Source of the DNA: Mizuhopecten yessoensis
Taxonomy: Eukaryota
Reading direction: 5' to 3'
Assembly: GCF_002113885.1 (NCBI RefSeq)
Contig: NW_018408922.1
Location: 1-64,000 of the forward strand
DNA: 64,000 nucleotides
Shown: piece by piece, positions 1 through 64,000 of the stretch
Position numbering within the stretch: the first letter of the stretch is position 1
How the letters are laid out: each line of letters starts with the position of its first letter
Position numbers and translations under genes: made by a program
The notes under the pieces: generated by a model
What the model saw: only the letters and a program-made list of their open reading frames with translations
Databases searched by the model: none
What the model was told of the DNA's origin: nothing

Positions 1-530
1 TATGGTTACTGGTGGATCTGTACTGGAGATAATCTACCATATAGCACAAGTACATGGTCACTGGTGGATCTGTACTGGAGATAACCTACCACAGAGCGCA
101 TGTACATGGTTACTGGTGGATCTGTACTGGACATAACCTACCATATAGTGCATGTACATGGTTACTGGTGGATCTGTACTGGATATAACCTACCATATAG
201 TGCATGTACATGGTTACTGGTGGATCTGTACTGGAGCTAACCTACCGTATAGCGCATGTACATAGTTGCTGGTGGATCTGTACTGGAGATAACCTACCGT
301 ATAGCGCATGTACATAGTTGCTGGTGGATCTGTACTGGAGATAACCTAAAATGTACCATATAGCGATCTGTAGTGGAGATAATCTACCATATAGCGCATG
401 TACATGGTTGCTGGTGGATCTGTACTGGAGATAACCTACCGTATAGCGCATGTACATAGTTGCTGGTGGATCTGTACTGGAGATAACCTAAAATGTACCA
501 TATAGCACATGTACATTGTTACTGGCGGAT
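1..530. repeat. 52-bp minisatellite (about 10 copies, runs off the window start)
   Basis: Unit tacatggttactggtggatctgtactggagataacctaccatatagcgcatg; starts at 51 and 103. Confidence 0.95.
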
Positions 531-723
531 TCTTTTAGTTAGGAAACACCTCGATCGGCTGCTCCATGATATCAAAACCTGAGTTATTTAATTATTATTC
601 TATTGTATTTAGTTTCACGGTTATGTCAAGTTCGAAGTTAAGCAAGTGTGTAAATATCTCCGAAATCTGTCAAGTGAAGTTTGAATTCAATAACATACTG
701 TTGTAATTCGGTTAACATGAATA

Positions 724-743
724 TTTATTGATGATTCTTTATT
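724..743 (-). terminator. Candidate polyadenylation signals for CaML-A
   Basis: Two AATAAA on the minus strand (743-738, 729-724), about 0.85 kb past the stop. Common by chance in AT-rich DNA. Confidence 0.4.
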
Positions 744-1594
744 GAAACAATGTAACCATACACATATATAATAGTTTTCAATTCTTACTTGCAAAACTTT
801 AATTTGTATTGGGTTATCTTTTGGTATTATTTATATCGCTGCGTAATTAAACTAATTTATAAGCTGTTTGGATTACACAGTGATATTTTTTGAAGTTTTA
901 CGAGAATTAAAAATTTCCAGCAAGACCCCTTCAGAAAACAGTCTTTAATAACTTTCTTCCAGAAGTACAACAAATTATCTTTTTGAAATGTCTGCCTGAT
1001 TTTTCCTAAATGCTGATATAAGTAAAAAAACAACAAAAAAACACCCTCCTCTGGACATTTTAGGCGCTATGTTTTATACATCTGTCGTGGACGATTATCA
1101 TTTTACAGTGCTGCAGCAGGAAACGCACATCATGATTTGATTTATATGTATATATCGTATTGCTGATGTTATTTTACAGTGCTGCAGCAAAAGAGAATCC
1201 ACAACTGTTTGATTTATTTGTATCTCTTTAATGAATATCCAAATCGTTAAAGATACATTACACGACTCTAATTCATGATGTAGAAAACGTATGACGTCAT
1301 TAACATCTCATGAAGCTTCCCTGCAGTGTTCCGTCATGCTCCATTGAAAACCCACGGCACCTTACTTCCTTGTCTGATACTGAAACACTCCTGTCGTGGG
1401 TTTACCACGAATCCATGTCTACAAGTCAAACGCTCTCCTCGCAAACACGAGCAAAAGGTTAGGAAAGGAACTTTATTTCAGTGTGAAAATGATTGCGTAC
1501 ACTCGATTTATGACGTATCTATGTATAAGTGTGTCTATGATGTTCATCCTAGGCATATTTCCAAACCACAGTGTAATTCATTTTATATACAGCC

Positions 1595-1623
1595 TCACGG
1601 CGCTGTCATCAACCGTACGAACT
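1595..1623 (-). CDS. CaML-A terminal coding exon (EFVRLMTAP*)
   Basis: Acceptor ttttattcttttacag|AG TTC GTA CGG TTG ATG ACA GCG CCG TGA; 29 nt like the last calmodulin exon. Confidence 0.9.
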
Positions 1624-4600
1624 CTGTAAAAGAATAAAATCAGATATATAGATACCTAGCTTTCCGATTAATGTACGGAAGCTAAAAGTGTAGCACTCAA
1701 TCTTTAATTGGTACAAAGAGTTCAACTACTTTGTTTAAATTATGTAGAAGAGCGTCTTCCGGAAATAATGAGGTACATCGTTAATTTAGATAGCCATTAA
1801 AATGTTACTTTTCAAGCCATGAAATTAATAGACTGACGCAAATAAGAAACTAATGAATAGACGTTTAGTTGATAGATGATATATGTTAATAATAACGTCT
1901 ATAGAGAAATAGGTTTGTGTGTACTATCAAGAGAAATAAGTTTGTGTGTACATAAAGTACAATTGTACAGGTTTTCTTATTGTCGTATTGAATACGGTAA
2001 CATAAAGGTATTAAGGTTCATTTTATAAGAGCGGGGTAGTTCAAACGTTATAATAAACCAACTCATGCATTTCAATATCGCACGCGTTTCATTACCCTAA
2101 ATGAGTCGATTCCCAAACTTAAGAAGATGTATGTCTTTAAACTGATACTGTTTTGAATCCTAACACTCACCGACGTAGTTGATGTGGCCTTCGAGGTCCG
2201 CGTGGGAATATTGGATCATTTCGTCCGTCTCCTCGTCGGTCAGTTTCTCGCCCAGAGTGGTCATAATGTCCTTCAGTTCTATGGCCGTGATGTACCCCCT
2301 CGCGTTCGAATCAAACACCTTAAACGCATCTTTGATTTCCTGCTCTGTATCCGTGTCGTTCATTTTCTTCGACATCAACTGTAGAAACTCTGGGAACTCG
2401 ATTGAGCCACTCTCTGTTGAGTACGTAATTCATTTTGCGTTTTTAATCATATTTATTACGTATTTCATTTTATAAATAGTACATTAAATTAAATACATAT
2501 TTCAAGGATCCAAAACAAACATTGTTTCATGCTATATTCTATGTATATTAATTGTATTTTCTTTATGTAAACGTGTAATTGTAAATGTCAGGTTTAAAGA
2601 ATTGCGTGTGATCAAAATAAATGGGATTTTACGCTCTTGTTTAAATCTCAGAATTTAGAAAGCACTCGCATTAAAGAAAGTTACCATTTCAATTCCAGTT
2701 TGGATTATTTACAAAGATTCTGAACTGAGTAGCCACATGGTAGCTTTAATTGGGTTTCTTCATCAGCAGGTGCTATCTAACATTGTATTTCTAGTGAGAG
2801 CTTTATATATACGTCTATACTTATATATAACTCATACTCGGACCCATGTGCGGTATCGTTAAAGCCACTTATACCAGCTGGATAATTAATTGCACTAAAA
2901 GTCACAAAACTGTCGAATCTTCATCTTAACATTTAGTTTCAACACATGGTTGTTCTAACGCCAGAAGAAGTGCCTGTGAGTAAAATTGATTAAAATATTT
3001 AACGTTTTTGCGGCTGCAGGGGCGTCAATTATAAACAGAGGTGAGCCCAGTGCTTGCATCATTAGTTATATTCAAACATTGTCACGGCTTCCGCAGTTTG
3101 GTCAGTTTACTAGATTCTAAAACACAAATCTGTAGCTGTTCGACATGCATAACATTGGAAATTCTCCATTAAATTTTAAACAAAGCTTTTTATAAAGTCA
3201 TGGTTCAGTGATTAAGTGAGTAAATCTCGTTATTGACGATATATGCTAAAGACATTGTTGCTATTGGTTACCACATCCAATCTCGCAATCTGTCAATAAA
3301 GGAACTGAAACAATTCAAAGTTACCAACATCACATGGAATTTTTCCATGTAGAAATAACAAGGTTATTTACTGTTTAAACATTTTAAAAGTGATCGACAC
3401 TTATGATGAAATACAGAGATATGCGCAAGTTTGTTGATAATTTTAAGATTAGCGATTTGTATCACTTTGTAAATGCCAACAGACAAGAGTAATAACATTT
3501 AACGGTAAGTTATCCTGATTGACCGTAATACTATTTAGAAATGTAATAAATACTACACCATACGGTAATGCAATTCTTTGTTGCACACAGAACGAAACCG
3601 GGGAAAGATTTAGAAGCAAAGTATAATAATGTTGAAAAATGAGTTAGGTTTTTTTAAGAAATACAAACACATACGATCATTGTCGACTTCGTTGATCATG
3701 TCCCTGATTTCCTGTTCCGTCGGTTCCTGCCCCAGAGACTTCATCACCGTTCCAAGCTCCACTACATCCACCGTACCGTCTCCGTCACGGTCAAATATCT
3801 TAAACGCCTCCTTGAATTCTGTACAGAGAAACACAATCAGTAAGGACAAGCTAAGACTAGTCAAACTTCGTTTCCTTTACTTACATGTAACATGTATACC
3901 AAGTGTATAACTTATCCTATTTCTTGCAAAAAGTAGGGTTCCAATATTTTCAAACAATACCTTTAAAATCAAAATTCAAAATGCGTCATTTCTTTTAGAA
4001 TCTAGTATTGGAATAATTTCTTCAATTCACTATAATACATATACCATGTGTCAGCAAAAGCGACGATGTATTTTTTAGTAAGATCTAGTTTTGAACCATT
4101 GGGGTTATAGAGAACTGTATCAAATGAAATATATTAAGCAAACGATTTTGATGGTTTTATGTTTCTTTAAACCCTTACAGTTATACTGTAAAAGAGGAAA
4201 TGTTCACAGTGTGGAAATGCTTGCATTTTTGCGTTAAATATATAAGTGCGAAAATAAATGCACGCAAATGTTTATATTATACAGATTATAGATATAATAA
4301 ATGTTAAGATTTCGGACTAACTGTTAGAGCTACAACGCGAATATATCCATACGCAAATATTTACACTTTTACAGAATTATAAATTTGCCGGTAGTAGAAT
4401 TAATTACAGTTCCACTGTACATACATACATACCATAAAATCGGATTTAACTGAAGATCTGTATCTAATTGTATCAATTTCCATGAGATTAATTGATTCTC
4501 ATAAGATAATCCATTAATTACATTAAATCTTTAGATAAATATATTTGTGTGTACTATCCAGAGAAATATATTTGTGTGTACTATCCAGAGAAATAGGTTT

Positions 4601-7600
4601 GTGTGTACTATCTAGAGAAATAGGTTTGTGTGTACTATCAAGAGAAATAAGTTTGTGTGTACTATTCAGAGAAATAGGTTTGTGTGTAATATCAAGAGAA
4701 ATATGTTTGTGTCTACTATCCAGAGAAATAGGTTTGTGTGTATTACCCAGAGAAATATGTTTGTGTGTACTATCAAGAGAAATAGGTTTGTGTGTACTAT
4801 CAGAGAAATAGGTTTGTGTGTACTATCAGAGAAATAGGTTTGTGTGTACTATCAAGAGAAATAAGTTTGTGTGTACTATTCAGAGAAATAGGTTTGTGTG
4901 TACTATCAGAGAAATAGGTTTGTGTGTACTATCAGAGAAATAGGTTTGTGTGTACTATCCAGAGAAATAGGGTTGTGTGTTTTATCCAGAGAAATATGTT
5001 TGTGTGTACTATCTAAAGCCGATCAGAATACCGCTTAATCCGGTCACAATCCGGTGAACGAGGAGAGAAAACCAGTCACATTTAAAAGTCTCCACCACAG
5101 TGTACTGTACAATCTTGGGTAAAGATTTAATATCTATATCAGGACTTAAGACTGGTGCCATTCATGCATGTTGTGTTCAATTTTAATTATTTTGAAAGTT
5201 GCACCGATACAAATTTTACTTTTATGGTGATCCCTTTCCCCCTACACGACATACACTAGAAGTTTTAGATATATACAGTAACATCCAAATCATAATATTC
5301 CGGATGGTATGGGTTCCTTTTCAGAAATGATTTATCAGAGTTATAATCATGCCAGAAAGGAAATAGTCATTGCATTACAGTTCTGGCAGTGGTATAGGAA
5401 AACTTTAACATAATTTAGTTTAATTTAACTGTGTTCGGATAACAGAGGTTTCCGTATTACTAAGGTTCCGGTTTACATAAATGCATCAAATGGATGGTAA
5501 CGAGTTTCTGATTGTTTCATGAATAATTTTTAATTCAAATTCAAACTTTAAAAACAAATACTAGGGACATCTTGTGTCTTAAAGAAACATGCGATATACA
5601 TTTTTAAATAGGAATTCAAGAACTTCCTGTGTGGCTAAGGTAATAGTTTTCCAGATGTATATGACAGTGACACCATTAGTTCTGGTTATTTCTTTTCATG
5701 TCTGTAAGCAATGAAGACTACTGTAGTACGATTCCAAAGTCCTCCCGTGACTGAAGGCCTATCAATCGATCGGGAGTCTTACAATCTTAATTTCAAATGA
5801 CATTAATAAAGAAAAAAACGCATCCTATTCCTACACTCAACTGAGCAGTTTATACAACATCTGTGATAAATATAGATTTGGGTGTGAAGCTGGCCTGCAA
5901 TGCGGGACCGCTACTGTGACTAATTGACGCCAGTTTGACGTGTAAATTCACTAAAAGAAACTTACAAATTAAACCAGAATCCACACATGATTTGAATCTA
6001 ACAACTACATTTCACTATAGAATTATCCGTTTGTTTCGATCATACATTCATACAAGATATAACCGATGGGACAAAAAGATGTTCATGTAATTTCATTAAG
6101 CAAATATAATTTGAAAACCTTGGAAATATTCATCAGTTCAGCACGTAAAATGAAACAAACAAAACGCCATCTACAATCACTAGAAATAAGAAAGCTACTA
6201 TCAAAACTAAACATTTAGAATGACTGAATGTTAACATACAAAGCAAAATAGAGTAAATATTTACTGTACCATATTTAACTCTATTGTCAGTTTAGGACGC
6301 ATCAGTAATAAAAAGGAATCCATGTCTGAACATAGATAGATCTACAGCTAAACGGGAAGGTGTGTAAACATCTTTTTATCATTACTAATTTACAACTGTT
6401 GGTTATAACTATTAATTTTTTAAAGATGTAATTCATGAAAACCTTCCAGACTAAATACACAAGGACACGATTGGAATTACCGAAGGAACCACAAAATCTT
6501 ATTTTATTCTGAAATGATGTCTGGTAAGAATAGGTGACCTAACTCAATGTATTGACCCAGTCTATACAAAGGACGATATATGTACAGGTACAATGACGAC
6601 AGTTTAGTCCACTAAGTATTGTAGTTTGATCCCAGTGATCACTGATTCGAATAGTTCACATGGGTCCCTGACGAGCTATCGATATTAACATAGCTATATA
6701 ATGTATAACTACACAAGCTCTGTACACTATATATATAGATACCATCTTGATACATACTTTTGACGACAATAAGGTCCGAAGATGCATTTAGATAACTAAG
6801 TTAAGATATAGAACGACCTTCACAATGATACCTAACGTCTAGAAGTGATCCGAAGGAGATATTTTTGTTGATTACATTATGTGTCCAATAAAAATCTATT
6901 ATTGCTCGTTCATAAGAGAACCGTCTTTCGCATAAAAAATACGACCAGCAGTCTGCGGGCTATACGTATTTACTTTGAATGCATAGCATCGGTTTGATGA
7001 ACTAAGTGTAGAAAACGTTATAGCTGACCTACATTATGCACACCCTTTCAGCATATCGCCTGTGTATTAACAAAATACGACTAAAAACACCACAGTTACA
7101 TCAACGTTAATAAGTACAAAAATAAATATGATAAATCTGCCATGTAAAAATAAAGCGCACGAGTTCAAATTAGATAATTTCTATATTGTTTCTACACATA
7201 AAAACTAACTGTTATCTGGTCCAATTATCATGCTAAGTTAACATGATTACTTTATAAATAGGTAGAGTTTCTGTATGTTCCAGTCCAGGGATGAAAGCAT
7301 AGTCAGCATTAGTTCAGAGAAAAACAAGGGAAGGATTCTTATCCTAATTACACAGAGGTGGATTTTTCTTAATACAAATAAATGCATACTAATCGTTTGA
7401 TTTCAGCGGAGAACTCAAAGTAGAGACTGCATTCTATACTGGCAAGGAGAAAAAAAAATGAAAACACCGTAATTGATAACCAATATAAATCGTTATTGAA
7501 AGCCTCATAAAATCATACAATATTGACCATTAATTAGCTAGTTATCAAGCTTTTCATGACGTAGTGTATCACAACCGAAACCAAAGCATACATCCAAAGT

Positions 7601-8266
7601 ATGTACCGAAGATTATATGAGTGGCAAAAAGTTAAAAAAAAAAACCTACACGCGTTCGTAATATGAGGATGTGAAATTCTCATTCGGTACAGTGAAAACC
7701 TACAATGTCGGCTTTCAGTGACTGTCGAAAACCGTGACGTAACTTGATGGAAGATTAGGATAATGACCTGTGTAGATCTATATTTATATTTATACACATG
7801 GAAATGGTAGTACACTCTGCAGTAAGGCAAAAGGGAGCGAAACGGGAGTGGTTGTAAGTGATAGAGTAATAAGGGTCATAAGTTATGATCATTTACTTAT
7901 GCTGTTGTTCTAACCTGAATGAAGTGACCTGACCAAGACTTGTCTCGTCTCCTCTACCGGAAAACAGTCAACTCGTACCATCCTTCATAGTACCTATCGG
8001 CCTCCTCTTCTCTACTTCACTTTATAAGTGGAGGGATTTATCTGTACTTTACGCTATCATAGACATAGTCGAGAAGCTCTATTAAAACGTAGTGTTTTGG
8101 AGCTGCAAGCTGCAGCACCATAATAGCTAATGAACTGCATAGAGAACTATGGCGTCTGACTAGATTACGTCACATACAGGAGTGTGCGTTCTGCGAGATG
8201 ATTTTAGGGTGTATTTCACCACGACGTAAACTTACCATCTATTTGTTCCTGTGAGAGATGTTCCAT
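1595..8266 (-). CDS. Calmodulin-like protein A (148 aa), join(8266-8236,3818-3675,2413-2171,1623-1595)
   Basis: Four coding exons (31+144+243+29 nt), all GT-AG with phase-1 introns. Protein: [148 protein letters not shown], colinear with calmodulin. Confidence 0.92.
1902..1951. repeat. Two-copy patch of the 27-bp minisatellite
   Basis: tagagaaataggtttgtgtgtactatcaagagaaataagtttgtgtgtac; same unit as 4535-5014. Confidence 0.85.
2171..2413 (-). CDS. CaML-A 243-nt exon (EF2 end, EF3, EF4)
   Basis: caacag|AG AGT GGC ... AAC TAC GTC G|gtgagt; overlaps ORF 2160..2378. Confidence 0.95.
3675..3818 (-). CDS. CaML-A 144-nt exon (EF1, EF2 start)
   Basis: ctctgtacag|AA TTC AAG GAG ... GAC AAT GAT C|gtatgt; overlaps ORF 3610..3864. 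Confidence 0.95.
4186..4374. mobile_element. Degenerate MITE-like element with CTGTAAAAG...CTTTTACAG termini
   Basis: Short terminal inverted repeats with internal GCGAA/CGCAAA motifs; a similar element lies at 32469-32676. Confidence 0.5.
4535..5014. repeat. 27-bp minisatellite (about 17 copies)
   Basis: Unit agagaaataggtttgtgtgtactatcc/a; the source of the spurious LCVLSREIG ORFs. Confidence 0.95.
8236..8266 (-). CDS. CaML-A first coding exon ([10 protein letters not shown])
   Basis: attttgcag|ATG GAA CAT CTC TCA CAG GAA CAA ATA GAT G|gtaagt; 31 nt, homologous to calmodulin ADQLTEEQIA. Confidence 0.88.
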
Positions 8267-9255
8267 CTGCAAAATAATCAATCGAGAGATATCAACTTAG
8301 ACATCATGTACACCGTCTCAATCTTCATATACGTCACACTAACTTTGAAGTAAATCAAGTAAGTTTTATTATACTTTTCAGATGCTTGATATACAAACAG
8401 GCATAGTTTTTGCCCCTGAGGGAATTCAAAACAGTGATGTGCGTATAAGTGAAACGCATGCATCTTTTTTTTTAATATTATTTCACATAAAATGTATTTT
8501 TACAGTTATATATATCATATTTAAATTGAGTAATAAATATGTGTGTAATATATCCAAACACAACATATTAGCGTACCAACTAAACGATTTTTTTTCTGTA
8601 TAAAGGATAAAGTCTAATCTTATAGTTACGAGAGGGATATGAGAACCAAATACAATAAAATACAGTACATACATCACAGATATCATAGGTAAGCATGCAC
8701 AAATAAATTCTTATACATTGTTTCGTTCTCAAACTATATCTTACGGAACCTAATTACTTGAAAAGATGCCAATTCTTCAATTTCCATTCAGAACAATTAG
8801 CTGTATGTTTCTTTACCTATGTCGATGACTACTCCATTGCCTGCGCCTCACCGAGTACAAAACGAAGGTGTTGTAGTTCAAAGGTCAATGTTTATAAGTT
8901 ATAATCCAATTAAGTGAATCCAGAAAGTGATTTGTTATACAACAATTCTCCATGAACACACAAATAAAGCATACGAAAGTGGATAAGGTGATTTCAGTAA
9001 ATATAAGTTCTGTGAAAAGTTTAAAAGTCTGCTTTCATCTTAAACAATAAAATGAGCCCAGCACGTACGGGTTCGAAGTGTGTGATGGTTACAGCTATTA
9101 GTTTTATTTGCTTAACATATGACCGACAGCTGTTCACCTGTAGTGTAGTCAGGTGCTCCAAAACATCAGGCAGGCCTGCTATTATCATTAACACACATTT
9201 ATATCAGTGAAGAGTAGTTTGTTTTTTATCTGATAGTAAAGTAAAAAAAACTCAC

Positions 9256-9357
9256 CGTGAGCTAGGGCGATTCTGACATTACAGTTGTCCCTCCGTCTTA
9301 CTTGGTCACAGTGTAATTATTCTGGTAATTTGGGTTTGGCAGGAGCAGTCTTAAATA
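9256..9357 (-). promoter_or_regulatory. Probable CaML-A promoter and non-coding first exon
   Basis: TATTTAA at 9357-9351 (minus), then an approximately 70-nt leader ending in the strong donor ACG|gtgagt at 9256/9255. The TSS is inferred. Confidence 0.55.
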
Positions 9358-11998
9358 CGTTATATCAGAATATCAAATCTTTTTGGCCCATTTACAAAAT
9401 ATAGTCCTTTTCTCGAAAGGTCAGAGTCTTCTTAGTGTATTGCAGTTTAGTCGATAATTGAACACTGCGCTGTGATCTGGAACCGATCTGCCTTAATTAA
9501 CTATTCAGAACCAGCGCGGACAGCCCCGTATGAAGAACAATCACAGCCGTTAAATTGGTTATCAATATCTATAGCCTGTTTGTGCTTTGTAAAATCCTGT
9601 TTGATATACAGTTAACAAATCATACCTCTAAGACGCATTGAGGAAATGTTATGTTCACCGCCCTAAAACCACAAACCAACACATGTAGTGTTCTGTTTAC
9701 AAAAATAGATGGCGGTGTCTTACTGAAGCTGGGAGAGGGAATCAGTTGATATCAATGCAAGGCTCTTTATCTGTAGATTTAAGCGTCTTCTTGGTTATGG
9801 CTGTTGTGGTGGGGAACACTTGTAAGAGTCGGGCAACCAATCTTGTTGAAGCTATCAGCACAAGTATTACACGACATGCATTCTGTAGTGTAAGCTCCAC
9901 AATCTCAGATTAATCAGTACACTCGCTTGATTTGGAAGATGTTGTTTCAAAATAAACCGACAACAGACCATCCTCTATAAATGTTAACCCCAGCATCTTC
10001 CTTCACAGATTCCACTCCTTCGTTTTAGTTTAGAACTAAATGTATATGAAATAACATGCACGAGTAACTATTACACACCATCTTTACTCAGATATACTGA
10101 TTCTCTGCCATTCGGTAACTAACTGAACATAGTAATACTGCTGCATATTAATAATAAGAAACGTTTCCCCTGAGAGCCCTTAATTGTTCCAGACTCTTTC
10201 GCTTCTGACTATCAGATATGCAATCGCTGCTCCGGAATCCTATCATAGTATCGAGGCCAATGTTTTGTGTAAACATTTTGTTTTTACTTTAACCATCCGG
10301 GTAGAGATATGTTTTCGATAAAGAATAAAGATAACCAAGTTGAAACGTGCTTTATCTTATTTTGAGAAAAGAAATTAAATAAGGAAAGGCACGGATCACT
10401 GGTTCATAGGAAAACAGAAAGTATTCTGGAATAAATACTAGAACAAATTACTATTTTATGTTATTAAAAATACAAACAAAAACAATGAAACTAAAACGGT
10501 TTCTAATGCATATAATATGTGAAACATAATCGTTATTTGATCCGAACGTATTGTTTTCGAATTTATTTGAATATTTTATTTGGTTTATATCCACTGCATT
10601 TATCTATATTTATGCTATCAATTCAATAGCCTGGGGAAATCTCTTCATCTATACACATACGGTTATACCCCAATGCCTGTAGAAGTACTCTGTGGGTTTA
10701 TATGTTACAGCTACATTTAAGTGAACCCTTCATAGCACCACTTTACCGTTAAGACATATTTCCTGGTCTGCGTTTCTCCACATGCATGTATCTTTTCTAT
10801 AAATTTAAAAATACCAAAACCATCTGATTTATTAATTTGGCATACTGTCGTTATATTGGACAACTCAGAAGCCATGTGCTTTGCATTATCTAGGTCAATC
10901 GTCACTAACAGTGCAAAGTCAGGGCGATAACTAGTCTCACAAATGTGTGGTACAATATAACAACACATGCAACCGGTTTAAAGCAGTCAACTATTACTTT
11001 CATGCAAACTAATGCAGCAAAGTTTCAATATTTTTACCTACATGTTTCACATTTTTAGTAAATTTATCTACTTCCATGATTTAATGTTCGTTATAATGAC
11101 ATCAAATTAACATATTTTTTATAACCTTAAATTTATCGTTATCACAATTATGACAGTTCACTAGTAAATATTAAGGTTAATGATGCCGTGAAATGGAGGC
11201 CATCCCATTTCTCTATAGTGTTATAGTGATATTATGTATTTATATTATTTATATAAGATGACACATATTTCCCTTAATGCTTAATAGTTTTGTCAAAGGT
11301 CAGCGATTTGTGATACTGACTCCACGTTACTGTTTTTATAAACAGTTCGTCTCGGTCACTATCGCTTTCTCAGGTTCATATAACCATATGTTTAGCTCGA
11401 CAAAAGTCCATCATCAATAAATATGTCTACGGCATCACAATAGCTTCTTTATGACTTAATAAATGATTGTGCAGTTTTAGTTTGACATCCAAGGAACTTT
11501 TGCACTTCATGGTAAACTTCCAAAAAGGTGAAAGGCTAACAGCATTGCCAATGTTCCTTATAAATTTCCATAAATCTAATACAATACACAACAATGTATT
11601 TAAGGACGAAAAGGTAAGTCATATCTAAATTACAGTATTATATAATCAAACAATGTAAAAATAAGTGTTTTTTTATATTATATTGTTAAAATGCGTCATA
11701 TCCCACTTCAGGTGTGCACCCATATCATCATCATTAATTGATTGTTTTGAAATTTGCTTGATGTCGTTGCAGACTTTGGCACCAGAATCGCTACCAGTTA
11801 CCTTTTGAGTGACGTGCACCAAACCCGTGTCTGTCCGTTTGAAACGTATCTGAGGACATTACAATAGCCGAAGTATTAGATTACGGGTGACTGGAAACGA
11901 GACACGTTCATATAAAGAATTAGTCACAACTGTACAGGATAATTAAATACAATGAGCTACCAACATAAAACAATTCACATATTGCTTATACCCTGGCT

Positions 11999-12005
11999 TA
12001 TAAAA
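11999..12005 (+). promoter_or_regulatory. Candidate TATA box of CaML-B
   Basis: TATAAAA about 160 nt upstream of the ATG exon. Confidence 0.45.
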
Positions 12006-12159
12006 CCATCAAACCATGCATAAAAATCGATTCGTTCAGATATCAAAACAACCACAGTTTAGTACTAAACGGACACATTGAAGATTCCAACAGCTCATGA
12101 CTACCCGTATTATACGACTAATAGGCCCTATGTAGGCGAAAACAGGGATTTCCTTAAAA

Positions 12160-12162
12160 ATG
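12160..12162 (+). CDS. CaML-B ATG-only start exon
   Basis: aaaaATG|gtaagt, the classic calmodulin intron immediately after the start codon. Confidence 0.8.
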
Positions 12163-15100
12163 GTAAGTATCATATTGCAAACAATAGATACATGTTTTTT
12201 GGCGACTAATTCTGTTGAAGGTGGTGGTAGTAACCGTGTGATTAAATAGAAATAGAGGCATCATGCTAGGGTTATTCTAAAGGATAATTGATTGGGTTTA
12301 TATGACATGCCTAACCCGAATCACAGTCTATTGTTTTAAAATAGATTTTTCGTTTGTCTATCTCTGTGCTCATACAAACATTGAATGACTAACATGTTAA
12401 CAATGTTTCTATGCTAAATGGTAATTAAGGTTAGTTTGTTTTTATCGTTTTATGAATATGGACCACTTGCAGAAATCATTGTTATCATTGGTTTTTAAAT
12501 CATCTTAGTCTTTTATTCGATGCAGTTGCCGGACATAGCTTAAAGCTGCACTTGCCCTTATTTTACAAAGAACAAACATTTTCGTGATTTGCTTTACCAA
12601 ACAATTTGTACTGTACAGTTATTTATTTCCTCGTCCTAGTCCTACGTGTATTCGAGTACTTATGAAACAGGTGAGAGTTTATTGACAGCTTATCGCATTA
12701 TGCGTACCCCTATCCATATTAATACGGATGGCTTCTCATATTTTGGATGAGTTAATAGCCTGCTGCATCCCACATTGGATGTTATAAATGTTCCCTGCAG
12801 ATGATAGGGGTTTATTCTGTAGCTTGTGATTGGAATTTGAAATTTAACATTGATACACTGCATACATATCCAATATCATATTCTAATGGGTAACCCTGAC
12901 CAACTGATATTTTTAATCATTTTTTATTATTCAAGTCTACGACGTCAGAACAAGCTGAAGATGAAATAGACCTCTCACCAGATCAGATAGCTGGTGAGTG
13001 AGGCATTCATACTGCATTTCAGTACATAGATACATATCAATAAATGATTGAGAGATCCCATGTAGAATATATAAAGGACGGAGCGGTTGTAAAGGATATC
13101 TACGTGTATACTTGATGTTTGTTTCGAAGAAGTATTTTATTCATGATCAAGGGTTGTAGGCATTGATTTTTTTTTCTTTTTGAGTGAAGAGAACTTCATC
13201 TCTTGGGACTAAGATAATGGAAATAGAACAATTAAGTTTTGAATGAATACTTCATGAATAAATAAACATGGAAAAGCGTGTCAAAAAATGAATGCAGCTT
13301 CTGATTTTCCAAATTATGCATTTTCCAACAAAAGGGAGACAGTTAAATGACAAAATGTTGACAGATAGTTTGAAACATCAGTAATCACAGTGTCATTCCG
13401 TTTGAACATCACTGCATGGAAACAGTGATAACAAATCAAAACCATATAATTTTCCAGCTAAATTTAAGCTTTAAGGGTTCTGGAATTACCCTACTCAAGG
13501 ACACATCAACATTCCGACGTTTGATGGATTTGAATCTAAGACCTTGTACACTTCTAAACGTGCTACACGTCTCACGTGTCAGGCTTTTTTTTTAATCAGT
13601 ATTTTTTTTTTTTCTTTGGCAGTAGCTCATAATGATTTTTATCTCTCCAATAGAATTCCAGGAGGCATTTAGCCTTTTTGATAAAGATGGTGATGGTACA
13701 GTGTCGGCAAAGGAACTTGGAACGGTCATGAAGGCTCTGGGACAGAACCCATCAGATGCCGAACTACAAGAGATGATAAAAGAAGTAGATACTGATGGTA
13801 AGGTAAACGCATCAATAACAATAATGAACAATCGAATGTTTACAACAAGGCATGTTTTGTAATTGTTGTTAAAGATTATGTTTATTGTTTTATATAAAGT
13901 GTTACGAACTTTAAAAATCACAACTTATTTCTAATGTGCCATTTTTGATTCGGTGAACTCATTGATTAATATAATTGTTTGGGTCTATATTTGGTCCTCG
14001 CAGAGATTTTTTTCATATTTTCAACAACGTTGCCAGACTGGGACATTATTGAAAATGACGGTCCAAATTGGAGATCCTTGAAATACTCCTGGTCAGGACA
14101 ATTTTTTTTATACTTTCTCAAGAGCCTGAAAATCACTATTTTAATATAATGATCAATTTGTTTCCTTATATTGCTGCTGCTAATGTGTAGTTAATCATGT
14201 TGATATCAAATATGTACTTATTTGTTATAATTTTTGATGCCAGTACTGGGTTTTTTGTCAAAGCTTGAGTCCGAATTGAGCTTAACAGATTACTTGACAT
14301 AACTTCCCTTTCCTCATTCTATGCCTTAAAGTGTCAGTTCACCAAATGTTATTGCTTATAAATTACGTTTCAGAAATATTCTTTGTATGGAAAACATATT
14401 TTTAAAATCTGAAACCGGTGAAGTTTTTATTTTCAAAATAAGAACATATATAATATAACAAAATAATCAACTACCCCTTAACAGCATTAAAAGGAAGTTA
14501 TCAGCTTTGCATTTTAAAATAGTGATTTTACAGGCTTCATATTAAACTTTCTTTTCTGACCAGGAGTAGTTGAAGGAGCTCTCATGTGTCAATATAAGTC
14601 CTAAAGGGTCTGAGATCACTTTCAATACTGAAAGCAGTCTGGCTTATGTGTTTCGAAATATTTTTTTTTTTTTAAAGAAATCGTTGCGTGGGCCGACCAT
14701 ATAGGATTTATAGCATTGGTTTGGAGCCCACCTTTACAGCCACTCAAAGTTCTTCGTGTTTCTGTTACATCTGACAGTTTATGTGTTAACAAATACTGGA
14801 TTAATATAATACTGTCGGGATATTTTTGTGACGTAAACACTTTCATGATATTATAATTGGTACTATTTAATATCAAAATGTTCTAAGGAGCTTCATTCTT
14901 CTTCTTCTTATTTGTATTACAGGCAACGGTACGATCGAGTTCGATGAGTTTTTACAGATGATGGTAAAGAAAATGAAGGATTCTGACAGTGAACAGGAGA
15001 TAAAAGAGGCGTTCCGAGTGTTCGATAAGGATGGCAATGGTTACATAAGCGGAGAGGAGCTCCGCATCGTTATGGCTTGTCTGGGAGAAAAGTTATCTGA

Positions 15101-15478
15101 CGAAGAGGTAGAGGAGATGATTAGCGAGGCAGATCTTGACGGGGATGGTCTAATTAACTACGATGGTAAGGAATAAATATAACTTTTTAAGGAACTTTAT
15201 TCAACTTCTTTCGCCATGCATTTTTTAATTACATAATGCATTTACGTTTGTGTATGTGTTTCTAAAATCTCTGTGGTCTTTTTTGGAGACTTTTGTGTAA
15301 ATCTAGTTTATTTCTGGCTCACGTTTCAGTTATTTAATTAATATGATCACATGCCTACCTAACTTTTGAAACAAAATGTTTAAGTGTATTGTCTATTGAC
15401 TTAAAAACATCACTGTTGCAACCTAATGATGCACATTTTGTAACTGCAGAATTTCTGGCGATGATGTCGAAGAGTTGA
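12160..15478 (+). CDS. Calmodulin-like protein B (158 aa), join(12160-12162,12936-12993,13654-13797,14923-15165,15450-15478)
   Basis: [158 protein letters not shown]. Four canonical EF loops; about 70% identical to calmodulin by manual count against the remembered sequence. Confidence 0.93.
12936..12993 (+). CDS. CaML-B exon 2 ([19 protein letters not shown])
   Basis: tttttattattcaag|TCT ACG ... CAG ATA GCT G|gtgagt; 58 nt, phase 0 to phase 1. Confidence 0.85.
13654..13797 (+). CDS. CaML-B 144-nt exon
   Basis: ctccaatag|AA TTC CAG ... ACT GAT G|gtaagg. Confidence 0.95.
14923..15165 (+). CDS. CaML-B 243-nt exon
   Basis: tattacag|GC AAC GGT ... TAC GAT G|gtaagg. Confidence 0.95.
15450..15478 (+). 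CDS. CaML-B terminal exon (EFLAMMSKS*)
   Basis: taactgcag|AA TTT CTG GCG ATG ATG TCG AAG AGT TGA; 29 nt. Confidence 0.92.
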
Positions 15479-17770
15479 TACGCCATCACGGAATGAACAT
15501 TCTGTGTATATGTACAAGGACTGACGGATACTACAGTTATAAACGTACGTGCGAATGGATTTAAAATTTACATAAACTCTTCAAATCATATTACTTTATC
15601 TTTTAAAATGGGCCATTACCCTTCGTCGCCTCAGCTCCTACTACTATCACAGACAGTGACATTATCTAGACACGTAAACCAAATGTATACTAATGCAAGA
15701 GTTATTGAGATAGTTTCAAAACCAACCACCTTACTTAAAAACTCTTTTTATATTTTATCTTCGTTTTCAAAAGTTGGTGCAAACATTAACGTCTTCAGTG
15801 ACGTAAGTCAGAAATGTATTTATGACAAAAAGGCGCAACATGACATTATCAATCAGGGCGATGGGGATCTGTGCATGTTTGTGTAAAATAATTAAATGAT
15901 GCTCTTGTTTTGGCGATGCGTGCTGTAATGTAATGGGATCGTACATCTGTATGGAATGTTTAGCATGCGCCAAGCACTTTCGAACATTGCTATACACGTG
16001 TTCAGTTGAAGAATCATTATGATTTTATTTCTTCGACACGTCGCAGGGTTTGAATGCCAATATCCATTACATTAAATCGGAGCGTTTTGAGCGCCAATAG
16101 ATTGATATTTTAGAGAAGAGTAAAAACCAAAATCAGTTAAGATAAACATTCACTTTTAATTGAAGTCACACATTGGAAAGTGTACATAACAATCAAAGTA
16201 ATGTGCTTAAAAGGTGCAATGGGGTGAATTGATATTGCATAGTTGAGTTTTTATAGTGACGTTTAACACCAAATTTGTAGCATAAACATTAACACGTTTC
16301 TATTTTGGTGTTAAATTTTCACATATTTGATGACGTTACTTTTTAATGTGTAAACTTTTTTTGTGCTTCTGTGAAACCTTTCTAAATTAAATTGCATATA
16401 GATTTATTTTTTATTTTTGTAATTCTCATGCTTTCTCCTTCCACGAAATCGATTTGTATAACAATATACAAAATGAGACATGTTAAAAGTCAGGCTTATA
16501 CAAGATTAAGGAATAAGGAGGTTCTTCATATAAAGGTCACACTGTGTGTACTTAGACGTCATAAACTGCAAATATTTCATTTACTTAAAAGTTTTTGGGA
16601 AGCTACATCCGGACAAGTGAATATCTAAAAAAAGAATTAAGAATCATCCGGATAAATAGTGCAGCTTCGGTGATATTCAGTAGCTTATAATTTCGTAGTC
16701 CGGATTGATAAATATCACAAAGATAAACAGTAGTTAAATAAGACAACTTTAAAAAAAAATAACCTGTAAGTTGTAGGCCACAGAGTAGTCCAATGAAATA
16801 ATGTAACATTTTATATTGTATATATGTACATAGAAATGCAAACAATCTTAGTTAGCCAATATCCAAATATGTTTTTGAAACTCCATCGATGGAAATTAAT
16901 TGACGTCCATTACATCCTTCATTCCAATATCCTAACACTAAGATGCCGTATGAGATTATCTATAAACCGCTTATCTTTGCAATTGTATGCAAGGCACCTA
17001 CTAAAATACAGTAAATCCTCATTATAATGTCTCTCGTTTCCTTGCCATCTCTCTAATCGCCAACGTTATTTTCAAGTCTCCATTTTAAGATTCCATACCA
17101 ATCGCTTGTTAAGCCCATTCAATATAATGTCAAATCCCATATAGGAACGCTTCATTTAAGCTGAAGAAATGGAAGCAGTATAGCGAGGTATTATAGCGTG
17201 TTTTCACTCTCATTCGTGTGTTAATCAATAGGTCATAAAAGTACAATATTTATAGAATGATATATTGAATTGTCATATAAATATGGCGTCCTGACAAAAT
17301 AGAAATCATGGAATAAATTAATTCACGATTGCACATTCTAAAAGTTGCAAAAACAGATTTTGAATAGAAAATGCTGTAATATTTAGATTTTAAATTGTTA
17401 TAAATTGACTTCCAGATTTCTGAAATACATCATAATACAAAAATGATATCGAATTTTACATGACCTGTCTCATCAGGTGTTAGCAGTTAACACTATGTAT
17501 AAACCATCGTATGGCATTGCCACTATATAACCCTACCAAATTCAGTTGACGTTCATATAGGCTATGAATGCCATGGACCGATCGCTGACGTCATCATTAT
17601 TATGACGTCATAATTGTTACGTTGGATACCATTGACCCTTCCTGGGCGATGGTTTTTCTATTAATTGAACAAGCATACACGATATATACATTATTTGAAC
17701 TTAATACTGAATAATTATAAGTTTAATTGATTTTTTTTTGAGGTGAACAAATTCCAAAAATGGTAAATAA

Positions 17771-17909
17771 AGTATTGAGCTGCTTTCAGTTTGCATTCAT
17801 ACTCAGTCAGAGTTCCAACTGGACAAAGGAAAATCCATTCAATGAATTTGCCTTTATCCAGTTGGCATTCATATTGCCTATGAATGCCAACTGAAAGCAG
17901 TTCAATGCT
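17771..17909. repeat. Nested inverted repeat (fold-back), probably part of a non-autonomous DNA element
   Basis: Outer arms agtattgagctgctttcagtttgcattcata / tatgaatgccaactgaaagcagttcaatgct; inner arms ccaactggacaaaggaaaatccatt / aatgaatttgcctttatccagttgg. Confidence 0.8.
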
Positions 17910-19473
17910 TAAGTGTATAACAATGAAATAAAAACGGCAGATACGGTGATATATTGATACTTTGTTTTTCGATTATCAAATAATAACAAAATATTTGTAT
18001 AAGAAACGCAAATACCATTATCATGTAATGTGTTAAATACCTTGTAAGTTAGTCAATTATTTCAGGTGGTTTAAATTATGAATATGAATGAATATATGTT
18101 TAAAAAACTGTGGTCATGGTATTGCCATATAACAGTTACGTTTTTGCCTAGATGGTAAACAGAGTGCTCTTTCTTACCTGTTAGTGTAAAACCATCATCA
18201 TTGATTACATCATACAGATATGAAGTCGTTAGGATTTTCATCACAAAAAGGTAGAATGATGTTATATTACCGATTCATTAAGATAGTTTTTAACCACAGC
18301 ATCAATATATATATATTTCTACCAACGATATTGTCGGAAAGATTGCATCATGATACAGGTGTGTAGTAGGTAGAAATTATATTTTGGTTGTTATATTTGA
18401 GGTAGCATTCCCCAGGATATCTACTCGACACATGTATACATTAGAGTTAGCCCAGCAGTTGCATGTTTTCATTTGTTAATCTTAAATTTTCTCACTATAG
18501 AAATGTTTCTCTTTCACTTTCTTGCTAAAATTACAAAAGAAAACCCAACCAATATTGTAAATGCAGTGAGCTTCCTTCATAATAGAATGAACTAGGTCAT
18601 TTATGTTTGATTGGTTGTCGTTGTTGAAACCTATGACCTAGTTATGTTTACTTTTATATTGATTTGCTATCAAGATGAATGAGTTTCGTTTTTGAACAAA
18701 TTATTATTTAGCAGGATTCTTGGTGTGACACTCAAATACAGAGAGATAGCTGAAGGATTAAATTTATCACTGATCTCAGTGGGGGTGAACACATGCATTG
18801 GAGGTTAATAAAGATTATATGTTACCTTTAACAATGCCTGTAATTGACGTTTTGATGTTTACCTAATAAATGTTTCATTACTATTATGAAGTAATTGAAA
18901 ATAAGTTTTTTTAGTTAACATTTTCTGCGGTATCTTTAAAATGTACATTTTAAGCAATTATTTTCCAAATTCTGTTGTAATTTTCGTAAATATATTTAAT
19001 ATGGTGATTGAACTCTTTTAGTTAGGAGGTAAGCAAATCACAGCAAGGAAGCATATAACTTTGGGTACACCATGCTAGACACAAATGTTATATAAATGAC
19101 TTTAACGTATTTAAATATCTTGTATATACATTCATGTGTTTGTTTGTGGACTTGAACTGAGCATAAAAATGCAGGTATGACTGTTGATCTATTTTGAGGG
19201 CCGTTGTACAATGTATGACGATAGTTATATATAATGATAAAATGCACATAATACTGAATAAAATTGTAAACACAAATCTGGAATGTTCTCAGTGTAAGAA
19301 ATTTTGTCAGGAAGTTTATCCGTCCTTGTTATTTTTTATGAACTACTCGTACAAGTACAAAAATGTCAATATATACAGAAAATCGATTCATATCACTTCA
19401 GTAAAGCCCAAATTCGGTCGATGCAGGAAATCTTGTCGTTGTACACAACTTCTTGTTCTGCAAGCGTATTACG

Positions 19474-19511
19474 CTATCTCCAATCTTTCTTTGTTATCAT
19501 CATCACAAACT
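19474..19511 (-). CDS. CaML-C terminal exon ([12 protein letters not shown])
   Basis: cttttcgttccag|AG TTT GTG ATG ATG ATA ACA AAG AAA GAT TGG AGA TAG. Confidence 0.9.
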
Positions 19512-22500
19512 CTGGAACGAAAAGTTTGTAAAACTAAAAATTAAATTTATCAAACATTTCCATTTCCAAATTGTGACTATTAGTTTCATGTGGGTACCTG
19601 ACATTCACGTTACAATCCGTTATTTATGAACTGAAAGCAAATACGACAGACAATAGTTTCTCCTGTCCAGATCGTTGTATTATTTTTCCAAATATCGTCT
19701 TGCTTTACACTTGGTTACGGGTTGTCAACACTTGTCAATCATTAATTTATAATATTATATTTCATTTTGCTAAATATATCAAATCACTTTCTACGTATAA
19801 GCAACACCCAACCACTCTGATTCTTTCTCTACATAATGTTTTAATTTGACTCGTGTTTCCAATATCAATTAGCCGTTGAAGTAATGTCATGTGGTTGCAC
19901 TAGACTGTTGGCGTATAAAGTGTGTCGTATGAAATAATTCCAACAGCTATTGAATATTATAGCTATATATCATATTACCCTTTAGTTTCTAGGATAGCTA
20001 TTGCATAACTACCCTTGTTCTATTTTGTATAGTTAGCATCCGCCCTTGACGACGGGAACTATACCTGAGACGGGCACTATATCTATTTTTGGATCGCTGA
20101 GACTGCGGGAAAAGTAATGTGACGCTAAGAGTTGCGCCCCTTCTCCTAGGGGGCGCTGTACATATTCTACGTTCACTTCATTGTTGTCGTCTTCCAAAAT
20201 GGCTTCGAGATTCGGGACCGGGAATGTCGATTGCTTCGCACAGGCTAAGCAATGCAGTAATGTGATGTACTATATCTGTTATGACCCTTTCCCTCGGGAA
20301 CAGTTATCTTATAGTGTTGTCTAGGGAGGTGTGGTGCCTCGTCTATCGGCTCGGGCACTATACCTCCCCAGAAAACACTATAAGAGCCTCAGGAAAGGGC
20401 CATAATAGAATAGTGATGACCAGAAGCCAGACAGACCATCTTACCGTCATACTCAAGGAGACCATCTCCATCTTTGTCAGCAACCTCTAACAACTCGTCC
20501 ACCTCCTCAATAGACACATCAACCTCTTCCAGACTGGTCAGCACATATCTCATCTCGTCCACGTGAATGAATCCTTGACTATCACGGTCAAATACCCGCC
20601 AGGCCTGTCTGACCTCCTCGGCGTCGTCAATGGTGTCAATCTTTCTCTTCATCATATTCACGAACTCTACAAACTCGATAGTGCCATTCCCTGTAAAGTG
20701 TGGGTACGAATATCAATGTATTTGGTTTTTATCTTGCTACATTGGCTTTCTCAAAAGATCTCAACTTACTTAATGTTACAGTTTTGCACTTAGACATACT
20801 CTGTGAATGATCAACGAAAATACCGTATTGACCCCTTTAGAGAATAACTGTAAATACTTATTAATTACACGCATATACAAAACTCTAGAGACAGAATCAT
20901 TTATAGTTCAACAGTTTTGACACCAGTAAATATATAACAAATCATAAATTCGATCCATTGATACAGTAAGCAAAGACGAAAAGCCGTACCGTCCGCATCC
21001 ACTTCGTTGATCATGTCCTGTACCTCGGCGTCTGTCGGGTTCTGTCCTAGTGACCTCATCACTGTCCCCAACTCTTTCAACGACACGATGCCATCCCCAT
21101 TCTTGTCAAACACACTGAAAGCCTCCCGTATCTCTGGAATGATGATTTTAAAAATAGAAAAAACTGATCGTAACAAAAGCACGTGTGATTACACCTATAC
21201 AATTTCAATTACACTGTAACATCGATTTGTTTGTCCTTTTACGATTCCTCGGTGAATCTAGGGGCCAAAAGTTACTTGTTGTGAAAAAATAGGCTACTTT
21301 ATCTTGTACATAATACCAGTGATTTATATAGGAGTTAAGGATATTTGCTAGCTTACACAATTAACCTGTCGTTTGATTGAGATGTAATGTTACATGGTAC
21401 CTTACAAATTATAATTGTTATAAATGTAGGTGATTTATAATTAGGTTAAGGGTTTATGCTACCTTACATAATATAACTAATACTAGTGTTAAATGTTGAT
21501 GCTACCTTACATCTTATTATTGTGTTGTACAAAACACCAATCTTCTCAGTAAAACAAAATATATATTTTTGGCTTACATGCATTTCAAAGTTTATTTGTT
21601 TATGTAAGAAGACAACTTATGCATAAAATGAAATACACATAGTCAGATACATATGACTTCATTTTATGCAAAATGGTCTATCCCCGTTACTATTACATAG
21701 AGCTGTACTTATGTAAAATATTACAGATGGCCTAATGATTATACAAGAACACCAATGATATATATTCCGATAGAACAGGTTACTTGGCACGTTTTCATGT
21801 CAATAGCTTATTATTACCAGAAAGATACTTATTGGTGATAACATTATAAAGCACAAGGCAGGATGGATACATATCGTTAAAACAAATACCAAAATACAAC
21901 TGTCTCTGATATATATATGTAATAGGTTGAAAATCTTCATCATTTGTAACTGATAAAAATCTCTTTTAACATAAAAAAGAGTATAATTTAGAATTGATCA
22001 TTCTATTTAAACATGTTTATATTTTTCCACACAATAGCATAACCTTAACTATATTGATACAGATTATCTATAAGAAGTACATTTTCAAACATTTATTGAG
22101 AACAATATATTATTAATAGAAGGATATACATTTCGACATTTTTGATTTTATAAATGTTGAATGCCGTTACATATACAGTTCTATCACATTTTCCTATTTC
22201 TTCTGATTCGCCGAAACAAAACACTAGGTAGGCTGGTACCCAGTCTCTATAAAACAATAATGGCATTTCAGACCAAAGATTTAAAAGTACGTTCTTTCAC
22301 CGGTGGGAAAGGGACTTAAAAAAGATATTTGGGTTTTTTGGTCGACTTTGTGATGACAATACCTATAAAACAATTGGTAATTAGCATATTAAACCAGTTC
22401 ACAATCCATAACCGAACGACCACTTGAGTAGTTTTGTACTATTAGACGTCTAAGCAATGCACGTAGTTTGTAATTAGTTATTGAATTAGAATGTCGACTT

Positions 22501-25500
22501 AACTTTGAGGCGTCACCTTAGGTATACAATTACCATGTCATTATACCTTAATTCAGTACAGGTAGTATAACTACACAAAGACACATTGCACCTGTATAAC
22601 AATACTCAATTATTCAGGGTGGCCTTCCTAATCAGGTCGTTATAATCGATATTATATAGTGTATGCTTCTTATACAAATACACGCCCCGGGTTCTTATTG
22701 AATATAAACATTGTGACTATTTATTATAACACATACAGTAGAAGTAACCGTACGGAAAAAAAATACTAATTAAAGTTGAAGAGAGTTTCAAAAACGTGTC
22801 GATACAGAGCTGTTTAAATTGCCTCCATGTAACACTTAATAACGGTAATGCTGGTGATGCAGTTGTGAGGATATCTGTTCAAGTGCATATAAGATAACTA
22901 GGCCATGTACATAACCTGAAAATATGGTTTGCGTATATGATGTACGCTAAATTCTTAAACGTAAATGTAATCTTTCGTAAGGAATAGTAAGACAGGTTGT
23001 GCATTTGAANNNNNNNNNNNNNNNNNNNNNNNNNNNNNNNNNNNNNNNNNNNNNNNNNNNNNNNNNNNNNNNNNNNNNNNNNNNNNNNNNNNNNNNNNNN
23101 NNNNNNNNNNNNNNNNNNNNNNNNNNNNNNNNNNNNNNNNATTTTTTTGTTATAAATTTAAGTCTCTGACAGAATCAATGATTTAATAATATTTTTACTG
23201 CACCTTCGAAAAATCCCATTTTGCTATTTAGGTAAAAAAGTCTACTAATCATCTTTTTTTTTATTGCACACACCATAACGCATTATACAGCTAGTAACAA
23301 TATATAGAATTGTGTTAACTTAACTAAAGGAATGCATTCAAAATAATTTAAAATTTAAATCAATTTGTGATTGGCTGCCATAATTGACCAATGTGAAAAT
23401 AGTGATCTCGCGAAAATAAAATATAACAGTATATTACACCTAAATAGGCGAGTAGAGATTATGGTGATGGAGAAAGGAGTACACTTAATGCAAGGAAAGT
23501 AAGACGGTCAGAGAACTAGCACATTACTACTCTGTACACAATGTGATATAAGCGGTACTGTCAGATCTGTCAGACATTCCTTATGTAAAACATTCTTTGT
23601 GTATATATAGGTCATTGTAACAGACTTGTGTATCCTCTTGATACTAAGTCTCAGGACAGACATTAGCATCGGTTAACGCCTTACACAGTATATGTGTTGC
23701 AGCATTAGAGCTTTACAGCAGAAGGCTTTTAGTGATAAGGTGAAATTGTACAGTTAAGTTATTTATGTAAAGTATATTCTTCATGTAGGTCTGAATTCGG
23801 TTTTTGCTATTATCGTGTTATGTGGAATATTACATATTCCTGCAATGTTAAGTTTAGATTGTAAGGTTTGTAGTGTTATTTGATTTAACTGTAAGCACAA
23901 CGTGAACTCTCTACATTGTGTATACTATATGGAACCAGTTAAACCATATATCGCTATCTATACCATACAGTTACATGTATTGTATACATTTATCAATTAT
24001 GGACTTTTGTTGAAGTTATTTTTTGGTTATATGAACATGAGAAAGTGATATAAAGCCAGGCGAACTCCAGTTTAATATCCAGTTTCTCAGGTCCATATGA
24101 CCACATATTCACAGAATTTAAAGCTTTAATTGTTTATGTTATATGTTTAATACTTTTTAAACCATTAAAAGATATGGAACGTAACATTTCTTGTTAAGCA
24201 AAACCGCTAAAATAAGTGTACACGCAATGTAAGTATTCTCAAGTGTTGATAATAACGAATGTGTTTTCTTACAAATAGACGTCGTTTGGTTTAAGTTCAT
24301 TTTTAAATGTTCTGACATCTTTAATGATGAGTTTGCCCATTTTGAGATAGTTGACTATAACATTCCTTTATTGATACGTGCCGATGTGTTAACAGAATTA
24401 GACAGAAAATTTCAGTTTGATATAACGATATATTGACACTCCATGATGTCGATTTCAACCGTATTCTGTTTTGCTGCCATGCTGTGATATCTAGTACAAA
24501 ACTGCATCAGTTGAACCAAGATAGATTAACAGATTAGAACATATATAAACATGCTTGATCACTGGGGTTTTATTTCGTACGATTTTAATGTGGTAATAAA
24601 TGAAGGGTTACTAGCAGTTGGTAGTGATTGGTATCAGTAACACTCACCGGCTACCTGTTCCTCCGTCAGGCTCTGAAGCGCCGCAAGATTTGCCTGAAAC
24701 ATAGGTGTGTCCATACATCAAAACACATCTTATTAACTGCTGTGCTTATTTTGAAAGTATCGTATCTAAAGATAAAGGTCGCATGCATTTAACAGACATT
24801 AAACATTCAGTACACCATTAAATGCAAACATCATACCAAGTTTTAAAGATATCGAAGATATAGAAGCAATGTTTTGATTTTGTAAAGGTGATTTTTATCT
24901 GTGATAGAAACGTACAATAATATGAGAGACTAAACGGATGATTAATACAATAAAATCATTATACAGGGCCACATGGTAGTCTTAACGAGGGAAATTCTTG
25001 ATGTTTTTTCATACCAAAGTAGGGCCCATACACTTAAGTGAGGTATTTTTTCCCGAAGAAGACGATAATTGGGATTCTTTTCTCTCAAGTATTTTGTATT
25101 GCCTTTTTTCTTATCAATTGACACTCCTACAGTACATGAACACAACTCAAGGCAGAGAAACAAATATCCACAATGACAACCGTGCTATGAACAATATACG
25201 GTTCAAGATGTACCAATGGTATAGGCCAGGTGCACATAATAACGAAAAACTAGGGTGGATTCCCAGGTACAACAAACCCGAGATAAATACTGTTTTTTTT
25301 TATACATTTTACTATCACACATCACGAACGACTAAGGATAGCATAACAGTTTTCTGTATTAGAAATATACACGACACTTTGTCAAAGTACAACATAATAC
25401 ATGTACCAGAGTCGTGCAATTACTATTTTACTTTAGAAACACTGTAAAATATTCGTTAAACAATATCTGAGCTGTCTTTATAATGGGACAAATGCACATC

Positions 25501-28500
25501 ATCTGGCATACGCTTTACCCTATTCTAACGAGAATGCCACGAATCATGAAATCAATTCCATACATCTTATAACTTCATGGCCTCCTGTAGTGTGGCTACA
25601 TTTTTTTCCCTCTCGTTTTCTACTTTTCTCATATCGAACACTCTAACTATATATATATGTATGTGGTACATTACATAGAAACGCATACACGCATAAACGA
25701 TGAAACAACTCGGTCGCCTGTGTAAATAGACGTGGTGCTAAGACACCAACCTGTCTTATCCTGATGTCTTGTTGATGATGTTTGTAACAGTCTATCGTGG
25801 ATACAAGTGTTGCATACATCTTACGTATCTTGGAAGTGGTATACCACACATTGACCTGTATATTGAAACACGTTCGTTATGTACATCACGGTATTCTTGC
25901 GTTTTCTTTATTTTGCGAACATTGCATAAAGGGGTTCTATTCGCGATTATCTAATTTTGCAATTGGGAGGAGAAACATGCATTAAAGACAACACGAGAAT
26001 ACTCAAGCGCAATAAAAACTCTAATTGAAACTCAAAAACGATAATAAAAGTGAGCTAAATATGAACAAAGCATATTTTTAAATGGAGACCTTTGGCAACA
26101 TTCCAGGAAAATAAGGCCTAGCGTTCATGAAGGGCACGCATCATCTGCTTCAAAGACGACACCAACCATGTTAGCTGAGCTCAAATCCAATTAATGCCAC
26201 ATCATCAAAGCGCGACTCGGAATATAGACAATAGTTCAAGAAGGAACACTAATGAGTCGATTTTCGAATAACACAAGGTAATAGATCTGGATACATTGTA
26301 TATTTACAGTGATATTATGAGGACGACCACAACATTTGTCCAACTACTTTGTCATTCAGTTAATATCGAAGCCCTTTATTTCAGTTTATCTGTCAGAGCA
26401 TCTATCACGAAATTCATATTATCCATAGCAAGCTCCTAAACACCGAATCAAGAGTGACACATAAACACCGTCGGTTAGGAAGCAGCCAGTAAACGCAGGT
26501 CAAACGATATGCTTTTTGATTACTGTTTTTCCAAATGGACAGTTATTCAAGTCCTCAAAATCATAACGTGTTATTTATCAACTTTTCAAACTGACATTAT
26601 TTTGGAATAAATACCGAAATTAAAACCAACCATTACACTAGGGTAGAATCAGAACGGATAAAACATTCCTCCGAAAACCATTGAAAAAGTATAAGGAGAA
26701 TAAAGACCCACTAGGGGTTCTGGAAGAGAAAACGCCTTCTGCTTCATCAACGCCATCCTTTTTGCAAATATATTTCATACCAAGATAATGTAAAGTTTAC
26801 AAACATAGAACAAGGATAGCGTAGAATTCAACATGAACACTGCACTGCAGTTAACAAACCGAAACAGTAAATATTGGTAAGTCACAATGGAATAGATATG
26901 TCCCAATTATCATGATAAGGACCATTTTATTGTTTATTGTTTTCATCAATTTGCATCTGACAAAACATTTTGCTGTATATTTGTTTGTCAGCAATCGACA
27001 TCTGTCATGGCAGTTGCGGTATTCGGATCACACTAGTGAGTATCCAATCAATGGTACATGTTAATGCAGTAAGTGAGAGAAGCAGGGATGTAACTCTCAA
27101 GAAATTGGAAGATTCATGATGGAAAATAAAAACAGTCATGTTAATCATGAAGCTTTATAGTATGCAATCAATGTCGATCATCTGAAATTAAAAACTATAG
27201 GTCAAATGCTAACGAGGACGACTGCTTACGAAGAGGGATTTGTCCTGTCTATCATTACAACTTCAGGAAGGTGTTAACGTACTACAGGTCAATGACTTTT
27301 TTGTTATCAAAGTCAACATATAAATGATGAATCTGAAAGCAAGATCTTTGTTACCTGATCTGACATACACCTCGATAAATTCATCTCCTGTTGTAAAACA
27401 AAGTCGGTCAAGGAGGATTTTTGTAAAAAGTCTTCCTTAAAAATATCTCCCCGAACTAAAAAAAAAGTGGTATCTACCAGAATTATTTTTTTGTTAACAA
27501 AATTATGAATTATGGCATTTTGGTCAATATATTTATAAAAAGTTTTGCTCAATGACTCGTAAAGCTAACCGTGCTTTTCACACCGTGGTCCTAGAGTCAT
27601 ACAATGCACTGTCATTTGATTGGAAAACAAACATCAAAAGTATAGGGTCTGCAACATTCTATATAACACAAAAGCACGAACTGTCATTTAACACCTTCAA
27701 TGCAGGAACCCAGTAACTGAGATGCATCTTATCCATATTGATATTTTCTTTAAAAGAGTTTAAAAGCAACACATGATTCGTCAGTTTTGCTGGTACATGT
27801 AACACAATTTTTGAATGTCTAAAGTTCATAACAACACGAAATCAGCATGGATTCCTGAATTATTTTCCTCCAATTTTGCAGATAGTATATTTATTAAGCT
27901 TTTATCTCACATTTTTGTACTTTCATATGTTCGCCACTAACCTTTCTGGTGAAATTTCATTTATTAAAATGTGCATGTTTAGATCACTGAATATGTTTTA
28001 TTACTGTGCCAAATGTATGAACGTTTAAAAGTATTAATGTTATAAACACGACTACTCGTCCGTAAATTACTAATAGAAAAATAGAAATAAAGATGAAGCA
28101 CCAGAACATCTAACGGCTAAATTCTTCACTACTCGGTACAGTACGTATCCAGCCGAAGTACAGTGTACGAGGTTAGTAGGTAGATAGTATGTTCGTAGAA
28201 ATAATGTAATAAACGCCATCGATTTGCTCGGTTGTGAGTGCCAAGGCTGTTTATACGAGGTTACGGTGGTTACGGTTTACTGCCAAAACAGCAGTGGAAT
28301 TTACAATTGTACCTAATCATACGTCAGTTAGTATCTGTTCCCTCCCCATTTCTATTGGATTTTGTGATAGACGTCCATACATGAATCATATTAAGTACTC
28401 ATGAATGATATAACCCGTGAGTGGAACCTCCAGGCCTCCAAAAGAAACTTGTCAAATTAGTTTCACTGGAATTGATAGTTTGTCTTATTCCAGCTTATAA

Positions 28501-28899
28501 GTATTAAAGTTTTTTTGATTTTCACCAAAATACCTAAAATCGAATCTTTTTCTATCTTTTCAAAGTTTTGAACATGTCAAATTAAAGCAATATTGGTCCA
28601 TGGCATGAACAAATTGTTTGTAAATGATTTAGAATAAGCTACATAAAATATCTTTTTAGAGGGTCTATATTCCAACTTAAAAAAAATATCAAAGTGGAAA
28701 AAAAATCATGTTTATTTTTGCAATTTGCAAACTTCTTTAATCGTCCACTACAATCAACTTATATTTTGATGTACTTTTGAAACATGAATATAGCAAGGTA
28801 TCGTTTGATTATATAACTCACTTAAAATATCAAAAGAAGCAATTAAAACAAAAGTAAATTATTACAACTTATACTCACCAGGTGTTCTTTTGTACACAT
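19474..28899 (-). CDS. Calmodulin-like protein C (164 aa), join(28899-28879,24693-24648,21133-20990,20690-20445,19511-19474)
   Basis: [164 protein letters not shown]. The first exon is the least certain part. Confidence 0.88.
20269..20414. mobile_element. MITE-like hairpin element
   Basis: Left arm actatatctgttatgaccctttcc..tcttatagtgtt..gggaggt pairs with right arm acctcccc..aacactataaga..ggaaagggccataatagaatagt. Confidence 0.7.
20445..20690 (-). CDS. CaML-C 246-nt exon (one-codon insertion)
   Basis: ctttacag|GG AAT GGC ... TAT GAC G|gtaaga. Confidence 0.95.
20990..21133 (-). CDS. CaML-C 144-nt exon
   Basis: attccag|AG ATA CGG GAG ... GCG GAC G|gtacgg. Confidence 0.95.
21316..21512. repeat. 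Decayed copies of the gtgattt..gagttaagg.tatatgctaccttac repeat family
   Basis: Three to four degenerate units matching the 61.1-62.3 kb arrays. Confidence 0.65.
23010..23140. other. Assembly gap (N run)
   Basis: Run of n in CaML-C intron 2. Confidence 1.
24648..24693 (-). CDS. CaML-C exon 2 ([15 protein letters not shown])
   Basis: atgtttcag|GCA AAT CTT ... GAG GAA CAG GTA GCC G|gtgagt; contains LTEEQVA. Confidence 0.9.
28879..28899 (-). CDS. CaML-C probable start exon (MCTKEHL)
   Basis: atcATG TGT ACA AAA GAA CAC CTG|gtgagt; phase 0, in frame with exon 2, with an in-frame TAA upstream. Confidence 0.6.
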
Positions 28900-31179
28900 G
28901 ATAATAAATTGAATGTCTCTTGTCTGAGACTGACCAGTCAGTTATGGTCTCACTGTCCGGCGCAGTGACCGGCAAGGCTGACCTCTCCGGTGGTAAAGAT
29001 GATATGCTGTCAATGCAGGACACAACTTTCACATCAAGTATTCAACGCACACGTGACATGGCTACCGTCCAAAAAAACAGAAGTGCAAAATGTACAACTC
29101 ATATTGAAATTGCACTGTGATCCGTTACGAACATCAGTTTATGTGATACACAATAATATCTAAACAAATAAATTCTCAAACTTCTCACAAACACCAGCCC
29201 CACAGACGTTCGCAGCGACAGTTTTATTACATTACAATTGTACACAACGTATTGATGTCTTATAAACAATGCATAGTCGCGCGTACACTTTGTTGCTCAC
29301 AGCCATCTCTAAATACCAATATACGGCAGAAGTACTATACACCGACGGTACCGTGTGGTTTAACAGTATCTAAGAGGAATTGCATTGATACAGGAGTGTA
29401 TGTGGCACCGTACGGAACAATGCCTCACTGCTTTACAGCATAGGATATAAAAGATGGCTGTCGGTTTCTTTGAATCATCATTAACCTTAGTAGAATAAGC
29501 AATCCGTGTGTCACTCTCTTGTTTCTTTCTCGATATCTTGGATGACGTCTACCGATTTCAACTGTTTTCTTTCGTTTTGTCTCCCTATTCGTCACTATAG
29601 CTCCAGCGGTAAATGCCTTACCGCCTGAGATGCACGACAGTGTTTCCCAGATCAATATATAGATATGGATCACTGGTCCATGAGACCCGAACACCAATGT
29701 GCTTTATGATTTATAACAGTCGTAACATGAGTTAATTGTAAACTACACTATCTTCATATGAATTAAGGAGCACCTCTGGGCACTCATAGAATCTATTATT
29801 TAAACTTTGAAATAGAAAACAGAAACGATGAAAGTACTTTGACAGTCACTTGTTTTATTGGCACCTGTGCAACTAGTAAAACATGGTGGCAGGTCTAATA
29901 CCGTATGCTTGCAGTTTGAGACTATAAATCTTGCTTTACATCCAACACTGGTAAGCTTTCACCCGGAAATGTTCTTGTTTGCACTCGGCTTGAGACCAAG
30001 TGTAAGCGTTATATTTTCCAAAGTGGATCTCAACTGAAAAATAAGGTAACGATTGTTTTTCTCTCGAATCCTTCTTAGTAAAACAAGATCGTTTGCTGCA
30101 GTCAAACATGAGAAGGCTTATCGATCGATATGCTAAGGACATTTCAAGGTGTCTGTGTATTTCGCTGTTAACCCAATTCAACGTGAAATGTGCTTTTTTT
30201 TGTTTGCTCGTCTTTCATTGAGGCAGATATTCAACCGACAGTATAGAACAATGCATACTAAGTATATATCATATTGAAACGTAGGATTGCCATACGTTCA
30301 TGGAAAAATATTTCTTACGAGTTCACAATTAATAACTATTTAATGTTACAGGTTTCCCTCTTTACATTATATATGTAGTTATTGTTGACCAAAGAACTAC
30401 AAATTTTCAACGGATTGTTTTCACAATTCAGAGGAAGGTTAATTACTCTAAAAGCTTCGAGATGTTCGATAACCACCATTATGTGTTCAATTGTCAACAC
30501 GGTGTCCGCTCGATATCTTGAGCGAATTTTAACGGATTATATTCACACTTAATAGGAATGTTAATTGCCATGATGACTTGGATATGTTTGTACTTACATG
30601 TAGTAAGGCTTGTCTACAAGGAAAGCTCCTATCTACATTGGGAAAAAAACAATGTTCGTTTATATGCCACGTTGCTTCCAATATGAGATTACATAGTAAA
30701 TTGCTTTTTTTAGAGTCATAGTGCCTTAATCAGATTTGAATAAACAAATTATCACTGGTTCCACCTGTGGTCAATAAGACATTTTTTCAGACCGGTTATG
30801 TCACCACATACTTATTTGGCGGGAATTTATAAGTTGTCTTAGTTGTCTTAAAATTCCTATAAATGTCGTTTATTGTCGACGTTGAATCCAGGCTTTATCC
30901 CTGTGTGTTGTTTGACGGTTTGGTTTATATTTTGCATCGGCTTTGCCTTCAGATCTTGTTTTTGTGTATGCACGATTTGGTACTTCTTTTTATTGTCTTT
31001 GAAGTTTGGATCTTCTCCTTGTCTATTCATGATTTGGAATATTTTGTCGTTGTGTATAGACGTGGAAGTATAAATCATATGTTAACTTTGTAGTAGATTT
31101 TATGATGGTGTGTCGAAGCTGTAGTATGTTTTGTCCGTGTGCATTGACGCTGTGGTCTAATGTAATCTTTCCCCGTGGT

Positions 31180-31545
31180 AAATAAGAACATCTCACCCCA
31201 AGGGGTACATTTTGTAAGATTCTGAAATGTCTAGCTTGAGATTTTGCGCGAGGGCCAGACATCTAACAGCCTTACCCCGAAGGTTGAGTTTTTTTTGTCC
31301 TACTCTTAAAGTGGGGAATGATTATTTTCTATCACATCAAGTACAAGTGTTGGTTTCATAAAATGCAAACGTTGATTGAATTATTTCGAGCAGCGCGGAG
31401 TTTTCTTCCTCGAACTGCTATTGTTGACGTGACGTCGTTGTATTGTTACCTTGACGTCAATGCATTGTCGAGATGACGTCATGAAGTTGTTATGACAGGG
31501 GAATTCCCCGTATTTTCCCTAGGGTAAGACAGAGATATCTTTACC
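31180..31545. mobile_element. Dispersed non-autonomous repeat (copy 1)
   Basis: Shares tctcac.cc, tattg.tgacgtgacgtc.ttgtatt and gttatga..ggggaattcccc...cctagggt.aga with 35411-35590. Confidence 0.65.
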
Positions 31546-32468
31546 TGGCCAGTAGTGTGGCTATCTTTGTCTAATGAGAGCTAATATAATATCTGTCTAA
31601 GAAAAGGCTGTGTTATTATTGTGTTTTTTTGCTTATGATGATACCGTGTGAGGATTTGTCATTATGTGATGATCATGTATTATGTTAGGTCTCATTTTTA
31701 TGGCACTGGGCCATATTCTGTCCTTGTTAAATGACGCGGTTGTACATTTTGTCTTTGTTTATTGACGTTGTAGAATATGTTCCCTATAGGATGATACTAT
31801 TTTCATAATTCTATCCAAAACGAAACAGAGGGAAGGTTACAGTTTAAACTGTATGATTCGCTATCGTTTTGCCAGCAGCGTAGTAGGGAAAATCGAATCC
31901 ACTCCCTTGTTCAGTGACGGAATTGGCAAAGACACAGCGGGTTACACATTTATAGAAAGCAAATTTTACAAACACATTAAAAATGTATATGAGCAGCTTT
32001 ATTGAAATTCAAGTATGTACAACAAAGTAATATAAAACGTCATCAATAAAATTAAACAACAATAAAATATTTACATACAACAATTTAATCAATAACAAAT
32101 GAAAATATTTATACATTTTCATCACAAACACAATCATATTGTTTCACATTTAGAGAAAAATACATTATTAATGTACCCGTTTTTCTGTAAATGTGAGACA
32201 ATATAACAGAATCAATAAATACTGATAATTACACATAGAACCTCTTCTAAAAATGTTTTTTATGAAACGAGAAAATGATTTTTTTTTATGGCTTCAATAA
32301 ATCTTTGGTAAACTTAACTTCACAGAATTTGGTTACACCAAACTACACAGTAATGTCATTCAGAATGACCATTTTGTCGGATTACACAGGTTCAATTTAC
32401 GAATATACACATAACGTATATGCAGACTGTATTAAACAGAGTTCAGTTTAGACAGGTTTCATTGTATA

Positions 32469-32676
32469 CTATAAAAGTAAAACTTTCGCGTTTGAAAATG
32501 TCCAAGCTGTGACTCTTTAAACTCATTGTGGCATGGAACTGTTCTCGTTAGCAAAGATTTGTAGCTTTAGATTCCAAAGATCCAAAAAAGAAATATTCGC
32601 GTGTGGGTAATTTCGCGCTTATTTCCTTCACACGAAAAACGTTCGCATTTCCGCAAAACCTTTTCCTTTTTTACAG
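32469..32676. mobile_element. Degenerate MITE-like element
   Basis: ctataaaag...tttttacag termini and internal ttcgcg motifs; resembles 4186-4374. Confidence 0.4.
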
Positions 32677-33734
32677 TTTTCTTTAAAGACTTAAATACTT
32701 AAGATTTTTTAAAATAACTCCAATTTCTCAAAGTTCACGGAAAAATGTATAAAGACAATGCAAACACATGATTCATATATGAAGAAAACATCAACACACA
32801 TCTATAAGTCTAGGCACAACATGAGATCATTTTCCGACTTAACTAATGCTATGACAAATATAGCGTTTTAAATGAACATATTTATAAAAATAAACTAATA
32901 TGAAATTTTAGATCATATTGTTTGCTTAAACATCCGTTAATCATTTCGGTTAAACTTATTTTATTACATTTAAAATGTGCGAAAACATGGCAGGCCGGAA
33001 TAAAAATTACTGAATTATTGTCATTATCATAACAAGGAAAACCTGAAGAATTGTTCATTAATAGAGCTACATTTTTTAAAATACGTTACGCATACATTTA
33101 TGATACAGAACAATCACAACTGTCATGATTGATGGGATTATCACATTATTTCGACCTCAATACAAGTTTTTACCAATAATCAGGTAATAAGATTGGTCAC
33201 ACAAAGATTTTCAATTTATTTTATAAAAATGTTAACTATAGTTTTATATATCTTAAATGTATCTGTGTACAACTGAGAATATGTTTTCCTGGTGTTATAG
33301 AATTGAGTATTAAAGCCGTCTCTTGGAAATTTTACATGTATGAACCCTTATATTCTGCTTCCGGGCATGGAATTAATATATACCTTAACAACATATAATC
33401 TGATCGATTTTTAACCAGTGTCCCCAGTAGCATTACATAAGATGAATGTTTTCGTTCTAATATCCAATGCTTTAATTTAAAACCATTTGATTATTAAACG
33501 TGACGCCAGTCATTTGTTGTATAATAACTCTTTCCCCAATTCGATCACACCAATATAGGTAATAGACATAGAACAATAAAAATAACTTTTGAATAAAAAA
33601 GATAATCAATAACATGATATATAATTCTTTGATCGATAATGTCTAGAATAGTTGCACTACTATTGTTGATTAGAGACGTTCCTAACAGATCATTAAGACA
33701 GACACAAGACCTACACCTTTGATTACTATCTTGG

Positions 33735-34265
33735 GACTCTACTGGTAGCGATTCATCGAGACACAAAACATGCAGCTTTGAGCTAGAAGCGAGGGACCTA
33801 CCTGGTAACGGTTAACTGAATATGCAAGGGACCTTCCTGGTAACGGTTAACTGAATATGCAAGGGACCTTCCTGGTAACGGTTAACTGAATATGCAAGGG
33901 ACCTTCCTGGTAACGATTAACTTAACATACAAGGGACTTTCCTGGTGCCGATTTATTGCTACACGGAGCCTAGCGCTTTGTTGTCTATCTGAGGGTCTAT
34001 CCTGGTATATATAAAAGACTATCGATTGCGACACGGAGCCTAGCGCTTTGGTGTCAATCTGACGGTCTTCTATCATGGTAACGAATCTTTGAGACACCCG
34101 ACCTAGTTTTATGAGGCTTATCCGAGAGTCTTATCCGGTAACAAATCTTTGAGACACGGGACCTCGAGCTTTGAATCTTATCCGAAATGTCCATACTGGT
34201 AGCGAATCATTGAAACATAGGCCGTAGAGCTTTGATTTCTATCCACGGGACTATCCTAGTAGCAT
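33735..34265. repeat. Degenerate ~61-bp tandem array containing a young 35-bp array
   Basis: 35-bp unit gggaccttcctggtaacggttaactgaatatgcaa at 33793, 33828, 33863 and 33898; flanking units ctggta.cga....gagacac.g..cctag.gctttg. Confidence 0.85.
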
Positions 34266-35227
34266 GTCCTATATAACTCTATGATGAGCTGGAGATGATA
34301 TTACCTCCAATAAAAGCCACGCTCGCATCGGTAATAGAAAGCCGACCGTCTGCGTGGAAATGGATTGATCTAAATCTAAGGACCAATATGTCCATTCTTG
34401 TACTGTGACAAAGTGATCCGCTGATATATTGGATCAGAGAGGGAGGGGGGGGGGGGGGATATAGAAATAATTAATTAGAAAGTCTGTTCAACAGTTGGTA
34501 TTGTTTACTCTGAAATAAAATGTACGTTGTGTAGTTTTTCTATCGATATAAGTATTGATCGAGCCCTGTTACTATAATTACCATATCAGCATGAGATACG
34601 CTAGCTCACATACACACAGTCTATGAAGCGAATTATCGTAAGTATGCCTGCTGTGGCTTTTCATACTGGTATAACTGTTAAGTATACCATTTAACTATGT
34701 ATTTACATTCTAAACATGTAGTCATTATTCATTGCATTAAACATGTTCCGTGATAATTGCTTTGCTTTTGTGTGTAACGTCAATAATGAACGGTATTTAT
34801 GGGAAAGCATTCCAACCACCATGGGCACTGGAGCGACCAATTCGAAGCTTTTCACTGTGTTTACGAAGCAGACTTCCAAGTGTCACATTATAAAATATTG
34901 AATGGCTTTATAAGCAAAAGGCATGTTCCATTTTTGTCTTTATAATACTATGAACGCTATTTTGTGTAAGTTTATACCATGCGCATGCGTGATAATAATA
35001 AGATAATCAAATAAATGACACGTGAGAGTGTCTTCACTTGTTCCTGTTTTCTAATCAGGATAAAATATACAAAAGGTATCACAGATTGTAATGACTTGTA
35101 GGCAGCCACGTTTTGTGGTAAGAATGAACACCAACGAAAGGAAATGCCGGGATGCTTGTGTTGGGACCTTTTTGTCTTACATCCCTGCCATTTCATTCAT
35201 CTTGCACTGACTCAGTATAAGTATTTT

Positions 35228-35304
35228 CTAAATTGCTATTTGTTCCTGTTGTTCACAATCCGGCTGGTTTACTCCTTCAGGATTTGCCAACATTTTTACA
35301 AATT
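35228..35304 (-). CDS. CaML-D terminal exon with C-terminal extension
   Basis: ccttttatcgttacag|AA TTT GTA AAA ATG TTG GCA AAT CCT ... GCA ATT TAG; 77 nt. Confidence 0.85.
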
Positions 35305-38300
35305 CTGTAACGATAAAAGGATCAAATGACATAAGTTTATGTGTAGTGTTATCTGGATGTTAATATTTAGCAGCACGGCAGCGCAATATATATTCGGATA
35401 GCGTGAAAGACTAATAAAATCTCTCACTCCCTTGGGGGTGAGATAGGGGAATCTCAACCAGAGGGGGAATATTCCTAAGTTGTGTTTTTTTTATTGCTGA
35501 CGTGACGTCATTGTATTATTAACGTCACGGCATACCCTTGTTATGAAAAGGGGAATTCCCCATCTCAATCCTAGGGTGAGATCACACAGGTAAAATATAT
35601 AGTGGATTCACCTTTCCAGGTTAAGAGAAAAATATTTGAATTACCCAAATCAGCCTTTAATAGGTTTAGTTTTATTGAAAACGTATATCACCATTTCCAT
35701 GTCTCTATTTGTAATGCTCAATCATTTCTAGACGCAAATCGTTCAGTTAGATCAATGCGCCCGAATACGATTTTGATTAAAACTAAGTCAATTGTATAAA
35801 CATAATCAACATTTCCGCAATTTATGATGAAATGTGTCGTTTTTAGTCAAACATACCATACATGACAAATTACTCACGAATTACTTCGCTGTACATGAAT
35901 TGACAAACACTTAGTATATTGCAATGAAAAGGTTGGATTCCAAACCAGGCACACTTCATTAAAAGGACGTTTGGCGAATGCCGTTTTTAATATAGATACG
36001 CACCTTCATATTCAATTGTACCGTCGCCATCTAAATCTGCAAGCTCTATCATTTCATCAACATCTTCATCCGGGAGCTTGTCGCCGAGATTTGTCATGAT
36101 GTGACGAAGCTCATCAGCAGTAATGAAACCTCTGTTTTCGCGGTCAAACACTTTGAACGCCTCGAATATTTCTTCCGGACTTCCTTTGTTGGCGTCTTTC
36201 TTCTTCATCATCCGCACGAACTCGTCGAACTCAATAGTTCCGTTACCTAAGTGTGTGAAATAAAACACTTGCATAAGGAATAACACGTTACTATGAAGGA
36301 TGTTTGTCCCACTGCACTGTATTGTTTTGTACATATTACAACCTCCCCTTATTCTCTTTTTGGATATACGTGTAACTTGTAGCACAGGTGGGTCAGGGAT
36401 ATCCCTTAGACTAGTGAGGTCCGTCGGTTAGACCTATACTAAAACACTAAAAAGTCCAAATTATTTTGTTACATTCAGAAGATTGTTTTTGATTGAATTT
36501 TGTTTATTTCATTTTCATACAATTTTTAGATCATAGTTACAGTTTTGTGCAGTGTCACGTGAATCATTAAGAATTATGTATACCAAACTTATCTTAAAAT
36601 ACTTGAAATACGTGCTCAGTATCCAATCATCGGGCATGTTTTATCACTACGTTCCCTTTAATGAAAATTTGATAGCATTAAGTACTTCAGTCGAGTGGTA
36701 GACCTTATATCCTTACTCTTTTTTCGTAAATCCTTTTAAAGCAACATACCAAAATATAATTTTGTTATTACAAACTTTACTAATGTCATCGTGTATTTTA
36801 GCCAAGCACACTTAAGAATGAACACCTCTGAGAAGTCAAAAAAATCCTGTATTAAACTTTTTTTCTTATATGGATTTTTGGAAAAAGGAGTTAATTTCAT
36901 AGAAAATCAAAATCAAAATCAAAAAAATCCGTGTGTTCGTTTCTGTGCTATGATCGGCCAAAGATACCAATTTAACACAATATGTGATTTTAGGTGATTT
37001 GTTAGGTTTTGACCATTTGTATAACAAATTCATACAATTTCTTCCAAGTGTGTAATTGATACAAATATTAATTTCTTTTAAATTTTGGAAGTAAATTTTC
37101 CTAATCTGATTCTTTCAAATCAGAAAGGCGATTTAAGTTACCCCTGCTCCTTATTTTTTTTATAAAGAAAATACTATTTTTTTGCAGATTAAACGCTTTT
37201 TTTGTCCCATAATTATTTGTGTTATTTTTCACCCTTTTCGGGGTCAAAAATCAAAAGTGCTTCAGTTACACAAATTATGTAAAAAAAAAATATATACAAA
37301 TAATGTATAATTTTCCATTTTTTTGCATATTTTTTTATCATATTGAACATTTTAATGTTGTAAAGCAAAATTGAACCTGCTTTAATTAAAAATGGTGACA
37401 CAATGACAATTTAAGGGATCAATCTAGTGTCCAAAAGTGTGAAATTTTGGCCTTTTGTGAAGCGCAATAAATTAATACACATTTTCAAAATGGCCGCCGA
37501 ATTGGTCATTTTTTTAAATTCTTGTAAAAAAGGGTCTGCAAACAACAGGCATCTAGATTTTTGACATATTTTTCAGATGCGTGTTTGCTATTAAACTTGA
37601 TCATATTTTGTTAAATATTACAAAAACCTGTTACACCAGATCTAAACGAGACTTGAACGTGATTCAAACTTCATAAGAGTACATCCTCAATCTCTCATAG
37701 CCTATATAACTGTTGTTCTTTTGTTTTATCCTTAAACTAATCATTATATTTTAAAAGCAGCAGTACCTGTGATATCTTCTATATTTTGGTCAGTTATCAC
37801 GAGGCCACGACCCTATCGCAAGATGCCACGCCCCTATGGTCAGCTATCACGCACTAATGTATATAAGGGCATGCCCATATAGTAGGTTGCCACGCCCCTA
37901 TGGATAGTTATCGCCTTCTAATGATTATGTGGACACGACCCTATCGTAAGTTACCACGCCCATAACGTCAGTTATCACGCGCTAATTGATATAAGGTCAT
38001 GCCCCTATAGTAAGTTGCCATGCCCCTATGGTCAGCTATCACACCCTAATGATTATGGGGCCACGACCCTATCGTAATATGTCACGCCCCTGAGGTCAGT
38101 TATCACGCTCTTATTGATATATGGTCATGCCTCTATCGTCAGATGCCATGCCCCCATGGTTATGGGACCACTCCCCTGTGATTTTTACTCACCCCCAAAC
38201 ATGGTTACTAGTCTACGTCACTTACCGTCTGTGTCCACCTCGAGGACCAGTGCCTCTAGTTCCTCTTCGGTTGGGTTCTCCCCCAGGGATCTCATCACAG

Positions 38301-41300
38301 TTCCCAGTTCATCCGCCGACACAGTACCGTCTCCATCCTTATCGAATACGCGGAATGCCATCTTGTATTCTTTGGTGTAAACAACAAATATCATTAGAAA
38401 TAAACTTTATTTTAATGACGAAAGACTACGACACATGAATTGTCTAACTATAAATTAACAGTGGAAAACATCAGAAGTAGATGTTTTTTATCGATGTGTG
38501 AAGTCATCGCTATCCTTGTGTAATATAATCGGAACATACTTGTATGAATAACATATAGAGTTGTTAGGAGTATGAATAACATATAAAGTTGTTAGGAGCA
38601 TGAATAACATGTAGAGTTGTTAGGAGTATAAATAACATAACGAGTTGTTAGGAGTATGAATAACATATTAAGTTGTTAGGAGTATGAATAACATTTAAAG
38701 TTGTTAGGAGTATGAATAACATATAGAGTTGTTAGGAGCATGAATAACATATAGATTTGTTAGGAGCATGAATAACATAAGGAGTTGTTAGGAGTATAAA
38801 TAATATATAGGGTTGTAAGGAGCATGAATAACATATAGAGTTGTTAGGAGCATGAATAACATATATAGAGTTGTTAGGAGTATAAATAACAAATAGGGTT
38901 GTTAGGAGCATGAATAACATATAGAGTTGTTAGGAATATGAATAACATAAAGAGTTGTTAGGAGCATGAATAACATATGAAGTTGTTAAAAGTTTGAATA
39001 ACATATAGAGGTGTTAGGAGCATAAATAACATATAGAGTTGTTAGGAGTATGAATAACATACAGAGTTGTTAGGAGTATGAATAACATAAAGTGTTGTTA
39101 GGAGTATGTATAATATATAGAGTTGTTAGGAGTATGAATAGCATATAGAGTTGTTAGGAGTATGAATAATATATAGAGTTGTTAGGAGTATGAATAACAT
39201 ATAGAGTTGTTAGGAGAATGAATAACATATTGAGTTGTTAGGAGTATGAATAACATATAAAGTTGTAAGGCGTATGAATAGCATATAAAGTTGTTAGGAG
39301 TATGAATAACATATAGAGTTGTTAGGAGTATGAATAACATAATAAGTTGTTAGGAGTATGAATAACATATAGAGTTGTAAGGAGTATGAATAACATATAA
39401 AGTTGTTAGGAGTATGAATAACATATAGAGTTGTTAGGAGTATGAATAACATATTAAGTTGTTAGGAGTATAAATAACATATAGAGTTGTAAGGAGTATG
39501 AATAACATATAAAGTTGTTAGGAGTATGAATAACATATAGAGTTGTTAGGAGTATGAATAACATATTAAGTTGTTAGGAGTATAAATAACATATAGAGTT
39601 GTAAGGAGTATGAATAACATATAAAGTTGTTAGGAGTATGAATAACATATAGAGTTGTTAGGAGTATGAATAACATATTAAGTTGTTAGGAGTATAAATA
39701 ACTGCTCCGTGCTGGAGATGTAATGTGGCCATTTTATATTCCACTTGGGTTGTTGGAGCTGTGTTGTCAGGAGAAAAACACCGACAATGCAAATATAATC
39801 TGATTGACCTTGGGAGACAGAGCGAGCTGTTAAACTGAATAGTCAATCATTAAATTAAAGGACGGAATAAACAGCATTAATATGTCTCTATAGATGTTTA
39901 AAAGCTTTAGGAATTCGCCATGTTCACTTGATATCCACGGTACCCATTGTCATTGCCATTAACGATCTTTAAGTGCAATGACGTTATGTGTGTTTAATCA
40001 AACAACGGAACAAAGATTCGTACCCCGGACTAATTCCATTCAAAATCCTAAACTAGAAAAATATATGTTACTGTTGTAAGAAGGTAAACTAGAAACCTGA
40101 AAGTTTGAAGGGTTGCTGTTAAAATTACATATCTAAAACATATATTAAATTAAATGAAAATAAAAGTGATAACGTCATTGACGTTCAAAATATAACATCT
40201 AGGAAGAGCAATGAGTTGTATTGACTTCAGATATGTACAAAGTATTGGTATCAGGAAATAACGATCTCCAGTTCCAAAGTCAATGACTGAACAAAAATAT
40301 TATAGATCAGTAATCATTCTGTGGTCTAAACTACTGTTTAAATGTTACAAACATATCAAATTTCAAGCCGAACATGTTACAAATAATATACGTACATTAA
40401 ACGAAATACACATTCTGTACTGGAGAGTTGGCCTTTGAGTATTATAGTTTTTCAAATGAAAATGGCCCAACTCTTACAATACTGTTCATTATATACTTTG
40501 AAAAGCCAGTGTCTAAATACCAAATGTTCTGATAATGTCCATACGAGGTTAAACAGTTAACCAACACCACGATGTAAGTACAAAGAGGAAATAATCAATT
40601 CCCTTGTCATCCCTACAGACCGTAGTTGTTATAGCCAACATGGCTACACTGGAACCATAATAATAATTAATGGATAATTTTGTCAGTACCACCACGCGGG
40701 ATTCTATGGAATTTCCACTGTGCTGTATTTATCTCCATATCAATGGGTTATCTAACCGGACCCTAAGAAAATCAAACGATGCATTTCTAAGGCTCGTGAT
40801 ATTTCTTCAGTAAGATTATAAAGACACTGTGCATCCTAAATATTACTATTCTCGCAGGAGCTTTTAGCAACTATTTATCTGATAATCCTCGAAGTTCGAT
40901 TCTCATTGGACAAGTTTCAAAGAACCCTTTGATATCTCGGTATATCATATTATGAAATAATTATACAAAGCTAAATTTACAATTCAAACGGGATAAAAGA
41001 CAAAAGATAACATCGATAACTCACATATAGGTTTTTTAATCCCTGCTAGAAATTCTTTTTAGTTCAGTGCGAAACATTGTGTAAATGAAACTGGCTATGT
41101 TGTTGCGAATATTTGTTTAGCGACACTTACAGTGCAAACATTGTAAAGAGGTTTGGTGCTATATAGAGAGAAACATAGAAAAGAATTGTTAAGAAGGAGA
41201 AGGACAATGGAATTGATGTTATGGCTGTCTGCACAACCCCAACCTATTGTGACCAAATGTAACTTTATTCTTTAGATGAATATTTGTTACTGCTAGATAT

Positions 41301-43935
41301 TGATTTGCAACAGATATTATTGACTTGATTCTGCACTAAGGTGATTTGTCTAGATGAAATGGTTATATAGCAAATACCATACAAGTTATATATATTTGTT
41401 GCTTTTTTCTAACTCACCCTCAATCTGCTCCTCCGCAAGTCCTTCAAATGTCTCATCTATAAGCTGTGAAGAAATATTAAGTTTTTCGTATATTAACAAA
41501 CTAAGCTAAAACAACGCGTTAGTATTCGTTTGCTGATAATAGGGGGCATTCCAATAAGTTATTTTAAAACACAAGTTTTTGTTTTGATATGGAAACTTAT
41601 CACTGTCCAATAATTGTATATATATATATATATTCCTTATAGAAGAGTCACACCTTCTGTCACATGTACCTACCCAGCTATTAAACAGTTAACCTTCATA
41701 ACAATTAAGCTGTCGATTATTTGCATCTTTCAATTGTATTGTTTACATTCTCGTATGTATGATTTATAATTATCAATAGGTAAAATAAGCTATGAGCCTC
41801 TGTACAATGGTCTAACATTATCCTCTGTTCTTCTTTAAACTAAAATGTATCCAGGTCAAGCTTCATTGCATGTTTGTCCTTAGGTTTAAATCTTACTAAA
41901 TCTAATATATATTGTTAACTACAACTCCAGCTAAAGAAAACATTTAAAAAGTCGTTAATGCATAAATTTAAACATGGCTGTATATTGACACTATATTCGT
42001 CGTGGTGTAATCAACTGAAAACTGAAAAAAAAAAGAAAAAAAAAATGCACTTCATCTTCAACAATCAAACATCTGCAATGTCTATAAAACACTATGTAGT
42101 TACGGCAACCTTAAGTAACAACACAACACATATGTCACATCGTTAAATTATTCAAATATTGANNNNNNNNNNNNNNNNNNNNNNNNNNNNNNNNNNNNNN
42201 NNNNNNNNNNNNNNNNNNNNNNNNNNNNNNNNNNNNNNNNNNNNNNNNNNNNNNNNNNNNNNNNNNNNNNNNNNNNNNNNNNNNNNNNNNNNNNNNNNNN
42301 NNNNNNNNNNNNNAGCTGTCTGACTAACTGACCTCTGATTAATCGATATATTGATTGATATAACTGATATTGATTGGGTGCAAGTGTTTATGTTCAAATA
42401 CGTTTTGATAGATTGTCCAGAAATTCATGTATTTAAGAAAATAGGCATCAGGTTTATAAATCACAGGAAAGTAAACTTAGCCCAAGTAGCATTAAGCATT
42501 GACCACCAAATACCCTTTGGTTCATTACAATTATTGCCAACTGTGCTGCAATGATGGGAAACATTTTTGGTTTTGAATGACAAAGGCAATGGGAACTTAT
42601 TTAATGTTTTCACTCCGACTCAGCTACAGTGGACAATATGCTACTGAAGATAAATTACGAAAATGTGTATCGATGTTTGTTGTTGTTTCATCACCGACTA
42701 TAATGTAGTCGAGTGGGTGTTAAACGTCATTACGTCGGTAACAAACTGTCCTACGTCATCACTAGCTGTGTAGTAATAAACTACACTACATCATCACTAA
42801 CTATGTAGAACTAAGCAATAAATTTGGTCTCACAACGGATCACATTTCTTTTTTATCTGATTCAATAATTATAAAGTTTGAAAATGTCACGGCATGAGCT
42901 GAACATGAAGATAACGCTTACAGTATTAAACATTCAGATTTCGATGAATTAATGTTTTTTTTCTAAAAAACGAATCATTATACACATTGTAATCTCAGCA
43001 AAGCAAACAAAATGTTATGATAAAGGTTTCCACTCTTGAAATGTAATGAGATGTCGTTCAACGAAAATGATTTGTGAATTGATACTGTTCCCCAACAACA
43101 AAACACTGCCAGACAAAATACCTTTTGTTGCTCTGCTGTTATCTGTAAACATGTAATAGTAAACAATATGTCCCTGATCACGTGAAACAATATAACAACA
43201 ACGGTATTTAAAAGAATTTGAGTCGTTAATATTCTGGTTAACCGACGTAAAATTAATCAATTAATAAAACAAAACACGGATAAAGTATATGACCATTGAT
43301 TTGAGTCTGACAATTGTTAATTAGGCAAGAAAAGTGTTACTGTTATCTGAAAGTAAAGGACATTAAAAAATTTAAAGATCTTGTAAGGCACTGTGATAAA
43401 TTCTCCGCCTAGAAAAATGTTATTCATATATTTAACAAAATGATTTAAATTACATAAATGCTTACGTGATATGGCACATATAATACAGACACGATTGTAA
43501 TTGTATTTCACCTTGGTGTTAAAAATATATCTCCAAATTTAAACAACTTTTGATGCAATGTAAATTGCTTTCTATAAATAGCATCGTCCTTTATTAGTTG
43601 TTGGTTGTTTGCCAAAAACTATTTTTTGCTAGTTGAACGACCATATACGCAGAACTGAAACATACAGTTATAATTTAATTTGCAAATCAAAATAATGGCT
43701 ACTCATAGAGATGTTTGCTATATTCTTGAATGTTTACAGAGGTAAATAATATGTATGTCTTTGTTTTGGTTTAAAAACATATAGCTATGTACTTATCTGC
43801 GATCAATTAATGGCAATGTTTGTAAATAAAAAAATAAAATGGTCCCATTGAGGTCTTTATAATTTTGAAAAATATTTATATATTACACCTGTAATTCGTA
43901 TATGATAATTGTAGGCGTTAACTACTTACCGCCAT
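35228..43935 (-). CDS. Calmodulin-like protein D (171 aa), join(43935-43930,41463-41418,38369-38226,36246-36004,35304-35228)
   Basis: [171 protein letters not shown]. Confidence 0.9.
35411..35590. mobile_element. Dispersed non-autonomous repeat (copy 2, shorter)
   Basis: Homologous to 31180-31545; lies in the last intron of CaML-D. Confidence 0.65.
36004..36246 (-). CDS. CaML-D 243-nt exon
   Basis: cacacttag|GT AAC GGA ... TAT GAA G|gtgcgt. Confidence 0.95.
37788..38178. repeat. 64-bp minisatellite with alternating A/B units
   Basis: ggtcagytatcac-like motif recurs at 37838, 37902, 37966, 38030 and 38094. Confidence 0.85.
38226..38369 (-). CDS. CaML-D 144-nt exon (missed by ORF track on its own strand)
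   Basis: ttacaccaaag|AA TAC AAG ATG GCA TTC CGC GTA TTC GAT AAG GAT GGA GAC ... ACA GAC G|gtaagt. Confidence 0.94.
38542..39702. repeat. 28-bp minisatellite (about 41 copies)
   Basis: Unit atgaataacatatagagttgttaggagt. Confidence 0.97.
41418..41463 (-). CDS. CaML-D exon 2 ([15 protein letters not shown])
   Basis: ttcttcacag|CTT ATA GAT ... GAG CAG ATT GAG G|gtgagt. Confidence 0.88.
42163..42313. other. Assembly gap (N run)
   Basis: Run of n in CaML-D intron 1. Confidence 1.
43930..43935 (-). CDS. CaML-D probable start exon (MA)
   Basis: gcagaATG GCG|gtaagt, phase 0. An N-gap lies in this intron, so an alternative start exon could be hidden. Confidence 0.7.
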
Positions 43936-44147
43936 TCTGCCTGTTTGGTTTGTTCCAGCAGCCGTATGCAATGATTCCTGTGGGGACAGGTGAGTTATTT
44001 ACCCAAGTCGACAGCAAGGTACGTGTTTATCTTTTGACAATTTGTCTATGTTCAAAATGGCTGCTGCTATTCTGTCTGGCAAGGAATGAGAATCCTTCTA
44101 TTGCCACAATAAACCTTTCTGCATGACCACGCCACTTCGAGGTATCT

Positions 44148-44154
44148 CTTTATA
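44148..44154 (-). promoter_or_regulatory. Candidate TATA box of CaML-D
   Basis: TATAAAG on the minus strand, about 215 nt upstream of the ATG. Confidence 0.4.
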
Positions 44155-47100
44155 GGTCTGTGTTTGATGACCCGTTCATTGTTTCAGGTGACCGTTGTTT
44201 CAGACCAGGATAGGACGTATTCCAAAGTGTATTGTACTTCTGAACCGAGGTGTTGTGGCGCTATTCAGCGGTATTGATTCTTACCTGGGTAATATACCTA
44301 TCCGACAATATCATTAATGCATCATCGACACGAGACTTAAACTGTCACAAAGCCTCAGCCATACATGTAGATCTATATATATATATGTGGTTGTGTGTGT
44401 GTGTGTTAGAGATTCTTCAGGAGACGTTAAAAATCATTGTACATAATTTGCATACATGATAAACAGGTCGATAACCCCGGGTATACTGTGTATCTCAGAT
44501 ACAAGTATTTTTGTGTTCAACTTGATGCCTTGATAAAACGGTATTTATGTATTTGTATTTACCTGGTGCGATTGTGTAACAAAGGTTTTGTTTTATTTGT
44601 TAATTCTTAAATACGGTGTGCGATTAGGACAATCTAAATAGATTTAACCTCTGAGGTAGATGTGTATCCTACGCGGAGAATCGATGAAAGACAAACACAC
44701 CTGAAGTGGAATCAATCGACATCAGGTTCTGGACCACGACTTGACAATAGCGTCACTAAAACCCTTTGAGTATTTGGAAAGAGCGACATATTGATCTATC
44801 TTTAGTAGTACACGATATATACAATGACTGGCCGTCCATTATTAATCGTTAAATGTTGCCTGGATCCGTACCCAGCTTTTATCCTGAGTATACAGCTTCT
44901 AGGTATATAGCATACAGAAAATATTGCTTTTTTTCTCGTGTTTATAGATGAAGGTTTCATTGAAATTTTGAACATAATACCTTATAGAATTTTAAAACAG
45001 TATTTCATATAAAAAGAAACCGAAATGTAAATAAAACCGTAATGCGAGCTCAAAATCAATCAAATTAACGTAAATTGAATTGTGTTTGGACAAAAGATCT
45101 ACTGAAAGATCCTTGAAAAAGTACATAGAATCTAAGACCAGCAAAAATATAGAAAAATCTTTATTCCTGAAAAATTGGTTCTCCTTTCCATTCTAGAGCA
45201 CCATGTTTTCCTTCTGATGTTATTTTCTTTTAAGAACACGGTGTTTCCTTCTTGTGTTGGTCTCCCATCGGTTTCTGTTGTTGTCTTTTGTATTTTAGGA
45301 TAATGTTATTATTTATTGACACCGTGAATATATTTCATTTTTCTGTAACACCATTTGTAAGACCTGAATGTTCACTTTCTAATTTTGGTGAGGCTCAGAA
45401 TGTCATGTTCTTTTGTTTGTTTCTTCATGATTGGTTCCTGATGTATTGTCGTACACGTGCATGTACATCAGATTTGTCCTGTATCTTAATACTGCAAAGT
45501 ATAGACGGATTTGTTTGTTTGATTTAATATCGCAAATTAATTCTTAATCGCAATATGACATACTTTGTCAACAGTGCCTCTTAACGTGCGAAACAGCCAC
45601 TATATACAGTACTTGCATGACAAAGACACCTTTACCGCGACACAGCAATACAATTCGAACAACACGAACGCTTTTTAGTATTTTATTTCTTATTTACAAA
45701 TGGTAGAAGGGAAATATGTGTATGTATGACATGGACGAAATGAATTCAAACCTAATAATTATAATGGTTTATGTAAACACAAATGTACACACACAACTGT
45801 GTCACCAAGTCCCACAGAGCACAATGGTAACAATCGGTAGAGTTTAGCGTATGCTCACACGTACTCAACCAGTATTTAAGGTTGAAATGTCAGACCTGGT
45901 TCTACGTATAGAAATCATTTTAATGATTAAAGAGATTTAAACGATTTCTAAAATTATAAGTAAACACTGGCAAGAGGAATTCAATTACTATTCACTTTGT
46001 AGATGATAAACGATAACTGCAGGATGTTTGAATTATGGTTAACCAAATATTTTGCTTGTGAATGTATATACTGCCAGTTATGTGATCTTCGCGGAATGTT
46101 ATTTTACATCTGTATAGTGCAGAGCAGTTTTTTTCTTCGGCATGTTGTATCAAATACCAAATTGTTTAGCCGTCGAAACATGTGTGTGATGTAAATTGTA
46201 CGTTCATCTTTTAGGATACAGGGTGTGAGTTTCTACAAGTGGACTTCTGCGTCCCTGAGGTGTCAGCTCTTTTGAATCGTGGCAGGGTTCTAGCAATCAC
46301 ACTTTAGTCATTGTTGGAATTGACCAGTTCTACTTTAATTTCTAAAAGTCATATATATATATATAAGGGGTTTAAGAACCTACTGCTCTGTTTAAACAGC
46401 AGTTAAGAGGAGTTTGTGATATCCACCTAATTGTCTCTAGAGTTAACAGACGAGTACTAGCAGGACGATGCAGTTTCCGTGGAGTACGCGAACAAAATCA
46501 GATGTATTGAGGTATTAACAGGTTCGCTGTAGGCAAAAAGTTAACCATAATAGTGATATTTATGTTTCAATCTCGAGATGACGAAACAAAATCAGTATTA
46601 GGTATGCGTTAAACCAATTTTATACAGTGCATTTTGTTTTAAGAACAAAGACAACCTGCTTTTTTAGCAACAGAAATATTGAAACATTGCAAGTCGAAAC
46701 AAAACAAATATCATAGTCTTGACACAACCAAATAATCAGCAAAAGTCCCATTAATTGAATGTTCAACTTTCGTTCGAGGGAAAATAGTTAACTTTAATTT
46801 CAACTATATTTGTCGGAAGATAACGGGAAAGATTTCATATATAAAAATAATATATGCTCATATGTATATGCTTTACTTATTGGAAGATAACAAGAAAGAC
46901 CGATTTTGTGTGTTAACAGAGCAAGGTTAAAATTAAAACGTAATTTTATTCAAGACAAATAACGTCCGTTATGACGAACACTGAAACAGATCTTGCAGAT
47001 CATAAAATATATGAGCAAAGGCAAAATATGGTTATTTCGACCTTAAATGGCAGGATAGACGGATAAAACAATTGTTTAAAGGAACATTTCTTATTTTCCA

Positions 47101-47287
47101 AATAATAAAATAAGGAAGTTTTTGGATGGAACTGAACAGTCGGAAATTAGCTATCAATTATTCGCGATGAAGAAATAAAAAACAATGAAGAAATATAAAA
47201 ACAATGGCACCATTCACCGAAAAGGAAACAAACAGAATATTACCTTCGAAATGAACAGAAAGCTAACATAAATACGTCATTAATGGG

Positions 47288-48208
47288 AGTCCAGTTTTCT
47301 CTTATACAGTCCTCTCTTCTGTCATACAGTCCTGTCCTCTCTCATACAGTCCTGTATTCTCTCATACAGTCCTGTCTTATCTCAAACAGTCCTGTCTTCT
47401 CTCATACAGTCCTGTCCTCACTCATACATTCTTGTCTTCTCTCATACAGTCCTGTCCTCACTCATACATTCTTGTCTTCTCTCATACAGTCCTGTCTTCT
47501 CTCATATAGTCCTGTCCTCTCCCATACAGTCCTGTTCTCTCTCATACAGTCCTGTCTTCTCTCATACAGTCATGTCCTCTCTCATACAGTCCTGTCCTCT
47601 CTCATACAGTCCTGTCTATTCTCTCATACAGTCCTGTCTTCTCTCATACAGTCCTGTCCTCTCTCATACAGTCCTGTCTTCTCTCTCATACAGTCCAGTC
47701 TTCTCTCATACAGTCATGTTCTCTCTCATACAGTCCTGTCTTCTCTCATACAGTCCAGTCCTTTCTCATACAGTCCAGTCCTTTCTCATACAGTCCTGTA
47801 CTCTCTCATACAGTCCTGTCTTCTCTCATACAGTCCTGTCTTCTCTCATAGAGTACTGTCTTCTTTCATACAGTCCTGTCCTCTCTCATACAGTCCTGTC
47901 TTCTCTCATACAGTCCTGTCTTCTCTCATATAGTCCTGTCCTCTCCCATACAGTCCTGTTCTCTCTCATACAGTCCTGTCTTCTCTCATACAGTCATGTC
48001 TTCTCTCATACAGTCCTGTCCTCACTCATACATTCTTGTCTTCTCTCATACAGTCCTGTCTTCTCTCATACAGTCCTGTCTTCTCTCTCATAGTACTGTC
48101 TTCTCTCATACAGTCCTGTCTTCTCTCATACAGTCCTGCTTTCTCTCATATAGTCCTGTTCTCTCCCATACAGTCCTGTTCTCTCTCATACAGTCTGTCT
48201 TCTCTCAT
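47288..48208. repeat. 20-bp minisatellite (about 45 copies)
   Basis: Unit cagtcctgtcttctctcata; the source of the 216-aa and 173-aa spurious ORFs. Confidence 0.97.
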
Positions 48209-48467
48209 GTGTCTAGTTGTTTCAGCAGAGAATTACAATATTTTCTTCTTTAATCAATGGTTTCCACACGTGAAAGATAACATAAGTTACAAAGTGATTT
48301 AATTAATATAGAAATACGATGACATATAATACTGAGGATTATTATTATTAATTATTGCTAAATTACTTCCATTGTTAGTTATAAGCAACGTATAAATCAG
48401 GCATGGTGTCCCATTGGAAGGCTTCCCCGGATGCATCCTGTCTGATGTTGATAAGGCGTTATCTGTG

Positions 48468-48493
48468 TCAGTGGGACATCATTTGTACAAACT
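48468..48493 (-). CDS. CaML-E terminal exon (EFVQMMSH*)
   Basis: ctttttatatttttcag|AG TTT GTA CAA ATG ATG TCC CAC TGA. Confidence 0.9.
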
Positions 48494-51400
48494 CTGAAAA
48501 ATATAAAAAGAGCAACATGTTTTAAATGGCATATTTACATGCATATCGCGACCTGACTTAAGAGGACCTATTTTATGACATTTTTGTGTGTGTCGAGTAA
48601 AAAGTAAAACATTGATTTCGATGATAATCGTTTTGTGTAGTCAGTTGACTTCTTAATCGTATATACATTAAACCTTCACGTGAGACATTCTGGTCCTTGA
48701 ATTGTATCTAGAATGTAAAGCAGAATATACACAAAATAAACAACTACCTAAATACAAGAGAAAAACAATCATCAACATTAAATCAAACAAAATAATTCAA
48801 CATACTGAACCAGGGTGTAAATAATCATAAGCCAGTGTATACCACAGCGTCAACACACAAAATCTAAATTATCATGGTCTAAACACACGAGGACAAAATG
48901 TACCACAGCGTCAACAAACAAAATCTAAATTATCATGGTCTAAACACACCAGGACAAAATGTTCCACAGCGTCAACAAATAAAATCTAAATTATCATGGT
49001 CTAAACACACCAGGACAAAATGTACCACAGCGTCAAAACACAAAATCTAAATTATTATGGTCTAAACACACCAGGACAAAATGTACCACAGCATCAACAA
49101 ACAAAATCTAAATTATCATGGTCTAAACACACCAGGACAAAATGTACCACAGCTTCACCACACAAAATCAAAATAATCATGGTCTAAACACACCACGACT
49201 AAATGTACCACAGCGTCAGTACACAAGGGAAAAATGTACCACAGCGTCAACACACACAATCTAAATTATCATGGTCTAAACACACCAGGACAAAATGTAC
49301 CACAGCATCAGCACACAAGGACAAAATGTACCACAGCGTCAACACACAAAATCAAAATTATCATGGTCTAAACACACCAGGACAAAATGTAACACAGCGT
49401 CAGTACACAAGGAAAAAATGTACCACAGCGTCAACACACAAAATCAAAATGATAATAGTCTAAACACACCAGGACAAAATGTACTACAGCGTCAGTAATC
49501 AAGGACAAAAAATGTATCACACATCCAACATTTGAGGACAAAATATAATTCACCGTCTATACACAACGGAAAAACACATCACAAAGTCAACACCCAAGGA
49601 CAAAATTGATTAATAAAAGTCGACACCATAAAACAACTACAGAAGCTGAGTGAAGGGGTATCACGACAAAAGGAAAAACAGCATGGACCCACTAAAAGTT
49701 CCGAAAAAAATATCAGGATCTCTAGCAGATCGATAAGCGGTTTTGCACCAAATATGGCTGCTGTCATGATACTTCCTGTCAAATCCGGGATCGGTAGTCA
49801 GTCGATGACAACCAAACACACTGTGAGGTATCGTTAATCATGACCGACACTAATCCGTATTGTATTGAAGGTCAACAAAGCATGACATGACACTCCTTAC
49901 TTATTAAAGCCATAATTATATCTGTTGTGGAAGGGTACTGTGTTAATGCAGTCGTCAACTCTGCATCACGAAGGATTCTCTTTTACAACATTCTCACTGG
50001 GTCATGGTACGCCTCTGTTAAACTTTTCTTACGGAATATACATCATTGCGTCGGTCGTTTTAGCTGGTTTGGTGTCTGTCGTTAATTAAAAAAGTATAGT
50101 TTCAATTGCTGAGTGATGATATTACTAAGTTGTGTAATACGAGTTGTTCCAGTCCTAACAGGGGTTCCATTGACTTATTGATGGCATCCCCACGTGTCAT
50201 ATACATTGCTTTTGGTCGTTAAAGTTGTCGGGTGTCTGTTCAATATTAATTAGTGTACGTATTGCCTAGTCATGGCTCTCATATATGTAAGATATAAACA
50301 ATGCGCGTGCGTGCATTATGGTGGAGTACATGTATATAACGAGGGTACGTAGGTAATGCCTGAAGGTCGCTTGTGGTCTAAATTGATTGTTTTTCAAACA
50401 TTTTCAATTCAAAGAACCCCGAGTCATATTTTCCAACATATTATACAAACATATGTTTATTATATCTGTTCTACAAAGCAAAATATAACGTAAGTCTTTT
50501 TCGTGTTAACTTTGGTGCCCGTACGCCTACGATAAGCAAGGTAATCCTGATATCCTATAATTCAAATTAGGCTATTCTTTTGCGCACGATAACATTTGTC
50601 ACGTGGTGCTTATGTCTTCATTTCCAATAAGTTCGACTTTTTATCGTTTCTGACCTTGTGGACAGCTGTATCATTTTGTGTAATTAACCTACATTTGGGA
50701 ATGATTCATTAGTTTCAGTCGCAATTTGATCGACAGACGATATACCGAATGTTTATTTCATCAATCAATCAAAACCAACGATCTATCGACATCGCTCGTC
50801 AACGCAAGGATTCAGCAATTTTACAGATTTACAAACAGGATTTCAAGTCACCTTTGCGAAAAGTTCAGTCACGGACTGAAAGCGTATTTCGCGGTTCAGC
50901 AAACATTTATTACCGTAAGCTTGTCAGGTATAAAGCAGATTTAAAGTTTAAACAGAAACTTGTTTTCGTCCGTTAGGAAATCTTCAAAAACAACATCTAA
51001 CTGTGGCTCGGTTGTAATATTTTTGCGTGGAAGATTTTTGATAGTTTTTGGTCTGCTAGCGCTTGTCCTATTGTCCAATAATACATGGTCATAAATCAAT
51101 GGAAAGTGTCGTTGCATCGATTGCAAACCTGATGTCATATCCATAATGCCGATGATTCGTTTTACCTTTCAGGTTGTCTGTCGATAGTGAAAATTGTATC
51201 AATGTCGCATATTTTGTTTCAAGTCACAATCGTTTTCGTCATTTTTACAGATAAAGAAATCAATATTTATTCTGAACATCAAAAAAAATTTGAAGAGAAA
51301 TGGACCATATTCACGAGTAGAAGATATACAAAATATTTATCTAGAAGAAATCAGTATGGTTACGATTACATTCAGCTTAAACAAACGTACATACAATATA

Positions 51401-52122
51401 GCAATTAGCCATTTTGTTTCAAAATCTGGAAGTAAAATGAATTTCAGCCAATAGGACACATGTGTGTCACATACGATCTGTGGTAAACTATATACTTCCC
51501 AGTATTGTACGGGACATGGGTGCTACACGTATTACAGAAGACGTAATTGTACACAAATATCAATACACAGTGGAGAAACCCCCTCACTAAATTATGTATG
51601 ACCACGTAATGCATTGTAACAACAGCAAGTCATCCATTGAAGGGCGAGTGATTGACAGATTGTTATCAGGTAATTGACATTGTGTTCGGCATTCAACCGA
51701 CACGTTATGGTCTGGTTAACGAGATGGAGATATTTCAATTAGTGCAATGAGCCGCATCATCAGCCACGGGTCGTCTGCAGGGAGGAGAATGAAACTACAT
51801 GTACAGTTACAATGTGTTAGAGTTCCCTCCCCTTGGTTTTCAGCTTCAAAAAGATATGTGGCAGCAAAACAGAAATACAAATGACATTTCAGCATATTAC
51901 AACCGACATTTTAGTCTTCTGTTTGCCACCTTTGTTGCTATCTTAGTGGCAAATTAGATTGCGAAAATGTTATATATAACTATTAACACGTAAATAAACA
52001 GGTAAATAATTGTATGTATGATAGATGTATCTTGACCCTCTTTGGAACATAATTGTCCTTTTTCCCAAGGAAAATCAAGGCACTGTATCCGATAGATAAG
52101 GATGTGATGTTGTTAATGTACG

Positions 52123-52166
<44 letters not shown>

Positions 52167-55100
52167 TTTCTTCAGGAAAAAGACAAATTAAACACGTATA
52201 CAATGTATCACATTTTGCAGATTGGACATAAATATATTTTTATATATTATCACAGATATGAAATAATGGACGAAATATATAGTTATTTTTTGGTATAAGG
52301 ACACGTGATCATGAGGGATTTCACTCCTCGGATATCCCAAAGTTTGGCATTTGAAGATGTGCAAGTATATTTGTATATATTGAGCATGCGTGTTTTTGTG
52401 TAGTACATGTATCTTGGGATATCTGAGGAGTGATAGATTGGTTAATGCATTTAAGGAAATTGTGAGGTTTGTTTGTTAGGGTATAGTGTTAAGATGGCTA
52501 TTTTGGTTGAGGAACGAATAGATTGAGTCAAAGAAGATTGATTCTTTCATCATTTTAGCAAAATCTACCAGGGCAAAATATCCATAAAAAAATAAAACAC
52601 AAGCGTCAGATTGAAGAACACGTTCTCCGACCATCGTCTCCTGGTTCCCGTCACCAGTATCTCAGACGTCATCTGTATATCACTCCATACCGTATAGCTT
52701 ACACGTCATTGATTAAAATCAGAGACCGGAAAAAAAGCCAGGAATAATGAGGATTCCGATGTAATGATGACTCAGTGCATCTTACTTGTCTGGGGTATAA
52801 ATACAGGCTCATTATATGTCTGATGGGAATTACATGTGTAAGCACGCATCCCTTACCTCAATTAAATGACGTCTAGAGTTACTTTAATAAATAACTATAC
52901 TTAATTTGAATTTTTTTTCTTCTTCATTTTTGTTTATATATTTGTTTGTTTTAGCTAACGAATGTAGATGACAAAACTTCAGCTAAATAATGTAAGTTCT
53001 TTGTTTTGGTAAGTTAATGTGATCAATTATCATCGCGCACGTGCTGCCCCGAGGGAGATTGCGCGAAAACTGGACATTGTCTTTTTTGTCAGTATTGAGG
53101 AGCCACGCTGAACCCAGAGGGAATTCGTGAGTTTAAACCGTCGGCAACGAAGAATAAAACAGACTTCCGTATGGAAAATATAATGCTCATAACGACTATC
53201 TTATGGCTGTTGCAGCGCTATTGCCGAGCCCTAGTGGTTTACTGATGATTCTATGAATATTGATGAAGTAATATCAAAATAAACAGGCTTACTAGCCGTT
53301 AGTCTCATTAGCGAGATCAAATAGTTCACGGTGAAGCATACAGATTATTTTTGGAGGAAATAAAGATAAGAACAATGCCGATATATATTATTATGATTTT
53401 TTAAAACTTGCATATCGAAAAGTCAATGAAGATAATATTGTTTTATATATATCTTTCTACATAGTTTTAGGGTTCATGGTATTCTTCCGCGGAAATCTTC
53501 TGTTTGTTTACGTTCGTCACAGACCGAGGGTCTCGATGATCATTGAGCCTAGAAGTCATCTAAAATATATGATATTTAGTTGACTTTTTTATCGATGGAT
53601 GACTATCTCAGGTAGAAATATATGTATATATATTCATGTAGATAATAAACAGTTTATCGCATAAGTCATCAAGAGCACGTGGATAATTTCAAGTCCACCT
53701 TCGGTAGCCACTCGAAGGATACGCGTGCTCTCGATGAGAAACACAGTGTGATAATCTATAAATCCAATATAGCATAGGATCCTCAACCGAAGACAATATT
53801 AGATTTAGGACATCACATAACTTATATATATCTGAAACATCAAAAGATATATATATATACAAAGGAAGAAAAAACAGGTAAAATATAATGCTTTTTATGA
53901 GGCAAACATAATTATTTTCTCCATTCATTAATAAGCAATTAATGCGTGCCAATTCAGTGGGAATTCTATCCTTTTGTCGTACATAATAATGACTATTTTC
54001 TGTCGAGTACTTTTACCTTCATAATCGATCTCGCCATCCCCATTCCTATCAGCCTCCGCGAGCATATCCTTGACCTCGTCGTCTGTAAGCTTCTCACCGA
54101 TACAGGTCAACGCCACTCGGAGCTCCTCGAAATTTATTTTGCCGCTATTGTCTCTATCAAACATTTTAAACGCATGGCTTAGTTCCGCTTCTACCTCCGT
54201 TGTTGCCATCTTTACTCTCATCATTTTTGTAAAGTCGTCAAAGTTGATCATTCCGTCTCCTAGCAACAAATTAGTAAACAAATTAAAACGGAGCTTTTTA
54301 AGCTTTAGTATGAATGTTTCGAATTGTAATATTAAGAAAAAATATTGTTCAATTTTTATTACGTCTAATAATGATTTAGTGAATTGATTGCGTCAAAAAC
54401 CACAATGCTTCTCACAAATCCTGAATGTGTAATATTTGAAATATGCTTCGGTTTGAGATATGAAACATTATACATTGTAAAACACAGTGATATGGTTGTT
54501 ATCAGATGCTTCCAATGAACAATAAAAAGCAAACAACAAAATATTCTTACAAGAACATTTGAAATGTAGATACCCGATAACATATGTTATATCTAACATG
54601 CTTCTATATTAAAAAATTATATTCCGTCCAATAAATAAAATTAAAAACATATAAAGTTGATTGAAGCGGCAATAAAACTGATATTTGCCGTTATTTTAAT
54701 GGGCCTTTTGAGTGTACGGGATCTGTATGGAGCGTCGCTGTCTATTGTGTTGCGGGACATGCCAGTAAAGCGATGGTATTTCGGCACGATACTCTGGCAT
54801 TCTAAGGGGTCGTAGTAGGGTCGGTGATTTACGTAAACATGTAACAGAAAGACGCAATCTAAACGCTGAAGTCAGCACAATTGAACATTAAAAATGTTTC
54901 ACATGGTCAGAAGATATGGCCAGAATTTAGTAGAGTTACCTTATATAAACACCTACATATGTATAAACTAAGGTACGCTGAATAAAGTACCGACTAATAA
55001 TCACGGTCATTTTGTGGTGATCAATTGTGCGTTCATGTCTTTTATGACTTAAGACCAAAGCTATGTTGATAACGCCTAATCTGAATAAAAGGAAGAAATT

Positions 55101-56889
55101 TAGATAAAAAAAAATGTGTATACAAAATGTACAAGTATTTCAAAAAACACTGTTCATGTACAGATGTCGGAAATAATTTGTCTCCGACGATGGGATGCAA
55201 TCCTAAGATTGTGGCGTGCCAGCGCAAAAAGATCAAAATGCTGCTTGACGACCGACTGACACCACTGCAGGCTGGAGATTGAGAAAATGATATACCTGAC
55301 GTTCGCCACTGCCCGTTGTAAGAGGCGGCTAATGTGGGAACCCCCTGCAGAACTGGGAGTTTGCTTTTGGGCCCTTTACTTCGAGACACAAAAGTCACCG
55401 ATATATATCTAGTGCACCCATTGCACATTGTGAATCTTACATTTTATCTTTACTCCCTAAATTAAAGAATTTTATTTCCTTACTTCATCCCAAGCGATAA
55501 ATCCACTGTCCGCCTAAGTGTTGAACGTTCGCCTGCACGCGGGCAAGGCAATGGATTCTGTCTGCAGGCCGGGCATACCAAAGTCCTTAAAAATGGTAGT
55601 TGTTATTCTCGGGTTTGGTTTTGTTTATTTTTGTTTAACGTCCTGATAACAGGTAAGGTCATTTAAGGACGTACCATTATGTGTGTAGTGTATGCGTGCT
55701 TGCGTGTATGTATGCAGGAGACAGGGTATGTTGGTGTGCTTGCCTCTTTGTGATAGCGCGAATCAGACATTATAGTGCTATCTCACTGAAATACCATGCC
55801 GAAGGCACCGAGCACAGCATTCCGCCCGGTCACATTATACGTCAACGGATAAACCAGTTGTTGCCATTCTCTGTTAAACGTTAAGCATTAGGGTAATGAC
55901 AATAGTTGGTTAACCGTTATCAGTATAATCTGACCGGGTCTGGTATAAGCTGTTGCATTGGTAATATGACGCTAAACCAAATAAAACCAAACCAATCGGA
56001 AAATCCCACTGTCGTTGGTATTTATAGGGAACATGATTTAGATTCATTCTCACAATACTTTTTTTTTGTCACGAGTTCGAGATTCTGTTTCTCGCATATC
56101 ATAAAAAACCAATGGGACGACACGCTGCATAAGTTTAATTCACATTGTAAAAGTATCTGCAAATAGAGACACACAAATATAATGTACCATTAAACATTGC
56201 ATTCGATCCGTTAAATCCTAAGTTCTAGATGTTGAAATCATTCATTATCCTGATCTTGTATGGTAAAAACTAACAATTTTGACGGAAAGAGCCGTGATTC
56301 AATGTCCATTATGATTAGCTTGGAACCGAATATTTAACCAACGGAAAATAGTCTCTAAACTTGATACTCGGTTCCTAATATTTACTTTGAATTTTGGTCT
56401 GGCATCGCCGTACACGTTTGAACCCAGTTGGGACTTACTTTTAAATGGATATTGATTGATGTTGACAGGGTTTGAAGCGATACATGAACATGTTTGAGTA
56501 TATTTGTTTGCAACAGTTACTTAAGCGAAGGAAGCAATGGTTCGTCCTCTGTGTCGCTGTTACACATCGGTTTTCATTATTCATTGTAAAATGTATTTCA
56601 GCACAGTCTCTACAGAGCATGAAGTCGACTGTACATGTCTTTGTAGCGCTATGGATCCGAGTGCAGTCAATATTCTGGTACCATACGTTTTATAAAGCGA
56701 TTAATTAATGATGGTTTGAATATCGATTGATTAATTGTCTGGCTCGAACTAAGGAAGAGATCTATTGTCCAGGTGAAAAAAGGATTCTAGTTATAGTCCG
56801 GGAAAACCTTACATGTACTGTAGATAGGAATATTGTCAGGTATCGCTTGGTACAGTACAAACACACACAGGTGAGCAGTCTCGTGGGTG

Positions 56890-56920
<31 letters not shown>

Positions 56921-59900
56921 AGTTTCAACTTACAAAAGTTGTAGAAACAATGAAGTTTTAAAGTCTTACGGGCGCGAGAAAGAATAAACCAGTTGTATTC
57001 CATGGTATGACCGTATGGTGCGATTATTTTTGAAGCTGCTTTCAGAAATGAAATTGCAAGCTATATGTACAGTGTAGTTTGATGGTAAATACGAACGTCA
57101 GTGCCTACGAACGGAACACTGTATCCCTCCGCGATGTTGTCTCCGTGGGATTCAACTATTCCAAATGAACAAGTTGTCAAATAAGAAAAGATGACACTCC
57201 GGAACGATGGATCCGGACGTTCCATAAGTTCATCAGGCCAGTACTGTACTTATTATCACAGGCATAGACGTATATAATATAGGGTATGGATCAGAAATAG
57301 TAACCGCGCTTGTATTTACACTTACACAGCTTAGAAATATAATGTACAAACCAGATGAATATATATATATATATCACAAACAACGTATGAGTAGACTAGC
57401 GCTTCAAAAACGTTACTCAATTACCACCTTGTTACAACAGCATTGCCTGTTACAATATTGTACCTGAGATCCCAAGGGGCCCAATTTCTGTTCGACTGCG
57501 CAACCAATTAGGGTTCCAATTTTCTATAGGGAATTTGCATATGTGTTATGTACACCAAGATACCCCCGTGAAGTCAATTATACAGCCCCAAATGATGAAT
57601 AGGTTATTTACACCGACGAGTATTAGTGTGAAAGGTCAAAGGTCGCAATCAACAGTTTGAAGATAACTCGATCCGTTACAATCCTCCATACCGCACTACT
57701 AATATCACTTGATATTCTCTCTAGGTGTTAAACAGTTTTCATTAAGTCCAGAAACGTGTCACTTTTATTCAATCTAAACATGTATATAAACATTCTAATT
57801 GTTTTCAATTATTTGGCATACAGAGAATTATATACACACTTTCCACAACCTGATATGGTACTATAAGCCCGATGGCTGGCAAGGTCGAGTATTGGTATAC
57901 GTCTCGAATGTTGATGCCCACTAAAGATCGATATTGACCAAATTGTATTCTTACCAAATTAAAAAACAACAACCTTATATTGTGTATTATTAAAATGTAG
58001 TAAAAGGGGAAAAAAATCAATAGGTCAAACTTTGTAGAATAACAAGAGACTGTACGACGTCCCCTTAAGGGCATTCTATGGAATGATTATCTTTGATTCA
58101 ATGTGTAGTAAAACGCGTTATACTGCCATTATTTACGAAAACAAGTTTTGACTTTATAACGGGGTTTGACGAAATATCGAGAGGTTCGAGTAAAGCAGTT
58201 GATAAAAAAGTAAAAAGATGTAAACAAAATTAAATATTGAAGTACAATGGTGCATGGCTACCCAGGTGGCAAATTGAAAATAGAAACTTTGGACTACAGC
58301 GAGGTTTTACGCTAAGTTGACTTGCCAAACGATACGGAACGTGAACGTAGACATATGTCAGTCTTATCTATATGTATTTACAATAGATATATATATATGT
58401 ACACTCTGCCAAGTTTTGCGGTCTGTGATTAAATTAAATTGGTCAACTCGGCACCGACGTTGTCCTAGTATCGATATTACGATCTAACACTGAGTACAGC
58501 TACACCATGGGGAAAAAGCCAGACTTCACTTAAATTGGTTTGTTAGGTAAACTTTTTTCACTTTCTTTATCATAAATGTGGTTGTTTTCTGTATCCGTGC
58601 GTGCGTCTGCTAAACAACAGATACGAGTGAGACTTATAATTCTATCAATATAGGAAAGATAAATTCAGTTCCTTCATTGTACTTTCGAATGTTTCTGTAG
58701 ATCCCATAAATATTGTAGATAGCTGTACAATGTTTGGTACAGTTATACAATGTAAGTGGTAAACACGAGCCCCACTCGTGCAACACACTTGACTGTGAAG
58801 AAATGATCTAGTCACGAACCATTCGTCCGTTTGTAAAACGAAGCAAGATGCTTAATCAGGATTACGAGTTAGTTAAAGTAACAGAATTGATACTTCCAGA
58901 AGAAAACTTTGTTTTTTTTTCTTTTATTTTTAAATCATATTCTAAAAGAACTGTTGGTCGTATTAATAATGTTCCTTTATCACACTCTGTCTCGTTAGTG
59001 GCAGTTTCGACATTGTTCATTCTTTAAGGATCCCTGTACCACTGTCAGAAACTGTAACTGAGCATTGGAAACTGTCTGTCCCGGCATGACTACAGCTTTG
59101 GTAAATTAATGCTGAAAAGAAAGCCATATCTTGCGGGTCTTTCATGAAAAAAATATAAAGACGAAATAGACAACAAATAATCAGCAAATATGTGTAAAAA
59201 TTCAGTGGGACCTTTCTAACCGACTAAGCTATCTTATCAACGAACGTGCCCTGACCCAACTGTAATACAGTTATACATTTATCAAAAAAAAAAAAAAAAA
59301 AAATATGGACAGGTTACTGTACATACGAAATACCACGGTGTCATGGGACAGAGATCCTTAATATCTAGTCTTTCATTACCGGAAGGCAAACGGGGGAGTT
59401 AAGTTTAAAAAGACGTTACTTCCGGTCGAAAACTTACCGTCTATGTCTTTGTCTTTTAACAGATCCTCCACTTCCACCTTTGTGGGATTCTGTCCTAAGG
59501 CCCGCATTACCAGGGTGAGGTTCTCCGCTGTAACCTTGCCGCTGTTATCAAGGTCAAACATCTTAAATGTCTCGCGTAAACCTGTAAACAAATAAAATAT
59601 TTAAATCACTTGTAATTTGCACGAATTTGAATGAAGCAAAATATAGCCATATTAACTGATATTTTATAACTTGAAGCAAGTTGTTCAAATTAATAATAAT
59701 ACTATGATATCCATCTTTATATTCAATGACATAATTAGTAAATAGGTTTTGAAAATACCATGTTTTGATTTGTGCGATTTGATACTGTGAAATTAACAGC
59801 GAACGTACCTTGCATCTCTTGAATAAGAAAATATGACACTAAGCCTAAACTTATACTTACGCGCAAGTTCCGTTTCCGACAGTTCCGGAAGAGTCTATAA

Positions 59901-62659
59901 AGTAACCATGACAACCGTCTCAGTTTTGTGAGAAAATATTATCAGCATTAGGGTACATACATATTTAATGAGAACATGTTTCCAATAATTGCCAATCAAC
60001 ACTATCGTTAATTATATAAATGCAAAGTGACAGAAGTTATTCATTTATATTCGTACGTAATAATAACATTACATGATGTAACAGAACGAAGCTTGTATTT
60101 TATCCCGACAATGGGGCAAGTATCTTGTTAACGGAGAGCTTTTAATCTCATACTTACTACAAACGAGTAAACAGTTCTCCTTATCCGCTCAAGTAAACCT
60201 TTTATTATTCAATACATTAGGATTGTTTATTCAATTCTGACCGGAGCGGCGAAGAAATACAGTTTGTTTGAAGTTCTACGTTCAGGGAAGGAAACCTCAA
60301 GATTAAATAAAATTGTGTGCATTTCTTAAAAGTCTATTGAAACAAAATCAAACAAACCCCAATTGTACACAAACAATACCAATACGAATTAGATTTAGGT
60401 ACATATGTACTTGACGGTCACGTTTTATAATGAAACCCTACATAGTATACAATATTACGCAATAAACGTGTGGTATGATTACGTTTTGCGCCACACAAAA
60501 ATATTTTACGAACATTACAAATGTATCTCTGTTCCAATCTACAACGTGCTATACCCGGATGTGATTGCGTTGGTTTACAGTCTTTTTCAGTACACTTACC
60601 TACGTGAAAAAAATAACTTGCGTAGGTCGGAAACTTGAAGATTCGTCCTCGCAAACGAAGGAGAACAAGTTTTAGACATTCTATTGCACAAAGATGATAC
60701 AAATTATACTTTTATATCTACGAAAACATGACATTCTGGTCTGGCTGATACATGTAAGAACCAGATCTAAAAACCTACATCGACATCCATATATAAATAC
60801 ACTGTAAATATTTCTTTGTTAAAAAACTGTTTAGTATAGAAACCTTTGTAATATAGACCCTCATACAAATCCCGTTGTATAAACACATACATGTACATTG
60901 AACCTGTTATAAACGTTTCATGTTGTATTCGAACTGTGTTATGTTGTAAAATGCGATTAAAGCGGGGACTCTTGCACTCGTGCGGCTAAGATATTTTAAA
61001 AATATTAGCCACACTCGTGAAATATATTTGGTATTACTGAAGACACTGTTAGATATCCTCTATATACTTGTGGTTTGTGTTAGAGTAAATATTTGTATGC
61101 TACATAATACCTGTGATCTGTGTTTAAATTAAGGTTATATGCTACCTTATACAATTTACATGTACCGGGTATTTGTGTTAAAGTAATTAAAGTGATATGC
61201 TATCTTATACATTTTACATGTACTTGTGATTTGTGTTAGAGTTAAGGTTATATGCTACCTTATACGATTAACATGCACCTGTGATTTGTGTTAGAGTTAA
61301 GGTTATATGCTACCTTATACAATTTACATGTATCGGTTATTTGTGTTAAAGTGAAAGTGATATGCTACCTTATACGATTAACACGCACCTGTGATTTGTG
61401 TTAGAGTAAAGGTTATATGCTACCTTATACAATTTACATGCACCGGTTATTTGTGTTAAAAGTTAATGTTATATGATATCTTATACAATTTACATGTACC
61501 TGTGATTTGTGTTAGAGTTAAGATTATATGCTACCCTATACAATTTACATGTACCGGTTATTTATGTTAGAAATTAATGTTATATGATATCTTATACAAT
61601 TTACATGTACCTGTGATTTGTGTTAGAGTAAAGATTATATGCTACCTTATACAATTTATATGTACTTGTGATTTGTGTTTAGGTAAACTTGTGAACCGAT
61701 GTACGTTACATGATATGCTACCAAACGCATTATACCTATGACTTGTAATAGAGTTAAGGCTATATGCTACCTTACCTTATACCTATGATTTGTAATAGAG
61801 TTAACGCTATATGCTACCTTACACATTATACCTTTGAATTGTAATATTAATTAAGGCTATATGCTACCTTACATTATACCTATGATTTGTAATATTTAAT
61901 TAAGACTATATGCTACCTTACACATTACACCTATGATTTGTAATAGAGTTAAGGCTATATGCTACCTTACTTTTTACCTATGATTTGTAATAGAGTTAAG
62001 GCTATATGCTACCTTACACATTATACCTATGTTTTTGTAATATAAATTAAGGCTATATGCTACCTCACATTATACCTATGATTTGTAATAGAGTTAAGGC
62101 TATATACTACCTTACATTATACCTTTGATTTGTAATATTAATTAAGGCTATATGCTACCTCACATTATACCTATGATTTGTAATAGAGTTAAGGCTATAT
62201 GCTACCTTACATTATACCTATGATTTGTAATATTAATTAAGGCTATATGCTACCTTAAACGTTTTGATTGCTGTTTGCTTTATTCTCTACATTTATAACA
62301 CAGGTCATGCAGGTATTACTAGCTGTAATGTCAAGCTACTTCATTCTTATCTTTTCTGTATACATGTTCATTTCAAGTGTGCCATCAATCTATCAAATAA
62401 GCTAGCATTACCATCTATAAGCAATACTTTTTGTTAAACTCTTCTAACATAGAAATACATTTCACAGTATTGTAGCATATATACTTAAGTTAAAGATAGG
62501 TATTTAAACAATAATCTGCATGCAGACGACACAACTGTTATTTAAATACAGTCTTGCTACCCATTTCTTCTCTGACAGGTGTAACATCCCAATAAAAAAA
62601 ATACGCAATCAAAGATATATATCAAATGTTAAGACAAAGACAATATATACACTTACCAT
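48468..62659 (-). CDS. Calmodulin-like protein E (149 aa), join(62659-62657,59894-59861,59581-59438,54259-54017,48493-48468)
   Basis: MTLPELSETELARLRETFKMFDLDNSGKVTAENLTLVMRALGQNPTKVEVEDLLKDKDIDGDGMINFDDFTKMMRVKMATTEVEAELSHAFKMFDRDNSGKINFEELRVALTCIGEKLTDDEVKDMLAEADRNGDGEIDYEEFVQMMSH*; the most divergent member. Confidence 0.9.
48836..49605. repeat. 61-bp minisatellite built from two ~30-bp subunits
   Basis: Unit gtaccacagcgtcaacacacaaaatctaaattatcatggtctaaacacaccaggacaaaat. Confidence 0.95.
52125..52166. repeat. (ATA)14 microsatellite
   Basis: Perfect trinucleotide run. Confidence 0.97.
52321..52433. repeat. 20-bp inverted repeat, MITE-like
   Basis: tcactcctcggatatcccaa ... ttgggatatctgaggagtga (19/20 match). 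Confidence 0.75.
54017..54259 (-). CDS. CaML-E 243-nt exon
   Basis: ttgttgctag|GA GAC GGA ... TAT GAA G|gtaaaa. Confidence 0.95.
55505..55995 (+). mobile_element. tRNA-derived SINE (Meta-core-like), interrupted
   Basis: Decayed tRNA-like head, cataccaaagtccttaaaaatggtag, core taagcattaggg..ttggtt..tcagtataat.tgaccggg and an (AAACC)-type tail. Family recognised from memory of mollusc MetaSINEs. Confidence 0.65.
55611..55882 (-). mobile_element. 5'-truncated SINE of a related family, inserted antisense
   Basis: Minus strand reads actggtttatccgtt..gtataatgtgaccggg..ttcagtgagatagcactataa ... ggacgttaaacaaaaataaacaaaaccaaacc. Confidence 0.7.
59438..59581 (-). CDS. CaML-E 144-nt exon
   Basis: ttgtttacag|GT TTA CGC GAG ... 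ATA GAC G|gtaagt. Confidence 0.94.
59861..59894 (-). CDS. CaML-E exon 2 (TLPELSETELA)
   Basis: ttactttatag|ACT CTT CCG GAA CTG TCG GAA ACG GAA CTT GCG C|gtaagt; 34 nt. Confidence 0.82.
61068..61690. repeat. 55-bp minisatellite (about 11 copies)
   Basis: Unit cctgtgatttgtgttagagttaaggttatatgctaccttatacaatttacatgta. Confidence 0.95.
61729..62257. repeat. 47-49-bp minisatellite (about 11 copies), related to the 55-bp array
   Basis: Unit cctatgatttgtaatagagttaaggctatatgctaccttacattata. Confidence 0.95.
62657..62659 (-). CDS. CaML-E ATG-only start exon
   Basis: atagacATG|gtaagt. Confidence 0.75.
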
Positions 62660-64000
62660 GTCTATATGACCGAATGCACCGTGGTTTATACCAGCATAAC
62701 ATATAAACGTCGCACAAAGTCCGTCGGCACGTACAGCAAAACACTGTTATAGTCTTGAACTCGTTTTTCTGGACTAAATCCCGACACGTTCATGCCACAG
62801 AGAGGTGTGAGAGGGTCATTGTTTCATTGTTTTTGACTTAGCCAAAGATGATCTGATCTGTGATACTGTTTTAAACTGCAAGATGAACTTTGGAGTAAAC
62901 ATTCGATAACAATTCACCTGTCAAAATGCAATAGCAGGCTTTGTCCCGGTGGTCTTAACGCAGAAGGCTCGTAGCCATTGTCTGCTAAGCTACAATTACA
63001 CCTGTACACGTTTGCAATTAAATTTTAAGGACCACCGGTTTTGAATGATCTTTATTACGGGTTTAAGTTTTTGGTAATGTTTACAAGATAAAGGATAAAC
63101 AACCTCATTGAATTAACTTAAGTTAGATATTTAAAAGTACAAAGTTGTTTAAAATGTACATGTATTAAAGTATAAAATTTCAATGTTCTTTCGTGCCTAG
63201 TCAGTTTTTGAAAAGAACACGTTTCCTTCTAAATTCAAAACTGAAGAACAAACTGATAAATTTGAAGTTTTCGAGCTTCAAAGTTTAACGATCCAGTTTT
63301 CGGATTATAGCATTAGGAGAAATGCTGACTAAAGTATTGTCGTATTGAAAAATAATAAACACACTTTTGTTATCCTTTTTATTCTTTCACACTTCTATAT
63401 ATTCAAGTATTTTTCAAGTTCACTGTCATATGTATGCATTATATTAAAACTGCAACAAGTGATATCGTTTAAAAAGTAATTAATATTGAATATTTCATTG
63501 ATACTTGTTGAACTTTTATGTCACATTAAGCTGATCATGTTTTTGACAAATAAATTACTTATTTCCTCAACGATTCAACGCAAGTAACATTGTCTTTCGA
63601 GTTTTAATATTTTTTAAAAATGTTCCTAGCTCTAACTCTGCAGAACACCGCGTCTAAAGTATGGCAAGCTTAACAAATTGACCATGAATGATTTCAACCG
63701 GTTTTTTCTTCTTCTAAATTTAACAAATATCAATTTTCACTAAAATTGGAAGCATATATGGCGATTGATTATTTTCAAAAAGATATCATGCATGACTGTA
63801 CAATTTGGTGAATATATTTCTATACATTGTTATATCTATATCTTTTGGATATATTGTTTATTTTATCTTTAATAATTTAACAAATTATTTTTCAATTGAT
63901 TTGATTTGACTTTTTTTTCAGATTTTTTTTTATATATAAAAAAATACATTCACTTGCTGCCTTAATATCGCCTAAATGTTTTTCCAAAGGAGTGTTGATA

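What the first reader, a model, noticed from the sequence alone, without database searches (positions are those of the whole stretch)
1595..62659. Tandem cluster of five intact, strongly divergent calmodulin-like genes with no canonical calmodulin
Seen: five complete genes in 61 kb with the same intron positions and phases (144-nt and 243/246-nt core exons), no frameshifts or stops, and no alignable introns. Known: true calmodulin is nearly invariant across animals, and this exon plan is the invertebrate calmodulin layout (the vertebrate 107+136 exons joined as 243). Even the closest paralog (B) is only about 70% identical by my count. Inference: an old tandem expansion kept by selection, acting as a diversified Ca2+-sensor set. 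In a mollusc it could serve shell calcification, muscle, cilia or sperm, but function cannot be read from sequence.
Basis: partly seen in the sequence, partly recalled or inferred. Interest (0 to 1): 0.8.

Follow-up and report, generated by a model that had tools for sequence, protein, structure and literature searches.

The report
Scallop calmodulin-like gene cluster
Five intact, old, selectively maintained calmodulin-like genes are really there, but they are an ordinary slice of a much larger calmodulin gene array in the Yesso scallop, a family already known to be expanded in bivalves.

Summary
The window (start of a 2.30-Mb Mizuhopecten yessoensis scaffold) has five calmodulin (CaM)-like genes, each with a 144-nt and a 243/246-nt phase-1 core exon, AG/GT splice sites and an open frame of 148-171 codons. 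Both assembly gaps lie in introns. None is canonical CaM (46-73% identity).

- Pecten maximus has E, D, B and A in the same order and orientation.
- pN/pS is 0.006 for B, 0.05-0.08 for A, 0.10 for D (one exon) and 0.15-0.21 for E.
- The best solved-structure matches of E and C are all calmodulin.
- A and B orthologues appear as spliced transcripts in another scallop-like species.
- Gene C has no orthologue evidence, only an intact frame.

The framing is a window artefact. The same scaffold carries about 26 such genes in 392 kb, including near-canonical CaM copies. The genome has about 69. Gene E is already in RefSeq as "neo-calmodulin-like", and bivalve enrichment of this family is published.

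New here: B is nearly invariant across scallops, A has a conserved degenerate C-lobe, and B carries a conserved upstream ORF. Interest is modest.

The parts
1595..8266 (-). Gene A, 148 aa. Coding exons 8236-8266 (ATG joined to the 'exon 2' codons), 3675-3818, 2171-2413, 1595-1623. EF3 loop has Arg at position 5. EF4 loop has His at position 1 and Glu at position 5.
   Evidence: Orthologues: P. maximus XP_033736484.1 (94% and 92% in the two core exons) and a spliced transcript contig L035. pN/pS 0.05-0.08.
11952..12023 (+). Conserved 23-codon upstream ORF in the 5' UTR (exon 1) of gene B
   Evidence: The core KTIHILLIPWLI is identical in three species, with synonymous changes only.
12160..15478 (+). 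Gene B, 158 aa. Exons 12160-12162 (ATG only), 12936-12993, 13654-13797, 14923-15165, 15450-15478. All four EF loops are canonical and the N-terminal extension is acidic.
   Evidence: Orthologues in P. maximus (L034) and species X (L031 genomic, L035 spliced RNA) have 126 of 127 compared core codons identical, with saturated synonymous sites. pN/pS 0.006-0.008.
19474..24702 (-). Gene C, about 160 aa. Exons 24648-24693 (or from an in-frame ATG at 24702), 20990-21133, 20445-20690 (246 nt), 19474-19511. EF3 loop has Gln at position 5.
   Evidence: No orthologue and no close paralogue were found. Neutral simulation keeps the frame open in 0.4-5% of replicates at d = 0.2-0.5.
23010..23140 (.). Assembly gap inside gene C's intron between exon 2 and the 144-nt exon. 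No reading frame crosses it and continuity is untested.
35228..43935 (-). Gene D, 171 aa. Exons 43930-43935 (ATG GCG), 41418-41463, 38226-38369, 36004-36246, 35228-35304. EF3 loop has Glu at position 3 and Arg at position 5. It has a 24-residue C-terminal extension.
   Evidence: In P. maximus, exon 1, exon 2 (100% amino-acid identity) and the 144-nt exon (96%) are conserved downstream of E, and the called product is also 171 aa.
42163..42313 (.). Assembly gap inside gene D's intron 1. The flanks are colinear with the P. maximus intron.
48468..62659 (-). Gene E, 149 aa, identical to RefSeq XP_021339437.1 'neo-calmodulin-like isoform X1'. Exons 62657-62659 (ATG only), 59861-59894, 59438-59581, 54017-54259, 48468-48493. 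EF1 loop has Asn at position 12.
   Evidence: Orthologues in P. maximus and Ylistrum balloti are 75-81% identical. pN/pS 0.15-0.21.

Best explanation
These are five real, intact, single-copy calmodulin-derived paralogues of the Yesso scallop. Each is an old gene with its own orthologue in other scallops, shown for A, B, D and E. They lie inside a very large head-to-tail array of CaM and CaM-like genes.

Each encodes a small cytosolic protein of two EF-hand pairs and nothing else. The likely mechanism is the calmodulin one: Ca2+ binding to the EF loops opens hydrophobic clefts in each lobe, and these clamp helical target peptides.

The paralogues differ in how many loops look competent:
- B: four, under CaM-grade constraint
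- C, D and E: about three
- A: N-lobe only, so its C-lobe probably binds partners without Ca2+, as a myosin light chain does

They also differ in their tails and, by inference, in their targets and expression.

Shown here: gene structure, intactness, orthology, synteny, purifying selection, and splicing of the A and B orthologues. Inferred: Ca2+ stoichiometry, targets and tissue roles.
For: - Exon plan, phases and open frames.
- E is identical to a RefSeq model.
- Conserved order and orientation in P. maximus.
- pN/pS of 0.006 to 0.21.
- Each of A, B and E groups with its own orthologues, and the five do not form a clade.
- PDB best matches are all calmodulin.
- A contig without introns carries both the A and the B orthologue, while a genomic contig of the same species has the introns. 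The RNA-derived contig leaves the genomic sequence exactly at ATG|GT.
- EF-loop deviations recur in the orthologues of A and E.
- No hydrophobic N-terminus in any model: read.
Against: - There are no expression data for M. yessoensis itself.
- Gene C has no orthologue, an unproven first exon and a gap in its intron.
- D's selection estimate rests on 47 codons.
- The Ca2+-binding predictions come from loop consensus rules alone.
- The family tree, built on 80 columns, is largely unresolved.
Confidence: 0.85

Rival explanations
1. Gene C, and possibly E, is a decaying or functionally relaxed duplicate rather than a maintained sensor.
For: - C has no orthologue in the protein searches and no paralogue above 53%.
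- Its C-lobe is only about 52% identical to CaM.
- Its N-lobe exon has many non-synonymous changes since it last shared sequence with a canonical CaM exon (pN/pS 0.26 for the pair, perhaps about 0.4-0.5 on C's own branch).
- E evolves fastest of the measured genes.
Against: - C has an intact frame with four canonical splice junctions.
- Only 0.4-5% of neutral replicates stay open at d = 0.2-0.5.
- Three of C's four EF loops are canonical.
- E has pN/pS of 0.15-0.21 in two comparisons, and its Asn-12 is conserved.
- The protein searches also missed proteins known to exist, such as P. maximus B, so a blank for C is weak evidence.
Confidence: 0.12
2. The proteins are secreted or extrapallial biomineralisation factors, like the pearl-oyster CaM-like protein with its extra C-terminal tail, rather than intracellular sensors.
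For: - D has a 24-residue C-terminal extension.
- CaM and CaM-like transcripts are abundant in Yesso scallop mantle (PMC4391921).
- Expansion of the CaM-A-like family has been linked to calcification in giant clams (PMC11700175).
Against: - No model begins with a hydrophobic signal-like segment; the N-termini are acidic.
- B's near-invariance fits a hub intracellular partner.
- No tissue data link these five genes to mantle.
Confidence: 0.08
3. Some members, A above all, act mainly as Ca2+-independent light chains or IQ-motif subunits rather than as Ca2+ switches.
For: A's EF3 (Arg at loop position 5) and EF4 (His at position 1) deviations are conserved in P. maximus and species X under pN/pS of 0.05-0.08. 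The degenerate C-lobe is therefore itself under selection.
Against: A's N-lobe loops are canonical, so it can still sense Ca2+. No partner is known.
Confidence: 0.3

Closest known systems
Canonical calmodulin genes of molluscs (for example the four abalone CaM genes, PMC6171432, and this genome's own CaM at scaffold C201 633.8-635.6 kb)
   Same: - Five-exon plan with the first exon ending at ATG (B and E).
- A 144-nt exon and an undivided 243-nt exon, with phase-1 introns at the same codons.
- Four EF-hands and about 149 residues.
   Different: - Only 46-73% identical to CaM.
- One to two non-canonical loops in A, C, D and E.
- N- or C-terminal extensions in B, C and D.
- A has lost the intron after ATG.
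Animal calmodulin-like proteins (vertebrate CALML3/NB-1; pearl-oyster CaM-like protein; RefSeq 'neo-calmodulin-like' and 'calmodulin-A-like' models of bivalves)
   Same: CaM-derived proteins made only of EF-hands, diverged from CaM and lineage-specific. Gene E already carries such a RefSeq name.
   Different: Here they form part of an array of dozens of genes, with evolutionary rates that differ about 30-fold between neighbours.
Bivalve-enriched EF-hand/calmodulin orthogroup (OG18 in PMC8382680: 38.2 genes per bivalve against 19.5 in other molluscs) and the CaM-A-like expansion in giant clams (PMC11700175)
   Same: The same family-level expansion.
   Different: In the passages I retrieved, those papers report gene counts. 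I saw no description there of array structure, synteny or per-gene constraint.
Plant CaM/CML families
   Same: Dozens of CaM-like paralogues with varying numbers of competent EF-hands, often in tandem.
   Different: An independent expansion. From general knowledge, plant CMLs are mostly intronless or have other exon plans.

Membership tests
Canonical calmodulin | Near-invariant sequence (over 90% identity to animal CaM) | tested here: not met
   46-73% identity over CaM residues 1-141. The exact canonical exon lies elsewhere in the genome, at C201:635366.
Canonical calmodulin | Four canonical 12-residue EF loops | tested here: inconclusive
   Met by B only. A, C, D and E each have one or two deviant loops. 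Binding itself was not measured.
Calmodulin-like (CaM-derived) proteins | Two EF-hand pairs with no other domain, and a best match to CaM rather than troponin C, centrin or light chains | tested here: met
   The top 60 PDB matches of E's and C's C-lobe exons are all calmodulin or NB-1, colinear with CaM residues 60-140. Database hits are CaM and CaM-like proteins.
Calmodulin-like (CaM-derived) proteins | Shares the CaM gene's intron positions and phases | tested here: met
   144-nt and 243/246-nt phase-1 exons in all five, as in this genome's canonical CaM and in abalone CaM (PMC6171432). The first intron varies.
Functional (non-pseudogene) paralogue | Intact frame, conserved orthologue, and dN/dS well below 1 | tested here: met
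   Met for A, B and E, and for D on exon 1. For C only the intact frame is met, so C is inconclusive.
Functional (non-pseudogene) paralogue | Transcribed and spliced in this species | not testable with these tools
   Only indirect evidence: RefSeq isoform models for E and spliced A and B orthologue transcripts in another species.

The most novel reading that the evidence does not exclude
The window is the middle of a single array of about 44 genes over roughly 0.8 Mb, formed by the end of scaffold C201 joined to the start of C5595. This array would hold the canonical calmodulin gene and dozens of derivatives. Within it, neighbouring genes evolve at rates that differ about 30-fold. One derivative, B, is as invariant as calmodulin itself and carries a conserved peptide-coding upstream ORF, making it a second, scallop-specific 'universal' Ca2+ sensor.
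Probability: 0.45. Interest if true: 0.5.

Novelty: new member of a known kind. Interest (0 to 1): 0.3.

Why it matters
Calmodulin is a textbook invariant protein that usually comes in a few gene copies. A genome that keeps about 69 genes with the CaM exon plan is a natural experiment in how a hub sensor diversifies. Most sit in arrays that include the canonical gene, and constraint ranges from CaM-grade (B) to fast-evolving (E).

For bivalve biology, the cluster gives defined, orthologous candidates for Ca2+ handling in shell, muscle and cilia.

As a discovery it is incremental. The family expansion is published at the count level, and at least one of the five genes (E) is already annotated in RefSeq.

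Tried and rejected
- **Orthologue of gene C.** A two-sequence profile search found A's orthologues but nothing above 55% for C. The exhaustive representative search returned only generic multi-EF-hand proteins. The own-genome search found no paralogue above 53% and no haplotig. Because the word-based searches also missed proteins that exist, these blanks are weak evidence.
- **Other ORFs in the window.** Ten were scanned against Pfam. The only hits were sub-threshold Gemin6 matches in two frames of a 20-nt minisatellite at 47288-48208, which I rejected as spurious.
- **A 5'-UTR intron in gene A.** I tried to derive one from the RNA contig L035. The breakpoints (window 11761 and 8358) lack GT/AG in this genome, so it remains open whether the 3.4 kb between them is an intron or an insertion.
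- **Family tree.** The tree on the C-lobe exon is mostly unresolved, so I draw no branching order from it.
- **Literature.** I found no dedicated description of a scallop CaM array.
- **Joined models.** Spliced protein models were not sent to any search, folding or look-up tool. All searches were exon by exon, by reference. Exons were joined only inside scripts, read from the window file, to check frames, identities and substitution counts.
- **Gaps and human sequence.** N stretches were not filled. No contig looked human.

Full report
**What is in the window**

The window is 64,000 bases with two N runs, at 23010-23140 and 42163-42313. It is the first 64 kb of a 2,296,768-base scaffold of a 988-Mb genome in 82,659 contigs.

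A six-frame scan for EF-hand loops, followed by phmmer of the seed exons against all open segments, found exactly ten calmodulin-type exons and no further fragments. Each gene has one 144-nt exon and one 243-nt exon (246 nt in gene C). All are flanked by AG and GT, all enter and leave in phase 1, and none has a stop. Four genes are on the minus strand. Gene B is on the plus strand, head-to-head with A.

**Complete gene models**

- **Last exons.** They were found as AG + (A/G)A + F-x-x-M-type tails ending in a stop.
- **Second exons.** For B, C and D they were found by their (S/T/A)-x-(E/D)-Q-(I/V)-x motif in front of GTGAGT.
- **Gene E.** Its model is identical over all 149 residues to RefSeq XP_021339437.1, "neo-calmodulin-like isoform X1 [Mizuhopecten yessoensis]". 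That protein is encoded on a contig of exactly this scaffold's length, which also fixes the organism. E's first exon is ATG alone at 62657-62659, the finding's end coordinate.
- **Gene B.** Its first exon also ends in ATG, at 12160-12162, followed by GTAAGT. This is conserved in two other species.
- **Gene D.** It starts ATG GCG | GTAAGT at 43930-43935, as in Pecten maximus, where the called product is also 171 residues.
- **Gene A.** Its start codon is joined to the exon-2 codons at 8236-8266 ([10 protein letters not shown]). P. maximus has MEHLSQDQID.
- **Gene C.** Its start is unproven: either an in-frame ATG at 24702 or an acceptor at 24693.

Joined inside a script, all five give open frames of 148, 158, about 160, 171 and 149 codons, with only AG/GT junctions.

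**The gaps**

The first gap lies in C's intron between exon 2 and the 144-nt exon. The second lies in D's intron 1. No reading frame crosses either. For the D gap, sequence blocks on both sides are colinear with the P. maximus intron at a similar spacing, which supports the join. The C gap could not be checked. The N stretches were not filled.

**Relation to calmodulin**

Identity to canonical CaM residues 1-141 is A 60%, B 73%, C 62%, D 63% and E 46%. The five are 39-57% identical to one another.

The most divergent C-lobe exons (E and C) have calmodulin or CaM-related NB-1 as all of their top 60 solved-structure matches. These align colinearly to CaM residues 60-140, not to troponin C, centrin or light chains.

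The exon plan is that of this genome's own canonical CaM gene (144-nt exon near C201:633.8 kb, 243-nt exon at C201:635,366). It is also that of abalone CaM genes, which have five exons, a first exon that encodes only the start codon, and no intron in exon 4 (PMC6171432). That the vertebrate exons are 107 + 136 nt is from my own knowledge.

Paralogue introns do not align, apart from one repeat shared by C and E.

**Age, synteny and selection**

On P. maximus chromosome LR736840.1 (6.93-7.04 Mb), the orthologues of E, D, B and A lie in the same order and relative orientation as in the window. A further CaM-like gene lies beyond A. Ylistrum balloti has an E orthologue.

An unnamed species ("X") gave two Logan contigs:
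- L031 is genomic and carries B with its introns.
- L035 has no introns and carries both the A and the B reading frames, head-to-head, with the start codons 520 nt apart.

B's core exons are 100% identical in nucleotides between the two contigs. L035 departs from the genomic sequence exactly at ATG|GT. It is therefore derived from spliced RNA, and it confirms the predicted junctions for the orthologues.

Nei-Gojobori counts on the core exons:

| Gene | Compared with | Amino-acid identity | pS | pN/pS |
|---|---|---|---|---|
| B | P. maximus, species X | 126 of 127 codons | 0.58 and 0.96 | 0.006-0.008 |
| A | P. maximus, species X | 93% and 90% | 0.74 and 0.78 | 0.05-0.08 |
| D (144-nt exon only) | P. 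maximus | 96% | 0.38 | 0.10 |
| E | P. maximus, Y. balloti | 75% and 81% | 0.63 and 0.59 | 0.15-0.21 |

In a tree of 77 C-lobe exons, A, B and E each group with their own orthologues (SH-aLRT 99, 89 and 99). The five window genes do not form a clade. The rest of the tree is unresolved.

**Gene C**

No orthologue was found, no paralogue above 53% and no haplotig. Its 144-nt exon is unusually close in nucleotides to canonical CaM exons: 82-84% identity and pS 0.45, against 0.74-0.92 for the other four genes. Its C-lobe exon is saturated (pS about 0.95). This hints at exon-scale gene conversion.

Under neutral substitution at d = 0.2-0.5, only 5% to 0.4% of replicates keep C's frame open. I therefore take C as probably maintained, with less certainty than the others.

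**Predicted Ca2+ sites**

These are inferences from loop rules.
- B has four canonical loops.
- A has Arg at EF3 position 5, and His at position 1 and Glu at position 5 of EF4. Arg-5 and His-1 recur in P. maximus and species X.
- C has Gln at EF3 position 5.
- D has Glu at position 3 and Arg at position 5 of EF3.
- E has Asn at EF1 position 12, also present in both orthologues.

No model has a hydrophobic N-terminus, so the proteins are probably cytosolic.

**The wider picture**

Searching the genome with B's C-lobe exon gave 149 matches. After extraction, 68 loci plus E have a clean CaM-type C-lobe exon of 225-255 nt, in phase 1 and flanked by AG and GT or GC. Of these, 38 are exactly 243 nt.
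- About 26 lie on this scaffold between 2 and 392 kb, nearly all on the minus strand. They include near-canonical copies at 292.6, 325.0, 368.6 and 377.6 kb.
- About 18 lie at the end of scaffold C201 (634-998 kb of 1,027 kb), beginning with the true canonical CaM.
- About 11 lie at the end of scaffold C5594.

The P. maximus gene next to A is the orthologue (85%) of C201's last CaM-like gene, in the orientation expected if the end of C201 abuts the start of this scaffold. The two arrays may therefore be one of about 44 genes. This is an inference. About 25 kb of C201 beyond that gene is unaccounted for.

"Five genes without a canonical calmodulin" thus describes the window, not the locus.

**What is already known**

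- An EF-hand/calmodulin orthogroup is significantly enriched in bivalves, with 38.2 genes per species against 19.5 in other molluscs (PMC8382680).
- Giant-clam work reports expansion of the calmodulin-A-like family (PMC11700175).
- The Yesso scallop mantle transcriptome has 35 CaM-related unigenes (PMC4391921).
- Gene E and the orthologues of A and E are RefSeq models.

I found no paper that describes the array itself.

**Verdict**

The feature is a set of new members of a well-known kind. Its modest added value is B's CaM-grade invariance, A's conserved half-dead EF-hand set, the 30-fold spread of rates between neighbours, and the size of the array.

Joined protein models were not submitted to any search tool. 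Searches were exon by exon, by reference. No contig looked human.

Noticed in passing
window 11952-12023 (+): A conserved 23-codon upstream ORF lies in gene B's 5' UTR. The core KTIHILLIPWLI is identical in M. yessoensis, P. maximus and species X, with only synonymous differences and the same stop position. The surrounding roughly 250 nt of UTR is also about 75% conserved, although synonymous sites in the coding sequence are saturated.
   Followed up: partly
window 43919-44920 and 45646-45959: About 1 kb directly upstream of gene D's first exon is about 70% identical to P. maximus (L032:40851-41859), and a second block of about 310 nt is 73% identical. This is conserved non-coding sequence, probably a promoter or enhancer.
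   Followed up: no
window 20990-21133 (gene C, 144-nt exon): This exon is 82-84% identical in nucleotides to canonical CaM exons elsewhere in the array (pS 0.45), while C's other core exon is saturated. This suggests exon-scale gene conversion from a canonical CaM copy.
   Followed up: partly
G000 C201:998077 and the window start: The P. maximus gene next to A is the orthologue of the last CaM-like gene on scaffold C201, in the orientation expected if the end of C201 joins the start of this scaffold. The arrays of C201 (about 18 genes, starting with the canonical CaM at 633.8-635.6 kb) and C5595 (about 26 genes) may be one.
   Followed up: partly
window 8266-12160; L035:2459-2980: A and B are head-to-head. 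In species X one RNA-derived contig carries both spliced mRNAs with the start codons only 520 nt apart, which suggests a shared bidirectional promoter with overlapping 5' ends. In M. yessoensis and P. maximus the start codons are about 3.9-4.0 kb apart. The extra 3.4 kb has no GT/AG at the breakpoints.
   Followed up: partly
window 47288-48208: A 20-nt minisatellite with 46 copies creates long false ORFs (216 and 173 aa) and spurious sub-threshold Gemin6 Pfam hits. Other minisatellites lie at 2-506, 4533-5013, 37802-38160, 38542-39702 (28 nt, 41 copies), 48840-49606 and 61108-62257.
   Followed up: yes
window 20300-20420: A palindromic, MITE-like element of about 110 nt lies in gene C's last intron. 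It matches on both strands at about 30 other genomic sites.
   Followed up: no
G000 C201:885547 and C5595:345951: Two array members lack a clean C-lobe exon, and the first has an in-frame TAG. They are likely pseudogenes within the arrays.
   Followed up: no

Follow-up and report, generated by a model that had tools for sequence, protein, structure and literature searches.

Five calmodulin-like genes with differing EF-hand loops at the distal end of a large tandem array in the scallop Mizuhopecten yessoensis

The window analyzed here covers 64 kb from the start of a 2.3-Mb Mizuhopecten yessoensis (Yesso scallop) scaffold and harbors five intact, spliced calmodulin-like genes, A–E, of which B lies on the plus strand and A, C, D and E on the minus strand. 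They are likely to be functional genes that form the distal end of an extensive, ancient tandem array derived from calmodulin by repeated duplication, each gene with a fixed, selectively maintained loop pattern and each independently specialised. Exons and assembly gaps were located as follows:

1595..1623 (-): gene A, last exon, finishing EF4 with Glu12 (EFVRLMTAP, then stop; same C-terminus in Pecten P0001)
2171..2413 (-): gene A, remaining EF2, EF3 (Arg5) and EF4 (His1); colinear with calmodulin 62-139 (E 2e-35)
3675..3818 (-): gene A, EF1 (canonical) and EF2 positions 1-3 (Pfam EF-hand, loop reading)
8236..8266 (-): gene A, start-codon exon and first base of Glu (ATG, donor G/GTAAGT)
12936..12993 (+): gene B, N-terminal exon (transcript orthologue in L054)
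13654..13797 (+): gene B, EF1 and beginning of EF2, both canonical (loop reading)
14923..15165 (+): gene B, remaining EF2, EF3 and EF4, all canonical (loop reading)
15450..15478 (+): gene B, last exon (EFLAMMSKS, then stop; identical in the L054 transcript)
19474..19511 (-): gene C, last exon (splice model)
20445..20690 (-): gene C, remaining EF2, EF3 (Gln5, His9) and EF4 (loop reading)
20990..21133 (-): gene C, EF1 and beginning of EF2 (loop reading)
23010..23140 (no strand): assembly gap in a gene C intron (exon edges 24648 and 21133), 1.5 kb and 1.9 kb from the nearest coding exons
24648..24714 (-): gene C, N-terminal exon; 5' limit uncertain (acceptor 24693 or ATG 24714)
35228..35304 (-): gene D, last exon, encoding a hydrophilic C-terminal tail of 16 residues (splice model, P0022)
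36004..36246 (-): gene D, remaining EF2, EF3 (Glu3, Arg5) and EF4; 100% to P0022, 'Calmodulin [Mizuhopecten yessoensis]'
38226..38369 (-): gene D, EF1 and beginning of EF2, canonical (loop reading)
41418..41463 (-): gene D, exon 2 (splice model, P0022)
42163..42313 (no strand): assembly gap in gene D intron 1, between ATGGCG/gt at 43935 and the exon at 41463 (sequence)
43930..43935 (-): gene D, candidate exon 1 (ATGGCG/gtaagt, Met-Ala), fitting the annotated P0022 start MA-LIDETF
48468..48493 (-): gene E, last exon (EFVQMMSH, then stop; P0015)
54017..54259 (-): gene E, remaining EF2 DIDGDGMINFDD (Asp12), canonical EF3 and EF4; 100% to P0015
59438..59581 (-): gene E, EF1 DLDNSGKVTAEN (Asn12) and beginning of EF2 (loop reading, P0015)
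59861..59894 (-): gene E, exon 2 (TLPELSETELA; splice model, P0015)
62657..62659 (-): gene E, candidate exon 1 (ATG/gt); P0015 starts M-TLPELSETELA

The span of 2171-59581 given for the cluster in an earlier, sequence-only reading was too short, since the last exon of A lies at 1595-1623 and exons 1 and 2 of E extend out to about 62659. Splice junctions were GT-AG throughout in all five genes, and neither of the two assembly gaps, both intronic (C, D), is spanned by a reading frame. Exon 1 of gene B was not located. The spliced readings matched annotated or transcript proteins, i.e., P0015 for E (annotated as 'neo-calmodulin-like isoform X1 [Mizuhopecten yessoensis]'), P0022 for D, and P0001 and P0002 for orthologues of A, the transcript orthologue P0002 beginning with MDQLSQEQIDEFKEAF. 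For external searches, the queries were individual exons or open frames; joined models served for alignments and trees only. Every exon matched Pfam EF-hand_7 or EF-hand_1 with E-values of 1e-7 to 1e-21, and chance is thus excluded. As in calmodulins and calmodulin-like proteins, four EF-hands in two paired lobes and no further domain are encoded, and the full products comprise 148-171 amino acids.

Three phase-1 introns are common to all five genes: one before EF(K)EAF, one interrupting codon 4 of the EF2 loop and one interrupting codon 12 of the EF4 loop. We take these sites to equal the intron positions of vertebrate CALM genes, and descent of the five genes from calmodulin is indicated by the retention of calmodulin intron positions. 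Three of the eight loops quoted in the sequence-only reading (A EF2, A EF4 and E EF2) are obtained from the spliced product only.

A loop was scored as canonical if it matched PROSITE PS00018 (D-x-[DNS]-{ILVFYW}-[DENSTG]-[DNQGHRK]-{GP}-[LIVMC]-[DENQSTAGC]-x(2)-[DE]) and carried Glu at position 12. Fourteen of the 20 loops passed, A EF3, A EF4, C EF3, D EF3 and E EF1 failed, and E EF2 passed only via Asp12. On re-reading of the sequence, all 20 loops agreed with those reported before. The accompanying statement that each paralogue keeps a different set did not hold, since C and D keep the identical set (EF1, EF2 and EF4). The proposed division into half-, three- and four-site proteins stood as a set of reasonable sequence-based predictions. 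For A, two Ca2+ sites are predicted, in the N-lobe only, with Arg at the +Z ligand of EF3 and His at +X of EF4. Four sites are predicted for B, and three each for C and D, where EF3 would be absent or weakened; in C, where an extra residue is also inserted between EF3 and EF4, Gln5 of EF3 may weaken binding rather than abolish it. For E, two to three sites are predicted, with a crippled N-lobe and a normal C-lobe.

The loops EF1 to EF4 of E read DLDNSGKVTAEN, DIDGDGMINFDD, DRDNSGKINFEE and DRNGDGEIDYEE. We infer that EF1 is dead, with Asn replacing the bidentate Glu12. EF2 passes PS00018 and is invariant between orthologues, and is thus probably an altered site of lower affinity or leaning towards Mg2+ rather than a dead one. 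Selectivity is known to move towards Mg2+ when position 12 is Asp, and binding is disturbed if ligand positions carry basic residues (PMC5983762). A distance of 5.5 kb separates the EF3/EF4 exon from the last exon downstream, which supplies Glu12 of EF4, and the last exons of the E orthologues are likewise distant (22.6 kb in Pecten, 8.2 kb in Ylistrum). An alternative last exon at 52476-52564 (DFAKMM..., EF4 Asp12) was rejected as the main form, since P0015 and both orthologues use the distant EF..MM exon. An orphan calmodulin-type terminal exon lies inside the last intron of E.

One-to-one orthologues were found on Pecten maximus LR736840.1 with order and orientation kept: E, D, 22 kb that were not seen, B (on the opposite strand) and A. 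Conservation in orthologues had been set beforehand as the test of the loop substitutions, and it was borne out: the odd residues of A, D and E recur among Pecten maximus, Ylistrum balloti, Argopecten irradians and the transcriptome of a third pectinid. In A, EF3 Arg5 and EF4 His1 are kept in Pecten maximus and the third pectinid, with a three-species consensus of D-x-[NSH]-A-R-G for EF3 and H-x-D-x-[ED]-G-H for EF4; four of the five Mizuhopecten-Pecten differences in the C-lobe fall within these two spoiled loops, and the helices are identical. In D, EF3 Glu3 and Arg5 are kept in Argopecten irradians (EF3 being DRE[ND]RG in the two scallops), and a Dreissena protein (P0043) that clusters with D (support 99/95) has Lys at EF3 position 5. 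In E, EF1 Asn12 and EF2 Asp12 occur in three genera (Mizuhopecten, Pecten and Ylistrum balloti); ligand positions of EF1 drift between the orthologues (Asp3 to His, Ser5 to Asn), and EF2 and EF4 are invariant. No orthologue of C was recovered in an exhaustive representative search with its EF2-EF4 exon as query, nor in the Pecten A/B locus (L051), which reaches 2.7 kb beyond B; the best matches to this exon were giant multi-EF-hand proteins and generic calmodulins with at most 45% identity. Look-ups starting from Argopecten D and from the B orthologue protein likewise yielded no genomic flank.

Between Mizuhopecten and Pecten, dN was 0.003 for B, 0.035 for A, 0.037 for D (exon 3 only) and 0.14 for E, dS was saturated (at least about 1), and dN/dS was far below 1. 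Thus, the genes are under selection and functional, and this selection is strongly purifying. E evolves about 4-fold faster than A and D and about 40-fold faster than B, hence constraint on E is weaker. RNA-type contigs carry spliced transcripts of the A and B orthologues, and NCBI models exist for D and E. A and B are arranged head-to-head, and their orthologue transcripts assemble into a single contig, a sign that the two may share a bidirectional promoter region.

If the divergent copies were decaying duplicates, either pseudogenes or genes in neutral drift, the loop changes would be random damage. Dead members do occur in tandem arrays, in-frame stops interrupt at least four exons of the family at other places in the genome, and the orphan exon within E could be counted with them. 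This explanation is effectively refuted and was considered very improbable, given open exons with correct splice sites in five of five genes, dN/dS far below 1 against saturated dS, syntenic orthologues, the spliced A and B transcripts and the models of D and E.

Alternatively, loops scored as non-canonical could retain the capacity to bind Ca2+ or some other metal, e.g., Mg2+ at Asp12 or Zn2+ at the His-rich EF4 of A, so that the stoichiometry departs from the sequence-rule prediction at one or more supposedly dead sites. E EF2 matches PS00018 and, as a working site would, shows no change across three genera, A EF4 retains Asp3, Glu/Asp5, Gly6 and Glu12 together with conserved His at positions 1 and 7, and Gln5 of C EF3 bears a carbonyl oxygen. 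However, Arg at +Z in EF3 of A and D is unable to ligate and adds positive charge, and position 3, a ligand position, varies between orthologues in both A EF3 (N/S/H) and E EF1 (D/H), as expected for disused sites. Metal binding of this kind is a doubtful, if serious, possibility.

The five genes belong to a far larger family. At least 27 calmodulin-like genes lie on this scaffold within 392 kb, with A–E forming the distal end of the array (genes past 264 kb were read from 3.2-kb loci only), and about 80 exon-4-type matches genome-wide correspond to ~80 family genes. Most of the remaining loss patterns occur among the other members, including 0111, 1011, 1000 and 0010, and a second gene with a degenerate N-lobe is located at C5595:185799. 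The canonical calmodulin of this genome lies outside the window (C201:~635 kb, locus L002). The EF2-EF4 exon is 74% identical between B and the canonical gene and 49-59% identical to B in A, C, D and E; with this identity of 49-74%, and with non-canonical loops in A, C, D and E, the window genes are not bona fide calmodulins. A search of the available literature found no paper on this scallop array.

In the trees, no supported clade united A–E; without the EF3 columns, A, B, C, L027 and D fell into a weak group (85/75). That A, C and D inherited their EF3 defect from one ancestor is not adopted here, A and D being sisters (81/83) only with the EF3 columns included.

It had been proposed that the cluster divides up calcium sensing, A–E being a coordinated set partitioned by lobe, affinity and kinetics, with A and E as mirror-image half-sensors, C and D as three-site and B as four-site proteins. 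A (1100) and E (0011) do mirror each other with both patterns conserved, and the head-to-head pair A/B yields orthologue transcripts in one contig. The proposal is not supported: A–E are an arbitrary slice, bounded by the window and the scaffold end, of a family with at least 27 genes in this array and about 80 in the genome, a further calmodulin-like gene follows A in Pecten, no clade unites the five, C and D have one pattern in common, and many others occur across the family. A coordinated set is accordingly improbable.

In the preferred explanation, by which array members specialised separately, each paralogue would act as an independent sensor or adaptor and not as part of a coordinated five-gene device. 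A degenerate lobe would retain its helices and hydrophobic target-binding residues. By analogy with apo-calmodulin and light chains bound to IQ motifs, it could hold on to a partner independently of Ca2+, with the intact lobe as the Ca2+ switch. Calmodulin-like proteins with degenerate EF-hands have been described as light chains that occupy IQ motifs and are largely insensitive to Ca2+ (PMC11272076).

Since A–E are the edge of a much larger tandem family, the calmodulin-like diversification seen here is ordinary and comparable to that of plant CMLs, troponin C and myosin light chains. Fixed subsets of working EF-hands in calmodulin-like proteins are already well known, and the finding opens no new kind of system. 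Its added value is a clean animal case, with syntenic, strongly conserved paralogues in which former ligand positions drift while helices stay fixed. These paralogues also provide naturally occurring proteins with which lobe-specific Ca2+ signalling could be probed in a bivalve. In addition, a very large scallop tandem expansion of calmodulin-like genes is documented, which may bear on calcium handling.

Like canonical calmodulin, the window genes encode about 149 residues with two lobes of two EF-hands each, and they share its intron phases; unlike in calmodulin, only two or three of the four loops are canonical in A, C, D and E, and B and D carry N- or C-terminal extensions. Troponin C, myosin essential light chains and yeast Cmd1 have the calmodulin fold with particular EF-hands naturally inactive, and combine an anchor lobe with a regulatory switch lobe. 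A scallop point of reference is site IV of Akazara scallop TnC (PMC6414500). In contrast to these proteins, the window genes are much closer to calmodulin in sequence.

In engineered lobe-dead calmodulins, either the N-lobe sites are impaired (CaM12) or the C-lobe sites are dead (CaM34). By their predicted sites, E resembles CaM12 and A resembles CaM34. However, the window genes are natural and conserved and show about 40-50% overall divergence from calmodulin rather than mere point mutations, and, unlike in CaM12, EF2 of E is probably altered and not dead. A and E might be ancient, selectively maintained counterparts of CaM34 and CaM12, respectively, competing with or complementing calmodulin on channels and IQ proteins, and the ~80-gene family might form a combinatorial library of EF-site occupancy for lobe-specific Ca2+ decoding; this broader proposal is speculative and unlikely.

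Pinctada fucata CaLP, a bivalve calmodulin-like protein, is defined by an extra hydrophilic C-terminal tail (PMC5040781), and D has such a tail: its 16 residues past the calmodulin end are acidic or hydrophilic and conserved in the Argopecten orthologue. Calmodulin-related transcripts are abundant in Yesso scallop mantle (PMC4391921), but that study does not identify these loci, and no signal peptide was evident in P0022. A link between D and Pinctada-type CaLP is rather unlikely.

Plant CMLs (50 in Arabidopsis) likewise represent a large lineage-specific calmodulin expansion with functional EF-hands variable in number and position; Glu12 is frequently changed to Asp in them, and basic residues occur where ligands would be expected (PMC5983762). 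Some have a single working EF-hand and act as largely Ca2+-insensitive myosin light chains (PMC11272076). Unlike the plant expansion, that of the scallop arose independently in an animal, a bivalve, keeps the ancestral animal calmodulin introns and forms long tandem arrays.

The spliced models of the five calmodulin-like (CaM-like) genes A to E shared one gene structure. The coding sequence starts in a tiny first exon or with an ATG inside the N-terminal exon, and continues through the exon for the N-terminal helix, a middle exon carrying EF1 and residues 1–3 of EF2, a large exon with the remainder of EF2, EF3 and EF4 as far as residue 11, and a short last exon that completes EF4 codon 12. The three internal introns are all phase 1 with GT-AG borders, at the same positions as in animal calmodulin genes. 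Every exon scored as a Pfam EF-hand (E 1e-7 to 1e-21), and the large exon of A was colinear with calmodulin residues 62–139 (E 2e-35). Scanning the window (34% G+C) in six frames, and by tblastn with its own exons as queries, yielded exactly five such genes; B lies on the plus strand and the other four on the minus strand. Searches with single exons matched annotated products at 100% identity for E (P0015, 'neo-calmodulin-like isoform X1 [Mizuhopecten yessoensis]') and D (P0022, 'Calmodulin [Mizuhopecten yessoensis]'). Once spliced, 20 of 20 EF-hand loops exactly matched those of the sequence-only reading, which had described five paralogues with differing sets of canonical loops. No reading frame crosses either of the two N runs: 23010–23140 lies within a C intron, between 24648 and 21133, and 42163–42313 within the first intron of D, between ATGGCG/gt at 43935 and the exon at 41463. 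Long minisatellite arrays also occupy introns and spacers within the cluster; the only two ORFs longer than 150 aa in the window both stem from the 20-bp array and are spurious.

Minisatellite arrays in introns/spacers of the cluster (window positions)
1–490, unit 52 bp
4533–5013, unit 27 bp
38542–39702, unit 28 bp
47288–48208, unit 20 bp
48840–49606, unit 61/31 bp
61108–62257, unit 55/47 bp

Orthologues were searched per exon, the query being the open frame that surrounds the exon in question, and full-length proteins qualified by length. The expectation that the loop substitutions recur in orthologues was borne out for A, D and E, whereas the search with the EF2–EF4 exon of C found no C orthologues. 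Both A orthologues (P0001, P0002) retained Arg5 in EF3 and His1 in EF4, with the EF1 and EF2 ligand positions unaltered. In the E orthologues (P0016, P0017), EF3 and EF4 were both canonical. P0043 from the heterodont bivalve Dreissena polymorpha, whose EF3 is likewise non-canonical (Lys5, Asp12), grouped with D in the tree (support 99/95). Thus, the D-type lineage may be older than the divergence of pteriomorph from heterodont bivalves, and so may its EF3 defect.

EF-hand loops of A, D and E and their counterparts
A EF3, orthologue: DEHARGYITVDE (Logan transcript P0002; Pecten P0001 also aligned)
A EF4, orthologue: HADMDGHINYVE (Pecten P0001)
A EF4, orthologue: HVDEEGHINYVE (Logan transcript P0002)
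D EF3, orthologue: DREDRGYITVDE (Argopecten irradians P0024)
D EF3, relative: DPTNKGYILATD (Dreissena P0043)
E EF1, Mizuhopecten: DLDNSGKVTAEN
E EF1, orthologue: DRDNSGRITAEN (Ylistrum P0016)
E EF1, orthologue: DLHDNGKVTVEN (Pecten P0017)
E EF2, Mizuhopecten and Pecten P0017 alike: DIDGDGMINFDD
E EF2, orthologue: DVDGDGMINFED (Ylistrum P0016)

How the EF4 loop of E ends depends on which of two possible last exons is used, DFAKMM... (52564) or EFVQMMSH (48493). The distal EFVQMMSH exon is used in the annotated E protein, and the Pecten and Ylistrum orthologues likewise use a distal last exon, at a distance of 22.6 kb and 8.2 kb, respectively. Thus, E EF4 has Glu12, as had been assumed from the sequence. 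The proximal candidate is missing from the annotated E product, and Pecten and Ylistrum yielded no counterpart. It may be what remains of a lost paralogue; alternatively, it may serve as a second 3' exon that would give EF4 an Asp at position 12.

52476–52564, minus strand: orphan calmodulin-type terminal exon inside the 5.5-kb last intron of E; acceptor ...CCCTGGTAG, then DFAKMMKES..., 29 codons until the stop

On Pecten chromosome LR736840.1, E, D, B (opposite strand) and A were found in the order and orientation of the window, with 22 kb between D and B (6,966,975–6,989,218) unread. Past A, where the Mizuhopecten scaffold comes to its end, Pecten has one more CaM-like gene. dS between the two species was at or past saturation (about 1 or more), and the low dN relative to it indicates strongly purifying selection.

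Nei-Gojobori dN, Mizuhopecten versus Pecten
B: 0.003
A: 0.035
D: 0.037 (exon 3 only)
E: 0.14

Gene B (window 12936–15478), which carries an acidic N-terminal extension, shares only some 74% identity with calmodulin across its large exon. It showed 1 amino-acid change in 130 residues between Mizuhopecten and Pecten (L051:3272-3937), and the same single change was present in a third species (L054:1983-2459). Constraint on B, a predicted four-site protein other than calmodulin, is thus of calmodulin grade. A Logan contig carried the A and B orthologue coding sequences uninterrupted, correctly spliced and head to head, and the B transcript was seen again in a second run. Thus, both genes are transcribed in a relative, and the splice models are right. 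In the window, A and B are also head to head, with about 4.7 kb between them (8266–12936). In a related species (locus L054), the two spliced transcripts are joined in one 3.6-kb contig with only about 520 bp between the start codons, so that the two genes may overlap at their 5' ends or share a bidirectional promoter. Taken together, A to E are real CaM-like genes, conserved and under selection, whose non-canonical loops are fixed.

The window spans the initial 64 kb of scaffold C5595 (2,296,768 bp), in a 988-Mb assembly of 82,659 pieces. With the large exon of B as query, the whole genome gave 126 matches. Counted row by row, exon-4-type matches numbered 27 on C5595, spanning 2 kb to 392 kb, 18 on scaffold C201 (633–998 kb) and 11 on scaffold C5594 (2.21–2.32 Mb), with a genome-wide total of about 80, counted from exon matches rather than gene models. 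This changed the interpretation of the five genes: the proposal that they jointly divide up calcium sensing is unsupported, and the set is an artefact of the window end. Large tandem arrays of CaM-like genes occupy C5595:64001-392352, C201:633000-998300 and C5594:2214000-2317000. The true calmodulin exon was located at C201:635 kb (L002), and near-identical copies lie on C5595 (L004, L006, L007 and L009; position 5 of EF4 is Gly in L006). In-frame stops interrupt at least four of the family's exon matches (C201:885547, C201:929336, C5595:340742, C5595:151535). Small contigs (C82321, which matches the EF1 exon of B, C82261, C82242, C61684, C64031 and C80884) had match statistics identical to those of big-scaffold loci; they probably represent haplotype copies left uncollapsed, and would in that case slightly inflate the family counts.

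The 38 members read comprised all of C5595:1-264000 plus 24 short loci, with the array past 264 kb sampled only, and were biased to the most calmodulin-like members. In this sample, all four loops could be read in 29 genes, of which 19 were fully canonical; the remaining patterns (EF1 to EF4; 1, canonical) were 1100 (A), 0011 (E), 1101 (C, D), 0111, 1011, 1000 and 0010. C5595:185799 is another gene with a degenerate N-lobe. Family trees were mostly star-like, A to E formed no clade of their own, and A and D were sisters only with the EF3 columns kept.

EF-hand side-chain ligands come from positions 1, 3, 5 and 12, binding is disrupted by a basic residue at a ligand position, and Asp12 moves selectivity toward Mg2+ (PMC5983762). 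By these rules, A is predicted to sense Ca2+ through its N-lobe only, C and D to have EF3 missing as a site or weakened, and E to have EF1 dead and EF2 altered. The predicted site counts are two for A (N-lobe), four for B, three each for C and D, and for E two plus one weak or Mg2+-type site. Between species, 4 of 5 differences in the A C-lobe lay inside the two spoiled loops, the helices being identical; in E, EF1 ligand positions 3 and 5 drifted, and EF2 and EF4 were invariant. This pattern is compatible with ion-free loops within lobes still under constraint, and also with E EF2 remaining a metal site of some sort. For plant CMLs, it is textbook knowledge that expanded CaM-like families vary in which EF-hands are occupied, and troponin C, light chains and centrins are further known cases. 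The added value is modest, namely a well-conserved animal case and a very large bivalve CaM-like expansion. By analogy, a degenerate yet conserved lobe could anchor the protein to a partner independently of Ca2+, with the intact lobe serving as the Ca2+ switch, similar to apo-calmodulin or light chains on IQ motifs, or to Arabidopsis CML13/14 (PMC11272076).
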